A stretch of DNA of 64,000 nucleotides from an uncultured Armatimonadetes bacterium (GCA_963717145.1 OY970325.1:5024001-5088000), one strand, 5' to 3'. Shown: positions 1-64,000, counted from the stretch's first letter. Notes: generated by a model from the sequence alone, not told the origin. Numbers and translations are program-made.

Positions 1-564
1 TCCAGGGCCGGGCAGCGGCGAGTACGCTATCAAGTACCCCGTATCGGCATAGGAGACAGACATCAGGCGCAGGGTGGGTGTAACGCCGGCGTCGCGTGTA
101 TAAAGCGTGACTCGGTACTCGATTCGGGGCCAGGTCGCATACAGCACGAGGGTATCCCAGTTAATATAGCCGTATGGATCGCTCCTGTCGCGCTTGACGC
201 CTCCGGGAATATATCCCTGGCGGGCCACCTCATACCAGATCGTCGAAGTGCCGCCGTTTACCGCCCGCATCTCCATTCGGGCGCCGGTATCCTCAGGGAA
301 GTCCAGGTTCCACGACGCCACTATCTCGTCCACGGGGAAAGGGGCGTTCACCCCAGCGAAACTGGCCGTACCGCTCGTCGCCGAAGACGTGAGTCGGATG
401 CCCGTGCCGGATACATACTGAGTGCCGGAGCCAAGCGCAATCGGGCCTTGAGACGTCTGAAGATCGAAGACGCTCGTGGAGTTTCGAGGCGAAGTAGTCT
501 GGGCAAAACCAGCGGAGACGAGAAAAAACAGGGCCAGGATCAGTGCGTGTGGCGCTGAACGCAT
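1..564 (-). CDS. 5' part of a secreted protein, resembling the N-terminal region of peptidase C39-like proteins (runs off window)
   Basis: Hand-translated: GAGG RBS then MRSAPHALILALFFLVSAGFAQ (signal peptide), VASWN...WYEV...DTLVL...YRVTL; open to position 1. Confidence 0.55.
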   Translation of the reverse strand, partial: MRSAPHALILALFFLVSAGFAQTTSPRNSTSVFDLQTSQGPIALGSGTQYVSGTGIRLTSSATSGTASFAGVNAPFPVDEIVASWNLDFPEDTGARMEMRAVNGGTSTIWYEVARQGYIPGGVKRDRSDPYGYINWDTLVLYATWPRIEYRVTLYTRDAGVTPTLRLMSVSYADTGYLIAYSPLPGPG

Positions 565-601
565 AGTGAAAACCTCGTGTTCATGATCCGCGCTCTCGTC
601 C

Positions 602-629
602 ATTATACTTCAATGCGCCCGAATGTCAA
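602..629 (-). promoter_or_regulatory. sigma70 promoter for the leftward gene
   Basis: Minus strand TTGACA-N16-TATAAT. Confidence 0.7.
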
Positions 630-2065
630 GCGGTCGAATTGCTTCACGAACGATGTTACCGAAACGGAAACGTTGCCTCAGATAAGAATGTTACCGAAAC
701 TGAGGCATGGAGAAGATGACAACTGCATCCGTAAGAGAAGTCGTGAGGCGCAAACGCAAAGAATATGGCAAAGCCACCAAATCGGAGAAGAAGCTGGTAT
801 TGAGTGAAGTCCAGGGATTGACCGGTTACCACAGGAAGTCGCTGGTGAGGCTGTTCGCGAAAGGAGTTCCACCAGCGAGGAGTCCAGTGAGACGCGCAAG
901 GAAGTCGAAATACGAGCCGATAGCCCACAAGCTGAAGACACTCTGGGCTGCGAGTTTCTACGCGTGCGGTAAGCGTCTGCAGCCGTTTCTGACTGAGTTT
1001 CTACCCATACTGGAGTCATTCGGGGAGATAACGGTTACACCAGAAGAAGAGAGGCTGCTTAACTCGATCAGCGCGTCGAGCATCGACAGGTTGATGAAGA
1101 AGGAGCGGTCTGCCCTATCGCTAACAGGGAGGACCTTAACAAAGCCGGGGACACTGCTTCGGTCTCAGATCCCGGTGAGGACGTTTGCCGACTGGGATGA
1201 AGCTGAGCCTGGGTTCTTCGAGATGGACTTGGTGGGTCATTGCGGAGGTGACGGGAGCGGAGAGTTCCTGTATACTTTGACTATGACTGATGTAGCGACC
1301 GGATGGGTAGCGCTTGATGGAATGAAAGGCCGAGGGGAGCACGGAACCGTGCTTGCGGTGCAGTCCGCGTCCAAGAGCGCACCGTTTGCAGTCAGAGGCA
1401 TAGATACCGACAACGGCGGCGAGTTCATCAACCATCACATGAACAAGTACTGTCGAGCGCACAGGATCACGTTTACGCGCAGTCGGCCTTACAAGAAGAA
1501 CGATCAATGTCATGTAGAGCAGAAGAACTGGAGCGTAGTCCGGCAGTTTATAGGTTACCGGCGATTCGAGACGGACGAGCAGCTTGCGGTACTAAAGGCG
1601 ATATATCCGCTGATCGTGGCGTATCACAACTTCTGTCAGCCCATGATGCGTCTTAAAGAAAAGGAGCGGATTGGGAGTAAAGTGATCAAACGCTATGAGC
1701 CTGCGATGACGCCGTACCGCAAGCTGATAAGTGTTGAAGGATGGCTTGACGATGAAGCAAAGGATCGCCTCGATAAAGAACGTAGAGCGACGAACCCGGT
1801 GGAGCTACTAAGACGCATCCACAGGCTATCATCAAAGCTTGACAGGATGCCGAATAAAGACAGATCGAAAGCGAGCAAGGCGCGGCCCTGAGCGGCGATC
1901 AAGAGCCGATCTGACATACTTGAACACACTACTTGGTAACATTATCAATGACGCAACGAATGGCGTTTCGGTAACAAAGTTAAATGAGGCAACACGGCGG
2001 TTAATAATACGCCTCGAACGCCGAAGTCTCCCCTTTTGAAAAAAAGTTTACTAAACCGGTTGACA
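624..2065 (+). mobile_element. Insertion sequence with DDE integrase-core transposase; exact ends uncertain (right end about 2006 or 2065)
   Basis: Two copies of TTGCNTCA-N7/8-TGTTACC at 639-700 and two inverted copies at about 1933-1994 flank the transposase. Confidence 0.75.
707..1891 (+). CDS. Transposase, rve/integrase catalytic domain
   Basis: TGYHRK N-terminal region; EMDLVGH, DTDNGGEF, SRPYKKNDQCHVEQKN DDE motifs. Confidence 0.92.
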   Translation: MEKMTTASVREVVRRKRKEYGKATKSEKKLVLSEVQGLTGYHRKSLVRLFAKGVPPARSPVRRARKSKYEPIAHKLKTLWAASFYACGKRLQPFLTEFLPILESFGEITVTPEEERLLNSISASSIDRLMKKERSALSLTGRTLTKPGTLLRSQIPVRTFADWDEAEPGFFEMDLVGHCGGDGSGEFLYTLTMTDVATGWVALDGMKGRGEHGTVLAVQSASKSAPFAVRGIDTDNGGEFINHHMNKYCRAHRITFTRSRPYKKNDQCHVEQKNWSVVRQFIGYRRFETDEQLAVLKAIYPLIVAYHNFCQPMMRLKEKERIGSKVIKRYEPAMTPYRKLISVEGWLDDEAKDRLDKERRATNPVELLRRIHRLSSKLDRMPNKDRSKASKARP

Positions 2066-2087
2066 AACTCGGGAATTGTGGCATAAT
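2060..2087 (+). promoter_or_regulatory. sigma70 promoter of the sulfur assimilation operon
   Basis: TTGACA-N16-CATAAT. Confidence 0.65.
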
Positions 2088-2187
2088 CCTGACAAAGCAG
2101 ATCAACTTAGTTTACTAACTCCGGCCGCTGAAGTCGGGTCTGGGCCGATTAGTTCATGATCGCTGTGTCGAAAGGGGAGGTATTCGA

Positions 2188-2340
2188 GTGGAAACAGGAG
2201 CTGTGTTGCTGCATACGAGCCCGGGAGTCTATGCGGCCGTCGTTGTCGCCGGGATGGTGACCATCGGGTTTGCGCTCGGAAGTGTGCTCGACCGTGTGAT
2301 GGGCCTGTTCGGTCTGCAGATCGATCGGGTGGAGAAGTAA
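2188..2340 (+). CDS. 50-aa single-TM protein, DVU0150-like partner of the TauE protein
   Basis: GGGGAGG RBS, GTG start, METGAVLLHTSPGVYAAVVVAGMVTIGFALGSVLDRVMGLFGLQIDRVEK; TAA overlaps the next ATG; below the ORF-track length cutoff. Confidence 0.7.
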   Translation: METGAVLLHTSPGVYAAVVVAGMVTIGFALGSVLDRVMGLFGLQIDRVEK

Positions 2341-3329
2341 TGTACGCCGGGTCGATACCGACACTTCCACTGGCGATCGCACTTGTCGCGGTCGGCTTCT
2401 GTGTGGGTGTCGCAGGCAGTTTCTTCGGCGTGGGCGGGGCCTTTCTGGTTACCCCCGCACTAAACATTCTCGGATTCCCGATGGCCTACGCGATCGGCAC
2501 GGATTTGGCGCATATGACCGGGAAGTCGATCATCGCTTCGATCAGACACAGGAGACTCGGGCATATCGACTTTCGCGCGGGGGCTCTTCTGCTCTTAGGC
2601 ACTCTTCCCGGAGTCAAGCTCGGGGCGATGTCGGTGATGAAGCTGGAGAGGATCGGCGCCATCGAAATCGTTATCCGGCTGTCGTACATCGTGATTCTGA
2701 CTCTGATCGGCGCGCTCGTATTGAGAGAGAGTCTGAGAGCAAACCGGGGACACGAAAGAGAACGAGACCGCGCTCTGCTGGTAAGGTGCTTCCGGATACC
2801 GCCGTTGGTGTGCCTGAGCGCATCGAACATAAAGAGCATCAGCATCTGGGGGATCATCCTCCTTGGGTTCGCGACCGGCTTCCTGGCCGCATTCCTGGGC
2901 GTCGGCGGTGGGTTCATCAGAATGCCCGCCCTGATCTATCTGATCGGCATGCCGACCCGCCTGGCGATCGGCACGGACTTGATCGAGGTGGCTTTTTCCG
3001 GCGCATTCGGCACTTACCTGTATGCCCGCGAAGGACGTGTCGATGTCATAGCCGCCCTCGTGATGTTGATGGGCGCGGCGGTCGGGAGTCACCTGGGAAC
3101 GCTCGCGACGAAATACGTCGAGTCGGGCAAGATAAGGCTTTATTTCGCCGTTACCGTTCTTTGCACCGCCCTCGCGGTGACCGCAAAACAGCTCGGCTTC
3201 AAGTCGCTGTCCGCGGGGATACTGCTGACCCTCGGGATCGCGTTGGTAGCGCCGATCCTGTACGGTCTGTTCAAGGGGATTCGGGACGATAGGGCCGCAT
3301 CCCTGGAGAAGGAGTTGGAGGCGACATGA
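2340..3329 (+). CDS. TauE/SafE (TSUP) family sulfite/sulfate transporter
   Basis: Duplicated GVGG(G)...P...AIGTDL motifs; multi-TM. Confidence 0.9.
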   Translation: MYAGSIPTLPLAIALVAVGFCVGVAGSFFGVGGAFLVTPALNILGFPMAYAIGTDLAHMTGKSIIASIRHRRLGHIDFRAGALLLLGTLPGVKLGAMSVMKLERIGAIEIVIRLSYIVILTLIGALVLRESLRANRGHERERDRALLVRCFRIPPLVCLSASNIKSISIWGIILLGFATGFLAAFLGVGGGFIRMPALIYLIGMPTRLAIGTDLIEVAFSGAFGTYLYAREGRVDVIAALVMLMGAAVGSHLGTLATKYVESGKIRLYFAVTVLCTALAVTAKQLGFKSLSAGILLTLGIALVAPILYGLFKGIRDDRAASLEKELEAT

Positions 3330-3418
3330 TTTCGCGTATTGCACGGTTGGTCTACGCGCAGGTTTGTCGGCTGATCGCAGCTCTTGGGGAAACCAGCGCC
3401 GACATGGTTCTGATGTAG
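3326..3418 (+). CDS. Possible 30-aa peptide
   Basis: GGAGG RBS, ATGA overlap with the upstream stop, ends 3 nt before the cysH ATG. Confidence 0.4.
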   Translation: MISRIARLVYAQVCRLIAALGETSADMVLM

Positions 3419-3421
3419 ACG

Positions 3422-4165
3422 ATGAGCAGGAAGGTATTGAGTATGCAGGACCTCATGGAACTGAACGACGCCTTGCGCGGATCCGATGCGAAGGGCGTTT
3501 TGCGCCGGGCATTGGACGAATTCGGCGACGGCCTGGTGCTCGCATCGAGCTTCGGCGCTGAGGACATGGTGCTGATCGACATGCTGTGCCGAGTCACCGA
3601 TTCGCCGCGTATCTTCTTCCTGGATACGGGACGATTGCACCAGGAGACGTACGATCTGATCGCACTGGCTCGAACGCGGTACGGAATAGGCTTCGACGTC
3701 TATTGCCCTCAGACGGAAGCGGTCGAGAGGCTGCTCAGGACTGAGGGCCCGAACAGCTTCTATGACTCGATCGAGGATCGCAAGGAGTGCTGCCGGATAC
3801 GGAAGGTCGAGCCGCTCGCACGGGCATTGTCCACCGCGCGGGCATGGATCACCGGGCTCAGGCGCGACCAGTCGGTTACGCGCTCCGACATGGCGGTCAT
3901 CGAAGTCGATGAGACGCACGGCGGCATCGTGAAGATCAACCCGCTCTCGGACTGGTCTGAGCAGGATGTGTGGGACTACATCAGGGCAAACGACGTGCCG
4001 TATAACGCGCTGCACGACAAGGGATTCCCGTCGATCGGCTGCGCGCCGTGCACGCGGGCGATCCAGCCCGGCGAGGACCTGCGCGCCGGTCGCTGGTGGT
4101 GGGAGTCGCCCGAACACAAGGAGTGCGGGCTTCATAGCAGAGACGGAAAGGTAGCCAGACGATGA
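3422..4165 (+). CDS. cysH: APS reductase (CysH family, 4Fe-4S type)
   Basis: [33 protein letters not shown]. Confidence 0.93.
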
Positions 4166-4987
4166 GTGTCAATGTGATCAGAGAAGCGGATCATCTCGAT
4201 GCGCTCGAGAACCAGAGCATCTACATACTCCGAGAGGCATACCGGAAGTTCAAGAAGCTGGCGATGCTCTGGAGCATCGGCAAGGACTCGACGGTGCTGC
4301 TGTGGCTGGCGCGGAAGGCATTCTTCGGCCACTGCCCGATCCCGCTCGTGCATATCGACACCAGCCGCAAGATTCCCGAGATGATCGAGTTCCGGGACAA
4401 GATCGCGAAGGAGTGGAACGTGCGCCTCATCGTCGGGCAGAACACCGAGGCTCTCGCGGACGGTATGGGGCCGGACAAGGGCCGCATCGTCTGCTGCAAC
4501 TCGCTCAAGACCGAGGCGCTGCAGCAGCTCATGGCCGAGCGCGAGTTCACCGGGCTGATCCTCGGCATCCGGCGCGACGAGGAAGGCACTCGCGCCAAGG
4601 AGCGTTACTTCTCGCCGCGCGACAAGAACTTCGAGTGGAACTACAAGGACCAGCCGCCGGAGTTCTGGGACCAGTTCAAGACCGATTTCGACAAGGACAC
4701 GCACATCCGGATCCATCCGCTGCTGCACTGGACGGAGATCGACGTCTGGCAATACATCAAGCGCGAGAAGATCCCGATCGTGGACCTCTACTTCGCCCGA
4801 GACGGCGAGCGATACCGCTCGCTGGGCTGCGCGCCGTGCACGGGCCGGATCAAGTCCAACGCGACGACGGTCGACGAGATCATCGAGGAACTGCGCACCA
4901 TGCACCACGAGCGAGCGGTCGGTGCGCGCGCAGGACCAGGAAGACACCTACGCGATGCAGAAGCTGCGGGCGAAGGGATATATGTAG
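4162..4987 (+). CDS. cysD: Sulfate adenylyltransferase subunit 2 (frameshift near 4910-4925)
   Basis: [25 protein letters not shown]; true C-terminus [20 protein letters not shown] in a shifted frame. Confidence 0.88.
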
Positions 4988-5064
4988 TGCTGGAGAGTAT
5001 GGGAGTGTGGGACGTATGCGGAGTAATGCGTATAGTGAGCAGAGCGGCCATCCGAGGCCGACAG

Positions 5065-6311
5065 ATGAACATCGTGATCGTCGGACACGTCGACCACGGG
5101 AAGTCGACGCTGGTCGGACGGCTGTTCTACGATACCGACAGCCTGCCGGACGGCAGGTACGAGGCCGTCGCGCGAGTCTGCGAGGACACGGGCAAGCAGT
5201 TCGAGTTCGCGTTCCTGCTCGATGCGCTCGAAGAGGAGCGCGACCAGGGCATCACGATCGACACGGCGCAGACCTACTTCCACACCGCGAGCGCGACTAC
5301 GTGATCATCGACGCGCCGGGACACAAGGAGTTCCTGAAGAACATGGTCACCGGCGCGGCATCCGCCGATGCCGCGATCCTGCTGATCGACGCGGACGAGG
5401 GCGTGCAGGAGCAGTCGCGCAGGCACGGCTACCTGCTGAAGCTGCTCGGCATCCGGCAGGTCGCGGTCGTGATCAACAAGATGGACCTCGTCGGCTATTC
5501 GAGGAGGTATTCGAATCGGTGAAGCGGGAGTATGTGGACTTCCTATCGCAATTGGAGGTCAAGGCGCAGTTCGTGATCCCGGTTTCCGCCGCGACGGCGA
5601 CAACGTCGCCACGCCCGGAGCGGCGACTGAGGAGTGGTATGACGGGCCGACCGTGCTGGAGTCGCTGGACCTGTTCACGCCGTCCGCCCACCAAGGAGAA
5701 GCAGCCTCTGAGGATGCCGGTGCAGGACGTCTACAAGTTCGACAAGCGCCGCATCATCGCCGGCCGCGTGGAGTCGGGAACGATCCGGGTCGGCGACAGG
5801 ATCAGGTTCAGCCCATCGGGTCACGAGGGGATCGTCAAGACCATCGAGCGGTGGCACAGCGCCGATCGGGACTACGCGCTCCCCGGCGAATCGATCGGCA
5901 TCACCCTCACCGAGCAGATATTCGTCGAGCGCGGGGATATCATCTCGCACGTCGAAAACGCGTCCGCCGTGCTCGAGTTCGATCATGGCGAACCTCTTCT
6001 GGCTCGGCGACCGGCACCTGAGAACCGGGAAGACATACATGCTGAAGCTGGCGACCCAGGAGGTCGAGTGCCAGGTGGCGTCGATCAGCGATGTCATCGA
6101 CACATCGAGCCTGGCTTCAGTGGGGGAGATCGCGACCGAGGTGGCGAAGAACGAGGTCGCCACCGTCATCCTCGACTTCAAGAAACCGGTCGCGTTCGAC
6201 CGGTTCAGCGATATCGTCGAGACCGGCCGGTTCGTGATCGTGGATGGCTACGACGTTGCGGGCGGCGGCATCATCACTCAGACGGAGCTACCGGTCACTT
6301 ACGCGATTTAG
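5065..6311 (+). CDS. cysN: Sulfate adenylyltransferase subunit 1 GTPase, no APS kinase domain (several frameshifts)
   Basis: [35 protein letters not shown] distributed over three frames. Confidence 0.88.
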
Positions 6312-6338
6312 CGTTGTCATTCTGAGCACGTGACTGCG

Positions 6339-6416
6339 CGTCGTTGGGGATGGAGTTGGACTCCATCCCCCTGGCCTAGTTACCGGGGATGGAGTCCAAC
6401 TCCATCCCCAACGACG
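6339..6416. repeat. REP-like inverted doublet (GTTG foot)
   Basis: 32-bp perfect arms, each containing the hairpin GGGGATGGAG-N5-CTCCATCCCC. Confidence 0.85.
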
Positions 6417-6456
6417 GGTGAGGGTCAGAACGGCTGTATATCGAACGAGGAAGTAT

Positions 6457-7692
6457 ATGGACATCGAGACAACAGCCTTGCACGGCGGGTATGCGCCGGA
6501 TCCGCACACCGGTTCCACGGCGACGCCGATCCACCAGACCACGGCCTATGCCTACGCCTCAGCCGAGGAGATCGCCGATGTCTTCGCGGGTCGCGCGCCG
6601 GGATACGTCTATTCCAGACTTGGCAATCCCACCTCCACGGCATTCGAACTGCGTCTGGCCGAACTCGAACGCGGCATCGGCTGCCTGTCGTGCTCATCAG
6701 GGATGGCCGCCATCGCATCCGCCGTCATGGGGCTTACTCGCGCGGGCGATCACATCGTGGCGGGCAACGGCATTTTTGGCGGGACCGTCTCGTTCTTCTC
6801 GAAGACGCTGGCGCGGTTCGGCGTTGTCACTACCTTCGTCGACAGCGGGGATGCAGAGTCCTTCCGCCGCGCGATCAGGCCCGAGACGAAGCTTGTTTTC
6901 GTGGAGACCATCACGAATCCGCAGATGGCCGTGCCGGACCTGTCCGCGATTGCGGATATCGCTCACCAGTCGGGCATCCCTCTGGTAGTTGACAGCACTC
7001 TGACGACCCCGATCCTGGTCCGACCGGGCGAATGGGGCGCGGATATCGTGGTGCATTCCGTTTCGAAATTCATCAACGGCCACGGCAACTCGATCGGCGG
7101 GGCGATTGTCGATACCGGCAAGTTCGACTGGGCCAAAGGACCGTTCGAGGACATCGCATCGCTCGCGAAGAGGGCCGGCAAGCTGGCGTTCCTGGCACAT
7201 CTGCGCAGGCTCATCTACCGCGACCTGGGTTGCTGTCCATCGCCGTTCAACTCCTTCATGCACCTCACGGGCATCGAGGGACTGGCGCTCAGGATGGAGG
7301 CTCATTGCCGGAACGCCATGGCGCTCGCGGAGTATCTGGAAGCCCATCCCAAGGTGGCATGGGTGAACTACCCGGGCCTGGCATCGAATCCCTATCACGA
7401 TGTGGCATCGAAGCTGTTCGGTGATAAGTATGGCGGCGTGCTCGCGGTCGGCCTGGGAGATCGGGAGCGGGCGATGAAGCTGGTGGACGGCACGTGTCTG
7501 GCGCAGAACCTGGCGAATATCGGCGATTCCAGAACGCTGGTGATCCATCCGGCATCCACCATATTCCAGGAGTTCCCGCCGGACGAACGTGATGCCCAGG
7601 GGATTCCCGATGACCTGGTGCGCGTATCGGTCGGAGTGGAAAGTACAAGAGACATCATCGCCGACTTCGAGTCGGCGCTCGAACGGATATAG
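6457..7692 (+). CDS. metY: O-acetylhomoserine sulfhydrylase (PLP-dependent)
   Basis: PIHQTTAY, YSRLGNPT, HSVSKFINGHG, ANIGD-RTLVIHPAST. Confidence 0.88.
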   Translation: MDIETTALHGGYAPDPHTGSTATPIHQTTAYAYASAEEIADVFAGRAPGYVYSRLGNPTSTAFELRLAELERGIGCLSCSSGMAAIASAVMGLTRAGDHIVAGNGIFGGTVSFFSKTLARFGVVTTFVDSGDAESFRRAIRPETKLVFVETITNPQMAVPDLSAIADIAHQSGIPLVVDSTLTTPILVRPGEWGADIVVHSVSKFINGHGNSIGGAIVDTGKFDWAKGPFEDIASLAKRAGKLAFLAHLRRLIYRDLGCCPSPFNSFMHLTGIEGLALRMEAHCRNAMALAEYLEAHPKVAWVNYPGLASNPYHDVASKLFGDKYGGVLAVGLGDRERAMKLVDGTCLAQNLANIGDSRTLVIHPASTIFQEFPPDERDAQGIPDDLVRVSVGVESTRDIIADFESALERI

Positions 7693-7715
7693 ACCCGTGA
7701 GCATGATACGCAAGT

Positions 7716-7832
7716 CACCGTCAGTCCTGAGTGCGCCGGTGAATGACGGCGTGTATCGAAGGACGGCTCGGTGCAGCAAGGCCGTCCTTCGATACACGCC
7801 GTCATTCACCGGCGCACTCAGGACTGACGGTG
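7716..7832. repeat. Long palindromic intergenic element, family A copy 1
   Basis: 52-bp perfect arms with a 13-nt loop; CCTGAG...CGAAGGA core. Confidence 0.9.
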
Positions 7833-7862
7833 GGGGTCTCGGTTGGAAAATGGAGGCGATAA

Positions 7863-8072
7863 ATGCAGATCACAAGTAACGGCAAACCCGTCGAAGCGAC
7901 GGATAACATCACAGTGATTGATCTACTGACGGAGCTGAAAGTGGCCACCCCGATGTACGTGTCGGTCGAGCTGAACGGCGAGATCCTCGACAGGGAGCAG
8001 TTCGCCACCACCAAGGTTTCCGATGGAGACACGGTCGAGTTCCTTTACTTCATGGGCGGAGGCAAACTGTGA
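7863..8072 (+). CDS. thiS: ThiS/HcyS-like sulfur carrier with masked C-terminus
   Basis: VELNGEIL...GDTVEFLYFMGGGKL. Confidence 0.9.
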   Translation: MQITSNGKPVEATDNITVIDLLTELKVATPMYVSVELNGEILDREQFATTKVSDGDTVEFLYFMGGGKL

Positions 8073-8884
8073 GCCTCGGATTCGAGGAGATCGAACGCTA
8101 CAGCCGCCAGATACTCCTTCAGCAAGTCGGCGGCAAGGGGCAGGAGAAGCTGCTCGCCTCGAAGGTGCTGCTCGTGGGCGCGGGAGGTCTCGGCTCGCCT
8201 GCTTCGATGTACCTCGCGGCGGCGGGAGTCGGAACGATCGGCCTGATCGACGGCGACAAGGTGGACCTGACCAACCTCCAGCGCCAGATCGTCCACTTCA
8301 CGGACGACATCGGCAAGCCCAAGGTCGAGTCAGCGGCGGCCAAGCTCAACGCGATCAACCCGGCGGTGAATGTCGAGACCTACGAGACCCTCGCGCTGGC
8401 CGACAACAGCCTGGATATCATCAGCCGCTATGATTTCGTGATCGACGGCACCGACAACTTCCCGGCCAAGTTTCTCATCAATGACGCGTGCTATTTCGCC
8501 GGAGTGCCCTTCTCCCATGCGGGCATCCTGCGCTTCGATGGTCAGCTTTTCACAGTGATTCCCGGCCAGACGGCGTGCTATCGGTGCCTCTTCGGAGGTC
8601 CACCGCCTGCAAATGCCGTGCCGTCGTGCTCCCAGGCCGGAGTGCTCGGAGGAGTCGCGGGCGTGATCGGATGCCTGCAGGCCACGGAGGCACTGAAGTA
8701 CCTGCTCGGCGTCGGTGAACTGCTCACGGACCGCATGATGATATTCGATGCGCTCGCAATGCGGTTCAGAGAGGCGAGGTTCAAGCGCAATCCGAAATGC
8801 CCGCTCTGCGGAGAGAATCCGACGATCACCGAACTGCGTGACGAGGAGCAGGTCGCGTGTGATCTGAAGGCGGCGAGAGCATGA
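8069..8884 (+). CDS. ThiF/MoeB-family adenylyltransferase (HcyF-like)
   Basis: RYSRQ, GAGGLGS, NLQRQ, DGTDNF, CYRC and CPLC. Confidence 0.92.
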   Translation: MSLGFEEIERYSRQILLQQVGGKGQEKLLASKVLLVGAGGLGSPASMYLAAAGVGTIGLIDGDKVDLTNLQRQIVHFTDDIGKPKVESAAAKLNAINPAVNVETYETLALADNSLDIISRYDFVIDGTDNFPAKFLINDACYFAGVPFSHAGILRFDGQLFTVIPGQTACYRCLFGGPPPANAVPSCSQAGVLGGVAGVIGCLQATEALKYLLGVGELLTDRMMIFDALAMRFREARFKRNPKCPLCGENPTITELRDEEQVACDLKAARA

Positions 8885-9291
8885 TCGTCATGCCGGCGGG
8901 AATTCTGGCTGATATTGTGGAGCATGCGAGACACGATGCGCCGAACGAGGCATGTGGATTGCTCGCGGGCAGCGAATCTACCATTGAAAAGTGCTATCGC
9001 CTGACCAATGTCGACGCAAGCCCGGAGCACTTCAGCCTCGACATCCGGGAACAGTTTGCCGCCGTGAAGGATATGCGGACGGCGGGTATCGAGATGCTCG
9101 GCGTGTACCATAGTCATCCGGCGACACCGGCGAGAATGTCCGCGGAGGACCTGAAGCTGGCGTTCACACCGGGGATCGCCTACGTGATCGTCTCGCTCGC
9201 GGACCCGGATCAGGCGGTCGTCAAGAGCTTTCGCATCGTCGACGGCAGTCCGGTCGAAGAAGAAGTCTCGATACAGGAGTTGGAGCAGTGA
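8881..9291 (+). CDS. JAB/MPN+ metalloprotease (Mec/HcyD-like)
   Basis: PNEACGLL, YHSHP-x7-S-xx-D. Confidence 0.9.
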   Translation: MIVMPAGILADIVEHARHDAPNEACGLLAGSESTIEKCYRLTNVDASPEHFSLDIREQFAAVKDMRTAGIEMLGVYHSHPATPARMSAEDLKLAFTPGIAYVIVSLADPDQAVVKSFRIVDGSPVEEEVSIQELEQ

Positions 9292-11603
9292 GCAAGACAA
9301 CCTACCGAATACCGGACAGCGTCGTTGAAGACACGCATGCGTACCGTCGCGATGTGGAGAAGTTCCTGTCGGGCGAGACATCACCGGTCGCATTCCGGGC
9401 GATCCGCGTGCCGATGGGCATCTACGAGCAACGGGAGAGCGACACCTACATGGTGCGGGTACGGGGCGCCGCGGGTGTGTTCCTGTCCGACCAGGTTCGG
9501 CTGATCGCGAAACTCGCTGAGGTGTTCGGAAACGGTATCGTTCATGTGACCACCAGGCAGGACCTGCAGATTCACAAGGCGCTCATACAAGACACGCCGA
9601 CCGTGCTGGAGCGGCTGCTCGAGGAAGGGCTCTCCTCCAGAGGCGGCGGTGGGAACACTGTCCGCAACATCTCGGCATGTCCGCTCGCAGGCATCTGCGC
9701 GGACGAGGTCTTCGATGTCACGCCTTACGTTTTCGCGCTCACGGAGTACCTGATCACGAACCGGGCGAACTTCAACCTGCCCAGAAAGTTCAAGGTCGCG
9801 TTCTCCGGCTGCGGGGATGACTGCGGGCTCTGCTCCGTTGCCGATCTCGGGTTCTTCGCGCGCGAGAGGGACGGCGTCCGGGGCTTCTCGGTCTATGCCG
9901 CAGGTGGAATGGGCACGCATTCATCCATCGGTACGCTGATCGAGGATTTCATCCCGGCAGAGACGATCTTTGAGGTGGCCGAATCCGTCAAGCGGCTGTT
10001 CGATGAGCACGGTGACCGCACGAACAAACACAAGGCTCGACTGCGGTTCGTCCTGGAGCGCATGGGCCGCGACGAGTTCATCCGTCTGTATCGCATGGAA
10101 CTGGCGAAGGTTCGGCAAGAGGGCATATCGACCCCCGATATCAACTTGGACTGCGAACCACGCGAAGGGGCGAAGGATCAGTCGGTTGAAGCGGAGAATA
10201 GTCCGGCATATCTGTCATGGCGACTGGGATGCGTCTTTCCCCAGAAGCAGGAGGGGCTCTTCGCGGCGAGCATTCCTCTGAGGCTCGGGGATATCCCGAC
10301 TGAGGCACTGAATGCTCTTGCCGATATAGCTGACGAAACCGGCGACGGGACGCTGCGGACGACACAGGAGCAGAACCTGCTGATCAGAGATATACATGAG
10401 AGCCGGCTGCCGGGATTGTACCGATCGCTGCTGGAACTTGACGAGTCGCTCACGATCGCGCCGCCGGTCATGGTTGTGGCCTGCGCGGGTGCATCGACCT
10501 GCAAGCTGGGACTCTGCCTTTCGCGCGGATTGGCCGACGCGATCGAGGCCGAACTGGAGAAGTCGGGTGCGTCATTCGATGCCCCGATCCGCATCAGCGG
10601 CTGCCCGAACTCGTGTGGCCATCATCCGATCGCGGCGATCGGTCTGCATGGAGTCGCCGTGCGCTCGGATGGCAGGCTCGTTCCGACATATACGATCCTC
10701 GCCGGCGGAAACCTGGCAGAGGGTGAAGCAAAGCTCGCACAACCGATCGGCAAGGTTCCCGCAAAGGCCGTCCCTGCGCTGCTAGGGGAGTTCCTGACGA
10801 CCGCCGCACGGGAGCGAGTTGTTGGCGAATCGGTGCACGATCTGATGGACCGCTGGGGCACGGATTGCCTCAGAACGCTCAGCGAGAAGCACGCGTCCAT
10901 ACCCGCCTACGATGAAGCGCCGGAGTTCTACCGGGACTTCGGAAGCGACGAGGAGTTCTCGCTCGCCGGTCGCGGTCCGGGCGAGTGCGGAGCGGGTGTG
11001 ATGGATGTGATCGCGCTCGACATCGATCAGGCTGCACGAGCGCTCGATGAGGGCCGGCTCTACGAGGCTGTTGTCGCCGCAGCTCGAGCCCTCCTGGTTA
11101 CGCGAGGCATCGAGCCCAAAAAGGACCGCGAGGTCTTCGCCGCCTTCACCGAGCACCTGATCGTTCCCGGTTGGGTCAGCCCGCGATCTCAGGTCCTGCT
11201 CGATGCGGCGCTCGACTTCAAGCTCGGCGACAGAGATTCGCTCGATGACCTGCTGGATGACATCCGGGCGCTGCTCGATCGGGTGAAGGAGCTGTTCCGG
11301 TCGCTGGACTCGAACCTCAGCTTCCGTGTCGAACCGATTTCGCAGGCTGAGATTCGTTCGGATGCGCAGGAGCAGGGGCTAGCCCGTGAGTTGGACCTGC
11401 GCGGTGTGCTCTGTCCCATGAACTTCGTGCGCGCGAAGATCGAACTGGAGCAGATCGACGTCGGAGAGGCGCTGGACATCCTGCTCGATGAAGGTGAGCC
11501 CGCTCGGAACGTGCCGGCCAGCTTTGCCGATCAGGGACAGGAAGTCGTGTCCGTTGCTGATGAAGGCGGTCACTTCCGCGTCCGAGTGCAAAGAACCACA
11601 TAG
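9288..11603 (+). CDS. Siroheme sulfite reductase with C-terminal TusA/SirA domain
   Basis: TTRQDLQ, NLPRKFK, CAGASTC, SGCPNSCG; C-terminal LDLRGVLCPMNFV. Confidence 0.88.
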   Translation: MSKTTYRIPDSVVEDTHAYRRDVEKFLSGETSPVAFRAIRVPMGIYEQRESDTYMVRVRGAAGVFLSDQVRLIAKLAEVFGNGIVHVTTRQDLQIHKALIQDTPTVLERLLEEGLSSRGGGGNTVRNISACPLAGICADEVFDVTPYVFALTEYLITNRANFNLPRKFKVAFSGCGDDCGLCSVADLGFFARERDGVRGFSVYAAGGMGTHSSIGTLIEDFIPAETIFEVAESVKRLFDEHGDRTNKHKARLRFVLERMGRDEFIRLYRMELAKVRQEGISTPDINLDCEPREGAKDQSVEAENSPAYLSWRLGCVFPQKQEGLFAASIPLRLGDIPTEALNALADIADETGDGTLRTTQEQNLLIRDIHESRLPGLYRSLLELDESLTIAPPVMVVACAGASTCKLGLCLSRGLADAIEAELEKSGASFDAPIRISGCPNSCGHHPIAAIGLHGVAVRSDGRLVPTYTILAGGNLAEGEAKLAQPIGKVPAKAVPALLGEFLTTAARERVVGESVHDLMDRWGTDCLRTLSEKHASIPAYDEAPEFYRDFGSDEEFSLAGRGPGECGAGVMDVIALDIDQAARALDEGRLYEAVVAAARALLVTRGIEPKKDREVFAAFTEHLIVPGWVSPRSQVLLDAALDFKLGDRDSLDDLLDDIRALLDRVKELFRSLDSNLSFRVEPISQAEIRSDAQEQGLARELDLRGVLCPMNFVRAKIELEQIDVGEALDILLDEGEPARNVPASFADQGQEVVSVADEGGHFRVRVQRTT

Positions 11604-11619
11604 GGCGAGAGGTAAGCAC

Positions 11620-12780
11620 GTGACACTGGATCCGCTGATCGATGACAGTTATGTAGATACGCCCAGGCAGAGAACTCTGGATAAGCTGCTCCGCCAGCGG
11701 GCTTCCGGCATGCCGGTTGTGGGTGTGTACTGCTCATACGCGCCGATCGAACTGATCTGGGCGATGGGTGGTACCGTCGCCGACCTGTGCGCCTATGCGA
11801 ACAAGACCATTCCTGATGCCGAGACGGTCCTCCCCTCCAGCCTTTGCCCTCTGATCAAGTCGAGCTACGGCTTCATCATCACCGACCAGTGTCCGTTCTA
11901 TGCGATCAGCGACGTTGTCATCGGCGAGACTACGTGCGACGGCAAGAAGAAGATGTTCGAGCTGATCCGTGACATCAAATCGATGATCGTGCTCGAACTC
12001 CCGCAGAAGCCCGATGACGTGGATGCTCGGATCCACTGGGAGGCGGAAGTCTGGAAGATGAAGGCGTTCCTGGAGCAGACCTTCAGCAGGCGCATCACCG
12101 ACGATGACCTCGAATCGGCAATCAAGGCCGCGAACAGACGCCGCAAGCTGCTCACCGAGATCATTGCCTTCGCCGGTCACACGCCGCCGCACATAAGCTG
12201 GTGGGAGGTGAAGGCGATCATCGGCACGGCCTATCCCTCCGCCGATACGAGCGCCATGGACGATCTGCTGGAGGACGTGTTACGCAAGCTCCACATGCGC
12301 CGATCCATAGGCGAGCACACCGCCTTAGAAAATGCTCCCCGCGTCATGGTCACGGGATGCCCGATCGGTGGCGATGCGGAGAAGGTCTTCCGGATCATCG
12401 AGGAAGCCGGTGGAGTGGTTGTCATGCACGAGGCATGCAGCGGCATAAAGCCGTTGCTCTATCCGGTCGAAGAGGAAACCGGGGATCCGCTTGCCGCCAT
12501 CGCCCGCAGGTATCTGCAGCTCCCCTGCTCGTGCATGACGCCGAATCATCACCGCCTGGAACTGATCGACCGCCTGATCGAGGACTTCAAACCCGACGCG
12601 GTGGTCGACGTCGTCCTCAGCGGCTGCCACACATACAACGTCGAATCGTTCACCATCAGGGAGCACGTGTCGAAGAAGCACGGGCTGCCGTTTCTCAAGC
12701 TCGAAACGGACTACTCGGAGAGCGATGCCGAGCAGATCAGGACGAGGGTCGAGGCCCTGATGGAACTCTGCGGGAAGTAG
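11620..12780 (+). CDS. 2-hydroxyacyl-CoA dehydratase-family / double-cubane cluster reductase (YjiM-like)
   Basis: YCSYAP, LCPLIKSSYG, ETTCDGKKKMFE, TGCP, CSCMTPN, CHTYNVE, ETDYS; GTG start after GAGG. Confidence 0.85.
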   Translation: MTLDPLIDDSYVDTPRQRTLDKLLRQRASGMPVVGVYCSYAPIELIWAMGGTVADLCAYANKTIPDAETVLPSSLCPLIKSSYGFIITDQCPFYAISDVVIGETTCDGKKKMFELIRDIKSMIVLELPQKPDDVDARIHWEAEVWKMKAFLEQTFSRRITDDDLESAIKAANRRRKLLTEIIAFAGHTPPHISWWEVKAIIGTAYPSADTSAMDDLLEDVLRKLHMRRSIGEHTALENAPRVMVTGCPIGGDAEKVFRIIEEAGGVVVMHEACSGIKPLLYPVEEETGDPLAAIARRYLQLPCSCMTPNHHRLELIDRLIEDFKPDAVVDVVLSGCHTYNVESFTIREHVSKKHGLPFLKLETDYSESDAEQIRTRVEALMELCGK

Positions 12781-12788
12781 GTCGCGGC

Positions 12789-13013
12789 TTACCCGAGTGG
12801 CTGTATTCCGTCGGTCTCGATTCCGAGACTCTTCAGGAGCGCATCGATCTGTTCCAAGTCGTCCCAAACGAAGCGCACGGACACCCCGCAGTCGTCGGAT
12901 ATCTCCCGAGGCACGGGTATCATCGCGACATCGAACCCGGCTTCCTGCAGCCGCGTCTCGATCTGCAAGGCCACTGACGACCTCTTGCACAGAATGACTC
13001 CGCATGTGGGCAT
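12789..13013 (-). CDS. DUF3343 family small protein
   Basis: IPVPREISDDCGVSVRF motif. Confidence 0.75.
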   Translation of the reverse strand: MPTCGVILCKRSSVALQIETRLQEAGFDVAMIPVPREISDDCGVSVRFVWDDLEQIDALLKSLGIETDGIQPLG

Positions 13014-13029
13014 GAATCAGTGTTCTCCG

Positions 13030-15420
13030 CTATTTCGCGAACAGGGGTCTCGTCACTTTGCCGGACGTGAGATCCAGAACACGTATGCGCTCCAGTGAGT
13101 CTGAGAGATCCACGAAGGCGATCATCCTGCCGTCGCTGTCTATGGCCGGCATGCTCGACGGCACGGCCACCAACTCTCGTGAGTCACTACCATCGAGCTT
13201 CATGGACGCAACATGCGGCTCTCCCGACGATATCGACGTGAACAGGATGCGGTCGCCATCCGGGAAGAAGACCGGCGGACTCGTGCATTCCGCCAGATAG
13301 ACTCCGTACTCTGAGACCACGTCCTCCGAGCGCACGAGACGCTCTGTGCCGGTTTCCAGGCCGACCAGCCAATACTCGATCATCAGCTTTCCCGGCTTAC
13401 TCGCAAGCGCCTGGAAAAGTATCGAGTCTCCCTTCGGCGACCAGGTGCAATCGGATAACGACCATTCGCGCTCATCCTCGGATCTGAGCTGAGTCAGTTG
13501 GCGCTCACCCTCTCCGGCGGTGTCCACCAGCCATATCTGATCGTTTCGGATAAACGCAACCAGGTTGCCCTGAGGCGAGACGGTGGGGAGAAGATCGACC
13601 ACGCCGGGCGGCGCAGGTTTCGCCAGGTTCTCCTGAGGCCCCATCATGCCGAGTCCCGAGTGCGGATTGCCCTCCTCCGCCGGGGGTGGAGCAGCCTCAT
13701 TGGCTGCCACAAGTACGCTCTGAGGGATGAAGCTCAGACTTGCGCTTGCCACGAGGATGCCCGCGGATGCCCGATCGTTCGAGGGTTTGTCTTCGTTGGT
13801 CGAAGGATCGGCCGGCGACGGAGTGGGCTCTGGGGTTGGTGCGGGCGCCTCAGAGGACGGCGCGGGCGCCTCGGGGGTCGGCGCGGGCGCCTCGGGGGTT
13901 GGCGCGGGCGCCTCAGCGGTCGGCGCAGGTGCCTCAGGCTTGGGCTTGTTCGTCAAGAGCCGGTAGCCCTGACCGTCGAGCTTGATGGTTGATACTCCCG
14001 CATCACGGTTCAGCCAGTCAGTGAAGAATACCGAATCGCCGCCGATTCTGGGCTGATCCGCGGCATTCTTGAGGCTCGAGAAAGGCTTCAGCGCCTCTTC
14101 CTCGGTCACGCGTTTGCCGGAATCCACGACAAACAGTCTCCCGGCGAAACCGAGGAGAAGCTTCTTGCCGTCCGGGTACCAGGAGATCGACCGTACAAGA
14201 CCGTTCCCGGGAAGAGCGGCGATCGCCTTCTCGCGGCTGCCTGACTTGGACCCGACGAACAGCTCCGTTGAGTGGTTCACATCTGACTGAAAGGCCAGGC
14301 GCTGGCGATCGGGTGACCACATCGGCATCCAGTATGAACTCCGGCTGCGGTTGAGTCTTTTCAGTCCCGTCCCGGAGGTGCTGCAGATATAGGTCTCGGG
14401 ACTGTAGGAGTCGGATGATGTGCCAGTGAATGCGACGGTCTTCCCATCAGGCGAGAACGATGCCGATGTCGGGTACACGCTGTCGGGAGTTAGGCACTTC
14501 AGGTCTTCGCCTGTCGATGCGACGCTCCACACGGCTGCATGGCTCTTCCTCCCTGCACAGAAGAACAGCCTGCTACTATCCGGTGACCAGGTTATCTTTC
14601 CGCCGTCAAAGGTGCGCACCGCGATGAGTCTGTCGGATCGGGTTTCGAGATCTATCACCTTGATCTTGGACCCACTTATCACGTCGGGCACGGCAAAAGC
14701 AAGATTGCGCCCGTCGGGTGAGTAGGCAGGCGCGCTGCAAAAACCCTTGTAGAGCAGCGTTAGCTCCTTGTCTTTCACCCCGACCGTCCAGATGCTGGCG
14801 CCGGTGGATCTGCCAACCACAAAGGCCAATGTGGATCCGTCCGGTGACCAGGCCCACTCACGCACCCAGAACTTCGTTGTGAGTCCGGTCGTGCCCACTC
14901 CGCCGACGCGTGTGAAAGACAGGTCTCTCGCATTGCCATCCTTGGAAACCGTGGCGAAGGAGACGAGAGAACCATCGAGTGACCAGGATGGGTTACTCGC
15001 GCCGGGTGGCAGGATGGTCAGCGGTGTCTCCTGGTCGGGACCTCCGCTGGGATCTATGGACCAATAGGCCGGACCGCCGCTACGAACGCTCCCGAACACA
15101 ATTGCTTTGCCGTCGCGTGTCCACATCGGGCCGTGCGCTCCTTTGCTCGTGAGTGGCCGAGCGCCGGTTCCGTCGGCTCTCATGACCCAGAGGTTTGGTA
15201 TTCCATGCAGGGAACCCGAGCAGAAAGCGATGCTCGTGCCGTCCGGAGACCAGGCGGCTTCCCATCCCCCGTTTGGGGCCGATAAGCCCGCGCATTCCGA
15301 GAACGCCGGCAATGCCAGTAAGGCGATGACCAGAAAGAACCTCAGGAATCTCGACAAGTTAGCCTCCGGACGATGGAAGGGCAGAGCATTCCCCCGCCAA
15401 TTCGAGCTGACAACTACCAT
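13030..15420 (-). CDS. Secreted TolB-like (PD40/WD40) beta-propeller protein with Pro-rich linker
   Basis: Signal peptide; many WSPDG repeats; (EAPAPTP)n linker. Confidence 0.85.
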   Translation of the reverse strand: MVVVSSNWRGNALPFHRPEANLSRFLRFFLVIALLALPAFSECAGLSAPNGGWEAAWSPDGTSIAFCSGSLHGIPNLWVMRADGTGARPLTSKGAHGPMWTRDGKAIVFGSVRSGGPAYWSIDPSGGPDQETPLTILPPGASNPSWSLDGSLVSFATVSKDGNARDLSFTRVGGVGTTGLTTKFWVREWAWSPDGSTLAFVVGRSTGASIWTVGVKDKELTLLYKGFCSAPAYSPDGRNLAFAVPDVISGSKIKVIDLETRSDRLIAVRTFDGGKITWSPDSSRLFFCAGRKSHAAVWSVASTGEDLKCLTPDSVYPTSASFSPDGKTVAFTGTSSDSYSPETYICSTSGTGLKRLNRSRSSYWMPMWSPDRQRLAFQSDVNHSTELFVGSKSGSREKAIAALPGNGLVRSISWYPDGKKLLLGFAGRLFVVDSGKRVTEEEALKPFSSLKNAADQPRIGGDSVFFTDWLNRDAGVSTIKLDGQGYRLLTNKPKPEAPAPTAEAPAPTPEAPAPTPEAPAPSSEAPAPTPEPTPSPADPSTNEDKPSNDRASAGILVASASLSFIPQSVLVAANEAAPPPAEEGNPHSGLGMMGPQENLAKPAPPGVVDLLPTVSPQGNLVAFIRNDQIWLVDTAGEGERQLTQLRSEDEREWSLSDCTWSPKGDSILFQALASKPGKLMIEYWLVGLETGTERLVRSEDVVSEYGVYLAECTSPPVFFPDGDRILFTSISSGEPHVASMKLDGSDSRELVAVPSSMPAIDSDGRMIAFVDLSDSLERIRVLDLTSGKVTRPLFAK
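13832..13938 (-). repeat. 21-bp coding tandem repeat (about 5 copies of EAPAPTP)
   Basis: Visible GGCGCGGGCGCCTC units with a 21-nt period. Confidence 0.85.
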
Positions 15421-15434
15421 GACTGCATTATCTC

Positions 15435-16892
15435 CTAGCCCACTGCCTCGCGCAATCGCGCGGCCTCACGCTCGATGACCGCACTGCCCGAACGCGACGA
15501 AGTGGCGACCCTCAGAAGCGTACCACCTGATGAGGGCATGATGCTGGCCCTGACCACAGTCCGGGCCACATAGAAAGAACAGAATACCCCAAGCAGCAAT
15601 ATCGCGAAACCGGCACATACCGCGGGCAACCCCGGGTTGCTTGCCACCTGGAGGCCCGTGTAGCTCACAGCGCTTTCCATGGTGATCCGGAATCCTTTGT
15701 ACTTGGCGGAACCGGAGATTGGTATCCAACCCAGGTTCGACCACGCGTCCTGGCCCTTATACTCCGGAAACCTGTCGTTCACCATGACCTCCGCAGCCGG
15801 GTGAATCGGCATGAAGCTGGCACTGATCTCTTCCCCTCCCACGTAGTCCGGAGCGAAATCGTGGACGAATATGCTGAGCTTCTGCTTGCCGATCTTTATC
15901 TGTCGGGGCTCCTGCTCCGAAACCATGTATAACTTGCCCTCCGGCCCGTTCTTCGTATCGACGCTGATCGGGACTCTCACGGATTCCCCATTCGCCCCGG
16001 TCACGACCAGATAGAAGCCCACGATCCCATAATCCGATTGATAGAAGGACACTCCGCGATAGGTCAGTGGGTGGTCGACGTCGACAACCTTGCCGGCGAC
16101 GAGCTTATCCGCATCATACACCTGCAGATCGCTCTTGTAGGCGGTCGGGTTGTGCTCGTCGTCGTGCTCGATGTAGAACTTCTTCAGTGCGACTCGGAAC
16201 TTGAGGTCCGCCGGTTTTTCCGAACGGCTCGGGAAGTAGCTGTTCGTGGATCGGCCTTCAACGATGGTTGTATAGCCCTCCAAGCCCAGCATACTCCCCA
16301 CCATACCGCCAAGAAAGATCACAAGAACGCTGACATGAGCAAGATATCGGCCCCACAGATTGGCGGTTCCCCTGGCTGCGTAGATCGAGATCTCGTCGCC
16401 CGTCCGCTCTTCACGCACCGAATAGTGCGCCGCGCGAAGCGCCCCCTTGACCTTCTCAGCCGTTTCATCAGTACCGGAGTCAGTCTGGATTGTCTGTGAT
16501 CCCTGCATCTTGCCTACCCGCGCGTGGCCGATCGCGACCTCCGGACGATATGCCTGCTTCCATGTACGGCTGAACCTGTTGATGCTGCACACCGCCAGGT
16601 TCGCTCCGATGAGCAGGATGATCAGTTGATACCAACTCGAGCGGTACAGATCAGTGAAACCGAGTGCTTTGAGGGTGGCGTAACCCCCGGGCCCAAACCG
16701 GGCATAGTCCTCAGGCGAAGCTCCTTGAGGGATGATGGTCCCGATGACCGAGACGGCGGCCAGTAACAGGAGCAACGTCACCGCCGTGCGCATCGAGCTG
16801 AAGGTCGTCCACAATATCTTTCCTAGATTCGTGCCGTCATTCGTATCAACGATATGCTCGGCGGTGTCTTCCGGGGCGAGACGCTCTGACAT
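15435..16892 (-). CDS. resB: Cytochrome c biogenesis protein ResB/CcsB (System II)
   Basis: FSSMRTA...IGTIIPQ, DLYRSSWY, CSINR, conserved His in YLAHVS, TGLQVASNPG. Confidence 0.9.
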   Translation of the reverse strand: MSERLAPEDTAEHIVDTNDGTNLGKILWTTFSSMRTAVTLLLLLAAVSVIGTIIPQGASPEDYARFGPGGYATLKALGFTDLYRSSWYQLIILLIGANLAVCSINRFSRTWKQAYRPEVAIGHARVGKMQGSQTIQTDSGTDETAEKVKGALRAAHYSVREERTGDEISIYAARGTANLWGRYLAHVSVLVIFLGGMVGSMLGLEGYTTIVEGRSTNSYFPSRSEKPADLKFRVALKKFYIEHDDEHNPTAYKSDLQVYDADKLVAGKVVDVDHPLTYRGVSFYQSDYGIVGFYLVVTGANGESVRVPISVDTKNGPEGKLYMVSEQEPRQIKIGKQKLSIFVHDFAPDYVGGEEISASFMPIHPAAEVMVNDRFPEYKGQDAWSNLGWIPISGSAKYKGFRITMESAVSYTGLQVASNPGLPAVCAGFAILLLGVFCSFYVARTVVRASIMPSSGGTLLRVATSSRSGSAVIEREAARLREAVG

Positions 16893-16928
16893 TAGTCCTC
16901 CGATGACTCAGACAAGGCCCGAAACGAT

Positions 16929-16946
16929 TCGTGCAAAAAATCACGT
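16929..16946. promoter_or_regulatory. Rex-like operator downstream of the resB promoter
   Basis: TCGTGCAAAAAATCACGT versus consensus TTGTGAA-N4-TTCACAA. Confidence 0.55.
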
Positions 16947-16989
16947 ATGTGGCATCAGTGTGGGACATTGCCACATGTGTCACAATGTT

Positions 16990-17018
16990 ATCATAGCTCG
17001 GCGGGGGGTAGATGTCAA
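16990..17018 (-). promoter_or_regulatory. sigma70 promoter for resB
   Basis: Minus strand TTGACA-N17-TATGAT. Confidence 0.7.
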
Positions 17019-17108
17019 GAGCAACGACCGGATGTGACACCCCTCACAAAGCCACCCGGCAACGTAAAATCGCCAAAATCTTCGTTGAACATACAGTAAT
17101 TTTACCTG

Positions 17109-17137
17109 TTGACGGGAGGATTTCCGTGTGCTATACT
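17109..17137 (+). promoter_or_regulatory. sigma70 promoter for the cytochrome operon
   Basis: TTGACG-N17-TATACT with extended TG. Confidence 0.75.
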
Positions 17138-17146
17138 GTCCCAGTA

Positions 17147-17186
17147 TTGTGCAGAATTGCACAATAGTTTGTGCAAGGTTTCACAG
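17147..17186. promoter_or_regulatory. Two tandem Rex-like operators
   Basis: TTGTGCAGAATTGCACAA (17147-17164) and TTGTGCAAGGTTTCACAG (17169-17186). Confidence 0.7.
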
Positions 17187-17249
17187 ACTTTGGAGCAAAG
17201 CGCATTCGGATTCGCGCTTCGCTCGCCTTAGGAAGAGGACGTAGTTCAT

Positions 17250-17669
17250 ATGAGAATCAGAGTGCTCATCTTATTGGTCCCATGTTTGGTTTTGGCGATG
17301 ATTCTGGGCCACGGGATACTCTCCGCGCAGGGCGGCAGCGCCTATGGCGGAGTGGAGAACTGCAAGATGTGCCACCCGGACATTTACACCGAATGGTCGA
17401 AGTCCGACCATGCGCGAGGATTCGAACTCCTGACAAACGTCGGCCAGGAGAAGAACGCTGAGTGCCTCCCTTGCCACACCACCGGATACGGTAAGGGCGG
17501 TTACGTGGACGAAGCCACAACCCCCGGATTGAAAGGCACGGCTTGTGAATCGTGTCACGGACCTGGCGCCGGTCATATGGGCGACAAGACCAAGATCACC
17601 AGGAAGCCGCCCGCCGGGACGTGCGAGGGCTGTCATCAGGCGACAAATATCCATTCTGTGACTAAGTAG
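17250..17669 (+). CDS. Tetraheme cytochrome c (c554-like)
   Basis: Signal peptide; 4 CxxCH; YGGVENCKMCH...WSKSDH...CESCHGPG. Confidence 0.9.
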   Translation: MRIRVLILLVPCLVLAMILGHGILSAQGGSAYGGVENCKMCHPDIYTEWSKSDHARGFELLTNVGQEKNAECLPCHTTGYGKGGYVDEATTPGLKGTACESCHGPGAGHMGDKTKITRKPPAGTCEGCHQATNIHSVTK

Positions 17670-17686
17670 GCGCACCGTTACTAGAT

Positions 17687-19111
17687 ATGTCAAGGAAGTT
17701 TGAGACCAAACCAGTTCTGACTCTTATCGCCATCGGGATCTCGCTCCTGGTCGGTGGGATGCTGATCCCGTGGGCAGCGGATGCGCAGAGTGCGCCGCCG
17801 CAACCGCCCACGCCCAAGGCGGAGGTGGTTTCTACCGCGAGGTTCGTCGGTAGCCAGGGATGCCAGACCTGCCACTCGCAGGTCGCGGAACCTTGGTTGG
17901 CCAGTCCGCACGGTCGGGCTCTCACGCAAGAGGGCTTGCCGGAGGAACGGCGAGGCTGCGAGGCCTGTCACGGAGCGGGGAGCGCGCATGTCGGAAGTGC
18001 ATCGGCCAGCAAGATGTCTATTCCGATCGCGGCGGATCCGCCGGCGGCAAACAGCCTGTGCGGATCCTGTCATTTCGATCGCGAGCCGTCAACTGCACCC
18101 GATGCCCCGCACAGCTTATCCAAGGCTGAATGGACACGAAGCGCGCACGCGCGAAAGGATCTGTCCTGCCTGTCATGCCACTCCGGACATCCGAACGCGA
18201 ACGAGAAGGCGCTCGTGAGACCGGCCAAGGACCTGTGCCTGAGTTGCCATGCATCAGTGATGGAGGACGCTCCCGGCAAACCGGCGGCATACACCCATTC
18301 GCCTGTTGCGCAGGGACAGTGTACGTTGTGCCACGATCCGCATGGGGCGGCTGACCGGCGTATGGTGGCGGATGATGTGAATAAGGCGTGCGAAACGTGT
18401 CATGATGCCGGGACTCCCGAGATGGCAGCCGGCCATCAAGGGTTTGCCGTCAAGGGTGCGAAGTGCATTTCCTGCCATGACCCGCATTCACACAAAGCTT
18501 CCGACAAACTCATGCGGACGAAACAGCACATGCCGTTCAAGCAGCGAAACTGCGTGCTCTGTCATGGCAAGCCCGGGGCTGATGGGGCAGCGACTCTGGC
18601 TAAGCCGGCCAAGGAGCTGTGCGTATCCTGCCATCCGACGGGCAGCATCATGAAGGACGGCGAGAAAGCCCATGCTCCGGCGAAGGAGGGGCTTTGCACG
18701 GTATGCCACGACCCGCACGCGTCGAATGCCAAGGGCTTGCAGAAGACTCGTACTGCCTATGCGTGCTTCACCTGCCACAGCAAGGTTGAGATCGATACCC
18801 TATCCGCCCACAAGCATGGGGCGTTCAACAGCAATATGGACTGCACCGGTTGCCACAAGCCGCACAGCTCGCCGCAGGAGAAACTCCTGGTCAAGGCTCA
18901 GGGTGACCTATGCGGGCAGTGCCACAAGCACTCGGGCTCACATCCGATGGGAACCAGGAAAGACGGCACTCCCGTCATCGACCCGAATACCAGCAAGCCG
19001 ATGGTGTGCGCCAGTTGCCATAACCTGCACGGATCGAAATTCGCCATCCTGGCCAAGGCGGACAAAGGCAGAGACCTCTGCCTGCTGTGCCACCAGATGG
19101 AGCACAAGTAG
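17687..19111 (+). CDS. 16-heme cytochrome c (DmsE/MtrA-like start, paired CxxCH repeats)
   Basis: Signal peptide; 16 CxxCH counted. Confidence 0.92.
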   Translation: MSRKFETKPVLTLIAIGISLLVGGMLIPWAADAQSAPPQPPTPKAEVVSTARFVGSQGCQTCHSQVAEPWLASPHGRALTQEGLPEERRGCEACHGAGSAHVGSASASKMSIPIAADPPAANSLCGSCHFDREPSTAPDAPHSLSKAEWTRSAHARKDLSCLSCHSGHPNANEKALVRPAKDLCLSCHASVMEDAPGKPAAYTHSPVAQGQCTLCHDPHGAADRRMVADDVNKACETCHDAGTPEMAAGHQGFAVKGAKCISCHDPHSHKASDKLMRTKQHMPFKQRNCVLCHGKPGADGAATLAKPAKELCVSCHPTGSIMKDGEKAHAPAKEGLCTVCHDPHASNAKGLQKTRTAYACFTCHSKVEIDTLSAHKHGAFNSNMDCTGCHKPHSSPQEKLLVKAQGDLCGQCHKHSGSHPMGTRKDGTPVIDPNTSKPMVCASCHNLHGSKFAILAKADKGRDLCLLCHQMEHK

Positions 19112-20137
19112 ATGTATCGCACAGCTAAGCTCTTTGCAGCCTCGATAATTTGCGTGATGGCGCTAAGTATACAGGCGAGCGCTGCTCCGGAAAGCAGGAC
19201 ATTCAAGCTCACCTACTCGTACGTAGCCCACGGGTATTCGACCAGTCAGCGGTTCTCAAAGCCGAGCGGTCTCTTCTACGATACGAACCGTGACGAGCTG
19301 TATGTTGCCGACACGGGCAACAACCAGATCGTGATCTTTGATAAGAAGGGGATGCCGACCGCGCGGATCCGGCATAACGTGGAGGTCGCCTCATCGACCG
19401 ACAGAAAGTCACTCCCTGGAGAGCCCAAGAGCATTCTTGTCCGCAAGAACGGCGACATCCTGGTCACGGACAACCTGTGCAACTACGTGGACGTCCTCGA
19501 TTTTCGTGGCCGTTCGCTCGAGAAGATCTGGCCCGCGGACCTGCTCGGCTTGTCCCGAACCAAGGTTCAACCGCGCTGCCTTGCTATCGACGCTGCACAG
19601 AACATCTACGTGAGCGTGACAGGTGCGGCCAGCAGTATCCTGGTTTTCACACCCGAGTTCAAACTCAAGTCCGAGATAGGCCGGATCATAGGAGGCGGTA
19701 CCATGAAATCGGTGACCGGCCTCTGGGTGGACAACAGCGGCAAGGTATATGCCACGTATTCCCAGGGTGAGTGCGTGCGAGTCTACGCGGCGGATGGGAA
19801 GCAGCTTACGAGCTTCGGCGGACACGATGTCGGTTACGAGAACTTCTCCCTGCCGGTCGGTGTCGTGACGGACGCACAGAGCAACATCTGGGTGGTCGAC
19901 ACCCTCAGGCACATCGTCAGCGCGTTCAAGCAGGAGACAACGGACTCCGGTCTCACCGCGACCGTAATCCACGCGCTCGGCGGATACGGCAGCGGGGCCG
20001 GAGAGATGTCATTCCCGACGGCGCTTGCCGGTGACGGATCGAGCAAACTGTTCATACTAGAGGGAGCAGGCGCGAGGCTCCAGGCATTCAGCATAGATTT
20101 CGCGGCGCCCGCCCAGCAGGCGGGTGTGAAAACCTGA
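19112..20137 (+). CDS. NHL-repeat beta-propeller, secreted
   Basis: FSKPSGL...LYVADTGNNQI, FSLPVGV...WVVDT. Confidence 0.88.
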   Translation: MYRTAKLFAASIICVMALSIQASAAPESRTFKLTYSYVAHGYSTSQRFSKPSGLFYDTNRDELYVADTGNNQIVIFDKKGMPTARIRHNVEVASSTDRKSLPGEPKSILVRKNGDILVTDNLCNYVDVLDFRGRSLEKIWPADLLGLSRTKVQPRCLAIDAAQNIYVSVTGAASSILVFTPEFKLKSEIGRIIGGGTMKSVTGLWVDNSGKVYATYSQGECVRVYAADGKQLTSFGGHDVGYENFSLPVGVVTDAQSNIWVVDTLRHIVSAFKQETTDSGLTATVIHALGGYGSGAGEMSFPTALAGDGSSKLFILEGAGARLQAFSIDFAAPAQQAGVKT

Positions 20138-20263
20138 TGATAGTGGTTTCGCGAGTATCGCGGGGTTGACGCGTGCGGCGAGACTTCTACATAACAGCCG
20201 CCCCTTGTGGCCAACAGCCACGAGGGTGAGGCATGATTAAACGAAAGGGAGGTACACAACCGA

Positions 20264-21328
20264 ATGAAAGTGATGGTAGGGCTTCTAATCACGGCGCTTG
20301 CGTTGTGTGGGGGCGCGGCTCTGGCCGGCGACTATCACAATAGCGCCACCCTGGTCTGCTCCGACTGCCACACGATGCACTACAGCGCTCAGCACGGCTA
20401 TGACGGAGTTACTCCGATCACGCTGGGAGCAGTTGGGCCGAACGAGAACCTGATCAAGGCTCCGACCCGCAATGCTCTGTGCCTGACGTGTCACGACAAT
20501 CAGGCCTATGCTCCGGACGTCTATGCAGCCAATACGGGGTCCCACGTTCGCAACGCAGGCGCTCTGAACAAGCTGGGTGATGCCGGCCTGTACGCTGAGT
20601 ACAAGGGACACACCCTGGGCTCACTTGCGTCCGCTCCCGGCGGCACGTGGGCGCCAACAATTCCGGCAGAGGGAGAGGCAGAGGGTATGACCTGCGGCAG
20701 TTGTCACGGCACGCACGGTTCGACCTACTACCGCAACCTGAAGAACAAGCCGGGCGGTTCAGCCGACAACACCTATGTCACGTATGCGGTCGGCACCAAC
20801 GACCTGACCAAGGATGTCTTCGAGCGCGATGCGACCCTCAACCAGGTCTCGACGCACTACGATGTCGCCAACGTTGACTTCAACGAGCCTGACTCGACGA
20901 AGTCGGCCTATGCCAACTGGTGCAAGAGCTGCCATACCAACTTCCACGGCGTATCCGGTGGAACTGAGGTCGGCGGCGCATCCGGCGGCGACATCAGCAG
21001 CCACTCGACCGGAGTGGAAGGAGTGCCCTGGCACCGACACCCGAGCGCTGACGTGAACATTGGTCAGAACGGCAACTCCAAGCTGACCCAGTACAACCAT
21101 GTCACGCATGTGAACAAGGTCAAGGTCATGAGCAATTCCGGCGACTGGGGCAATACGAGCACCGATGTCACCCCATCGTGCTTCTCCTGCCACAAGTCTC
21201 ACGGAAATCAGAATGCCTTCGGTCTGATTCACATGAGCGGCACCGGAACTCTGAGCGAACAGGGCGACGATGGCGGCGGCAACAACGTGAGAGGTCTCTG
21301 CAGACAGTGCCATTCGCAGGGCACGTAG
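20264..21328 (+). CDS. OmcS-like hexaheme cytochrome, paralog 1
   Basis: GGGAGG RBS; YH-x6-CSDCHTMH, APGG, YRNL, NWCxxCH, HP, CFSCHKSH, terminal CRQCH; 6 hemes. Confidence 0.85.
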   Translation: MKVMVGLLITALALCGGAALAGDYHNSATLVCSDCHTMHYSAQHGYDGVTPITLGAVGPNENLIKAPTRNALCLTCHDNQAYAPDVYAANTGSHVRNAGALNKLGDAGLYAEYKGHTLGSLASAPGGTWAPTIPAEGEAEGMTCGSCHGTHGSTYYRNLKNKPGGSADNTYVTYAVGTNDLTKDVFERDATLNQVSTHYDVANVDFNEPDSTKSAYANWCKSCHTNFHGVSGGTEVGGASGGDISSHSTGVEGVPWHRHPSADVNIGQNGNSKLTQYNHVTHVNKVKVMSNSGDWGNTSTDVTPSCFSCHKSHGNQNAFGLIHMSGTGTLSEQGDDGGGNNVRGLCRQCHSQGT

Positions 21329-21371
21329 TCCGCGAATCGACATACATCACGGTAATGTCGTTGTAGTATTG

Positions 21372-21459
21372 CCTGTCGAGGCGAGGGATGGATCTCTCGC
21401 CTCGACAGGTTGCCTTGTGAGTAAACGGTTTCCGAGGGGCACCCCTCGGAAGCTGTTTT
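21372..21459 (+). terminator. Two stem-loops after omcS-like 1; the second has a U-tract
   Basis: CCTGTCGAGGCGAG..CTCGCCTCGACAGG; TTCCGAGGGG-CA-CCCCTCGGAA followed by GCTGTTTT. Confidence 0.65.
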
Positions 21460-21490
21460 GCTAGGTGCGCCGTTGACTTACAGAAGGGAC

Positions 21491-22537
21491 ATGGATGTGA
21501 ACGCACGATACCTTACCTTCGGAATGGCCTGTCTATTCCTTTCCTTCACCAGCGTTTCCCTGGCAGGGCTGACTCACGTTGGAAACAGCCTGGTCTGCTC
21601 TGATTGTCATTCGATGCACTATAGCATGCGGCACAACTACCGCGGCGGCGCAACCGATCTGGTCACGGATGCGAACGGACCCTTTGGGAATCTCTTGAAG
21701 GCTTCACCTAACGAGCTGTGCCTCGCGTGCCACGATCAGACAAGCTTCGCGCCGGATGTGCTCGGAGAGCCGTCCGGTGAGTATGTCAGGCAGGCAGGCG
21801 CGCTTAACCGGCTGGGGGTAGAGGAGTCCGGCTACAAGTCATGGACGGGCCACACACTGGAAAGCACCGATGTCGCTCCGGGAGGCACGTGGTCCAATTC
21901 CACCACCGGGCTTCGATGCATCGATTGCCATGCGCCTCATGGAATTCCGACTCAGTTTCGCAATCTGTGGACAGACAGTGCTGCAGGCCATAACTTCGAG
22001 AACAAGACCCTGACCTACGCTTACGGCGCAACCAACGACACGAACAAAGACGTCTTTCTCCACGACGGCTTCGACGTCGCCTACCGATATGGCGTCCTCG
22101 GCACGGATTTCAACGAACCCGACGAGACGAAGTCGGCCTACGCCAACTGGTGCCGGAGCTGCCACACGAACTTCCACGGCGCTTCCGGTGGGTCTGAGGT
22201 CGGGGGCGTGAGTGGTGGCGATACGGGCGGTTCCGACGGAGTCGCCTGGGTCAGGCATCCGAACGCTGATACCAACATTGGTGCGCACGACGCAGAGATG
22301 TCCAGCCTGGCTGAGTTCCAGTCCCATGCCAACCGGGCGAAAGTCATGAGCCATTCCGGCACGTGGGCCTCGGCTGCGGATGTTACCCCTTCATGTTTCT
22401 CCTGCCACAAGGCACACGGGAACAAGAACGCGTTTGCCCTCATCTACATGTCCGGAAGCGGAACTGTCACTGAGGAAGGTGACACCGGAGGGTCTCATAG
22501 CGTGCGAGATCTATGTCGCCAGTGTCACGAGCAATAG
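21491..22537 (+). CDS. OmcS-like hexaheme cytochrome, paralog 2
   Basis: TH-x6-CSDCHSMH; 6 CxxCH; long blocks shared with paralog 1 (DFNEPD-TKSAYANWC, VTPSCFSCHK). Confidence 0.85.
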   Translation: MDVNARYLTFGMACLFLSFTSVSLAGLTHVGNSLVCSDCHSMHYSMRHNYRGGATDLVTDANGPFGNLLKASPNELCLACHDQTSFAPDVLGEPSGEYVRQAGALNRLGVEESGYKSWTGHTLESTDVAPGGTWSNSTTGLRCIDCHAPHGIPTQFRNLWTDSAAGHNFENKTLTYAYGATNDTNKDVFLHDGFDVAYRYGVLGTDFNEPDETKSAYANWCRSCHTNFHGASGGSEVGGVSGGDTGGSDGVAWVRHPNADTNIGAHDAEMSSLAEFQSHANRAKVMSHSGTWASAADVTPSCFSCHKAHGNKNAFALIYMSGSGTVTEEGDTGGSHSVRDLCRQCHEQ

Positions 22538-22583
22538 AGCCGGTCGCTGCGCAGTTTGCGTAGTTGTTCTCACGAGAACGCCG

Positions 22584-22698
22584 ACCGCTGGTCCTGAGTT
22601 CGCCGGTGAATGACGGCGTGTAACGAAGGACGGCCCTACTGCACCGAGCCGTCCTTCGTTACACGCCGTCATTCACCGGCGAACTCAGGACTAGCGGT
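22584..22698. repeat. Long palindromic element, family A copy 2
   Basis: Near-identical to 7716-7832, opposite orientation judged from the loop. Confidence 0.9.
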
Positions 22699-22949
22699 GG
22701 GGAAAACTGTTGTTCCACCTCGAATCCAGGATCATCCTCTCACTTGGTGCCATTCCAGGCAAAACCTGTCACTTCTACCAGTATCGTTCCAGCCCCTCAC
22801 CGTGGCACATACTATTACCAGGGAATCCCAGGATCGTGGCACATATTGTCAGCCGTAACTAGTGGCAAATGAGGGTATACAACAGTTAGGCTGAAATGCC
22901 CTGAGGCGGTCAGAAACATACGAGGATGGGTAAAATATTCTTGGCGGAC

Positions 22950-22978
22950 TCGACAAGAACTGAAAAACGTGCGATAAT
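22950..22978 (+). promoter_or_regulatory. Possible sigma70 promoter for omcS-like 3
   Basis: TCGACA-N17-GATAAT with TG extension. Confidence 0.4.
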
Positions 22979-23115
22979 GAGTAGTAAGTGGCGGGCGCAT
23001 CCGACAGAACCGGGTGCTGCAAGCCACGGATTTGCCCGTGCTCGAGGGATTCCCCGAGGGCATGCGACAACGCTATCTCATCAACTGGCGAATGAAACTG
23101 GGGTTACGGGGGTTC

Positions 23116-23133
23116 TCGTGAAATATTTCACGA
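23116..23133. promoter_or_regulatory. Rex-like operator
   Basis: Perfect palindrome TCGTGAAATATTTCACGA. Confidence 0.75.
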
Positions 23134-23185
23134 ACCCTTCGAGGCACGGTTCATTCCTGGCGAGAGGTATTTGGGGGGATGGCAT

Positions 23186-24142
23186 ATGTCGAGGTTGTTA
23201 GTACTTATCGAATGTGCGGTCTTGACCGTAGGCATCATGGCGACATGCGGTTCAGCCCAGGCGGCGAACTATCACTTCCGCGATACGCTGATCTGCTCTG
23301 ACTGCCACATCTCGCACGCCAGCGCCAGCCACGGGGACGGAGGCGACGCGGCCTCTTACGGCGAGCCTCCGAATGGTAACCTGCTCAAGTCTTCATCATC
23401 CAGCGACGTGTGTCTGCGCTGCCACGATGGACAGGCCGGTGTGCCTGACGTCGTCGCCGGGGATGTGAACAAGCCGTCTGAGCCATATGATGGACAGGAA
23501 CGGGCGGCCGGCGCCTTCGCCGATGGTACCGCGGACAACTGGAAAGGGCACAACCTGCCCGGACAGGGCAGCGTCGGACCAGGCGGTTGTGACTCCTGTC
23601 ACGAGCCTCATGGGAACACCAGTTACCGCAACCTGCGAACTCTCGACGGTTCTGGAGACGAGTTGGTGGCCTTCGTAAACCCCGCCGCGGCCGCGTTGGA
23701 CAAGTACAGCCGTGCGAACGTGGGCTACGGAGGGAATATCGGAGACAAGCTCTGCGGGGGTTGCCACGGTTTTGGCGCGATATCGAATACTCGTTCTTCG
23801 GGCGGACAGCACTTCAATCGGCACCCCAGCACCAGCAGCGAGGCCGTCATCTCCATGGAATCCGGGCGATCCAGTATCGACCCGATCCACTGGGTTTCCG
23901 GAGAGGGCAGCGGTTTCACGGCGGGCGAACTCGTAGTGCCGCGCGTGCCGTTCGCGGTGAGTTCAGCCACCAGTTACTCCGATGCCAGGACGGTGTCCGC
24001 CGCCAACGAGGTGTCCTGCCTGTCATGCCACAAAGCCCACGGCTCAGTGCACGCATTCGGCATGATCTGGCCGTACGGGAGCGGTGACGGAGCGGCCGGC
24101 GGCTCCGGCTGCAACCAATGCCACAACATCTCCCGCGAGTGA
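23186..24142 (+). CDS. OmcS-like hexaheme cytochrome, paralog 3
   Basis: YH-x6-CSDCHISH, GHNL, YRNL, VSCLSCHKAHGS, CNQCH; 6 hemes. Confidence 0.85.
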   Translation: MSRLLVLIECAVLTVGIMATCGSAQAANYHFRDTLICSDCHISHASASHGDGGDAASYGEPPNGNLLKSSSSSDVCLRCHDGQAGVPDVVAGDVNKPSEPYDGQERAAGAFADGTADNWKGHNLPGQGSVGPGGCDSCHEPHGNTSYRNLRTLDGSGDELVAFVNPAAAALDKYSRANVGYGGNIGDKLCGGCHGFGAISNTRSSGGQHFNRHPSTSSEAVISMESGRSSIDPIHWVSGEGSGFTAGELVVPRVPFAVSSATSYSDARTVSAANEVSCLSCHKAHGSVHAFGMIWPYGSGDGAAGGSGCNQCHNISRE

Positions 24143-24144
24143 CG

Positions 24145-25279
24145 TTACTTCAGAACGCCCACGATTCCCGTAGCGGTCTGCTCTATCCCACTCTGCAGAT
24201 CCTTCGGGCCGCTGAGGAATACGCCAAACCGACCTACAGCCAAATCCAGGTGGTAGTATCCGAAACCGGATAGCTCCGTGTACGCGGGCAGCGTCTCGAA
24301 GACGGTCTGCTGCTGTCCGGCGTGGTAGGTCTGCAGGAACTTCTCCGCAGTCGCCTTAGTGCGATAGTCCACGAGCCGAACGTCGACAAACTTCCCGCCG
24401 TCGTTGAGCTGATACCGCGTGTCTATCGCATCGTGGAAATGCTTCTTGTACGTGACTTCACCCAGTTTCGCGTTGCCGACATCCTTGAGTAGCACCTTCA
24501 GCTCGGCTTCGCCGTAGGTTGCAGTCTCGTCCAGATATCGAGGCGTCCCACCAGTTGCTCCCTGTTGATGCGCAATGGCAGCGACTTGCGACTCCCCTGA
24601 TGTGTCGTTCTTGACCGGAGCCGTTTCGGTGGCTGTGTTATTGGCCGTGTGCGCGGCAGCCGTGCTTCCGCCCAGGCTCACCAGTATATCCGGCGAGGAT
24701 TTCATCATGGATTTCGCCATTGCGGATACGGCCAGCTTGGAGAGCTTGCCGAGCGAGGAGATTCGGCCGATGTCGAAAACCTTGACGCCCTCCGCTCCCG
24801 TCTTGCTTATGGTGGCGGCCCACATAATATCCGCGGTTCGAGCGTTCACCGAGCCGCGCGCTGAACGAGATCGACGGATACGAGTCAGAGCCGACCCGCA
24901 CCTCGCCATATTCCTCGACTACGCCGATGACATACGCATCCACGTTAAGTGCGGGCTGAAGCTTCTGGCACATCTCCTGCGTTATGCCCTCAGTGATCCG
25001 AACGCTCTGTGCCTGCAGGGCCGAGTAGACCACCCCCGGCTCCACAACATCGAAGCCGCCGGTTGAGAGCAGGTACGTGACAACCGTGTTCGTAAGCACG
25101 CGTCCGGCATCCTGATCCTTGCTGACGTTGTCAAAGGGAAGGACGGCTATCCTTACCCGCTGACCCGCGGGCCTGTTGACGAACACCTGAGTCGAAGGGC
25201 CTCCGTCATTGCACCCGGAGACCAGGGCAAGCACCGAGAATGCCATCAGGGCTTTTACGAGTAGAGAGCTTTTCTTCAT
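24145..25279 (-). CDS. Lipoprotein with CsgG/LpoB-like N-terminal domain (one frameshift near 24850)
   Basis: Lipobox LVSGC; RIAVLPFDN; ISFSARL joins VNARTADIMWAA across ORFs 24638-25279 and 24145-24909. Confidence 0.7.
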
Positions 25280-25311
25280 GTTGCACCAATCCTCATGTTC
25301 TGGTTGATTCC

Positions 25312-27069
25312 TCAGAGATATCTAGCATAATACAGGGCAAAATGTCTTTGCCAGTCTATCAGTCCGGTATTCCCACTGTGAAAGTCGTAATATAACTCCA
25401 GCGATGAACGATCCAGGAACGAATGCGATAGACGAAGCACGGATCCTCTTCTCCGCTGGCCAACAAACTGCCAGTTGATCCAATCCCACTGCTTGTCCGA
25501 TTGGAAGTTGTAGTTCAGGCTAAGGTTACTCGCGGGATCGATCTGCCACCTCACGCCCAGCGCCGGTGACAGCGTTTCGGATATGCTCGATCCATTGCTA
25601 ACCTGGTAGGAAAGCCTCAGGTTCAGGCTGAGTTGGTAGTTGGGCATCCACAGAGCGTCGACGTCCACCGCATCCGTGGTCTGTGATACGGGACTGGCGT
25701 CCGCACTGAATGAATCGGTCTGCGAGCGACGATAGGAGGCGCCCATCGACATCCCGCCGGCGGTCCTGGTCCTGAAGGAGATGCCCGCAAAGCTCCCACT
25801 GAACCCCCCGTCCGACCCAATCGTGGACTTGTTTCGTCCATAGTCGAGGCTGATATCCGCGGCACGGCTGAGTGCGCTCTGGAGTGAAACCTGGAGCGAA
25901 TTCTGCGAAGAGCCGGAACTCAGCGCACCGGCGTAATCCGATCTGGACAGCGATGCGTTCAGGACGCTCTGGTCGCTCAACCGAGCGGACACCCCCAGGT
26001 TGCGATTGTTGGAGTCGAAGGAGATGACGCGGCCCAGAGCGTCGGTGATCGACGTCTCCTGTCGCCGATCGGTGTAATCGGCGCTGAGACCCGGCAATAC
26101 CTGTGCTCTCACATTGAGGGAAAGCGCATTATCGCCGGAATTGCTGTTCACTGCGGCTGCTCCCTGGTGGCTGGATTGGTCAGAATACTCCAGGCTCGCA
26201 GCGATCGCCCTGGTGGGGGTCGCCTGGAGTCGGAGGACCTGGCGCTTCGTATCCATTCTGGAGTTGCCCTCGGCGCGCTCATTGTCCGTCGCGTAGTTGC
26301 TCAGTTCGCCAAAGAGGGTGAGTCCCTGCAGCAGAGTCTGATTCAGGAAGACCGACGATCTCCGAGTCATCTGCGTATTCCCGGAGGATCCGCTGTACGC
26401 CGATGTCTGCCTTGACTGGTCGAAGGTGAATCGGAGCGGCATCAGGTCGTAGTAGGAACCGAGCAGCCAGGTGTTCGAGGCGTAGCTGGACGCCGAATCC
26501 CCGAAGGAGCTGCCGGACACATTTCGCGAGTACTGCAGGTTCAGGACGGGATATGCCGGTTGCGAGATAAGCATGCTGAGGTTATAGTTGGACGAATTTC
26601 CGATCGACGTGCCGCCCTGGCCGAGTGTTTCGCTCTGATAGTCGTTGCGGTTCACTCTGCCCATCAGGGTGTAGCTGGGTTGGCGGTAATACAGGTTGAT
26701 CCCCAGGCTTCTGTTGTCCTGACTGCCGAACTGGTCGTTCGTGGAGGATGTACCGAGCGTTACATCGCTTATCAGGGCGGAGAAGGGCATAACAGGCCCG
26801 CGCATGGCAAGGCTGTAGTTCGTCGAAAGATGACCGTCACCATTCGGCGATTCCCCCGCTTTCTTGTTCTCGAAGAAGTCGTATCGCATCTGTACCTGCA
26901 GACCCAGAGTTTGCGCACCCGTGCATTCATGTGACTGCGCGAGTAAGACCAGTGCAATCAAGAGCGTCAACAGTATCATCGGTGCGCCGTAACCGCCAAT
27001 GTTCGCGGTATTCGCGTATTCTGACATATCGATTATCAGTCTCAGTGACATCCCGAGGTGGTAGCGCAA
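25312..27069 (-). CDS. Outer-membrane beta-barrel protein (true start probably 27027 or 26979)
   Basis: Signal peptide; alternating amphipathic strands rich in S/Y/L; aromatic C-terminal strand HFALYYARYL. Confidence 0.75.
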   Translation of the reverse strand: MRYHLGMSLRLIIDMSEYANTANIGGYGAPMILLTLLIALVLLAQSHECTGAQTLGLQVQMRYDFFENKKAGESPNGDGHLSTNYSLAMRGPVMPFSALISDVTLGTSSTNDQFGSQDNRSLGINLYYRQPSYTLMGRVNRNDYQSETLGQGGTSIGNSSNYNLSMLISQPAYPVLNLQYSRNVSGSSFGDSASSYASNTWLLGSYYDLMPLRFTFDQSRQTSAYSGSSGNTQMTRRSSVFLNQTLLQGLTLFGELSNYATDNERAEGNSRMDTKRQVLRLQATPTRAIAASLEYSDQSSHQGAAAVNSNSGDNALSLNVRAQVLPGLSADYTDRRQETSITDALGRVISFDSNNRNLGVSARLSDQSVLNASLSRSDYAGALSSGSSQNSLQVSLQSALSRAADISLDYGRNKSTIGSDGGFSGSFAGISFRTRTAGGMSMGASYRRSQTDSFSADASPVSQTTDAVDVDALWMPNYQLSLNLRLSYQVSNGSSISETLSPALGVRWQIDPASNLSLNYNFQSDKQWDWINWQFVGQRRRGSVLRLSHSFLDRSSLELYYDFHSGNTGLIDWQRHFALYYARYL

Positions 27070-28544
27070 CTGTTCTCGGAGTACGCTCCACCGTTGGCAT
27101 GAGTGTAGGACGTGATTCCCTGTCCTCCCGCCAGATAATAAGGCGGACCGTCACTCACGTATACAATGAGGTGTCTCCGTTTGAACCCATGCGGCACGGC
27201 GGAGTGACACTGGAAACACCCGGCCCGCGCATGCTCTGACTTGCGATGGAGATTGTCACTCCCTTTGCGGAAATTCGTCCGGTTCGCGTCGCCTCCGCCC
27301 TGCCCATACGTGCTCCAGTCATGGCAGACGAAGCACAGATCGGACTGGGTGCCGGTCCTCCCGGTGTTATCGGAAGCGCCCGCCACCGCCTTGAAGCGCC
27401 TCTTGAGCGAGTAGTTGAATTGCGATCCATGAGGGCCCTGTGCGCTTCCGGGACTCGAGTCACTCGCGTGACAGTCGGTGCAGGCCATTGCGGAGTTCGG
27501 CCCCCACGGGCTGACATAAGCAGGCGGATTCGCTGACCCGAACACGACATCATCGGTAGGGACAGATGAAGCCGTTTGACCCGTAACATTGTGATAGGCC
27601 GGATTGCCGGGGCTGAACTCCAGCCCCTGGTCCGTTTCGCGTGTCCCGTCAGTCGTGTAGGGCGCAACACTCCCCCATGACCAGGAGGAGTGGCACTTGA
27701 GACAGAGATAGTACTCGTGCTCCGTCGCCGTGGACTGGAACTGCTCGACCGCATAACTGGTCGGCGCCGTCCATGGAGCAGTTGAGAAGGTCGGTCTGAC
27801 ACCCCAGGAGCCCAGAAGCATCTCGCCGATATTCGAAGACTGGGGCGCTCGCAGGCCCGACTTGGCGAAGTGCGTGTTATGGCAGTCCACGCATTCCACA
27901 TGACGGTTCGATCCGCTGAGAAGCGGGTTCGGATTCACGGCGACCGATGCACCCTCCGCGGTACTATCGTGCTTGCCGCGCTGATTGGCGACTCGATGGG
28001 AATAAGCTCTGTTCATCTGCGTCTGAATGTCGATGGCGCCCGTCGGCCTGAAACCCGTTCCATGGCACGTGAAACATGTCTCCTCTTCGGTCCGGCCGGT
28101 CATGTGGGGATATGCGCCTGTGAGATCGCCCGAGCCGTGCGGATTGTGGCACTGCGTACAAGAGCCGACGGGCTTGCTGTTCATGCTGGAAGCCGAAGCC
28201 GAGTGGCCGCTCATGTTATATTGCGTCTGCCCGTAGTATGAGCGCAGACTCCCCGTGTGGCAGGTGTAGCAGAGATCGTTGTTGTTCGCTGTCCACAGCC
28301 CGAAATCCTGGTTGGCCGTTCCATGGCCCACGTGACATTGGGCGCAACTGCCCTTCGGAAGAGACGTATCGCGCTGCACGCCGGATATGGCGCTTCCATG
28401 AGGCGTGCGAGTGTAGTATCCGCCATCTGCTTCGGCGCGCAGAGTCAGGCCGACGAGGATGAGAGGCATGATCGCTGCCCATGCTATCCGGAGATATGCG
28501 CTCAAATGACTATCGCATCCTACTTGAAGTGGCATTGCTGGCAC
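27042..28544 (-). CDS. Multiheme cytochrome c, 9 CxxCH plus terminal Cx5CH (start uncertain)
   Basis: 9 canonical motifs counted; ends CATTSGCH*. Confidence 0.9.
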   Translation of the reverse strand: MPAMPLQVGCDSHLSAYLRIAWAAIMPLILVGLTLRAEADGGYYTRTPHGSAISGVQRDTSLPKGSCAQCHVGHGTANQDFGLWTANNNDLCYTCHTGSLRSYYGQTQYNMSGHSASASSMNSKPVGSCTQCHNPHGSGDLTGAYPHMTGRTEEETCFTCHGTGFRPTGAIDIQTQMNRAYSHRVANQRGKHDSTAEGASVAVNPNPLLSGSNRHVECVDCHNTHFAKSGLRAPQSSNIGEMLLGSWGVRPTFSTAPWTAPTSYAVEQFQSTATEHEYYLCLKCHSSWSWGSVAPYTTDGTRETDQGLEFSPGNPAYHNVTGQTASSVPTDDVVFGSANPPAYVSPWGPNSAMACTDCHASDSSPGSAQGPHGSQFNYSLKRRFKAVAGASDNTGRTGTQSDLCFVCHDWSTYGQGGGDANRTNFRKGSDNLHRKSEHARAGCFQCHSAVPHGFKRRHLIVYVSDGPPYYLAGGQGITSYTHANGGAYSENSCATTSGCH

Positions 28545-29542
28545 CCCGAGATCGTGTCCGCCCCGCTTTCGATGTAAGGCCAGACCATACCATACTTGTA
28601 CTTACTCCCGTGAGCCTTGTGGCACGAAAGGCAAGTCACGGTGTCTCCGACGCCGCCGGTCGTGTTGCTTCCCAGTTGGCTGCCGTACCTGAGTCTCGGC
28701 ACGCCCAGGGCCGAGTCGCCGATATCACCGCCGAAGCCCGTGTAGTCGCCGGGCGTTCCCAATTGCCAGTTCGTGGCGTCTGCGTGGGGGTATGCTCCGC
28801 CGATCTCGACGTTGCTCGGGTGACCCTTGAAGTGGGCAGGGGCGCTCCCCGCAGAATTCTCTGACAGCGCATCGTGACAGTCCGCGCACCAGGAGCTGAT
28901 GTTGTTCTGTGCGTAGAATGCCACGTTTGACGCGTTATAGGCTACAGACGGATTCGGATTCACGATATCAACAGGCGTGGTTTCCTTGATCTGCGTGCCG
29001 ATGAGAATGTCCCACGAGCCCGGATGCCTGGGATTCGGATCCGATATGAGATTCCGGTAGTTCGGGGCGCCGTGAGTATCATGGCAGTCCGAGCAGAGCA
29101 GCCCGCCGGCTTTCGTGTAGGTGCTCGACAGTGGAGCCGTGACTGAGACGGTGGGGCTCACGTCGTGGCCATAGGGATTCGCCGCACCGATAAAGTCGCC
29201 CTGAAAGAAGCCGGCGCTGGATCCGTACTTGCTGTCGTAGGAGTTCGAAACGACATTCGTCGGGCTCGCGGATGTACCGGTCGAGACGATGTCGGGCGCT
29301 CGGGAATCCGTGCCATTGTGACAACTCATACAGAGCCCTATCTGGCCCATGGAGTTCTTCAGCAGATGCTCGGTCGGCGTCAATACCTCGCCCTGGCTGC
29401 TGGCGTGCTGGGTGTGGCAGTCCGAGCAGATGCTCTCGGTGACGTGATGATACTCCCCCGACATTGTGTTCCGAGGAAGAAGCAGGCATACGCCTGCGAC
29501 TGCGACTATGGCGGCTATCAGCCTCTTGGTCTGGAAACGCAT
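28520..29542 (-). CDS. OmcS-like hexaheme cytochrome, paralog 4
   Basis: YH-x6-CSDCHTQH, SAGFF, GHDV, CSDCHDTHG-YRNL, SSWCADCH, VTCLSCHKAHGS, CQQCH. Confidence 0.87.
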   Translation of the reverse strand: MRFQTKRLIAAIVAVAGVCLLLPRNTMSGEYHHVTESICSDCHTQHASSQGEVLTPTEHLLKNSMGQIGLCMSCHNGTDSRAPDIVSTGTSASPTNVVSNSYDSKYGSSAGFFQGDFIGAANPYGHDVSPTVSVTAPLSSTYTKAGGLLCSDCHDTHGAPNYRNLISDPNPRHPGSWDILIGTQIKETTPVDIVNPNPSVAYNASNVAFYAQNNISSWCADCHDALSENSAGSAPAHFKGHPSNVEIGGAYPHADATNWQLGTPGDYTGFGGDIGDSALGVPRLRYGSQLGSNTTGGVGDTVTCLSCHKAHGSKYKYGMVWPYIESGADTISGCQQCHFK

Positions 29543-29570
29543 AAACTGACCCTGCTTCACGCGCACACTC

Positions 29571-29649
29571 TGTCATTCTGAGCGAAGTGAAGAATCCGGC
29601 TGATCGAGCAAGGCGACTCGCTGGATTCTTCACTTCGCTCAGAATGACA
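29571..29649. repeat. Palindromic intergenic element (TGTCATTCTGAGCGAAG type)
   Basis: TGTCATTCTGAGCGAAGTGAAGAATCC...GGATTCTTCACTTCGCTCAGAATGACA; fragments also near 6315 and 56892. Confidence 0.85.
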
Positions 29650-29662
29650 CGTATAATCCGGG

Positions 29663-30649
29663 TTAGAGCCCGGCCGGTCTGAACGGTTCGAAGGGCCGGG
29701 CAAGAGCGAAAACCTGCATCCTGCGGGATCCTGACTCCAGGACGATCACGTGCCCGAAGCTGTCTATATCAGCATCGACAGGGTAGAAGAGCATGCCTTC
29801 GCCCAAGCCGTAGTTGCCGAATCTCCGAAGGAACATGCCGGTCCTGTCAAATACCTTCAGCCCGTGCTGCGCCCTGTCCACAATCCAAATCTGGTCATTC
29901 CGATCCAGGAACATTGCGGTCGGAAACGCCAGATCCTGCTCAGCCTCGCCGTGCAGGCCGAACCGGTACAGGTACTTTCCGTTCCGGTCGAACACCTGGA
30001 TCGGAGGCCCAATGGAATCGAGCACGTATATTCGGCCCTGGCGGTCTACGGCCACATCCTGGAGCATCTTGAACTTATACTGGTCCGACTCGAGAGCCGC
30101 AATGCGGAATCTGATCTTTCTCTGTTTGTCAAACACGCATATCTCGTTGTTGGCCCTATCCACAACATACAGGTTGCCATCCCGGTCGAAGGTCATTCTC
30201 CCGGGCTTGGGCTGCTCATTGCCCTCAACGGCAGGGAGTTCGAGAGTGGTCAGCTCTTCCTTCGCGCCGATGATCTTTATCGGCCCACCCTCGTTCTCGG
30301 CGACGTACACGTCGCCTTTGGAGTCAACTGCCACCGCCAGGGGGGACTTCAGGCCTTGCTTCGGCCCGTATCGGAATCTCGGTATGCCCTGCCGGCTGAA
30401 CGCGTCCAGCGTTCCCGTCTTGACGTCTGACACGTATATCAGCCCTGATCGCTCATTCAGGGCCAGCGAAGCGGGGTCGCCAAACCAGCTCTTGCCATCA
30501 TAGCCATTGACCGCGTAACGGAATGTGAAGTCCTGTTCCGCCTGGTCAAAGACGGCAGCGCGCGAGATGCCGTCTGTGAATGCACAACAGAACAAAACGA
30601 CGACTGCGAGAAGCACTTTCAGAGCCACAACCAACCTGGCTAACCTCAT
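29663..30649 (-). CDS. NHL-repeat beta-propeller, secreted
   Basis: Repeated P..VAVD..G.VYV.D motifs; signal peptide. Confidence 0.9.
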   Translation of the reverse strand: MRLARLVVALKVLLAVVVLFCCAFTDGISRAAVFDQAEQDFTFRYAVNGYDGKSWFGDPASLALNERSGLIYVSDVKTGTLDAFSRQGIPRFRYGPKQGLKSPLAVAVDSKGDVYVAENEGGPIKIIGAKEELTTLELPAVEGNEQPKPGRMTFDRDGNLYVVDRANNEICVFDKQRKIRFRIAALESDQYKFKMLQDVAVDRQGRIYVLDSIGPPIQVFDRNGKYLYRFGLHGEAEQDLAFPTAMFLDRNDQIWIVDRAQHGLKVFDRTGMFLRRFGNYGLGEGMLFYPVDADIDSFGHVIVLESGSRRMQVFALARPFEPFRPAGL

Positions 30650-30737
30650 TCCGCGCCATCCCCGCTGAGAGCAGATGATCGGAATCCGTGCGTCCTTAGC
30701 TCCCGTAAAGCGAAGGGGACTTCAGGCGCAACTGATT

Positions 30738-30913
30738 CTGTGATATTATACACGATTTCCCTCGATTTGTCCAGTCTGAGCGCATTGTGAACGAATTCAC
30801 GAGCCGGGACGGCAGAGGTCAATCGGAACGGGGCAAAAAGCCCGGAATCGCGGGGCGCGCCGTTCGCCAAAAAAAATTTAACCGTACACTAACGTTCGAG
30901 AAGGAATTCACAA
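30738..30913. promoter_or_regulatory. Divergent control region with three Rex-like operators and a leftward sigma70 promoter
   Basis: CTGTGATATTATACACGA (30738), TTGTGAACGAATTCACGA (30785), TCGAGAAGGAATTCACAA (30896); minus-strand TGGACA-N17-TATAAT at 30773-30745. Confidence 0.7.
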
Positions 30914-30966
30914 AGTCACGTGTCGAATCAATGAAACGACGCGAACTCGGTATCAGGGAGGGCTCT

Positions 30967-32913
30967 ATGAGTGCAGTTCTCACAACCTGCGGGTTCTGTA
31001 GCTGCGGATGCGGGGCGTATGTGCAGCAGAGGAATGGTCGTGTCGTCGCCCTATGTCCGAGCACCGGCCACCCCGTTGCGAACGGAAAGCTTTGCACACG
31101 GGGATGGAACGGGATTCCTGCCGTCCTCGGCAGACAAAGGTTGCGCTCGCCGCTCATCAGGAAGGGCGATGCGCTCCAGCCGGCTTCCTGGGATGAGGCA
31201 ATCTCATTCACCGTGTCCTCCCTCCAGCGTTTCTTCCCTGAAACCATCGGCGTCATCGGATCCGCAAAGACCACCAACGAGGAGTGTTACTCGCTCGTCA
31301 AGTTTGCCAGAAGCGTCCTGCACACCCCCAACGTCGACGGCCCGTGTCGGTTCTCCGACGCATCGGTCGTCTCAGGCCTCATGGGTACGGTCGGGACCCC
31401 GGCGGCGCAGGTCACGCTGAACGAGATTCCGACCGCCGGCTCAATGCTCATCGTCGGCGGAAATGCCTTCGAGCAGTTGGCCCACGTCGGCTCGAGGATC
31501 GAGACCGCGAGGGACAACGGCTGCCACATCGTGGTCGCCGATCCTCGGACCACACGTCTGGCGCCGTTCGCCGAGGTGTTCCTCCATCCGCAGGCCGGGA
31601 CCGATCTCGTCTGGGTCCGCGCGCTCCTAAAGACGATAGTTGACCAGGGGCTGCACACGGAGAGCGCTCCAGGCCTCCCGGGCTTCGAGGAACTCAGGGT
31701 GTCGTTGAACGGCTTGTCGGTGGACGACGTGAGCGGGGCCTGCGTGTTGGATGGCGAGAGTCTTAGAGAGGTAGCCCAACTCCTTGCGAGCAATCCGCGA
31801 CCGATCGTCATGTTCGGGCTCGGAGTCCTTCAGCAGGCACAATCGACGCAGATCGTCAGCGCCCTTGCGGACATTGCCATCCTTCTGGGCGGCGCGGTCT
31901 TCCCGCTCAGAGGGCAGAACAACGCTCAGGGCGCCTGCGACATGGGCCTGACCTTCGATCTTCTGCCCGGCTACCGCAGCATGAGCGATCCTGATGCCAG
32001 GAAAACGTGGGAGGTCATCTGGAACTGCGAGCTTCCCTCGTCCCCCGGGATGTCGGCGGTCAACATGATCGAGGCGTGCGGAGACGGCAAGCTGAAGGCG
32101 CTCATGGTCTTCGGCGAAAACGTTGCTCTCTCCGCTCCGAATACCGAGGCGACGCTGGCTGCCCTCGACAAGGTCGATTTCCTCGCAGTTACCGACCTGT
32201 ATCTGACCGAAACCGCTCGGCTGGCGGATGTAGTGTTTCCCGCGTGCTCGTTCCTCGAGAAAGATGGCACGTTCACCAACATCGAGCGACGGGTTCAGAG
32301 GATCCGCAAGGTGCTCGATCCGATCGGTGAGTCGCGGTCCGACCTCGAGATCATCGCCGATCTCGCTTCGGCGCTCGGCAAACAGATCGAGCGCAGTCCG
32401 GCCAAGGTGATGTCGGAGATAGCCGGCGGTATCCCGTTCTACAGGGGCATGTCCTACGATAAGCTTGACCAGGCGTGGGGAGAGCCGTGGCCGATCAGCA
32501 GCGATGGGGCGACGTTGGCTCCAGTACCGGATGGCAGTCCCGCAGCGGCCCCGGCCGGTGACGGCATGTTCAAGCTGATCGCCGACAGGATCAACTACTA
32601 CCAGATGACCGGCACCATGGTTCGCCAGAGCACCGTGCTGGCGCGGGAATACCCGGAGTCGTTCGCCGAGTTGAATGAGTCCGATGCGGAGAGACTGGGC
32701 CTGAGACCGGGATCACCGATCAGGATCTCTTCGGGGTGCGGAAGCATCATGCGAAAGATGCTGCTCAGCGAGTATGTGCCCTCGGGCCACGTCCATGTCC
32801 CGCACTATTTCGGCGGAGACTCGCCGAATGCGCTCGCGTCGTACGACTGCGATCCGATCTCGGGCGTGCCGGTGTACAAGGCGTATTCAGTGAAGGTTGA
32901 GGCGGTGAAATGA
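30967..32913 (+). CDS. FdhF-like molybdopterin oxidoreductase with atypical active site
   Basis: CGFCSCGC...LCTRG 4Fe-4S, SAKTTNEE, LRGQNNAQGACDMG, EKDGTFTN; RFSDA replaces RxC/U-H. Confidence 0.85.
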   Translation: MSAVLTTCGFCSCGCGAYVQQRNGRVVALCPSTGHPVANGKLCTRGWNGIPAVLGRQRLRSPLIRKGDALQPASWDEAISFTVSSLQRFFPETIGVIGSAKTTNEECYSLVKFARSVLHTPNVDGPCRFSDASVVSGLMGTVGTPAAQVTLNEIPTAGSMLIVGGNAFEQLAHVGSRIETARDNGCHIVVADPRTTRLAPFAEVFLHPQAGTDLVWVRALLKTIVDQGLHTESAPGLPGFEELRVSLNGLSVDDVSGACVLDGESLREVAQLLASNPRPIVMFGLGVLQQAQSTQIVSALADIAILLGGAVFPLRGQNNAQGACDMGLTFDLLPGYRSMSDPDARKTWEVIWNCELPSSPGMSAVNMIEACGDGKLKALMVFGENVALSAPNTEATLAALDKVDFLAVTDLYLTETARLADVVFPACSFLEKDGTFTNIERRVQRIRKVLDPIGESRSDLEIIADLASALGKQIERSPAKVMSEIAGGIPFYRGMSYDKLDQAWGEPWPISSDGATLAPVPDGSPAAAPAGDGMFKLIADRINYYQMTGTMVRQSTVLAREYPESFAELNESDAERLGLRPGSPIRISSGCGSIMRKMLLSEYVPSGHVHVPHYFGGDSPNALASYDCDPISGVPVYKAYSVKVEAVK

Positions 32914-33995
32914 GTACTCGCGAAGCCTGGATCCTCAAGAAACCCGATGCGGTCGTGTTCTTCGCCACTCTCGCGAAAGAGATGAGATTGATTGCTCCCA
33001 CACGGCTCTTCGACGGCGACGAGAGGCTCGACGTGATCGACTCGCCGATGGAGATCTACTGGGACTACCGCCATGACCTCTATCCGCCGGGCAAGCGGTT
33101 CATATTCCCTCACTATGAGGACATGTTCCGCTACCTGGACGGCAAGACCGTCGAGATCCAACCGTGCGATGATGCGCCGAAACAGGCGATCATCGGCATC
33201 CGGTCCTGCGACGTCAGCGCCGTCAGATTCCAGGAGAGGTTCTTCGGCGGGCAGATCGTCGATCCGTACTACAAGGCGCGCCTCGACAACACTGTCCTGT
33301 TCAGCCTGGCGTGCAACAAGCCGCCGAAGAAGGAATGCTTCTGCATCTGCTGTAACGCGGGTCCGTGGCTCGACTCAGGCTATGACGTGCAGCTCACAGA
33401 CCTTGGCGACAGGTTCCTGTACGAGGTCGGCTCCGACAAGGGCGCACAGGCTACCGAACCGGTCAGCTACATCCTGGCAAAGGCGGGTGACCGGGATTTC
33501 ATGGAGCAGGACCGGCTTCACCTGCAAGCCGACAGCCTGTTCGAGACCATCTCTTACGTCGCAAAGTCGATCAACTACATATCGGCCGATGATGTGCCGA
33601 ACGCCGTCTGGGAGACGCTGGGATCGACCTGCCATCGTTGCGGCGCCTGCACGAACCTCTGCCCCATCTGTACCTGCTACACGGTCGACGATCTCAAGGT
33701 CGAGGACGACTGCTACGTCCGGTGCAGGTCGTGGGACTCCTGTCAGTACTCGGGTTTCACTCGCGAGGCAAGCGGGCACAACCCGAGACCGACATTCGGC
33801 ACGCGCATACAGCGCCGGTTCTATCACAAGAACAGCTACCAGTACATTACTCGCGACACCACTCATGGGTGCGCCGGATGCGGACGATGCATCAGCGCGT
33901 GTCTGACGAACCTGGGGGTGCCGACCGTCGTGAAACGCCTCCGGAGAATGATGCACGACTATCTCGAACCGCTAGAGACGAAAGCCGAGGTGTAG
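32910..33995 (+). CDS. AsrA/HydB-like Fe-S subunit
   Basis: GIRSCD, CFC, CHRCGACTNLCPICTC, RSWDSC, CAGCGRCISAC. Confidence 0.88.
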   Translation: MSTREAWILKKPDAVVFFATLAKEMRLIAPTRLFDGDERLDVIDSPMEIYWDYRHDLYPPGKRFIFPHYEDMFRYLDGKTVEIQPCDDAPKQAIIGIRSCDVSAVRFQERFFGGQIVDPYYKARLDNTVLFSLACNKPPKKECFCICCNAGPWLDSGYDVQLTDLGDRFLYEVGSDKGAQATEPVSYILAKAGDRDFMEQDRLHLQADSLFETISYVAKSINYISADDVPNAVWETLGSTCHRCGACTNLCPICTCYTVDDLKVEDDCYVRCRSWDSCQYSGFTREASGHNPRPTFGTRIQRRFYHKNSYQYITRDTTHGCAGCGRCISACLTNLGVPTVVKRLRRMMHDYLEPLETKAEV

Positions 33996-33998
33996 GAC

Positions 33999-34883
33999 AT
34001 GGAACTGACCGCTGCCAAACCGGCAAAAATGTGGGGCGTCACCGATAATCCGAGCGGCAACCTCTATGTTCCGATGATCGCCGTGATCGAGGATATCATC
34101 GACGAAACCCCCGATACCAAGACTTTCAAGCTGGCATTCGAGGACAAGGAATACGCCGGGTCGTTCTCCTGGGAGCCTGGTCAGTTCGTCGAGGTGACCA
34201 TCTTCGGCGCAGGGGAAGCCCCGATCGGGTTCGCATCGAGCCCGCTGGAAAAGGACTTCTTCGAGCTTACAGTTGTCGAACGCGGGGCTGTCACTCAGGC
34301 CATGCACGTGCTCGGGAAAGGCGACAAGGTCGGCATCCGCGGACCTCTCGGCAACTGCTGGCCGCTCGATGCGATCAAGGGCAGAGACATCATCATCATC
34401 AGCGGCGGATGCGGGCTTGCCCCACTTCGGCCCGCGATATTCAAGATTCTGGCCGACCGAAAGGACTACGGGGAGATATGGATGCTCTATGGAGCGCGGA
34501 CCCCGGCCGACCGGGACTTCAAGTATGACCTCGAGGCCTGGTCGAAGCGGGACGATATGCACCTGCTTCAGACAGTCGATATCGCCGACGACACGTGGAC
34601 TGAGAATGTCGGCGTCGTGACCACGCTGTTCGACCGGATCAAGGTTGATGCGGAGAAGGCCGTCGCCCTGATGTGCGGGCCGCCGATCATGATCAAGTTC
34701 GCCACCATCGGGCTCATCAAGACCGGGTTCTCGGAGGACCGTGTGATCACGAGTCTGGAGCGGTATATGAAGTGCGGTGTCGGCAAGTGCGGTCACTGCT
34801 GTGTCAACCATGTCTATATCTGCACGGAGGGCCCGGTGTTCACCTACCGGCAGATGCGCATGTTACCCGAGTTGGGGCTCTGA
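33999..34883 (+). CDS. AsrB/HydG-like FAD/NAD(P)-binding subunit with 2Fe-2S
   Basis: PGQF, GEAPI, RGPLGN, GGCGLAP, CGPP, SLERYMKCGVGKCGHC, CTEGPVF. Confidence 0.9.
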   Translation: MELTAAKPAKMWGVTDNPSGNLYVPMIAVIEDIIDETPDTKTFKLAFEDKEYAGSFSWEPGQFVEVTIFGAGEAPIGFASSPLEKDFFELTVVERGAVTQAMHVLGKGDKVGIRGPLGNCWPLDAIKGRDIIIISGGCGLAPLRPAIFKILADRKDYGEIWMLYGARTPADRDFKYDLEAWSKRDDMHLLQTVDIADDTWTENVGVVTTLFDRIKVDAEKAVALMCGPPIMIKFATIGLIKTGFSEDRVITSLERYMKCGVGKCGHCCVNHVYICTEGPVFTYRQMRMLPELGL

Positions 34884-34887
34884 GATA

Positions 34888-35364
34888 TTGCTGAACGACG
34901 AACTCGAGTCGAGACTTGAAGGCAAAGTCGCAGTCGTAGGGGTCGGCGATGCTCGACGAGGGGACGACGGCGTCGGGCCGCTCGTCGCGGATTTGCTCGC
35001 TCAGGCCGGGGTGGGGGACGTGATCGACAGCGGTGTCTCGCCGGAACTCGACACTTGGAGGCTTCGGGAGATGCGCCCGGACAATATCCTCTTCGTGGAT
35101 GCGGCCACGATCGGCGGCTCGCCGGGGGACGTGGCGCTCCTGTCGCCGGCCGAACTGCGCAACACGGGGTTCGACACGCATCGCGCGCCACTCAAGCTGA
35201 CGATGGAGTACCTGGAGAAAGATCTGGGCTGCAGATGTTTTCTGCTGGCGGTCGAGCCGAGGGACGTGAGGCATGGCGCGCCGATGTGCCGGGAAGTCCG
35301 GGCCTCGGCGACCGACCTGGCGGGGATTCTGGTCTCGTCTGTTCTGTCGTCACCATCGCCGTAG
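34888..35364 (+). CDS. hycI: Hydrogenase maturation protease
   Basis: VGVGD-RRGDDGVG, PE, FVDA, DTH. Confidence 0.82.
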   Translation: MLNDELESRLEGKVAVVGVGDARRGDDGVGPLVADLLAQAGVGDVIDSGVSPELDTWRLREMRPDNILFVDAATIGGSPGDVALLSPAELRNTGFDTHRAPLKLTMEYLEKDLGCRCFLLAVEPRDVRHGAPMCREVRASATDLAGILVSSVLSSPSP

Positions 35365-35450
35365 GGGCGTGACTTGTGCCGCCCGGCATGCGGCCACAGG
35401 CGGCACAAGGCACGCCGGGCGGCACAAGGCGCGCCCCTACGGCGATGGTG
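35351..35450. repeat. GTAG-type REP doublet overlapping the hycI stop codon
   Basis: CACCATCGCCGTAGGGGCG...CGCCCCTACGGCGATGGTG. Confidence 0.8.
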
Positions 35451-35487
35451 CGGCGGTGCGGATGAGAGCTGATTGGAGAAAACGGCT

Positions 35488-37171
35488 ATGGAACAACAGG
35501 GATTCTTGATGGACCTGTTCACGCACTTCCCTGATATCATGGAGGACGTCCAGGAACACGTCAAAGACCAGTATGTTCTGACTGTCCCTCGCGATCAACT
35601 GCCGATGCTCGTCAAGCGCGCGGTGAACCAGCTTGGCGCGCGGTTCGTGATCAGCGCGGCTACGGATATGCGCGAGAAGACCGGCGAGTTCCTGGTTTCA
35701 TACATTCTCTCGTTCGACAAGCAGCGGAAGTTCTTCGTCGTCCAATCGGCCGTTCCCGCAAACGATCCAAAGATCGGTTCCGTGACCCCTGATGTCCCTG
35801 CTGCGGGTTGGTCCGAGCGAGAAGCCTTCGACATGATCGGGATCGTGCCGGTGAATCATCCCGATCCGCGCAGATTGATCCTGCCCGACGATTTCCCCGA
35901 GGGCATACATCCTCTTCGCCGGGAGTTCGATTACAACCAGCGATTTGCATCCGAGCCGCAGAATGCCCCTCCGCGACAGGAAGCCCCGGAGGGCACCACG
36001 GTCGTACCGCTCGGCCCCTTCTATCCGACCCTGGAGGAGCCCGCCTACTTCCGGCTGTTCCTCGACGGCGAGCGCGTCGTCGGCTCGGACTACCGCGGTT
36101 TCTACAACCATCGCGCGGTCGAGAAGCTGGGCGACAGTGAGCTGAACTACAACCAGATTCCCTTCGTCGCGCAGCAGATATGCGGGATATGCGGGCAGGT
36201 TCACTCCTGCGGATACTGCCAGGCCGTCGAGGATGCGTGCGGCATAGATGTGCCGATGCGCGCCAAGTACATCCGCTCGCCTGCTCCTGGAGTTGGAGCG
36301 GATCCACAGCCACCTGCTCTGGGTCGGACTGGCCGGACACATCATCGGGTTCGACACCATCCTCATGCAGGCTGGCGCATCCGAGAACCGGTGATGTGGC
36401 TCATGGAGCGCGTCACCGGCAACCGCAAGCACTACTCCTCGAACCTCGTCGGCGGAGTGCGCTTCGACATCGACGAAGCCGCCGTGGAGGACATCAGGCG
36501 CATGCTGGACAAGGTCGAGACCGAGTTCAAGGCTGTTGTCGATGCCGTCGTCCTCGATACGACGATTCTCGCGCGGCTCAAGGGAGTCGGCATCCTCACG
36601 GAAGAAGAGGCGCGTAAGCTGGGCGGTCGTCGGACCGGTGGCACGCGGATCGAACGTGCCCATCGACGCGCGGGTCGATCACCCATACGCGGCCTATGCC
36701 GAACTCGGCGTCCAGATCCAGGTCCAGGACGGCTGCGACATCTGGGCGCGGACCTTGGTCCGGGTGCTCGAGACATTCGAGTCGATCCGGCTCGTGCGGA
36801 AGGTGCTCGACGACATGCCCGGCGGGCCCGATCATGGCGAGTATCGACCACAGCCTGCCTTACGGGAGAGATCGGGCTCTGCTCGGTCGAGGCGGCACGG
36901 GGCGAGGCTCACCATTACGTCCTCAGCGGCGATCGAGAACCGGCCATATCGTTGGCGTGTGAGAGCGCCGACCTATCAGAACCTGCAGGCCGTCGCCTGC
37001 ATGATCGAGGGCGAGCAGCTTGCGGATGTGCCGATAGACCTCGGGAGCTTCGACCCGTGCTTTTCGTGTACCGAGCGCGTCGAGACCCTCGACGTCAACA
37101 CCGACGCGATCAGGATCTATACGAGGGATGAGCTGGAAGAGATGTGCGGGCGAAACGGCGAAAGGACGTAA
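35488..37171 (+). CDS. Group 4 [NiFe]-hydrogenase large subunit with fused NuoC domain (HycE/HyfG-like; several frameshifts)
   Basis: EREAFDM, HPDPRRL, EEP, ICGICG, ELERIHSH, EAARGE, RAPTY, DPCFSCTER plus C-terminal extension. Confidence 0.87.
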
Positions 37172-37177
37172 GGTCAT

Positions 37178-37710
37178 ATGTTCAAGGCCAAGCTGAAGGA
37201 AGCTGTGATCTGCTTCGGGGCGGGCCGGGTGACGCTCAAGTATCCCTTCGAGCCGGCTTTCGCGCCGCCGAAGTTCCGAGGCAAGGTCGAGTTCGACGCC
37301 CGCAAGTGCATCGCGTGCGGCGGATGCGCGAACGTCTGCCCTCCGAGGTGCATCGTGATCGAGGACATCGGCGAGGTCGCACGGATCACATTCCATCTCG
37401 ACAGATGCATCCAGTGCGCGCGGTGCTATGGAGGTCTGCCCGGAGAGCGCGATCTGGCCGACCGAGCAGTTCGAGACCGCCACTCCGGACAAGGCCGACC
37501 TGAAGTCCGAGATGATCCGTCTGGATGTCGAGTTGCCAGCGGTGCGGCCGGTGCTTCGAGATCGACAACGCGATCGACAAGTTCGAGAGCAAGCGCTGGC
37601 GTGGCCGCGGTCCCGGCGAGGAGAACAAGCACGGCATCTTCCCGGTGAAGCCGCCACTCGACTTCATGCCGCACGGGATCGCTGGTGCGGGAGAGGGGGA
37701 CGACTCATGA
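37178..37710 (+). CDS. HycF/NuoI-like Fe-S subunit (frameshifted)
   Basis: TLKYPF, FRG, CIACGGCANVCP, CIQCARC..VCP, CQRC. Confidence 0.82.
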
Positions 37711-38229
37711 TCCGCGAGTTTTACAAGAAGATGTTTCGGTAAGTCGATCTGGCTGCTTCCAGACGAACTGCGGTTCGTGCAACGGCTGCGACATCGAGAT
37801 CATCGACGTGCTGACGCCTTACTATGACGTCGAGCGGTTCGGCATGAAGCTGGTCGGCAGCCCGCGGCACGCGGACGCGCTCGTGATCTCGGGGGGCGTG
37901 AGCAGGCAGGTCGCGCCGGCGCTCAGGCGGCTCTATGAGGCGACCCCGGATCCCAAGGTCGTGATAGCAGTCGGGGCGTGCGCGGTCGGCGGCAACATCT
38001 GGTTCGACACATACAACGTCCTCGGCGGCGCGGACAAGGTGGTGCCGGTGACGGTCTACATCCCCGGTTGCCCGCCGAGGCCGGAAGCGATCGTCTACGG
38101 CGCGGCGCTGGCGCTCGGTCTGGTGCCCAAGAAAGTCGCGGCCAGCACGAGCAGCACCTGCCGCCGGGCTTCGATCTCGAGGAGCACCTGAAGGCCTGGG
38201 AAGACGTGCCGATCATGACGCGGAAGTAG
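37707..38229 (+). CDS. Hydrogenase small subunit, HycG-like (frameshifted at both ends)
   Basis: CGSCNGCDIE, SPRHAD, VGACA, IPGCPPRP. Confidence 0.87.
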
Positions 38230-38300
38230 TTGTCAGTTATCAGTTATCAGTTGTCAGTTATCAGTGCCTGCCGATCACTGATCACCGATCACCGATGACT
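38228..38300. repeat. Heptamer tandem repeats in inverted blocks
   Basis: (AGTTRTC)x5 followed by (CYGATCA)x3. Confidence 0.75.
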
Positions 38301-38319
38301 CAGAGAGGAAGAAGCGGAT

Positions 38320-39835
38320 ATGCAACCATTGGCAATAGCTGTGGTGGCCGTTCCATTCCTGGGGGCGATAGCATGCTCTCGCCGCAAGGGACCGTGCGGC
38401 GAAGTACCTGGCGGCGGCGGCCTCGCTCGTCACCGCCGGCGAGCGCGGTGGCACTCGCGTGGAAACTGCCCGGTGAGCACGCATCTGTTCGGCGCAATGC
38501 CGTGGCTCGGAGCAGCGGGATCCAACGGATTCTTCGGCTACCAGATCGATGCCCTCGCGCTCATCATGCTGCTCGCCTCGACGGTCATCGGCGTCGCGAT
38601 AGTGATCTACTCCGCCGGATATCTGTCGCCCGGGAACAAGGACCATCCCGTGCACGGCGGGCCAGGCGCGCTACTACTTCTGGCTGATGCTCTTCGTCGG
38701 CTCGATGGCCGGGATCGCCCTGTCACCGACGCTGCTCCAGCTGCTGATCTTCTGGGAGATGACGACGCTCTGTTCGTGGGCGCTGATCTCGTTCTACGAC
38801 AACGAGGAGAGCCTGAGAGCAGGCATCAAGGCGCTGGTGGTCACCGTCGATCGGCGGACTGTTCTTCATCGGCGGGCTGGTCTGGGTCTTCAGCGCCACC
38901 GGTTCGATGGGATTCAGCGCGCTCGGGATGATGACGCCACAGATGCGGGCGGGCGCATTCGCGCTGTTCATGATCGCCGCGTGGTCGAAGAGCGCGCAGA
39001 TCCCGTTCCACACGTGGCTTCCCGACGCGATGGCGGCCCCGACTCCCATCAGCGCCTACCTGCACGCGGCGGCGATGGTCAAGGCCGGCGTATTCCTGAT
39101 CGCGAGGCTCCTATCCGCAGGCTGGCAGCTTCCGACCGGAATGGGCCTACTGCTCGCGATCGGCGCGCTCGTCACGATGTTCGCGGCGCTCTATCTCTAC
39201 TTCTTCCAGGACGATCTCAAGCGCCTGCTTGCGTACTCGACGATCGCCCAGCTCGGCATACATATTCCTGGGGCTCGGCATCGGGGCACTCGGCGCGTCC
39301 ATGGCATACCACGGCGCGGTGCTCCACATACTCATGCACGCGTTCGCCAAGACGACCCTCTTCCTGACGGTCGGCGCGATCGCGTATGCCACCGGCACGC
39401 GGAGCATATCGAAGCTCTCCGGTCTGGCCTCGGAGATGCCGATTGCGGCGCTTTGCCTTCTTCGTGGGCGCCTTCGCGCTCACCGGCATTCCACCGCTGG
39501 CGTGCTTCTGGAGCAAGATGTACGTCCTGGCCGGGGCGCTGCAGGTCACGGGCGCATTCGGGCCGATCGTCCTGACGCTCGTGCTCATCGAGAGCCTCGT
39601 CTCGTTCGGCTGGTTCCTCTGGATCGGGCAGAAGGTCTTCTTTGGGAGAGGTCGGATGGGGGTCATAAAGCCCGAAAAGGAGGGCAAAGCGGTCGGAGAT
39701 ACGCGGGTTCTCGTCGGTTCGGCCCTCGATCCGCCTGCGAGCATGAACTGGGTGCTGATGATCATGGTCATTCTGACGCTGGTTGTCCCGCTTGCGGGCA
39801 TCCCTCTCGTTTCTCGGCTTATCGGCGTACCCTGA
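38320..39835 (+). CDS. Antiporter-like membrane subunit, HyfD/NuoL-like (several frameshifts)
   Basis: FWE, KSAQIPFHTWLPDAMAAPTPISAYLHAAAMVKAG, LKRLLAYST, GIPPL..FWSK. Confidence 0.83.
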
Positions 39836-39840
39836 TGAGG

Positions 39841-39925
39841 AGGGCTTTATGCCCGTCGGGGCGAACGCCCTGTAGCCTAGGGCTTTATGCCCGTCACGGC
39901 GAACGCCCACGAGGGGCTAGGCTAC
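39841..39925. repeat. Duplicated GTAG-type REP-like unit
   Basis: AGGGCTTTATGCCCGTC-NN-GGCGAACGCCC twice; TGTAGCCTAG..CTAGGCTACA inverted. Confidence 0.7.
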
Positions 39926-39938
39926 AAGAGTTATCGAG

Positions 39939-41942
39939 GTGAGTATGGCTTACACTAACGTTGAACTTGCGTTTCTGCTCCTGCTGGTCGGTGCACTGGT
40001 CGCCAGTCAGGCGCGGTCCTGGCGGTCGGCGGGATGGATCGCGACCTTCTTCGTAGGCGCTGCCACTGCGCTCGCCTGGACGGATGGACTGAGGGTGCTT
40101 ACCACCGGCAATCCGGTCGAAGGCTTCATAGCGGCCCTTCCGAATTTCGGCAGCAAACTCGCGGTATCGCTCGATCCTCTCGGCGCTGGATTCCTGTTGA
40201 TCGTGACCGCCGTCTCGCTGATCGCGACGATCTACTCGATCGGCTACATGGGATGGTACAGGAACGAGAGCCCGCGCAGGTTCTACCCCCTGCTCCTGCT
40301 CTTCATCGCCGGGATGATGGGGGTCGTGGCGGTTCAGGACTGGCTCTTCTTCATCGTGCTGTGGGAACTGATGACCCTTGCTTCGTACTTCCTTGTGACC
40401 TTCGAACGATCCGACCCACAGGCAGTCAGGGCGGGCTTCAAGTACTTCATCATGACCCACGTCGCGACCGCCGGCCTGCTCGTGACGGCAATCGTGCTGT
40501 GGAGCAGCACCGGCTCATTCGCCTTTGCCGCGCATGGGACGGCGCTGTCCACGATGTCGCTGGCCCTGAGAAGCCTGCTGCTCGCACTCTACCTGATCGC
40601 ATTCTCGACTAAGGCCGGCATCTTCCCCATGGGCGACTGGCTGCCCGACGCGCATCCCTCCGCGCCGTCCGGGGTGTCGGCGATTCTGTCCGGCGTGATG
40701 ATCAAGCTCGGGGCATACGGCGTCCTCCGCGTGTTCTGGGACGTACTTCCGCAGGCCGGGAACCGAGTGGAACTGCTGACGTGGGGCGCGATCATCGCGT
40801 TCCTCGGCACGCTCTCGGCATTTGTCGGCGGCGTGACGGCGATGAAGGAGAACGATGCGAAGCGCCTGCTCGCGTTCTCCAGCATCAGCCAGATGGGATA
40901 TATCTTCCTGGCCCTCGGCGTGGCGATAGCATTCTCAGCGGTGAAGGGGCTGTCCGGTCTCGCACTCCTGGCGCTCCTGGCCGCGGGATTCCACATCCTG
41001 AACGACGCGATCTACAAATCGCTGCTCTTCATGAACGCAGGCTCGATCCTCTATGCGACGAATACCCGGGACATCAACAAGGTCGGCGGACTGGCAGCGG
41101 TGATGCCGCTCGCAGCGGCGGCCGGATTGGTGGGCGTCGCTAGCCTGTCGGGCCTGCCTCCGATGAACGGTTTTGCGTCCAAGTGGCTGATCTACCAGTC
41201 GTCGATCGCGGGCGGCCTGCACTTCGCCCCGTTTATAGCTGCGGCGGTCGTCGCGTTCTTCGTCAGCCTGAGCACCCTGGCGTATTCGCTGAAGTACTAC
41301 AATACGGCATTCCTGGGAAAGCCCGCGAAGACATCGGCGTCTGCGGTGAAGTTGCCGGGCACGATGACCTTCGCCCAGATCGTGCCTGCGCTCGCGTGCA
41401 TAGCGATAGGTCTGGCTCCGTTCTGGACGATCAAGCTGGTCTCCTCCGCACTAGGCGTATCGACCACGGGGATGTTCGCGCCCGGTGGAATCGGCGGCCT
41501 CTCGACGATTGCCGCAAACGGGGCGATCCCCGCTGCATGGAGTCCGATCCTGCTGCTCGGGCTGTTCCTGGTTTTCTTCGTTATAGCGGAAGCCCTCCGG
41601 GGTTCGGGTCGCGTACACACGAGGGTAGTGCCGAGTTGGCTGGGCGGGGAGGAGCATACCGATGACGAGGTTCGCTTCAGGGCGCACGGCTTCTACTCAC
41701 CGTTCAACGAAGCCTTTGCCAAAGTCTATCCACACATACCGCTGCCACGCCTGCCGAGTCTCGCGCGGCTGAGATCGGTGCTCGACCTGGACAACTGGCT
41801 CTACGGCCCGGCGATGCGCGCGGGGGGAGCATTCGTGGACAAGCTGAGCCGCTCGCATATGGGCGTGCCCCAGGTCTATATGATCTGGCAGGTCGCCGGG
41901 ATGATCATTGTCGTAGCGCTGCTCTTCGCGCTCGTCAGGTAG
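39939..41942 (+). CDS. Antiporter-like membrane subunit, HyfB/HycC-like
   Basis: WELMTLASY, WLPDAHPSAPSGVSAILSG, KRLLAFSS, PPMNGFASKW. Confidence 0.9.
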   Translation: MSMAYTNVELAFLLLLVGALVASQARSWRSAGWIATFFVGAATALAWTDGLRVLTTGNPVEGFIAALPNFGSKLAVSLDPLGAGFLLIVTAVSLIATIYSIGYMGWYRNESPRRFYPLLLLFIAGMMGVVAVQDWLFFIVLWELMTLASYFLVTFERSDPQAVRAGFKYFIMTHVATAGLLVTAIVLWSSTGSFAFAAHGTALSTMSLALRSLLLALYLIAFSTKAGIFPMGDWLPDAHPSAPSGVSAILSGVMIKLGAYGVLRVFWDVLPQAGNRVELLTWGAIIAFLGTLSAFVGGVTAMKENDAKRLLAFSSISQMGYIFLALGVAIAFSAVKGLSGLALLALLAAGFHILNDAIYKSLLFMNAGSILYATNTRDINKVGGLAAVMPLAAAAGLVGVASLSGLPPMNGFASKWLIYQSSIAGGLHFAPFIAAAVVAFFVSLSTLAYSLKYYNTAFLGKPAKTSASAVKLPGTMTFAQIVPALACIAIGLAPFWTIKLVSSALGVSTTGMFAPGGIGGLSTIAANGAIPAAWSPILLLGLFLVFFVIAEALRGSGRVHTRVVPSWLGGEEHTDDEVRFRAHGFYSPFNEAFAKVYPHIPLPRLPSLARLRSVLDLDNWLYGPAMRAGGAFVDKLSRSHMGVPQVYMIWQVAGMIIVVALLFALVR

Positions 41943-41956
41943 GTTGGGAGGATACT

Positions 41957-42850
41957 ATGTCGGTGCAAGCACTCGTCATAAACAGCGCGATAGCCCTGCT
42001 GCTGGCTCCGATGTTCGATGGAGTCGCCAGGAAGGTCAAGGCCGTCATTCACTCGCGCAAGGGTCCGCCGATAACGCAGCCTTACATCGACATCTTCAAG
42101 CTGCTCGGAAAGGAAGACCTGCGCTGTACCGCGAGCCTTGTCTTCAGGTTCGCGCCGGCCGTCGTGTTAGCGGCATTCCTGGTGGCGGCCGTGCTCACTC
42201 CGATGGGAGTGGCCTCAGGCGCGCCCGGCGACATGGTGACGTGGATTTACTTCCTGACGCTCGGCGCGGCGGCGATCACCGTGTTGGCGGCCGCATCCGG
42301 GAATCCCTTCGCGCAGACGGGGAGCGCCCGCGAGATCATGATGCTCCTGTCCGTCGAGCCGATCGTCGTGGCAGCACTCATCACCGCCGCCATCAAGAGC
42401 CATTCGATCCAGCTTCAGGACATGATGAGCTGGAATGTGTCCAACGGGCCGACGGTCTCCATGGTGAGCGCGGGCATCGCGTTCTTCCTGGCGCTTCAGG
42501 CAACGATGGGCAGGCTTCCATTCGATATCGCCGAAGCTGAGAGTGAGATCGCGGAGGGTCCGCTCATCGAGGTCACCGGACCGAACCTCGCGATCATGAA
42601 ACTCGCCTTGTTGGTGCGCCAGGTGGTCTATGCGTTTCTGCTTGTGCAATTATTCATTCCCTGGCCGGCGATCGGTCCCTGGCCGCTGACCGTGATCGCA
42701 GCCCTTGTGAAAGTGCTCATCCTATTCGTGCTCGCCGCGGTGATGGAAGCAGTGAGCCCGAGACTTCGCATAGACCAGTCGATGACCTACATGAGCAGGC
42801 TGCTGTTTGTAGCGCTGGCGGCCCTGGCATTTGCAGCGATCGGAGTGTGA
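41957..42850 (+). CDS. NuoH-like membrane subunit, HyfC/HycD-like
   Basis: RKVKA..SRKGPP..QPY.D..KL..KE, PFDIAEAESE. Confidence 0.9.
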   Translation: MSVQALVINSAIALLLAPMFDGVARKVKAVIHSRKGPPITQPYIDIFKLLGKEDLRCTASLVFRFAPAVVLAAFLVAAVLTPMGVASGAPGDMVTWIYFLTLGAAAITVLAAASGNPFAQTGSAREIMMLLSVEPIVVAALITAAIKSHSIQLQDMMSWNVSNGPTVSMVSAGIAFFLALQATMGRLPFDIAEAESEIAEGPLIEVTGPNLAIMKLALLVRQVVYAFLLVQLFIPWPAIGPWPLTVIAALVKVLILFVLAAVMEAVSPRLRIDQSMTYMSRLLFVALAALAFAAIGV

Positions 42851-42854
42851 TGAT

Positions 42855-43517
42855 ATGGTAAACCCTGCGTTGGTGCACACCCTGAGCTTGATAATGATCT
42901 TCACCAGCTTCGCCGCGGTCGAGGCGAGGAACCTCCGCCACGCGACCGTCGCCTATCTCTGCCAGGCGCTGTTGATATGTGGGCTGCTGGTGGCATATTC
43001 GGTTCAGAATACCGCGCTGCTGTATTGGGCGGCCACTGCTCTGGTCACGAAGGCCATACTGGTGCCGTGGTTCCTCTGGCGCGCGACGTCCGGGGCCGAG
43101 CAGGAGACCAAGCCGATCATCGGCTTCGGAGTGTCGGCGGTGCTGCTGATCGCGCTGCTCTCCATCATGTACAAGCTGACTCACATGCATGCCGCAGCTT
43201 TCATCGGCACGGTTACGGGGAATCTCGCGGCGATGGCGCAGACGAATCTGGCAGTCGCGTTCACCGTTTTCGTTCTGGGGATCTATGCTATTCTCACCAG
43301 ACGCGATGCCGTCAAGACGGTCATAGGCCTGTGCCTTCTGGAAAACGGAGTCCACCTCAGCCTCGTGAGCCTCGCGCCGGGGATAGAGGAGACGGCGCTC
43401 GCCGGCATCGCGACCGAGGTGGTGGTCACGGTCTACCTCCTGCTGTATATCATCGGCGGGATACGGTCGAAGTTCGGTTCGACGGATACGTACAGGCTTT
43501 CGGAATTGCATTGGTAG
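42855..43517 (+). CDS. HyfE-like membrane subunit
   Basis: KAILVP, GLCLLENGVHL; multi-TM. Confidence 0.82.
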   Translation: MVNPALVHTLSLIMIFTSFAAVEARNLRHATVAYLCQALLICGLLVAYSVQNTALLYWAATALVTKAILVPWFLWRATSGAEQETKPIIGFGVSAVLLIALLSIMYKLTHMHAAAFIGTVTGNLAAMAQTNLAVAFTVFVLGIYAILTRRDAVKTVIGLCLLENGVHLSLVSLAPGIEETALAGIATEVVVTVYLLLYIIGGIRSKFGSTDTYRLSELHW

Positions 43518-43526
43518 CCAGACCGA

Positions 43527-43661
43527 CGTTGGGTCAGGAGTTGTACTCCTGACCCCGGGCGGGAAGGAGTGTAACTCCTTCCCGAACGAGACCATATGAT
43601 GTTGGGTCAGGAGTTGCACTCCTGACCCCGGCGCGTGCGGGAGTGCAACTCCCGCACGAAC
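43527..43661. repeat. Two REP-like doublets (GTTG/GTTC foot, GGAG-TTRYA-CTCC core)
   Basis: Four short hairpins in alternating orientation; same architecture as 6339-6416. Confidence 0.8.
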
Positions 43662-43684
43662 GGTGGTGTTAGAGAGGTGCGGAT

Positions 43685-45238
43685 ATGCACGGTGAAGTAC
43701 CATCGATTCTGCCCGTATTGCTGTTGGCGTTCCCACTGGCGGCCGGAGTACTGATCCTCGCGCTCGGCCGGTTCGCGACTGCTTTCCGGGAGGCGATCGC
43801 GATACTCGGGTCGGCCGCCTCGCTGATCGTCGCCGCGATGATCGGGAGCCGCGCGCTCCGAGGCGATGTGCTCACGGCGGTCAACAGCCAGTTGTACGCG
43901 GACTCGCTCAGTGCGCTGCTCGTGGTGCTGATATCGGGCATCGGATTCCTAGCCGTGGTGTACTCCTTCAAGTACATGCGCCACGAGGTGCAGGAGGGAG
44001 GGCTCTCTCACACCATCACCGCGGGACGACTGACGGCATACTACACCTGGATGATGCTCTTCATCGGCACTATGCTCTGGGCCTGCATTTCGAACAACAT
44101 CATCATGCTCTACGTGGCGGTCGAGGCCAGCACGATCGCGAGCGGCCTGCTGGTGGCATTCTACTGGGACAAGAGAGCGCTCGAGGCCGGATATAAGTAC
44201 CTCATGCTCCTGACCGTAGGGATCACCTTCTCCCTGTTCGGCTGCGTGCTGGTGTATGCGACCGGCGCGGGCATCCTCGGCGGGCACAACGGACTGCTTC
44301 TCTCGCATCTGAGGACTGTGGCGGCCACTTTCCCGCCGACGACCGTCATCCTCGCGTCGGCATTCCTGATAGTCGGCTTCGGGACCAAGGCGGGCGTCGC
44401 GCCGTTCCATCCATGGCTTCCCGATGCCCATGCGGAGGCGCCAACCCCCGTGTCCGCGCTCCTCTCGGGGGTGATGCTCAAGGTGGCGATCTACGCGCTC
44501 GTCCGCACGGTCACCATGTTCTTCCCGGGATTCCCGCCGGTCGCGTCGTTCCTGTTGGCGCTCGGCGTTTTCACCCTCGTGATCGGCGATCTGATGGCTC
44601 TCGCTCAGGACGACTTGAAGCGAATGCTCGCCTACTCCTCCGTGAGCCAGATCGGATACGTCCTGATGGGATTCGGCATCGGCACCTACTTCGGGATATA
44701 TGCGGGCCTTTTCCATCTGCTCGACCACGCGCTGGCCAAGGCTCTGCTCTTTCTGGCGGCCGGATCGGTGATATACGCGACCGGCGCGCGCAGGGTGTCG
44801 GACCTTGGCGGCGTGGCGAAGAAGATGCCGGTGACGAGCTTCTGCTTCTTCTGCGGAGCGCTCGCGGTATCCGGAATTCCACCGTTCAACGGATTCCAGA
44901 GCAAGCTGGCTCTGCTGGTCGCGGGTGCGGAGATCCATGCCTGGTGGGCGGTCATCATCGGGATAGCCGCCAGCCTGCTGACCCTGGTTGTGCTGGGGAA
45001 GGCGGCAAGGTCGATCTTCTGGGGACCGGAGTCCGCGGCAGTCTCGAAGCCGGCGGTCAAGGAAGCTCCGCTGACCGTGGCAGTAGCGATGGTGGTGCTT
45101 GCCGCTTTGGCGCTGGTGATCGGGATATACCCTCGTGCCGTGTATGAGCCTCTCAGGGCGGCGGCATCTGTTGTCCAGACTGTCGGTGACACGGCAGAGG
45201 CCACCTATTTCGCGGCGCTCCACAACCGCGAGCCCTGA
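43685..45238 (+). CDS. Antiporter-like membrane subunit, HyfF/MrpD-like
   Basis: VEAST, EAGYKY, WLPDAHAEAPTPVSALLSG, LKRMLAYSS. Confidence 0.9.
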   Translation: MHGEVPSILPVLLLAFPLAAGVLILALGRFATAFREAIAILGSAASLIVAAMIGSRALRGDVLTAVNSQLYADSLSALLVVLISGIGFLAVVYSFKYMRHEVQEGGLSHTITAGRLTAYYTWMMLFIGTMLWACISNNIIMLYVAVEASTIASGLLVAFYWDKRALEAGYKYLMLLTVGITFSLFGCVLVYATGAGILGGHNGLLLSHLRTVAATFPPTTVILASAFLIVGFGTKAGVAPFHPWLPDAHAEAPTPVSALLSGVMLKVAIYALVRTVTMFFPGFPPVASFLLALGVFTLVIGDLMALAQDDLKRMLAYSSVSQIGYVLMGFGIGTYFGIYAGLFHLLDHALAKALLFLAAGSVIYATGARRVSDLGGVAKKMPVTSFCFFCGALAVSGIPPFNGFQSKLALLVAGAEIHAWWAVIIGIAASLLTLVVLGKAARSIFWGPESAAVSKPAVKEAPLTVAVAMVVLAALALVIGIYPRAVYEPLRAAASVVQTVGDTAEATYFAALHNREP

Positions 45239-45253
45239 GTCCACCGAACAGGA

Positions 45254-45353
45254 ACCGTCTAATCCTGAGTGCGCCTCTGGGCGTGTAACGAAGGACAGTC
45301 CTATGCCACCATCCTTCGTTACACGCCCAGAGGCGCACTCAGGACTAGACGGT
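45254..45353. repeat. Long palindromic element, family A copy 3 (divergent)
   Basis: CCTGAGTGCGCC..GGCGTGTAACGAAGGA..TCCTTCGTTACACGCC..GGCGCACTCAGGA. Confidence 0.85.
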
Positions 45354-45375
45354 CGATGATGGCGAGATCACTCCC

Positions 45376-45747
45376 ATGCACGAACTTTCCGCGACACAGA
45401 ACATCCTCGACATTGTCCTCACCGAGGCCGCGAAGGCGGGTGCGCTCCGGGTCGTCAGAGTGAAGGTCAAGTCCGGCCAATGGTCCACCTTCCAGCCGGA
45501 CTGCATTGAGTTCTACTTCGGCACACTGTCTCGGGGCACTCCGGCTGAAGGCGCCTGCATCGAGATCGAGACGCTCCCGGTGCGATACCTCTGCCGTGAA
45601 TGTGGCATGGAATACGAACCCGTCGAGGGCCGATTCGCATGCCCTCAATGCACGTGCGTCGAAGGAAAGATCATCGGCGGGAGGGAATTCTACATCGATT
45701 CGATAGAGGTTCAGCATGCAGATACCGTTGGTGCGCAAGGTCCTTGA
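45376..45747 (+). CDS. hypA: Hydrogenase nickel metallochaperone
   Basis: MHELS, CREC...CPQC, GREF. Confidence 0.93.
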   Translation: MHELSATQNILDIVLTEAAKAGALRVVRVKVKSGQWSTFQPDCIEFYFGTLSRGTPAEGACIEIETLPVRYLCRECGMEYEPVEGRFACPQCTCVEGKIIGGREFYIDSIEVQHADTVGAQGP

Positions 45748-46366
45748 GGCAAACGATCAGGTCGCCGGCGAACTCCGACAGAGGTTCGCGGACGACGGCT
45801 TGCTTGTCGTCAACCTCATGGGGTCGCCGGGCGCGGGCAAGACGAGCCTCGTGGAGGAGACACTTCGACACACCTCTGGGAGGCTGAGGATCGGTGTCAT
45901 CGAGGGCGATATCGCGACGTCTCTGGATGCCGATCGGATCGCTCGATTCGGAGCGCCGGTCGTGCAGATCAACACCGGGGGCGCATGCCACCTCGACGCG
46001 CCGATGATCCGCAGGGCGCTCGCCGATCTGGACACATCCGCGTTCGACATATTGCTCATCGAGAACGTCGGCAACCTCGTCTGCCCCGCGCAGTTCGATC
46101 TAGGGGAATCATTCAAAGCGGTTGTCTGCAGCCTCCCCGAGGGCGACGACAAGGTCGCGAAGTACCCGGAGATATTCAGCGTTGCCGACGTCGTCGTGCT
46201 GAACAAGCTCGATCTTCTACCGCACGTGAAGTTCGATCTCCCGCTCCTCCGACGTACTCTGAAGGGAATCAACCCGAACGCTGCTTTGGTCGAGGTCTCC
46301 TGCTCGACGGGCGATGGCTTGGATCAGTGGGTAGAATGGCTGTTGGCGACGGCGAAGTATAAGTAG
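45716..46366 (+). CDS. hypB: Hydrogenase nickel incorporation GTPase
   Basis: GSPGAGKT, CHLDA, ENVGNLVCPA, NKLD. Confidence 0.95.
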   Translation: MQIPLVRKVLEANDQVAGELRQRFADDGLLVVNLMGSPGAGKTSLVEETLRHTSGRLRIGVIEGDIATSLDADRIARFGAPVVQINTGGACHLDAPMIRRALADLDTSAFDILLIENVGNLVCPAQFDLGESFKAVVCSLPEGDDKVAKYPEIFSVADVVVLNKLDLLPHVKFDLPLLRRTLKGINPNAALVEVSCSTGDGLDQWVEWLLATAKYK

Positions 46367-46471
46367 CCTGAACTTTTCGCGCCGCTGTGCGTCCAGCACT
46401 CCGGCATACTTGCCGATCGTACCGTTTCAGGACGGGACGTGTTCGGCGCTTCAGCCAGGGGAGGCTTAGTA

Positions 46472-47863
46472 ATGAGTGAGAACGGTATGAACAGACGGGA
46501 GTTCCTGAAGAAGGCGGGGATGGGTGCAGTAGCGCTCTCGCTGCCGGCATGGGCGCAGCAGAGCGGCCTGGAGGCGGCAACTGCGTCTGACAAGACCAGG
46601 AAACCGAATATCATCTTCATACTTTCAGATGATGTCGGTATCGGCAATATCGGCTGCTACGGATCCGACCAGTTCAAGACGCCACGCATCGATGCCCTCG
46701 CGAAGGGAGGAACCCGTTTCGAGCACTGTTACTCGACACCTCTCTGCGGGCCGTCCAGGTGCCAGTCATTGACCGGACGGTATCCGTTCCGTACGGGCAT
46801 GATCGGCAACCAGTACGGCAGCGTCATCAAGCCGGGGAATGAGGCCATGATGCCGAAGGTGCTCAAGCCGGCGGGTTACGTGACTGCGCAGGTCGGCAAG
46901 TGGAGCCAGTTGCCGCTCGGACCCGGCGAGTGGGGATTCGATGAGTATCTCCGATTCCCCGGAAGCGGCAGGTATTGGCGACAGCAGACCACCAGCTACA
47001 CGCTCAGCGGTCAGGAGAAGGACCTGCCGGAGGGGAAGCACCTTCCCGATCTGATGCACGACTTCCTGGTGGACTTCATGACACGCCACCGGGACAAGCC
47101 GTTCTACGTTCACTACGCGATGTCTCACATTCACGGGCCGATCGTGCGCACTCCCGACAGCGCTCCGGACAGCGCGGACCTCTATGCCGACAACATCGCC
47201 TATATGGACAAGCTGGTCGGCAAGCTCGTGGCCGAACTCGAGCGGCTGAAGCTCCGTGAGAAGACGCTCATCATCTTCGTCGGCGACAATGGGACTGCTC
47301 CCGGATGGGCCGACGGCGCGACGGTGCGTGGGAAGCGCATCTCCGGCCAGAAGGGCACCATGCTTGAAGGTGGCAGCCTCGTGCCGATGATCGTGAACTG
47401 GCCCGGCACGACCCCGGCGGGCAAGACTCGGAACGACCTCATCGACTTCAGCGACTTCTTCCCGACGTTCACGGCGCTCGCCGGTGCGAAGCTCCCCGAG
47501 GGCGTGACGATCGATGGGCACAGTTTCGCACCGCAGGTCCAGGGACAGACGGGCAAGCCGAGGGAGTGGGTCTACGTCGAGTTGACCGGCGGCTGGTATG
47601 TCCGCAGTGAGAGGTGGAAGCTGACCCGATCGGGCGAGCTGTTTGACATGAAGGACGCGCCGTTCGTGGAGAAGCCAGTGCCGGCCGACACGAAGGACGC
47701 TCAGGCCATCGCAGGCAGGAAGCGCCTCCAGGCCGTACTCGACAAGCTCGATCCGGCATCCGGCAAGCAGTCGGCGCCCCCAGCGCAGGCGGCAGGAACT
47801 CCGCCCAATAAGCCGAGGCGGAAGAGGGCAAACCGGAAAAACCGGGTGCCGGCTGGAACCTGA
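46472..47863 (+). CDS. Tat-exported formylglycine sulfatase
   Basis: NRREFLK; PNIIFILSDD; CGPSR..LTG; GKW. Confidence 0.92.
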   Translation: MSENGMNRREFLKKAGMGAVALSLPAWAQQSGLEAATASDKTRKPNIIFILSDDVGIGNIGCYGSDQFKTPRIDALAKGGTRFEHCYSTPLCGPSRCQSLTGRYPFRTGMIGNQYGSVIKPGNEAMMPKVLKPAGYVTAQVGKWSQLPLGPGEWGFDEYLRFPGSGRYWRQQTTSYTLSGQEKDLPEGKHLPDLMHDFLVDFMTRHRDKPFYVHYAMSHIHGPIVRTPDSAPDSADLYADNIAYMDKLVGKLVAELERLKLREKTLIIFVGDNGTAPGWADGATVRGKRISGQKGTMLEGGSLVPMIVNWPGTTPAGKTRNDLIDFSDFFPTFTALAGAKLPEGVTIDGHSFAPQVQGQTGKPREWVYVELTGGWYVRSERWKLTRSGELFDMKDAPFVEKPVPADTKDAQAIAGRKRLQAVLDKLDPASGKQSAPPAQAAGTPPNKPRRKRANRKNRVPAGT

Positions 47864-47906
47864 GCCTGAGTCGGTAGGTAGGTAGGTAAACCGAACAGAC
47901 GTGTAG

Positions 47907-47947
47907 AAAAGGCAGTTGCCGTCCAGTCGGACGGCAACTGCCTTTTT
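47907..47947. terminator. Bidirectional intrinsic terminator
   Basis: AAAAGGCAGTTGCCGTCC-AGTC-GGACGGCAACTGCCTTTTT. Confidence 0.85.
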
Positions 47948-47968
47948 GCGCAGAAGGGTGATCTGAGG

Positions 47969-49006
47969 ATGATGCTTGCCAGCCGTGAAAGAGTCCTTGC
48001 AGCGATCGATCGTCATCAGCCGGACAGGTGTCCGGCGGATATCTGGGCCGAGGCCGAGGTCTGGGACCGCCTCATACGCGACCTCGGCTTCCGCACGCAC
48101 GATCAAGTCCGCGAGGCGCTCAAGATAGACGTGCGCTATGTGTCGCCGATCTGTCCCCCCGATGTCGAGAAAGACGGCGTCCGACAGAACATGTGGGGCG
48201 AGCGCTGGGCGAGGGCGAACACTCCTTGGGGCGAGAACTGGGAGCACATCGACGGCGCGCTTGCCGGCGCATCGAGCCTTGAGGAACTGCAGGCGTTTCC
48301 CTGGCCGACCTGCGACGACGTGGACTACTCGAGCCTCGCCGAGCAGTGCGACCGTTACGATGGATATGCCATCGCATTCGGGAACGCCGACATCTTCGAA
48401 CGGCCCGCACTTGTTCGCGGCCTGGAGAATATGCTCTGCGATACGGCGCTCAATCCGTCGTGGGTCGAGTATCTGACGAAGGTATTCCTGGACTTCTTTG
48501 TCGAAGACTTCATTAGGACGATGGAGGCGACCCGCGGCCGGATCGATATCTACTACGCGCTCACCGACCTCGGCACGCAGTTGGGGCTGCTTCAGAGCAT
48601 GGATACGTTCCGGCGGTTCATCGCGCCGTCGATCCGGACCCTCGCGGACGTGGTGCATCGGCATGGCGTCAAGTTCATGTTCCACTCCTGCGGCGCGGTC
48701 AGGGAGGCGATCCCCGAGCTGATCGAGCTTGGGGTAGACATCCTGAACCCGATCCAGCCCGCGGCGGTCGGGATGGAACCGGAGGCCTTGAAGCGTGATT
48801 TCGGCCGCGACTTGTGCTTCCACGGAGGGATCGACGTGCAGTTCCTGTTGCCGCTCGAGACGCCCGAAGCCGTCCGCCGGGAAGTCCGGCGTCGAGTCGA
48901 GATCCTCGGCGATGGAGGAGGATACATCCTTGCGCCGTCGCACAACCTGCAGCAGGACATCAGCACCGAGAATATCCTGGCGATGTACGATATTTCACTG
49001 AGATAG
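47969..49006 (+). CDS. UROD/MtaA-family protein
   Basis: SRERVLAA, RGLEN, FHSCG, LNPIQP, GGID, HNLQ. Confidence 0.85.
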   Translation: MMLASRERVLAAIDRHQPDRCPADIWAEAEVWDRLIRDLGFRTHDQVREALKIDVRYVSPICPPDVEKDGVRQNMWGERWARANTPWGENWEHIDGALAGASSLEELQAFPWPTCDDVDYSSLAEQCDRYDGYAIAFGNADIFERPALVRGLENMLCDTALNPSWVEYLTKVFLDFFVEDFIRTMEATRGRIDIYYALTDLGTQLGLLQSMDTFRRFIAPSIRTLADVVHRHGVKFMFHSCGAVREAIPELIELGVDILNPIQPAAVGMEPEALKRDFGRDLCFHGGIDVQFLLPLETPEAVRREVRRRVEILGDGGGYILAPSHNLQQDISTENILAMYDISLR

Positions 49007-49010
49007 AATG

Positions 49011-49108
49011 TCCCCCTTACGAAGGGGGACCGGCCTCTGGGCCGAGGGGGTTTGCCTGCGCGAACCTCCCCCGGCCTGCTGGCCGGCCCCTCCTTCGTAA
49101 GGAGGGGC
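49011..49108. repeat. REP-like double hairpin (CCCCTCCTT..AAGGAGGGG type)
   Basis: TCCCCCTT-ACG-AAGGGGGA and GCCCCTCCTT-CGT-AAGGAGGGGC. Confidence 0.65.
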
Positions 49109-49127
49109 GCAGAGAAAGGACAGAGAT

Positions 49128-49946
49128 TTGATCACTACCAGCATGGGCAAGCAGCTTCGAATGAGGCGCGTCTTCCGCAACGGGCGGGTCATGGTGATGC
49201 CGTTCGATCACCCGATCTACTTCGGCCCGCAGCCCGGCAACGAAGATCCGGCCCGCGTCGTCAGGCTCGCGCGCGAGCACGGATGCACCGCACTTCTCGT
49301 GACCGCCGGCGCGCTCCGGTGCGCGATGGACGAGGTGGGCGACATGGGGATCATCATGCGGATCGACACGACCATCACGAAGATCGGCGGCCCGGATACC
49401 GTCATGCACCTCCTGCACAGTGTGGAGGAAGCGGCGGTCCTTGGCGCGGACATGGTGGTCATCAACTGCTACGTCGGCATCGGCGACCCTGAGGTCGAAT
49501 CGGCGCTGCTCACCAAGCTGGCGGACGCCTCGGCGGAGTGCGAGGCCATCGGGATGCCGATGTGCGCGGAGATCATCCCGAGGGTGTCGTACAAGGATCC
49601 GGCTCAGACGATGCCGACCTCCGACGATCTCGCCGTCGCGATCCGAATCGGCCTCGAATACGGCTGCGACCTCGTGAAGACTGTCTACAACGGCGATCCC
49701 GACGGATACGCGCGGGCGATCGCGGCCGGCCACCTGCCCGTCATCATGGCCGGCGGACCGAAGTCGGGCGACGACCTGTCGATCTTCCGCCAGGTGAAGG
49801 AAGCGTTGGCCAATGGCGCGTGCGGGGCGGCGATCGGCAGGCGCGTCTGGGGGAGCGACCGCCCGGAAGCGACCCTCGACGCCCTGAGAGCGATCATCAT
49901 GGACGACGCCTCGGTCGACGAAGCGATCAGGATATACAAGGCGTGA
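49128..49946 (+). CDS. Class I aldolase (DhnA/LsrF family)
   Basis: PFDH, GCDLVKT.Y, AGGPK, IGRRVW. Confidence 0.88.
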   Translation: MITTSMGKQLRMRRVFRNGRVMVMPFDHPIYFGPQPGNEDPARVVRLAREHGCTALLVTAGALRCAMDEVGDMGIIMRIDTTITKIGGPDTVMHLLHSVEEAAVLGADMVVINCYVGIGDPEVESALLTKLADASAECEAIGMPMCAEIIPRVSYKDPAQTMPTSDDLAVAIRIGLEYGCDLVKTVYNGDPDGYARAIAAGHLPVIMAGGPKSGDDLSIFRQVKEALANGACGAAIGRRVWGSDRPEATLDALRAIIMDDASVDEAIRIYKA

Positions 49947-50014
49947 CTGTAGTGGCCGTGCCTCTGTGCCGGCCAGTAACGTAGCAGGCCGGCACAGAGG
50001 CACGGCCACTACAG
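49947..50014. repeat. GTAG-type REP doublet
   Basis: 28-bp perfect arms CTGTAGTGGCCGTGCCTCTGTGCCGGCC. Confidence 0.85.
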
Positions 50015-50033
50015 GAGGATGGGGAGACGACAC

Positions 50034-51485
50034 ATGGCATATACCGTTCACTATGATGCCCGGACCGCCCCGAAGCTCGGGCTGGTCCTGAACTCGATCG
50101 ATGTCTTCAGCAGCGAGGGCAAGGATCTTGCCGACCGACGGATGACCGTGCTCTTCGACGACCTCAAGCGCGAAGGGGCGATCCATGCCGATTCCATTCT
50201 GACGCGTCGGATCGCCGGGCCGCACGAGGCGTTGACGGTTGCCGACGAATTGGCGCGGGCGATGGTCGATGTCATCGTCATCTGCAACAGCGCCTTCCCG
50301 AACGGCCATGTGTTCCCGACGATCGCCCTTCATCCGCAGTTGAGCCGCACACCGGTGATCGTGACCTCCGACCACGAGCCGGACGTCGGCGACGCCGAGT
50401 GGACCACCAACGCGTGGTGCGGCGTCATCATGAACAACTACCTCGCGAAACAGGTCGGCAGGCCGATCCGGGCTCTCGGCGGAAATCCCGAGTCCGAGAG
50501 CTTCCGTGATGAGTTGAAGATGCTGTTGAACTCATACCGCGCGGTGGCGAGGTTGAGGAGAGACTTCCTCGGACGATTCGGAGACGCACCCGGCGGATTC
50601 CATTCGGCGAACGCGGATCAGCCGGCGTTCCTCCGGACCTTCGGCACGCGAGTCGATACCGTAGACCTGCTCGGCCTCATGACGACCTATTATCACGGCA
50701 AGGCGAAGGGGCATTTGAGCGAAGAGAGCTTCACTGATGCCGATGTCGAGGCGACGATGGCCGAGATGAAGTCCGGCCGCAAGTGTCTCATCAGCGACGA
50801 GAAGCTTCTGAAGGGCGCCAAGCTGTACCACGCGTTCAAGGCGCAGATCGAGGCGAACGGGTACACCTCCATCGCGGTGAAGTGCTGGCCCGAGATCCTC
50901 CATCCGGCGATCGACATCGCGCCATGCTTCTCGATGACCTGGCTGCTGACCAAGGGCATCGTGACGGCGGCGGCATGCGAGGCCGACTGCCCGACCGCCG
51001 TGATGCAGACGCTCGGCACCCTGCTCTCGGGGAAGCCCGCGGCCTGCCTCGATTTCGTCAACTACACCGGCGGCTGCGAATGCGTCGAACTCGGCCACTG
51101 CGGAGTCGGTATCGCCGGGCAGATGGGCGACGGCGAGGCGATCGGGGAAAAGTCGCCCGACCGCCAGGGGGGCGACCTCAATGCCCCCGCGCTGATCGGC
51201 CAGTTTGCGTATGGGCCGAAGACGGGGATCGGCATCGCTCCGAAACCGGGAGGCGGCTTCAAGGTGCTCTCATTCACCGGCGAGAACACGCCCGCTTCAG
51301 CGAAGAACAAGCTCTACAGCGCCGCCGACGTGGTGGTGAAGGAATACCGCCAACTGCACGAGTTGATCATCCGCGAGGGATTCCCTCACCATCTCGCGGT
51401 GGCGATGTCGGATGTCTCACGTGAGATCGCCGAGGTCTGTGCCTTCCTGGGCGTCGAGTATCACAATCCAAAGGAGCAGGCATGA
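50034..51485 (+). CDS. L-fucose/L-arabinose isomerase-family protein
   Basis: AWCG, PGGF, AVKCWPE, CEAD, HCG, GFPHH. Confidence 0.8.
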   Translation: MAYTVHYDARTAPKLGLVLNSIDVFSSEGKDLADRRMTVLFDDLKREGAIHADSILTRRIAGPHEALTVADELARAMVDVIVICNSAFPNGHVFPTIALHPQLSRTPVIVTSDHEPDVGDAEWTTNAWCGVIMNNYLAKQVGRPIRALGGNPESESFRDELKMLLNSYRAVARLRRDFLGRFGDAPGGFHSANADQPAFLRTFGTRVDTVDLLGLMTTYYHGKAKGHLSEESFTDADVEATMAEMKSGRKCLISDEKLLKGAKLYHAFKAQIEANGYTSIAVKCWPEILHPAIDIAPCFSMTWLLTKGIVTAAACEADCPTAVMQTLGTLLSGKPAACLDFVNYTGGCECVELGHCGVGIAGQMGDGEAIGEKSPDRQGGDLNAPALIGQFAYGPKTGIGIAPKPGGGFKVLSFTGENTPASAKNKLYSAADVVVKEYRQLHELIIREGFPHHLAVAMSDVSREIAEVCAFLGVEYHNPKEQA

Positions 51486-52555
51486 CACCACGAGAGCGCG
51501 TGCTGGCCGTCCTGAACCGTCAGTTCCCCGATCGCCTGCCAAGGGAACTGAAGCTCACGTCCCCGCTGCTCGAACAATTCAAGGCGCGGACCGGGAGCGA
51601 CGATCCCGCCGAGTACTTCGACCTCGAGGTCAGGGACGTCTTCTTCAGCCAACCGACCGAGATGCCCGACTTCAGCCGGTACTACCCGGAAGGCGTTCCG
51701 CCGCTCCTGAACCCCGCCGGCTGGGAAGTCGGCGAGTGGGGAGTCGGCCAGGTCCCCGGCTCGCAGCTTCACTTCATCCACATCGAGCATCCGATGAAGA
51801 ATCTGAGCAGCCTCTCCGACCTGAAGGAGTATCCATTTCCCGACCTCACGCGTCCCGAGCGGCATGGGCACCTGGAAGCTGAGGTCGCGGCTCTGCATGA
51901 CCGGGGGCTCTTCGTCATCGGGTTCATGGAGTGGACGATCTTCGAGATCGCCTGGCACATGCGCGGCATGGAGAACCTCTTCGCCGACCTGGTCTTCAAC
52001 CCCGAGTTCGCCGAGTATCTGCTCGAAAAGATCACCGAGGCGCGCTGCTTCCAGGCCAGACGTCATGCCGAGGCGGGCGTCGATCTTATCAAGATCGGCG
52101 ACGACATCGGCACTCAACGCTCGATGCTGATGAGCCCGGCGACCTACCGCGAGTGGTTCAAGCCCAGGCACGCGCGAGTCATCGAAGCAGCGCGGAGGGT
52201 CAGGCCGGAGATCCCGGTCTGCTACCACAGCGACGGCAACTGCTGGGACGCGATCCCCGACCTGATCGAGGCAGGCGTGACCGTCCTGAACCCGATCCAG
52301 CCGGAGTGCATGGACCTCGCGGCGGTGAAGCGCGAATTCGGCCGCGACCTGGTCTTCTGGGGCGGGATCGGCACTCAGACGACCATGCCGTTCGACACTC
52401 CGGCGCAGGTCTATGAGACTGTCCGGCGCACGATCGACATCCTCGGCCCACAGGGATACTTCCCATGCCCGACGCACGTCCTCGAGCCGGAAGTCCCCTG
52501 GGAGAACATCCTGGCCTATCTGCGGGCCGTGGAGGAGTATGACAATGATCGGTAG
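51482..52555 (+). CDS. UROD/MtaA-family protein
   Basis: MTPRERV, RGMEN, GDDIGTQ, YHSDG, LNPIQPE, THVLEP. Confidence 0.85.
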   Translation: MTPRERVLAVLNRQFPDRLPRELKLTSPLLEQFKARTGSDDPAEYFDLEVRDVFFSQPTEMPDFSRYYPEGVPPLLNPAGWEVGEWGVGQVPGSQLHFIHIEHPMKNLSSLSDLKEYPFPDLTRPERHGHLEAEVAALHDRGLFVIGFMEWTIFEIAWHMRGMENLFADLVFNPEFAEYLLEKITEARCFQARRHAEAGVDLIKIGDDIGTQRSMLMSPATYREWFKPRHARVIEAARRVRPEIPVCYHSDGNCWDAIPDLIEAGVTVLNPIQPECMDLAAVKREFGRDLVFWGGIGTQTTMPFDTPAQVYETVRRTIDILGPQGYFPCPTHVLEPEVPWENILAYLRAVEEYDNDR

Positions 52556-54923
52556 GCTCGGTATCATCACGGCCGTCGTGCTGCTGTTGGGTGGGCACGC
52601 CGCTGTCGCGGAGGAGGCAAAGAACGTGGAGATAAAGCTGGCCCACGTGTGGTCCGACAGACCGCTCGCAAAGACGGGCGACACGATCATGTTCGCCGCG
52701 TTTGTGGAGAACGCGGGCGAAGTCGAGGCGAAAGATGTCTCGGTGGAGCTGAAGTCTCCCTCAGGCATTTCAGTCGCCGAGCCGGTGCGCAGAGTGCCTT
52801 CGATCCCTGCCGGTTCGTATCAGCGGATCGACTGGAGACTGAAGGCCGAGAAGCCCGGTCCGGTCGATCTGGAAGTGACTGCATCCACGCAGAAGGCGTC
52901 TTACCGGATTCTGGTCATCGATCGGTCGGCGAAGTACAGCCGGCAGGAGCTTTGCACCGATGCGGACGGTTACTGGCATATTCTCGACAGACCGGCGACC
53001 CTCCAGCAGGGGAACGACAGTTCCCTGACGCCGATCAAGCACAAGAAATCCTCCGAGATCGGCCGCAACACCTACGGCATCTGCGCGCACGTGCCGAGGT
53101 CGAAGGACTACGAGGACCCGTTCAACCCGTCGCATCTCATTGACGGAGACGCGGAGTCGTGCTGGTCGAGCCATCAGAATCCCTCGGCCTATCCGGGCGT
53201 GCCCCCGTGGGCGCAGATCGACCTCGGCAAGCAGCACACGTTCAGGCAGGTCAACCTCATCCCGTACTGGCACAATACCGATTTCCCTCAGGGGTTCAGC
53301 GTCCTCACGAGCCTCGATGGCAAGTCGTGGGAGACCGCTCTGAAACAGGATAACTACGACCTCGCAGATCACGGCGAGAAGAGGGGCGACAAGCTCGCCC
53401 AGCCGTTTGTCCTCGACAAGGCCGTGAAGGCGCGGTACGTGCGCATCGAGTTCGAGCGGCTTCCCCTCTCCGGCGGCAACTACGCGGAGGTTTCGCAGGG
53501 ATGGAAGGCGCGGCTCTCCGGCATCGAGGTGCTGGACACCAGGAGTCGGAACGTCGCGCTCCTCGATCAGGGTGCGACCGTCAGGACGTGCGACTACTTC
53601 ACAGGCTGGCAGAACACCGCCAAGACCGTGAACGAGTCGTTCGACCGCATCTTCGATATCGGGTACAAGTGGGTGCGCATCAGTCAGTGGGGCGATCAGA
53701 CGGAGTGGGCCGCCATCGAGCGCGAGAAGGGCAAGTTCGAAGTGGACCCGAAGACCGACGCCGGGATCCGCAGGCTACTCGACAACGGCGTGGACATCCT
53801 CTATACCCTCGACTATGGGAACGCCCTGTACGAACGCCCCGACCCGCCGGGCGACATCGGGCCGATCTACATGGAAGGGCATCCTTTCTCGCTGAATTGC
53901 GGGCCTCGAACGGAGGAAGGGCGTCAGGCATTCGTGCGGTATGTCGACTATGTTGTGCGCAGATACGGCGACCGGATCAAGTGGTGGGAGCTTTGGAACG
54001 AGGAGAACGGCTGGTACCCGGGCTTCGAGCCGGAGCTTTACGGCAAGCTTCTCCTCGCAGTATCGAAGCACATCAAGGAGATCGATCCGACCTGCAAGGT
54101 CATGTTCGGAGGTACCGCCGCCCCTGCTCCCATCACCACCGAGATATCCCTGCGCGAGGGAGCGGCCCCATATCTGGACGCAACTGCATTCCATCCCTAC
54201 GGCATCGACAAGCCCGAGGGCGGCATGGGCACGATGGAGTACTATCAGGGAAAGAACCTGTCTCAGAGCCGCGAGCAGACCGGTTGGAACCACCTGGAGG
54301 AGATCATCGAGGGCGTTACGAAGCCGTTCGCCGAACATGGCAAGCCCAACGTTGAGGTTTGGCTGAACGAGTGGGGCACCAATCTCTCGGGCCTCGATTT
54401 CACCTACAAGCCGGGCATCGGCGAATACGGCTGCGCTAAGTACATGATGCGCTTCTACATCTACAGTGGATGGCTCAAGTCGCCTGCAGCGTGGTGGGCG
54501 CTCTATAACATGAACAGGAGCCAGGACTGGGGCATCATCGACCAGCACGACTACAGCCTCAGGCCGATGTCATACGCGGTCCAGAACGTCTGCAGTATCG
54601 TAAGCGACGTCGAGCCCATACGCAAGCTCGATTACACGTGCTATGGCGAATCGCCCGATCCGAAGGTGATCGGCTACACCAGGGACCGAAGCGGCGAGAC
54701 GCTCGTCCTGGCATGGGCGGCCGAGACGTTCAACGAGGATGTGAAGTCGTGCCCGAGCAATCTGTCGTTCAAGCTGGACTCCCGCCCGAAGCAGGTAGTA
54801 CTCACCGATCTCTACTGGGGCGTCTCGCAGTCCGCGGTCTGGTCATATGATGACGGCATGCTCACCGTCGAGGGGCTGATCGTGCGCGACTACCCGGTCG
54901 CGATCGAATGCCGAATGAAGTGA
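52539..54923 (+). CDS. Secreted clan GH-A glycoside hydrolase with Ig-like and F5/8 (discoidin) domains
   Basis: Signal peptide; LIDG..W.S..W.QIDLG..ARYVRI; WELWNE, FHPY, WLNEWG. Confidence 0.78.
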   Translation: MTMIGRLGIITAVVLLLGGHAAVAEEAKNVEIKLAHVWSDRPLAKTGDTIMFAAFVENAGEVEAKDVSVELKSPSGISVAEPVRRVPSIPAGSYQRIDWRLKAEKPGPVDLEVTASTQKASYRILVIDRSAKYSRQELCTDADGYWHILDRPATLQQGNDSSLTPIKHKKSSEIGRNTYGICAHVPRSKDYEDPFNPSHLIDGDAESCWSSHQNPSAYPGVPPWAQIDLGKQHTFRQVNLIPYWHNTDFPQGFSVLTSLDGKSWETALKQDNYDLADHGEKRGDKLAQPFVLDKAVKARYVRIEFERLPLSGGNYAEVSQGWKARLSGIEVLDTRSRNVALLDQGATVRTCDYFTGWQNTAKTVNESFDRIFDIGYKWVRISQWGDQTEWAAIEREKGKFEVDPKTDAGIRRLLDNGVDILYTLDYGNALYERPDPPGDIGPIYMEGHPFSLNCGPRTEEGRQAFVRYVDYVVRRYGDRIKWWELWNEENGWYPGFEPELYGKLLLAVSKHIKEIDPTCKVMFGGTAAPAPITTEISLREGAAPYLDATAFHPYGIDKPEGGMGTMEYYQGKNLSQSREQTGWNHLEEIIEGVTKPFAEHGKPNVEVWLNEWGTNLSGLDFTYKPGIGEYGCAKYMMRFYIYSGWLKSPAAWWALYNMNRSQDWGIIDQHDYSLRPMSYAVQNVCSIVSDVEPIRKLDYTCYGESPDPKVIGYTRDRSGETLVLAWAAETFNEDVKSCPSNLSFKLDSRPKQVVLTDLYWGVSQSAVWSYDDGMLTVEGLIVRDYPVAIECRMK

Positions 54924-54948
54924 ACGTATAAGTCGGTGGAGTTGGGCA

Positions 54949-56874
54949 ATGAGCAAGCAGACGGAGACAGAAGCCACTTTGCCCGTTAGACGGGTCGCCA
55001 CAAGAAGAGCCGTCATAATCGGGCTGCTTCTGATCCCGCTCAACATCCACTGGCTGATAATAGCGGAGTTCAGATGGTATAACATCCTCACGCTGAATCC
55101 GCTTTTCGTCACACCGGTCTTCTATCTTTTCGTATTGGCAGGTGTGAATGCTCTGCTTCGCAGGTTTGCCCCTAAGCACAGGCTTGATCCCGGCGAACTT
55201 GTCGTCATCTATGCCATGCTGGTCATCTCGTGCACGATAGCATCTCACGACTACATTATCAACCTGATGGCAACGATGACCTGGGCCAAGTGGAGCGCGA
55301 CTCCATCGAACGGCATGGAGCGCGACGTGCTGCCATTGCTTCCGAGATGGCTCATAGTGAACGACAGGAATGCCCTTGCAGGCTATTTCACGGGCAACGC
55401 GAACATGTATGACCTTGCGGTTCTGCGCGCGTGGATCGTGCCCGCGGCCTTCTGGTCCGGGTTCATGGTGGTCTGTGGTCGGGTGATGCTCTGCCTAAGC
55501 TCCATCTTCAGGAAAGCCTGGGTTGACGACACGCGGCTCTCTTTCCCCATAGTGCGTCTGCCCCTCGCGCTATTGGACCCTGATACGAACGATTCTACAC
55601 TACGGTCTCGCGGGCTCTGGATCGGATTCGCAGTAGTTGCGGCCATAGATGTGCTCAATGGACTGCAGATGTGGTATCCGAACCTGCCGCATGTCCAGAC
55701 ACGCGCTTGGTTCCTCGAATTCAAGAATCCACCGTGGTCTGCGATGGGCGCATTGCCCGTCACATTCTATCCATTTGCCATTGGGCTGGGTTACCTGGTG
55801 CCGCTCGATGTATCATTCTCCTGTTGGTTCTTCCATCTCTTCATCAAGGCTCAGTCCGTGATCGGTTACCAGTTGGGCTATGGCAGCGTGCGCGACTTCC
55901 CATTCCAGCATGAGCAGGGAATCGGGGCGTGGTTTGCGTTCGGAATAATGCTGCTCTACATGAGCCGGAAGTACCTTCGCAGCGCCTGGCGTTCCGCTCT
56001 GGATCCTCAGAGCAAGCGCGAACCCGATGAAGCCATGTCCTATCGTGCTGCATTCCTTGGTCTTGGCGCGGGCGTGCTGCTTCTAATATGGTTCTGGCGC
56101 GCGGCCGGGATGGGATCGTTCTGGACATTGTTCACCATCGGCGTGTTCCTGCTCGTATCCATAAGCATCACACGGGTGCGCGCCGAAGCCGGCGGTCAAC
56201 ACGCGGTCTGGGACTTGGAGCCGATCAATCTCGCCGGCCTGTTCGGTTCGAACTACCTGGGTCCGGGCAATATGGCCGCCTCGGCGCTCAGTCACTGGTT
56301 CTGGCGGCTGCAACGCAGCCACATAATGCCCAGCCAGCTCGAGTGTTTGAAGCTCGCGAAAGACTGTCGGTTGAACCTGCGAAGCCTTGTCCGCCCGCTC
56401 ATTCTAGCGCTGGTGCTCTCGGTAGGTTTCGGCTTCTGGTCATGCCTGCACGTCGGGTATAGCGAAGGGGCGCTCGCCAAGTGTCTCGGCAATCCCGTGT
56501 GGACTGCCAATGAGTCATTCGGCTGGCTGCAGAATTCGGTACACAATGGCCTCCACCCGGAGACGGGACGATGGGCGGCCGTGGGATCATCCGCCTTGTT
56601 TGTGACACTGTTGTCCTGGCTGCGCACGAGATATGAGTGGTTTCCATTCCACCCACTTGGCTACTGCATAGGCAACGAGCTTCGATGGCACTGGACGCCG
56701 TTCTTCGTTGCCTGGCTCGCCAAGCTCTTAGTCCTGCGCTACGGCGGCTTGAGGATGTACAGCAGGACACTTCCCTTTTTCCTTGGCCTGGTGCTCGGAG
56801 ATTACATAACTTGTGCGCTATGGTCGCTGGTTGGCGCACTTTGGAACGTGCCGACCTATCAGATGTTTCACTAA
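54949..56874 (+). CDS. Polytopic membrane protein (DUF6785/DUF6784-like, putative transporter)
   Basis: RKAW...RLSFPI, RVRAEAG, WFPFHPLGY, RYGG...PFFLGLVLGD. Confidence 0.7.
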   Translation: MSKQTETEATLPVRRVATRRAVIIGLLLIPLNIHWLIIAEFRWYNILTLNPLFVTPVFYLFVLAGVNALLRRFAPKHRLDPGELVVIYAMLVISCTIASHDYIINLMATMTWAKWSATPSNGMERDVLPLLPRWLIVNDRNALAGYFTGNANMYDLAVLRAWIVPAAFWSGFMVVCGRVMLCLSSIFRKAWVDDTRLSFPIVRLPLALLDPDTNDSTLRSRGLWIGFAVVAAIDVLNGLQMWYPNLPHVQTRAWFLEFKNPPWSAMGALPVTFYPFAIGLGYLVPLDVSFSCWFFHLFIKAQSVIGYQLGYGSVRDFPFQHEQGIGAWFAFGIMLLYMSRKYLRSAWRSALDPQSKREPDEAMSYRAAFLGLGAGVLLLIWFWRAAGMGSFWTLFTIGVFLLVSISITRVRAEAGGQHAVWDLEPINLAGLFGSNYLGPGNMAASALSHWFWRLQRSHIMPSQLECLKLAKDCRLNLRSLVRPLILALVLSVGFGFWSCLHVGYSEGALAKCLGNPVWTANESFGWLQNSVHNGLHPETGRWAAVGSSALFVTLLSWLRTRYEWFPFHPLGYCIGNELRWHWTPFFVAWLAKLLVLRYGGLRMYSRTLPFFLGLVLGDYITCALWSLVGALWNVPTYQMFH

Positions 56875-56945
56875 CCCACATTATTCATGACTTGCTCAGA
56901 ATGACATGAATCATGCGGCCAGTTGCAGTGTCAGGAGGTAACCGA

Positions 56946-58919
56946 ATGTATCTCGGAAGCGCGTGGTATCCGGAGCACTGGGACGAGTCGTACTGGGAGC
57001 AGGACGTTCGGCTGATGCACGAGGCCGGCTTCAACGTCGTGCGGATCGCCGAGTTTGCGTGGAGCAGGATGGAGCCGGAGGAGGGCCGATTCGAGCTTGG
57101 CTGGCTCGAACGAGTGGTCGAGCTTTGTGCCAAGTATGGCGTCGAGACGATCCTCGGCACGCCGAGCGCCTCGCCGCCCGCGTGGTTGACGCACAAGTAC
57201 CCCGAGACGCTGGCGGTCGGCATGGACGGACGCCGTGCCCAACATGGTCGCCGGCAGCACTACTCTCCCTCGAGTCTGCTCTACACGAAACTCTCCGTCC
57301 GTGTCGCCGAGGAGATGGCAACACGGTTCGGCCGGAATCCGCACGTCATCGGCTGGCAGATCGACAATGAGTTTGGGCCTGTCTCCTATGACGACGCGAC
57401 CAAAGGGCAGTGGCAGGAGTGGCTGAGGAAGAAGCACGGCACGCTCGACGCCCTGAACGATCACTGGTCCGCCGCGTTCTGGAGCCAGGAGTACTCGGCC
57501 TGGGAGCAGATTCCGCTCCCGTCCGGCTTCGACAACCCGCAGCTCGTGCTCGACTTCCGGCGGTTCATCACCCATGTCTACAAGACGTTCCAGCGCGCGC
57601 AGATCGATGTCATCCGGGAGCACGCCGAACCCCGGCAGTTGATCACGCACAACTTCATGGGCATCTGGCCGACCACCTTTGACCACTTTGAGCTGTCGGA
57701 GGATCTGGATATCGCTTCGTGGGACAGTTACATCAGCATCGGGCGACTTGATTACCACACGAATGGCTGCTCACACGACCTTACCCGCAGCTTCAAAAAG
57801 AAGAACTTCTGGGTCCTGGAGACGCAGATCGGACGGACCTGCGGTTCCGTACATCTGCCCGTTCAGACTCCGCTCGATGCCGGGGAGGTGCGGACCCTGA
57901 CGTGGCACCACGCCGGTCACGGGGCTGATGCGGCGCTCTACTGGGAATGGCGCGCTGCTCCGGGAGGTCAGGAGTATTACGCCGGCGTTGCGGTGATGCA
58001 GGACGGCCTGCCTGCGCGACTCTATCCGGAGCTTCAGCAGATCGGCAGGGAGTTCGCGTCGGCGTCACCGATTCTGGACGGGACTCAGCCCGTCTCGCAT
58101 GTCGCAATGATCCATGCGTATGAAGACCGCTGGCTGCTCGATGCGTATCGGCATCAGAAGAACTTCGAGCCGGTCAGCCACTTCGCAGCCTACTATCGGG
58201 CTGTCAGGTCGATAACCCACGAGATGGACTTCGTGCGTGCGACCGATCCTCTGGACGACTACAGGCTCGTGATTGCGCCCCACATGATGATCGTGGATGA
58301 GGAGCGCGCGCGCCGCTATATCAGCTACGTCGAATCGGGCGGACACCTCGTTTTGGGGGCTCGGTCCGGGGGGAAGGATGTGCACGGCAGGTGGCTGCAG
58401 TTGCGCCAACCGGGCCCGCTTGCAGGGCTGCTCGGCGCGCACGTGGATGAGTTCTACGGGCTCGACAAGCCCGTACCGGTTTCGGGGGAGTTCGGCGATG
58501 GAGAGGCGCGACTGTGGGCCGAGCTACTGGAGGTGGATTCGCCGGGCACGGATGTGCTGGCGCGCTATGAACCATGCAACGGTTGGCTGGACGGGCAGGC
58601 GGCTGTTGTGACTCGTTGTGTCGGCAGAGGTCGCGTAACCTACGTGGGGACATGGTTCGACGAGAAGGTCATGGGGTCTCTCGGTCGATGGCTGGTCGAA
58701 GTGAGCGGCGTCCAACCGGCATTCGGGCCGGTCCCCGACGGCGTCGAAGTCTGCAGGCGGGTAGGCGAAGGCCGCGAGGTCCTCATCATCATCAACCATT
58801 CGCAGTCCGAGCAATCCGTCGCCCTCCCAAGGCCGATGAAGGATGTCCTCACGGAAGTGCCTCTTGCTCAGTCGCTCGATATCCCACCGCTGGGAGTACT
58901 GGTACTGGTGCAACTGTGA
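56946..58919 (+). CDS. GH42 beta-galactosidase
   Basis: WYPEHW, AEFAWS..EP, WQIDNE, THNFM, SWDSY, LETQ. Confidence 0.92.
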   Translation: MYLGSAWYPEHWDESYWEQDVRLMHEAGFNVVRIAEFAWSRMEPEEGRFELGWLERVVELCAKYGVETILGTPSASPPAWLTHKYPETLAVGMDGRRAQHGRRQHYSPSSLLYTKLSVRVAEEMATRFGRNPHVIGWQIDNEFGPVSYDDATKGQWQEWLRKKHGTLDALNDHWSAAFWSQEYSAWEQIPLPSGFDNPQLVLDFRRFITHVYKTFQRAQIDVIREHAEPRQLITHNFMGIWPTTFDHFELSEDLDIASWDSYISIGRLDYHTNGCSHDLTRSFKKKNFWVLETQIGRTCGSVHLPVQTPLDAGEVRTLTWHHAGHGADAALYWEWRAAPGGQEYYAGVAVMQDGLPARLYPELQQIGREFASASPILDGTQPVSHVAMIHAYEDRWLLDAYRHQKNFEPVSHFAAYYRAVRSITHEMDFVRATDPLDDYRLVIAPHMMIVDEERARRYISYVESGGHLVLGARSGGKDVHGRWLQLRQPGPLAGLLGAHVDEFYGLDKPVPVSGEFGDGEARLWAELLEVDSPGTDVLARYEPCNGWLDGQAAVVTRCVGRGRVTYVGTWFDEKVMGSLGRWLVEVSGVQPAFGPVPDGVEVCRRVGEGREVLIIINHSQSEQSVALPRPMKDVLTEVPLAQSLDIPPLGVLVLVQL

Positions 58920-59888
58920 CATCTCGGGAGAGGGTCAACGCCGCCATAGAGTTCAGATCGCCGGACATGGTCCCGTTCACTCACGTCTACTTCCCCGGCG
59001 CACTCTGGACCCACGGCTCAGAGGTGATCGAGCTGATGGAGCGCCATCCCGACGACTTCGGCAACCGGGACTTCCGGATTCCTCCCGAGCCGGCAGAGGT
59101 CATCGAAGAATACGCTGACGAATGGGGAACGATCTGGCGTCGAAGCAAGGGCTACTCCGCGGGCGAGGTCATGAAGCCCGCCCTGGAGACGTGGGACCGC
59201 TGGCGGGAATACACCTTCCCACCGGAGGGCCGACCCAATTCGCTTCTGGATCCCGATCGCGATTGGTATGCTTTGACAGGCTGGATCGACCTGTTCGAGC
59301 GGATGCAGTTCCTGCGCGGGACCGAGAACCTGCTCATGGACTTCGCGGAAGCTCGGCCTGAGCTCGACGAACTCGCCGACCGCATAGTTCAGCGAAACCT
59401 GCGGCTCATAGAGGGGTACATACGAGCCGGGGCGGACGGCATCTGGCTCTCGGACGACTGGGGCTCGCAGGACCGATTGCTCATCAATCCGACCCGGTGG
59501 CGGGAGTTCTTCAAGCCGAGATACCGTCGGATGATCGAGCTTATCCGTGACGCGGGGCGGCACGTTTTCTTCCACACCTGCGGCTGGACAGTGGACATCT
59601 GGGACGATCTGATCGAACTTGGTGTGAACGTCATCAACCCGCAGAACACGCTTTTCGAGCGCAAGACTCTGGAGGACAAGCTTGCCGGCAGAATCTGCGT
59701 CTTTGCGGATGCCGACCGCCAACGGGTCATGCCCTTCGGCACACCGGAGGAAGTCCAGGGAATTCGTGAGGAATACGATATCTACGTTAGATCGCTCGGG
59801 GGGCGTCATGCTCCGATTCGAGCTTGAGCCCGTCTGGCCGTATGAGAACATCGAGGCCATGTACGAGGCAATCAAGGAGTTCAGATGA
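58916..59888 (+). CDS. UROD/MtaA-family protein (frameshift near 59760)
   Basis: VTSRERV, DEWG, LRGTEN, DDWGSQ, FHTCG; C-terminus ENIEAMYE in another frame. Confidence 0.8.
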
Positions 59889-61862
59889 GCGCTGCCACGC
59901 CAACACGCCGATTCCGGATGCGGGAGATCACGATCCTGCTGTCGGTCTTCATCGCCATCGGGGTTTTCGGCCTGCTGAACCGCCGGTTCATCGGCATCGA
60001 GCCCGCAACCGCCATCCTGGAGGGCGCATCCACCGACGGCCTGATGGTGATCGGCATGACCATCGTGATCGTCTGCGGCGCGTTCGACATGTCGGTCGGG
60101 TCGCCAGATGGCGCTCTGCGGACTGGTGGCCGCGCTGCTCATGAAGGCAGGAGCGCCCGTGCCGATCGCGGTGCTGTGCGCCCTGCTGACCGGCGTGCTC
60201 GCGGGATGGATCAACGGCACGATCGTCACCAAGCTGAAGATCAACCCCTTCATCACCACTCTCGGCACGATGAGCATCTTCCGCGGCATAGTCCTCGTGG
60301 TCACGAAGAGCAACCCGCCGACCGGATTCCCCGAGAGCTTCCTGAACCTCGCGTGGAGCAAGATACTCGGGATTCCGCTGCCGATAGTCCTTCTGATCGT
60401 CGCGATCATCGTCGGCGACCTGTTCCTCCGCCACCTGCGATACCTCCGGCAGGTCTACTTCGTCGGGAGCAACGAAGAGGCCGCCAAGCTCACCGGCATT
60501 CCGACAGCCAGGGTGAAGACGGTGGCGTTCGTCCTCACCGGATTCCTCGCGGCGTGGCGGGGGTGCTGGTCGCGGCCAGGGCGAATGCGGTCGACCCGAA
60601 CGGCGGCATGGGCGCTGAGTTGCGCGTCATCGCGGCGGTGATCGTCGGCGGCGCGAGCCTCTCCGGCGGGCGCGGCACGATACTCGGCTCGTTCCTCGGC
60701 CTCATGCTGATGCAGATCATCACCACCGGCCTCGTCTTCATCAACGTCGCCCCGGAGGCGCAACTCATCGCGGTCGGCCTCGTGCTGATTCTCGCGGCCG
60801 TCATCGATCAGGTCGGGTCATCGTGGGGCAGCCGCGTCGTCTCGCTGTTAACGACAACCAGGAGCAAGAAAGTGGAAAGAGCGATCAACGTAGTCCTCGT
60901 CCTAGTCATAATCGGCCTCGTGCTCGCCAGGTTCGGCGTAGAGACCGTCCGAAATCCACGGCTCGTCGATGTCAGTGACCAGCAATACGTGATGATCGCC
61001 GCCGCCACCGGCGCGCCGTACTGGATCGACTCGAAGGCCGGTCTCTACGACAAGGCGAAGGAGTTGGGCGTCAAAGCGATCTTCACCGGCCCGCAGACCG
61101 TCGATGTCAACCAGCAGATCGACGCCGTCAACCGCGCGATCGCCCAGCACGTCGATGGCATCATCATGGTCCCGATGGCCGATTCGGTGACGCCGGCGAT
61201 CAACAAGGCCATCGACGCCGGCATACCTGTGGTCTGCGCGGATGCCGATGCCCCGTCGAGCAAGCGATACACCTTCGTCGGAACGGGCAACTACAATGCC
61301 GGGTCGCCAGGTCGGGGAGCTGCTCGCCGAGAAGCTCGACGGCCGAGGCGAAGTCGCGCTGATCTACATCCCCGGCGCGGACAACCTGACTCAGCGGCTG
61401 AACGGCTGCAAGGACGCGCTGAAGAAGTTTCCGGGCATCGAGGTCGTCGCTGTCGGGAACGACCAGGGATCGCTGACCGAGGCCCAGAAGGTCTGCCGGA
61501 CGATCATGCAGGCGCATCCGAAGCTGGCAGGCTTCGGATGCGTCGATGCGGGAGGCGGACAGGGCGCCGCAGTCGCCGTCAAGGAGGCGGGCAAGATCGG
61601 CAAGGTGCACATCATCAGCATGGACCGCGACGAGGCGACATTGCAGTTCATCGATCAGGGCATCATCGATGCGTCGATCGGCCAGCGCACCTACACGATG
61701 TCATACACGGCGCTCCAGCTCGTCTACAACCTGCGAAACGATCAGATCCGCATGGTGGGCGACTGGAAGAAGATCGGCATCAGCCCTCTACCGCCACTGA
61801 TCGACACGGGCACCTTCGTGATCACGAAGGACAACGTCAAGGCGTTCGTGCATCAGCCCTGA
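59885..61862 (+). CDS. RbsC-type sugar ABC permease fused to an RbsB-type binding protein (frameshifted)
   Basis: FDMSVGS, PFITTLG, GSNEEAAKLTGI, AAVIVGGASLSGG continuing in frame to VDGII...GIPVVC.DAD; VGTGNY, MD, IGQ. Confidence 0.8.
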
Positions 61863-61868
61863 GGGGGT

Positions 61869-61971
61869 ACGATGCTTCGGTAGCAGAGGCCTGGCGGCGC
61901 TGCCGAAGCATCGTGGTGTCGTGACATGGTGCTTCGGCAGCGCCGCCAGGCCTCTGCTACCGAAGCATCGT
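61869..61971. repeat. Nested palindromic REP-like doublet
   Basis: TGCTTCGGTAGCAGAGGCCTGGCGGCGCTGCCGAAGCA and its reverse complement. Confidence 0.85.
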
Positions 61972-62128
61972 GGTGCCCCGTGTACCATCAGCGCTAGAGT
62001 CGGTGGGGTTTAGAAAACGGCGATACAGCGCACAATAATCCATGTGATCACCGCACGCACTCTTTGTCGCATCTCGGCAAGCGACCGGCCGCTGAGCCGA
62101 CAACACATGACCAAAGGATGGACGCAGC

Positions 62129-64000
62129 ATGCCTCTCACACGGCGTGATTTCCTCAGAGGAATGGGGGCGACGGTCGGAGGCATAGGGCTGTCATCCGCC
62201 GTCGACCACCTGATTCCATACGTCCATCAGCCCGAAGACCTCGTCCCCGGCACGTCCACATGGTATGCCACCTCCTGCCGCGAATGTCCGGCGGGCTGCG
62301 GCATGCTGGTGCGCACGAGCGACTCCCGCGCGCTGAAGTGCGAGGGCAACCCGGCTCATCCGATAAGCCAGGGACGTCTCTGCGCTCGCGGCCAGGCATC
62401 ACTTCAGGCGTTGTACGACCCCGACAGGGTCGGGTCCCCGATGCATCGGTCGGGTGACGCATTCAACGCGGCGACATGGCCGGAAGCTCTCGAAGGCGTG
62501 AGGACGGCTCTGACGAGTGCCAGGGGAGTGGCATTGGTTTCCGACCTCCAGACTTCGTCGTTACTGACGATCATGCGTCAGTGGTTGTCGGCTCTTGGAT
62601 CGGATCGGCTCTTGATCTATGAGCCGATCGACTACGAGGCCATCAGAGCGACGAATGGCGGTGTCCTGCCGAGTTACGACATCGCCGGCAGCGACTACCT
62701 GCTCTCCTTCGACGCCGACTTCCTGAGCTGTTGGATCTCGCCCGTGGAATACACGCGCGAGTTCACTGCCATGCGCGAGTTGAAGAATGGCAGGCGCTCG
62801 GGCTTCGCGTTTGTGGGACCACGCGTCTCGACGACCGCCGCGAGCGCCGATCGCAGGCTGATTGTGCCGCCCGGCTCCGAGGAATCCGCGGCGAGGGCGA
62901 TTCTGTCGGGGGCGGGACCGGCCGGCTCGCAATTCGACCCCGAGGTGATCCGGAGAATCGCGAGAGACCTCTCGGCCGCGAGATCACCCCTTGCTCTACC
63001 GGGCATCTCGCCCAGTGCGGCGCGTGCTGCCGCACTGGTGAACTCGGCGACTCGGACCCCGCTCGTGGACGCCGGCCGACCTCATGCGCTCACACATGTG
63101 TCCGCCCGCTCGGACATGGATGCGCTGATCAGTGACATGGAAGCGGGCAAGATCGATGTCCTGCTCGTATACGGTGCGAACCCCGTGTACTCCCTCCCGC
63201 AGGCGGCCCGATTCGTGGAGGCTCTGGAGCGAGTGTCGACCGTTGTGAGCCTGTCTAGCTACATGGACGAGACATCCGTGAGGGCGGACTGGATTCTGCC
63301 CTCCAGCACTCCTCTCGAGTCGTGGGGCGACTATGAACCCTATCCCGGAGTCGTCAACGTCATGCAGCCGGTCATGGGGAAGGTCTTCGACACCATGCAG
63401 ACCGGCGATATCCTCATGTCGCTGGCCCGCAAAGCATTCAAGGCATCGAGTTTCTACGAGTTCATCCGTGCGGAAAGAGGGCATCCGCTTGCGCCGGGGG
63501 AGACGGCCGAGACGATTTCCCCGGGCTGGGAGGCCGAGGTCCAGCGAGGCGGTCGGTGGTCCCCCAGGAGCCGTCGGGCATGAGGTCCATGGTTCCCCTC
63601 GCCCCGCCAGTTCTCTCCAATGGAGAGGCGCAAATAGAAGGGATACGCCTCTACGCCTATCCCCACATCTACAGCTATGATGGTCGCAGTGCGAACAAGC
63701 GGTGGCTTCAGGAGTTGCCGGAGCCGCTGGTCAAGGCCGCCTGGGGAACCTGGGCGGAGATGTACCCATCGACCGCTGGGAAACTCGGAGTGAAGACGGA
63801 CGACCTCGTCGAGATCCGGCGGGACGACAACTCGATCCGCGTACCTGTCTACGTCTGGGAGGGAGTCGCGCCTGAGACGATCGCCGTCCCCATGGGGCAG
63901 GGCCACGAGCACTATGGACGCTATGCGAAAGGCATCGGGGTGAATGTGTACCCGCTGCTAGCGGGTCCGGGCGCGGTAGAAGTATCGCCCGCCGGACGCG
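62129..64000 (+). CDS. Tat-exported molybdopterin-oxidoreductase-like subunit (ActB/QrcB-like); frameshift near 63570; runs off window
   Basis: TRRDFL; CRECPAGC; EGNP.HP..G.LCARG; LYDPDR; LESWGD; DGRSAN.RWLQELPEP. Confidence 0.8.

Follow-up and report, generated by a model that had tools for sequence, protein, structure and literature searches.

A candidate OmcS-type extracellular cytochrome system encoded in an uncultured Armatimonadota bacterium

Described systems and the layout of the island

The osc system of Geobacter sulfurreducens was reportedly described by Shen et al. in 2025 (Cell Chem Biol 32:239), under a title that calls the machinery 'widespread and ancient'. The Geobacter OmcS paralogues OmcT, OscC and OmcJ are not known to form filaments. 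A text that summarises Shen et al. 2025 (PMC13194489) assigns folding to OscH, secretion to OscEFG and morphology to OscD. In Geobacter, according to PMC3495685, there are a lipoprotein (GSU2497), a YVTN beta-propeller nearby and the cytochromes GSU2494, GSU2495, GSU2501 and GSU2503.

The locus studied here is a 17.6-kb island of 13 genes on both strands (positions 13030..30649) within a window of 64,000 nucleotides, the whole stretch of DNA that was analysed. A sequence-only reading of the window had proposed a non-Geobacter, possibly Armatimonadota-like lineage, and the genome is indeed from Armatimonadota and not from Geobacterales. The host is a soil bacterium of this little-studied phylum. 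The same reading had counted seven c-type cytochrome genes with 53 CxxCH motifs; our counts agree exactly, ORF by ORF (4, 16, 6, 6, 6, 9 and 6). In the whole 5.37-Mb genome 19 stop-to-stop ORFs contain at least three CxxCH motifs, and seven of these lie within the 17.6 kb of the island, so that cytochromes are far denser here than expected by chance in this genome. None of seven genomes of the same taxonomic family has the hexahaem family, and of 301 genomes sampled from the phylum 12 have it, which makes it an accessory trait.

The genes are arranged in facing operons, as had been proposed. The plus-strand run, from the tetrahaem gene c4 to the hexahaem gene hexC, ends at 24142, and the convergent minus-strand run, from the propeller gene NHL2 to a lipoprotein gene, ends at 24145; the genes for ResB and a TolB-like protein are divergent from c4. 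Judged by hydropathy only, all products but ResB begin with a single signal-like segment and have no membrane helix after it.

Matched by kind of part, the island resembles the osc cluster in its propeller, lipoprotein, outer-membrane module and large periplasmic multihaem cytochromes. The likeness to the companion genes of Geobacter omcS that had been claimed for it stands for these kinds of part. No OscH-like prolyl isomerase (PPIase) was found among 48 window ORFs of at least 120 aa or 38 flank ORFs of nine related loci. The island also differs from osc in that its propellers are of the NHL and not the YVTN type, its single lipoprotein is a fused PelC/GNA1162-like protein carrying an additional C-terminal domain, and its host belongs to the phylum Armatimonadota. 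A TolB-like protein, a ResB paralogue and a nonahaem cytochrome (c9) whose core is OmcS-like are additions. The island barrel and lipoprotein may correspond to OscE/F/G (GSU2499-2497). The 16-haem cytochrome (c16) and c4 may be functional analogues of OscI and OscJ (GSU2495 and GSU2494).

A compact operon of Eisenbacteria, Krumholzibacteria, Zixibacteria, Latescibacterota, Acidobacteriota and others consists of NHL, hexahaem, c9, barrel, two lipoprotein and 42-haem cytochrome genes. The minus-strand genes NHL2-hexD-c9-barrel-lipoprotein are in the identical order. By best tblastn segment the hexahaem identities are 43-53%, apart from two outlier loci with 37%, and hhalign shows the barrel families to be homologous. 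Most of 79 loci, which come from Eisenbacteria, Zixibacteria, Acidobacteriota and other groups, contain the core NHL-hexahaem-nonahaem-barrel-lipoprotein, with NHL in 72-74 (directly upstream of the hexahaem gene), the lipoprotein in 52-58, c9 in 42-55 and a large cytochrome in 58-59. Unlike the compact operon, the island has an MtrA-like c16 and a c554-type c4 in place of the 42-haem protein (42 CxxCH motifs in 42 of 71 ORFs), one lipoprotein of 377-386 aa instead of two of ~200 aa, and four hexahaems of two subfamilies distributed over three transcription units. It further adds ResB (1 of 79 loci) and the TolB-like gene, whose homologues are part of the island in three of the 79 loci: L054 and L055, which are labelled as Armatimonadota lineages, and L066, which is 100% identical to a same-phylum locus.

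The available portions of the literature searched hold no description of the compact operon beyond FeGenie 'OmcS' calls (10.1101/2020.09.22.307553; PMC8478452), the first of which reports OmcS-like genes in Krumholzibacteria. With these genes and a core operon spread over many phyla, the earlier view that no characterised system of this kind exists in such a lineage goes too far. The island is probably a lineage-specific version of a system that is known from Geobacter and common in uncultured bacteria.

The OmcS-like hexahaems

Two of the four hexahaem genes are of type 1: hexA (20264..21328, plus strand; six CxxCH), in a clade with the canonical operon copies, and hexB (21458..22537, plus strand; six CxxCH), 55% identical to hexA and sister to a copy in locus L011, labelled Armatimonadetes (98 SH-like support). 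The type-2 genes are the divergent hexC (23171..24142, plus strand; six CxxCH), 38% identical to hexA, and hexD (28520..29566, minus strand; six CxxCH), which is followed directly by the c9 and barrel genes. In the tree hexC falls in the type-2 clade (100 SH-like support) on a long branch, and it has a promoter-like site of its own at 22950-22978; hexD is sister to the copy in locus L054, labelled Capsulimonadaceae (100 SH-like support).

A single hexahaem sequence compared with OmcS gave nothing at E≤10. The family profile matched OmcS (PDB 6EF8, chain 6ef8_A) with E=4e-13, the next PDB match having E=0.044, and a profile built only from the four paralogues in the window matched 6EF8 with E=2e-10, followed by a match at 0.3. 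The alignment runs from the mature N-terminus (aromatic-His) through the last haem motif at the C-terminus, with all six motifs colinear and with the spacing His-7 residues-CxxCH-xx-His identical to that of OmcS. The likeness to OmcS (GSU2504; 6EF8/6NEF) thus covers the order of the six CxxCH motifs, the non-motif histidines and the C-terminal last haem; the mature island hexahaem, at ~330 aa, is shorter than OmcS (407 aa). Exactly six CxxCH motifs are found in 234 of 243 family members from outside the window. Six non-motif histidines that align with OmcS histidines, consistent with bis-His ligation and the distal ligand set of OmcS, are kept in nearly all of 247 relatives: H25 in 241, H39 in 239, H116 in 247, H151 in 247, H259 in 245 and H313 in 247. 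The equivalent of H39 is OmcS His16, reported to be the inter-subunit ligand by Wang et al. 2019. These profiles and alignments place all four hexahaems in the OmcS superfamily as genuine, though remote, relatives of OmcS by descent, as the first reading had supposed.

OmcS homology is no proof of polymerisation. In OmcS itself the distal histidine of haem 5 is supplied by the adjacent monomer, as stated in PMC7096707 and PMC9473688. We suggest, tentatively and as a nearly balanced question, that the hexahaems may form filaments. A different reading needs no filament. A porin-cytochrome conduit like MtrCAB would be built from the barrel, c9 and one hexahaem or a few, and the hexahaems would be monomeric or short-oligomer terminal reductases (or oxidases) at the cell surface. 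Four divergent paralogues in two deep subfamilies could equally be specialised surface reductases or subunits of filaments. Against such a conduit, the whole OmcS ligand set, including the histidine aligned with the one that OmcS gives to its neighbour, is kept in 239 of 247 relatives, the eight exceptions all being gaps. The hexahaems also have no lipobox for surface anchoring, whereas MtrC has a surface anchor (PMC7096707). On these and the points given below, we consider a conduit that makes no filament rather unlikely.

The outer-membrane module and its alternatives

The nonahaem c9 (27042..28544, minus strand) has nine CxxCH motifs and, at the C-terminal end, a further CX(n)CH motif of atypical form, its tenth, whose C493...C499-H500 is invariant in 15 homologues. 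Comparison of the hexahaem and c9 profiles (hhalign, Prob 98%, E=1.8e-13) placed hexahaem haems 1-6 on c9 haems 3-8. One protein, P0261, is a natural hexahaem::c9 fusion, which ties one hexahaem covalently to c9 and in this respect favours a conduit. The haem-6 end of its hexahaem is capped by c9, so a single terminal unit fits as well as the base of a filament.

Other features point to the conduit. In the Mtr system the gene order is mtrC-mtrA-mtrB, and the island order hexD-c9-barrel mirrors it as multihaem cytochrome, multihaem cytochrome and barrel. The Pfam model PF22113 (MtrC/MtrF domain II/IV) scored c9 at 45.5 bits and hexA at 30.2 bits, with a cut-off of 30. The c16 gene (17687..19111, plus strand), with 16 CxxCH motifs, encodes an MtrA/DmsE-like N-terminal half: residues 32-240 match chain 6r2q_A of the MtrCAB structure (PDB 6R2Q) with E=3.7e-14, a chain that we take to be MtrA of the Mtr complex. 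On TIGR03508 (DmsE family) c16 scored 171.6 bits, below the cut-off of 192, and it has 16 haems rather than 10. The remaining cytochrome, c4 (17250..17669, plus strand; four CxxCH), is a putative periplasmic tetrahaem protein of the cytochrome c554 type with an N-terminal signal-like segment (PF13435, E=7e-15; PDB 1bvb, E=1e-10) and has a promoter-like site at 17109-17137.

The gene at 25312..27069 (minus strand; 585-aa ORF) probably encodes an outer-membrane beta-barrel, in line with the first reading, and its true start is probably an internal Met before the signal-like segment. The ORF gave no Pfam or PDB sequence match, and hhalign related it to the family at the same position in other loci (Prob 95.7%, E=1e-8, 426 columns), of which all four members displayed end in F. 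It contains 21 amphipathic alternating 9-mers, compared with 11.4±2.2 in shuffled sequences, and in Atlas features it scores 0.97 to hypothetical clusters of Eisenbacteria and Acidobacteriota and 0.93 to clusters of OMP barrels or porins. Against an MtrCAB-like conduit, the island barrel has no match to PF11854 (MtrB/PioB), while another barrel of this genome, at 3.93 Mb, does (26.2 bits; cut-off 23). The island also differs from MtrCAB in that its outer cytochromes are OmcS-like and not lipoproteins like MtrC/OmcA, and in having a PelC-kind lipoprotein within the operon. The MtrB/PioB-type porin cluster elsewhere in the genome includes two cytochrome b561 genes, so the genome is otherwise equipped for such physiology.

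The product of the lipoprotein gene (24145..25279, minus strand) has the lipobox LVSGC and is an outer-membrane lipoprotein that belongs to the PelC/GNA1162 (DUF799) kind. The first reading had called it CsgG/LpoB-like; a lipobox lipoprotein is present, but its nearest solved relatives are PelC and GNA1162 and not CsgG. The family profile matched PelC (5t11, 5t10, 9h80_C, 5t0z) with E-values of 3.6e-13 to 2e-11 and CsgG with 0.56, whereas the Armatimonadota-type profile matched GNA1162 (4hrv) with 2e-7 and PelC with 0.009. The protein shares with PelC (5T10, 5T11, 5T0Z, 9H80) the lipobox, the PelC-like domain and a gene beside that of an outer-membrane barrel. The Armatimonadota form differs from PelC in its better score on GNA1162 and in an extra C-terminal domain of ~200 aa that has no sequence relative in the PDB. 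One relative of the lipoprotein is named PelC by JGI.

These relatives, of which PelC serves polysaccharide export, lend something to the idea of a purely periplasmic electron network among periplasmic or membrane enzymes, in which the barrel and lipoprotein would serve another export such as that of a polysaccharide. A formate dehydrogenase/hydrogenase cluster that begins 138 bp from NHL2 could supply such enzymes. The adjoining molybdoenzyme, however, looks cytoplasmic, its N-terminus lacking a twin-arginine leader when read by eye. No pel or other polysaccharide genes, nor a TPR-barrel PelB, accompany the island (48 window ORFs scanned), and the context was one of cytochromes in all loci inspected. 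In dozens of loci from many phyla the barrel and lipoproteins stand between c9 and the large cytochrome, inside the cytochrome operon. A periplasmic network is therefore highly improbable.

One extra base near 24850 splits the lipoprotein gene into ORFs of 213 and 226 aa, the first of which (24638-25279, minus strand) holds the lipobox and a weak GNA1162-like match. In tblastn the intact 386-aa homologue of L054 aligned in frame -2 over 25282-24851 and in frame -3 over 24849-24148. Intact relatives at 77% and 75% identity have 377 aa, and 35 of 36 non-self matches have 347-417 aa. This frameshift could mean a non-functional module in this genome, or it could reflect an assembly error at that position. 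If the base is real, the island could be a decaying remnant in this strain with its export disabled, and the site, a mere GG dinucleotide with no long homopolymer, fits that reading. The frameshift may nevertheless be a single-base assembly error; a metagenome contig from a related strain aligns across the gene with a single gap, at this site or elsewhere in it, and the other 12 island genes are open and full length compared with their homologues. We give the idea of a remnant hardly any credence.

Propellers, maturation and a proposed electron route

The two NHL propellers, ResB and TolB-like protein named in the sequence-only reading were all recovered. NHL1 (19112..20137, plus strand; PF01436, E=2.5e-11) and NHL2 (29663..30649, minus strand; E=3.7e-23) are 23% identical (E=7e-28), and each gene immediately precedes a hexahaem gene, hexA and hexD, respectively. 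NHL2 is the first gene of the minus-strand operon and has a promoter-like site at 30773-30745 with 11 of 12 consensus matches. The ResB of the island (15435..16892, minus strand; PF05140, E=4e-80) is a second copy of this System II cytochrome c maturation protein, with a promoter-like site at 17018-16990 (again 11 of 12). The other ResB is at ~144 kb, and two CcsA genes lie at 4.115 and 4.118 Mb, ~0.9 Mb from the island. The exported TolB-like protein (13030..15420, minus strand; PF07676, E=1.5e-37) has two PD40 beta-propeller regions and a Pro/Ala/Glu-rich linker. TolB proper is ruled out for this gene by its score on TIGR02800 (186 bits; cut-off 343).

The description of the island as self-contained goes too far: it encodes no CcsA, no prolyl isomerase and no inner-membrane quinol oxidase (48 window ORFs scanned), and its lipoprotein gene is frameshifted.

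On balance we favour, with reservations, the reading of the island as an Armatimonadota version of an OmcS-type (osc-like) extracellular cytochrome system. Its most likely role is to pass electrons across the outer membrane, whether in export or in uptake. In this scheme System II would attach the haems in the periplasm, with the ResB paralogue dedicated to the island and CcsA encoded elsewhere. Quinol oxidases from other parts of the genome, such as those of the cytochrome b561/NapC-like cluster at 3.94 Mb, would supply the electrons, and the c554-type tetrahaem and MtrA-like 16-haem cytochromes may carry them across the periplasm. The 585-aa barrel, with the PelC/GNA1162-like lipoprotein on its periplasmic face, would provide a passage through the outer membrane, or an anchor there. 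The c9 cytochrome, with its OmcS-like six-haem core and extra haems at both ends, would sit at this passage or inside it and touch a hexahaem, a contact suggested by conserved adjacency and by the fusion P0261. By homology to OmcS, the hexahaems would be stacked head to tail outside the cell, and the conserved His three residues after the haem-1 CxxCH would ligate haem 5 of the neighbouring subunit. The NHL propellers may act as assembly or shape factors.

Two palindromic repeat elements lie within the island. The one downstream of hexB (22581..22701) has two 54-nt arms that are 96% complementary and occurs at ~106 places in the genome; metagenome contig depth reached 245.7 (run X3) in the 22438-23025 bin. 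The other, between NHL2 and hexD (29571..29649), has 30-nt arms that are 97% complementary and occurs at ~50 places.

Gene content and layout of the island

An ORF map and a CxxCH count of the island (13030-30649) reproduced exactly the genes and motif numbers that the sequence-only reading had listed, with 53 CxxCH motifs in the island's cytochromes. The plus strand carries the tetrahaem c4 (17250-17669), the 16-haem protein c16 (17687-19111), the NHL protein NHL1 (19112-20137) and the hexahaems hexA (20264-21328), hexB (21458-22537) and hexC (23171-24142). Divergent from c4 lie genes for ResB (15435-16892) and a TolB-like PD40 protein (13030-15420), both identified, like the NHL proteins, by domain scan. 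The minus-strand operon encodes NHL2 (29663-30649), the hexahaem hexD (28520-29566), the nonahaem c9 (27042-28544), a 585-aa presumed barrel (25312-27069), for which Pfam gave no match, and a lipoprotein recognized by its lipobox. Seven of the 19 stop-to-stop ORFs with at least three CxxCH in the whole 5.37-Mb single-contig genome lie inside the island, and all four of the genome's copies of this hexahaem family are found there.

In hydropathy profiles, a single hydrophobic segment stands at the N-terminus of all products except ResB, with no clear membrane helix after it; around residue 555 the TolB-like protein has a stretch of borderline hydrophobicity. The small cytochrome c4 is a c554-type tetrahaem (PDB 1bvb, E = 1e-10). 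The N-terminal half of c16 matches PDB 6r2q_A at E = 3.7e-14; we take this entry, whose deposited label is odd, to be the Shewanella Mtr complex with MtrA as chain A.

Promoter-like consensus sites precede NHL2, ResB, c4 and hexC; the total of 10 sites against 5.6 ± 2.3 in shuffles is weak evidence. The GC content of the island, 0.590 against 0.606 ± 0.013 for the genome, falls at the 8th percentile and gives no clear sign of recent transfer. No tRNA gene was found in the whole window, no Rfam family at 8000-36000 and no homologue of hexA on a plasmid. Two palindromes lie in intergenic gaps of the island, at 22581-22701 (54-nt arms) and 29571-29649 (30-nt arms), and belong to repeat families with about 106 and 50 genomic sites, respectively; both appear as depth spikes in metagenome contigs.

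The hexahaem family and its recurrent operon

Searched alone against the PDB by single-sequence phmmer, hexA gave no match at E ≤ 10. A profile of 38 family members matched OmcS (6ef8_A) at E = 4e-13, with the next PDB chain at 0.044, and a profile made from only the four window paralogues matched OmcS at E = 2e-10, with the next PDB match at 0.3. As a control for motif-driven matches, a profile of c9 gave motif-level PDB hits only (best 1.8e-4), and OmcS was absent among its matches at E ≤ 1. The alignment starts at residue 1 of mature OmcS, where F-H stands opposite the (Y/F)-H of the family, and runs to the final haem motif, which is C-terminal in both proteins. The distance to the first CxxCH is preserved, as is the His three residues beyond it; every further CxxCH pairs with OmcS, as do the histidines in GH, CH..HG, RHP and CHkaHG. 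Among 247 members (the four window copies and 243 of 269 fetched proteins, being those of 300-460 aa with at least five CxxCH), the aligned non-motif histidines are conserved in 239 to 247, and exactly six CxxCH are present in 234 of the 243 non-window members. The profile matches, the colinear motifs and the conserved histidines together place the hexahaems, at the sequence level, in the OmcS superfamily.

The hexahaems may form filaments. Two papers describe the sixth ligand of OmcS haem 5 as supplied by the next monomer (PMC7096707; PMC9473688). At the H39 column of the family, 8 of the 247 members lack His, and all 8 are gaps. This column is aligned with OmcS His16, which Wang and co-workers in 2019 reportedly identified as the donated haem-5 ligand. 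A complex model of two hexA chains (residues 23-354) with four haems scored 0.01 and weighs neither way on binding.

The family is large. Of 4299 candidates scored in a word-indexed search, 897 reached E ≤ 1e-3, and an exhaustive profile search of cluster representatives gave 1938 at E ≤ 1e-3, 738 at 1e-10 and 257 at 1e-30. Named sources of the hexahaem relatives include Armatimonadota, Eisenbacteria, Krumholzibacteria and Bacteroidota. When one genome per species was searched, 224 stretches encoded a hexahaem relative. For the best 79 of these 224 loci, all ORFs were compared with the window proteins by BLASTP; the resulting counts are lower bounds, as contig ends cut many of the 79. Homologues were found for the NHL proteins in 72-74 loci, for the lipoprotein in 52-58, for c9 in 42-55, for c4 in 10, for the TolB-like protein in three, and for ResB and the barrel in one each. 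A large multihaem protein related to c16 was present in 58-59.

In the recurrent gene order, NHL and hexahaem are followed by c9, by a protein of about 560 aa, by two lipoproteins of some 200 aa each and finally by a very large cytochrome. The minus-strand operon of the window has exactly this order as far as the lipoprotein. For the large cytochrome, 71 ORFs match c16 best and contain at least three CxxCH; 42 of them have exactly 42 CxxCH. These 42-CxxCH ORFs are about 1100-1300 aa long and lie about 6 kb downstream of the hexahaem (loci L008, L015, L019, L030 and others), and a small conserved ORF of 160-225 aa without Pfam match stands between the second lipoprotein gene and the 42-haem cytochrome. 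The whole island recurs in a locus titled Capsulimonadaceae (L054), where c4, c16, NHL, hexahaem, TolB-like protein, NHL, hexahaem, c9, barrel and lipoprotein follow one another on one strand, colinear with the island genes. Identities between the two range from 31% (barrel) to 67% (c4) and are mostly 44%-53%.

In two giant homologues, P0246 (1879 aa) and P0254 (2555 aa), a complete OmcS-like hexahaem forms the start, many more CxxCH follow, and long repeated non-haem domains make up the end. Read by eye, without a domain scan, these end domains resemble discoidin/F5-8 type C, and the two proteins may be surface cytochromes fused to binding domains.

FastTree analysis of 88 hexahaem copies separated type 1 from type 2 with 100 SH-like support. 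Its rows were the four window copies and proteins whose best match was a window hexahaem, with coverage of at least 85%, at least six CxxCH and fewer than 520 aa. In type 1 (77 rows) are hexA, hexB and the copies of the canonical operon; hexC and hexD fall in type 2 (11 rows), together with second copies from Zixibacteria, Ignavibacteria, Acidobacteriota and Eisenbacteria. The placement of hexC, on a long branch, is unsure. The sisters of hexB (98 support) and of hexD (100 support) are copies in Armatimonadota-titled loci, and hexB and hexD are therefore paralogues older than the split of these lineages. Where both types occur (loci L063, L064 and L078, and the window), type 2 lies ahead of c9.

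Several features are particular to the Armatimonadota version: two hexahaem subfamilies spread over three transcription units; an MtrA-like 16-haem protein and a c554-like tetrahaem where the canonical operon has its 42-haem protein; one long lipoprotein with a C-terminal domain of unknown fold, broken in this genome; a TolB-like double propeller; and a dedicated ResB paralogue.

In the omcS-companion (osc) cluster of Geobacter sulfurreducens, OscH is reportedly a prolyl isomerase, OscEFG channel-like and OscD beta-propeller-like, as a 2025 study by Shen and co-workers is said to describe. The kinds of parts are common to the window and osc, but no prolyl isomerase turned up in the 48 window ORFs of at least 120 aa scanned or in 38 flanking ORFs from nine related loci. 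PMC13194489 proposes folding for OscH, secretion for OscE, F and G and morphology for OscD, and it equates OscC with GSU2501, OscI with GSU2495 and OscJ with GSU2494; PMC3495685 places the lipoprotein GSU2497 and a YVTN beta-propeller near omcS. The Geobacter-named model NF041028 (the GSU2203 decahaem) had no match in 14 control genomes.

The sequence-only reading had taken the island for an OmcS-type system with no characterised counterpart in such a lineage. It was right in kind, and the novelty is smaller than it supposed. Armatimonadota are mainly known as sugar-degrading heterotrophs. We found no literature link between Armatimonadota and OmcS; papers on armatimonad multihaem extracellular electron transfer may already propose one. 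FeGenie-based papers already call OmcS genes in Krumholzibacteria and count Eisenbacteria and Zixibacteria among iron-cycling taxa (10.1101/2020.09.22.307553; PMC8478452). A culture of the host, if one exists, would give access to a non-Geobacter OmcS-type system. Beyond the window, the size of the hexahaem family, the OmcS core apparently shared by the operon's second cytochrome, the existence of hexahaem-c9 fusions and the likeness of the lipoproteins to PelC rings, not CsgG pores, bear on cytochrome export and anchoring.

Lipoprotein, barrel and nonahaem

The annotated lipoprotein ORF of 213 aa has the lipobox LVSGC, but its tail is arginine-rich and non-protein-like. With the intact 386-aa homologue from L054 as query, tblastn aligned 25282-24851 in frame -2 and 24849-24148 in frame -3, and the frameshift site is a GG dinucleotide in ...CTCGGTGAAC.... 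The nearest relatives (77% and 75% identity) are intact at 377 aa; lengths are 347-417 aa in 35 of 36 non-self matches, and 30 of the 36 have PF05643. Because the relatives are intact and homologues continue in the second frame, the assembled copy is a broken gene; either a real mutation or a base error accounts for the break. A metagenome contig spanning 23480-25401 has one gap somewhere along that span.

This lipoprotein had been read as CsgG/LpoB-like. Against solved structures, a profile of 18 lipoproteins from related loci matched PelC far better (5t11, E = 3.6e-13; 5t10, 6.9e-13; 9h80_C, 1.9e-12; 5t0z, 2.1e-11), followed by GNA1162 (4hrv, 3e-7), than LpoB (0.16) or CsgG (0.56). A reading as a CsgG secretion pore was rejected on that last value. 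The profile of the Armatimonadota-type lipoprotein preferred GNA1162 (2e-7) over PelC (0.009), and its C-terminal half had no relative among PDB sequences. PelC, according to Marmont and co-workers in 2017, reportedly forms a ring beneath an outer-membrane porin. The lipoprotein would, by analogy, lie beneath the barrel.

The presumed barrel had no match in Pfam, NCBIfam or PDB sequences, and the word search returned only four close relatives. An HMM of a 15-sequence subgroup of proteins at the same operon position did not match it. Compared by hhalign, the window barrel with its L054 homologue aligned to a 12-member same-position subgroup (Prob 95.7%, E = 1e-8, 426 columns), which in turn aligned to the 15-member subgroup (Prob 99.9%, E = 4.5e-33); the link to the same-position family runs only through hhalign and the 12-member subgroup. 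All four listed members of that subgroup have a C-terminal F, the residue with which outer-membrane barrels commonly end. The window protein contains 21 alternating amphipathic 9-mers against 11.4 ± 2.2 (maximum 17) in 200 shuffles, and its Atlas features lie nearest to unnamed Eisenbacteria and Acidobacteriota clusters (0.97) and then to OMP barrel/porin clusters (0.93). We infer that the 585-aa protein is an outer-membrane barrel.

The second cytochrome of the operon, c9, has nine CxxCH and an invariant C-terminal CX(n)CH. This atypical motif, CX3-5CH, stands at the extreme C-terminus of the family, with C493, C499 and H500 invariant in 15 sequences; the window protein terminates just after it (27042-27065), and most homologues continue for about 10 residues. 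Profile-profile comparison placed hexahaem haems 1-6 on c9 haems 3-8 (Prob 98%, E = 1.8e-13, 245 columns), and c9 therefore resembles an OmcS-type core extended by two haems on either side. In the 752-aa natural fusion P0261, a complete hexahaem occupies residues 8-300 (34% identity with hexA, E = 2e-44), and c9 follows from residue 302, beginning at its mature end (36%, E = 6e-62). This fusion argues for contact between hexahaem and c9 in which the haem-6 end of the former faces the beginning of the latter.

Conceivably the wire is heteromeric and templated: c9 would form its base within the barrel and PelC-like ring, hexD would dock on c9 exactly as an OmcS subunit docks on the next, and hexA and hexB would extend it. 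Hints of such an arrangement come from the hexahaem-c9 fusion, from the match of hexahaem haems 1-6 to c9 haems 3-8 and from the joint presence of the two deep subfamilies within single genomes, where type 2 adjoins c9; we nevertheless consider it unlikely. If true, the templated wire would be an outer-membrane-rooted cytochrome filament with a dedicated nucleator, and would explain the anchoring and charging of OmcS-type wires, matters that reviews call speculative (PMC12307469).

Host genome and surroundings

The host genome is one closed contig. Among sampled genomes of the phylum, 12 of 301, the host included, carry the hexahaem family; among the other genomes of the host's family, none of seven does. 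Outside the island, the genome has another ResB and two CcsA genes. A second electron-export cluster lies at 3930001-3949000 of the whole host contig (G000:C1; locus L086), with an MtrB/PioB-type porin, an NrfB-like 10-haem cytochrome, a 26-haem NapC/NirT-like cytochrome, two cytochrome b561, 11- and 9-haem cytochromes and a 1067-aa protein without Pfam match. This cluster could feed the periplasmic cytochromes of the island. A five-CxxCH ORF is located at G000:C1:5092033-5092551, about 4 kb past the window end.

On the opposite strand, 138 bp from NHL2, a formate-hydrogenlyase-like set (30787-46366) comprises an FdhH-like molybdoenzyme, HydB/AsrA-like and NAD-binding Fe-S subunits, HycI protease, HypB, a fused NuoC/D-type [NiFe] large subunit, a small subunit, three antiporter-like membrane subunits and a NuoH-like subunit. 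Upstream of the island, a sulfur-relay-like set (6418-12780) encodes a Cys/Met PLP enzyme, ThiF, a JAB domain protein, a NirA-like sulfite/nitrite reductase fused to TusA and a double-cubane-cluster reductase. An integrase-core (rve) gene stands near the window start (707-1891), about 11 kb from the island.

The search of sequencing runs found no RNA run carrying the stretch. Eight DNA runs contained part of it, each with at most 0.27 of its words; seven are soil metagenomes and one has no organism label. Contigs from four runs, three of them soil metagenomes, are 90-99% related and cover most of the island.
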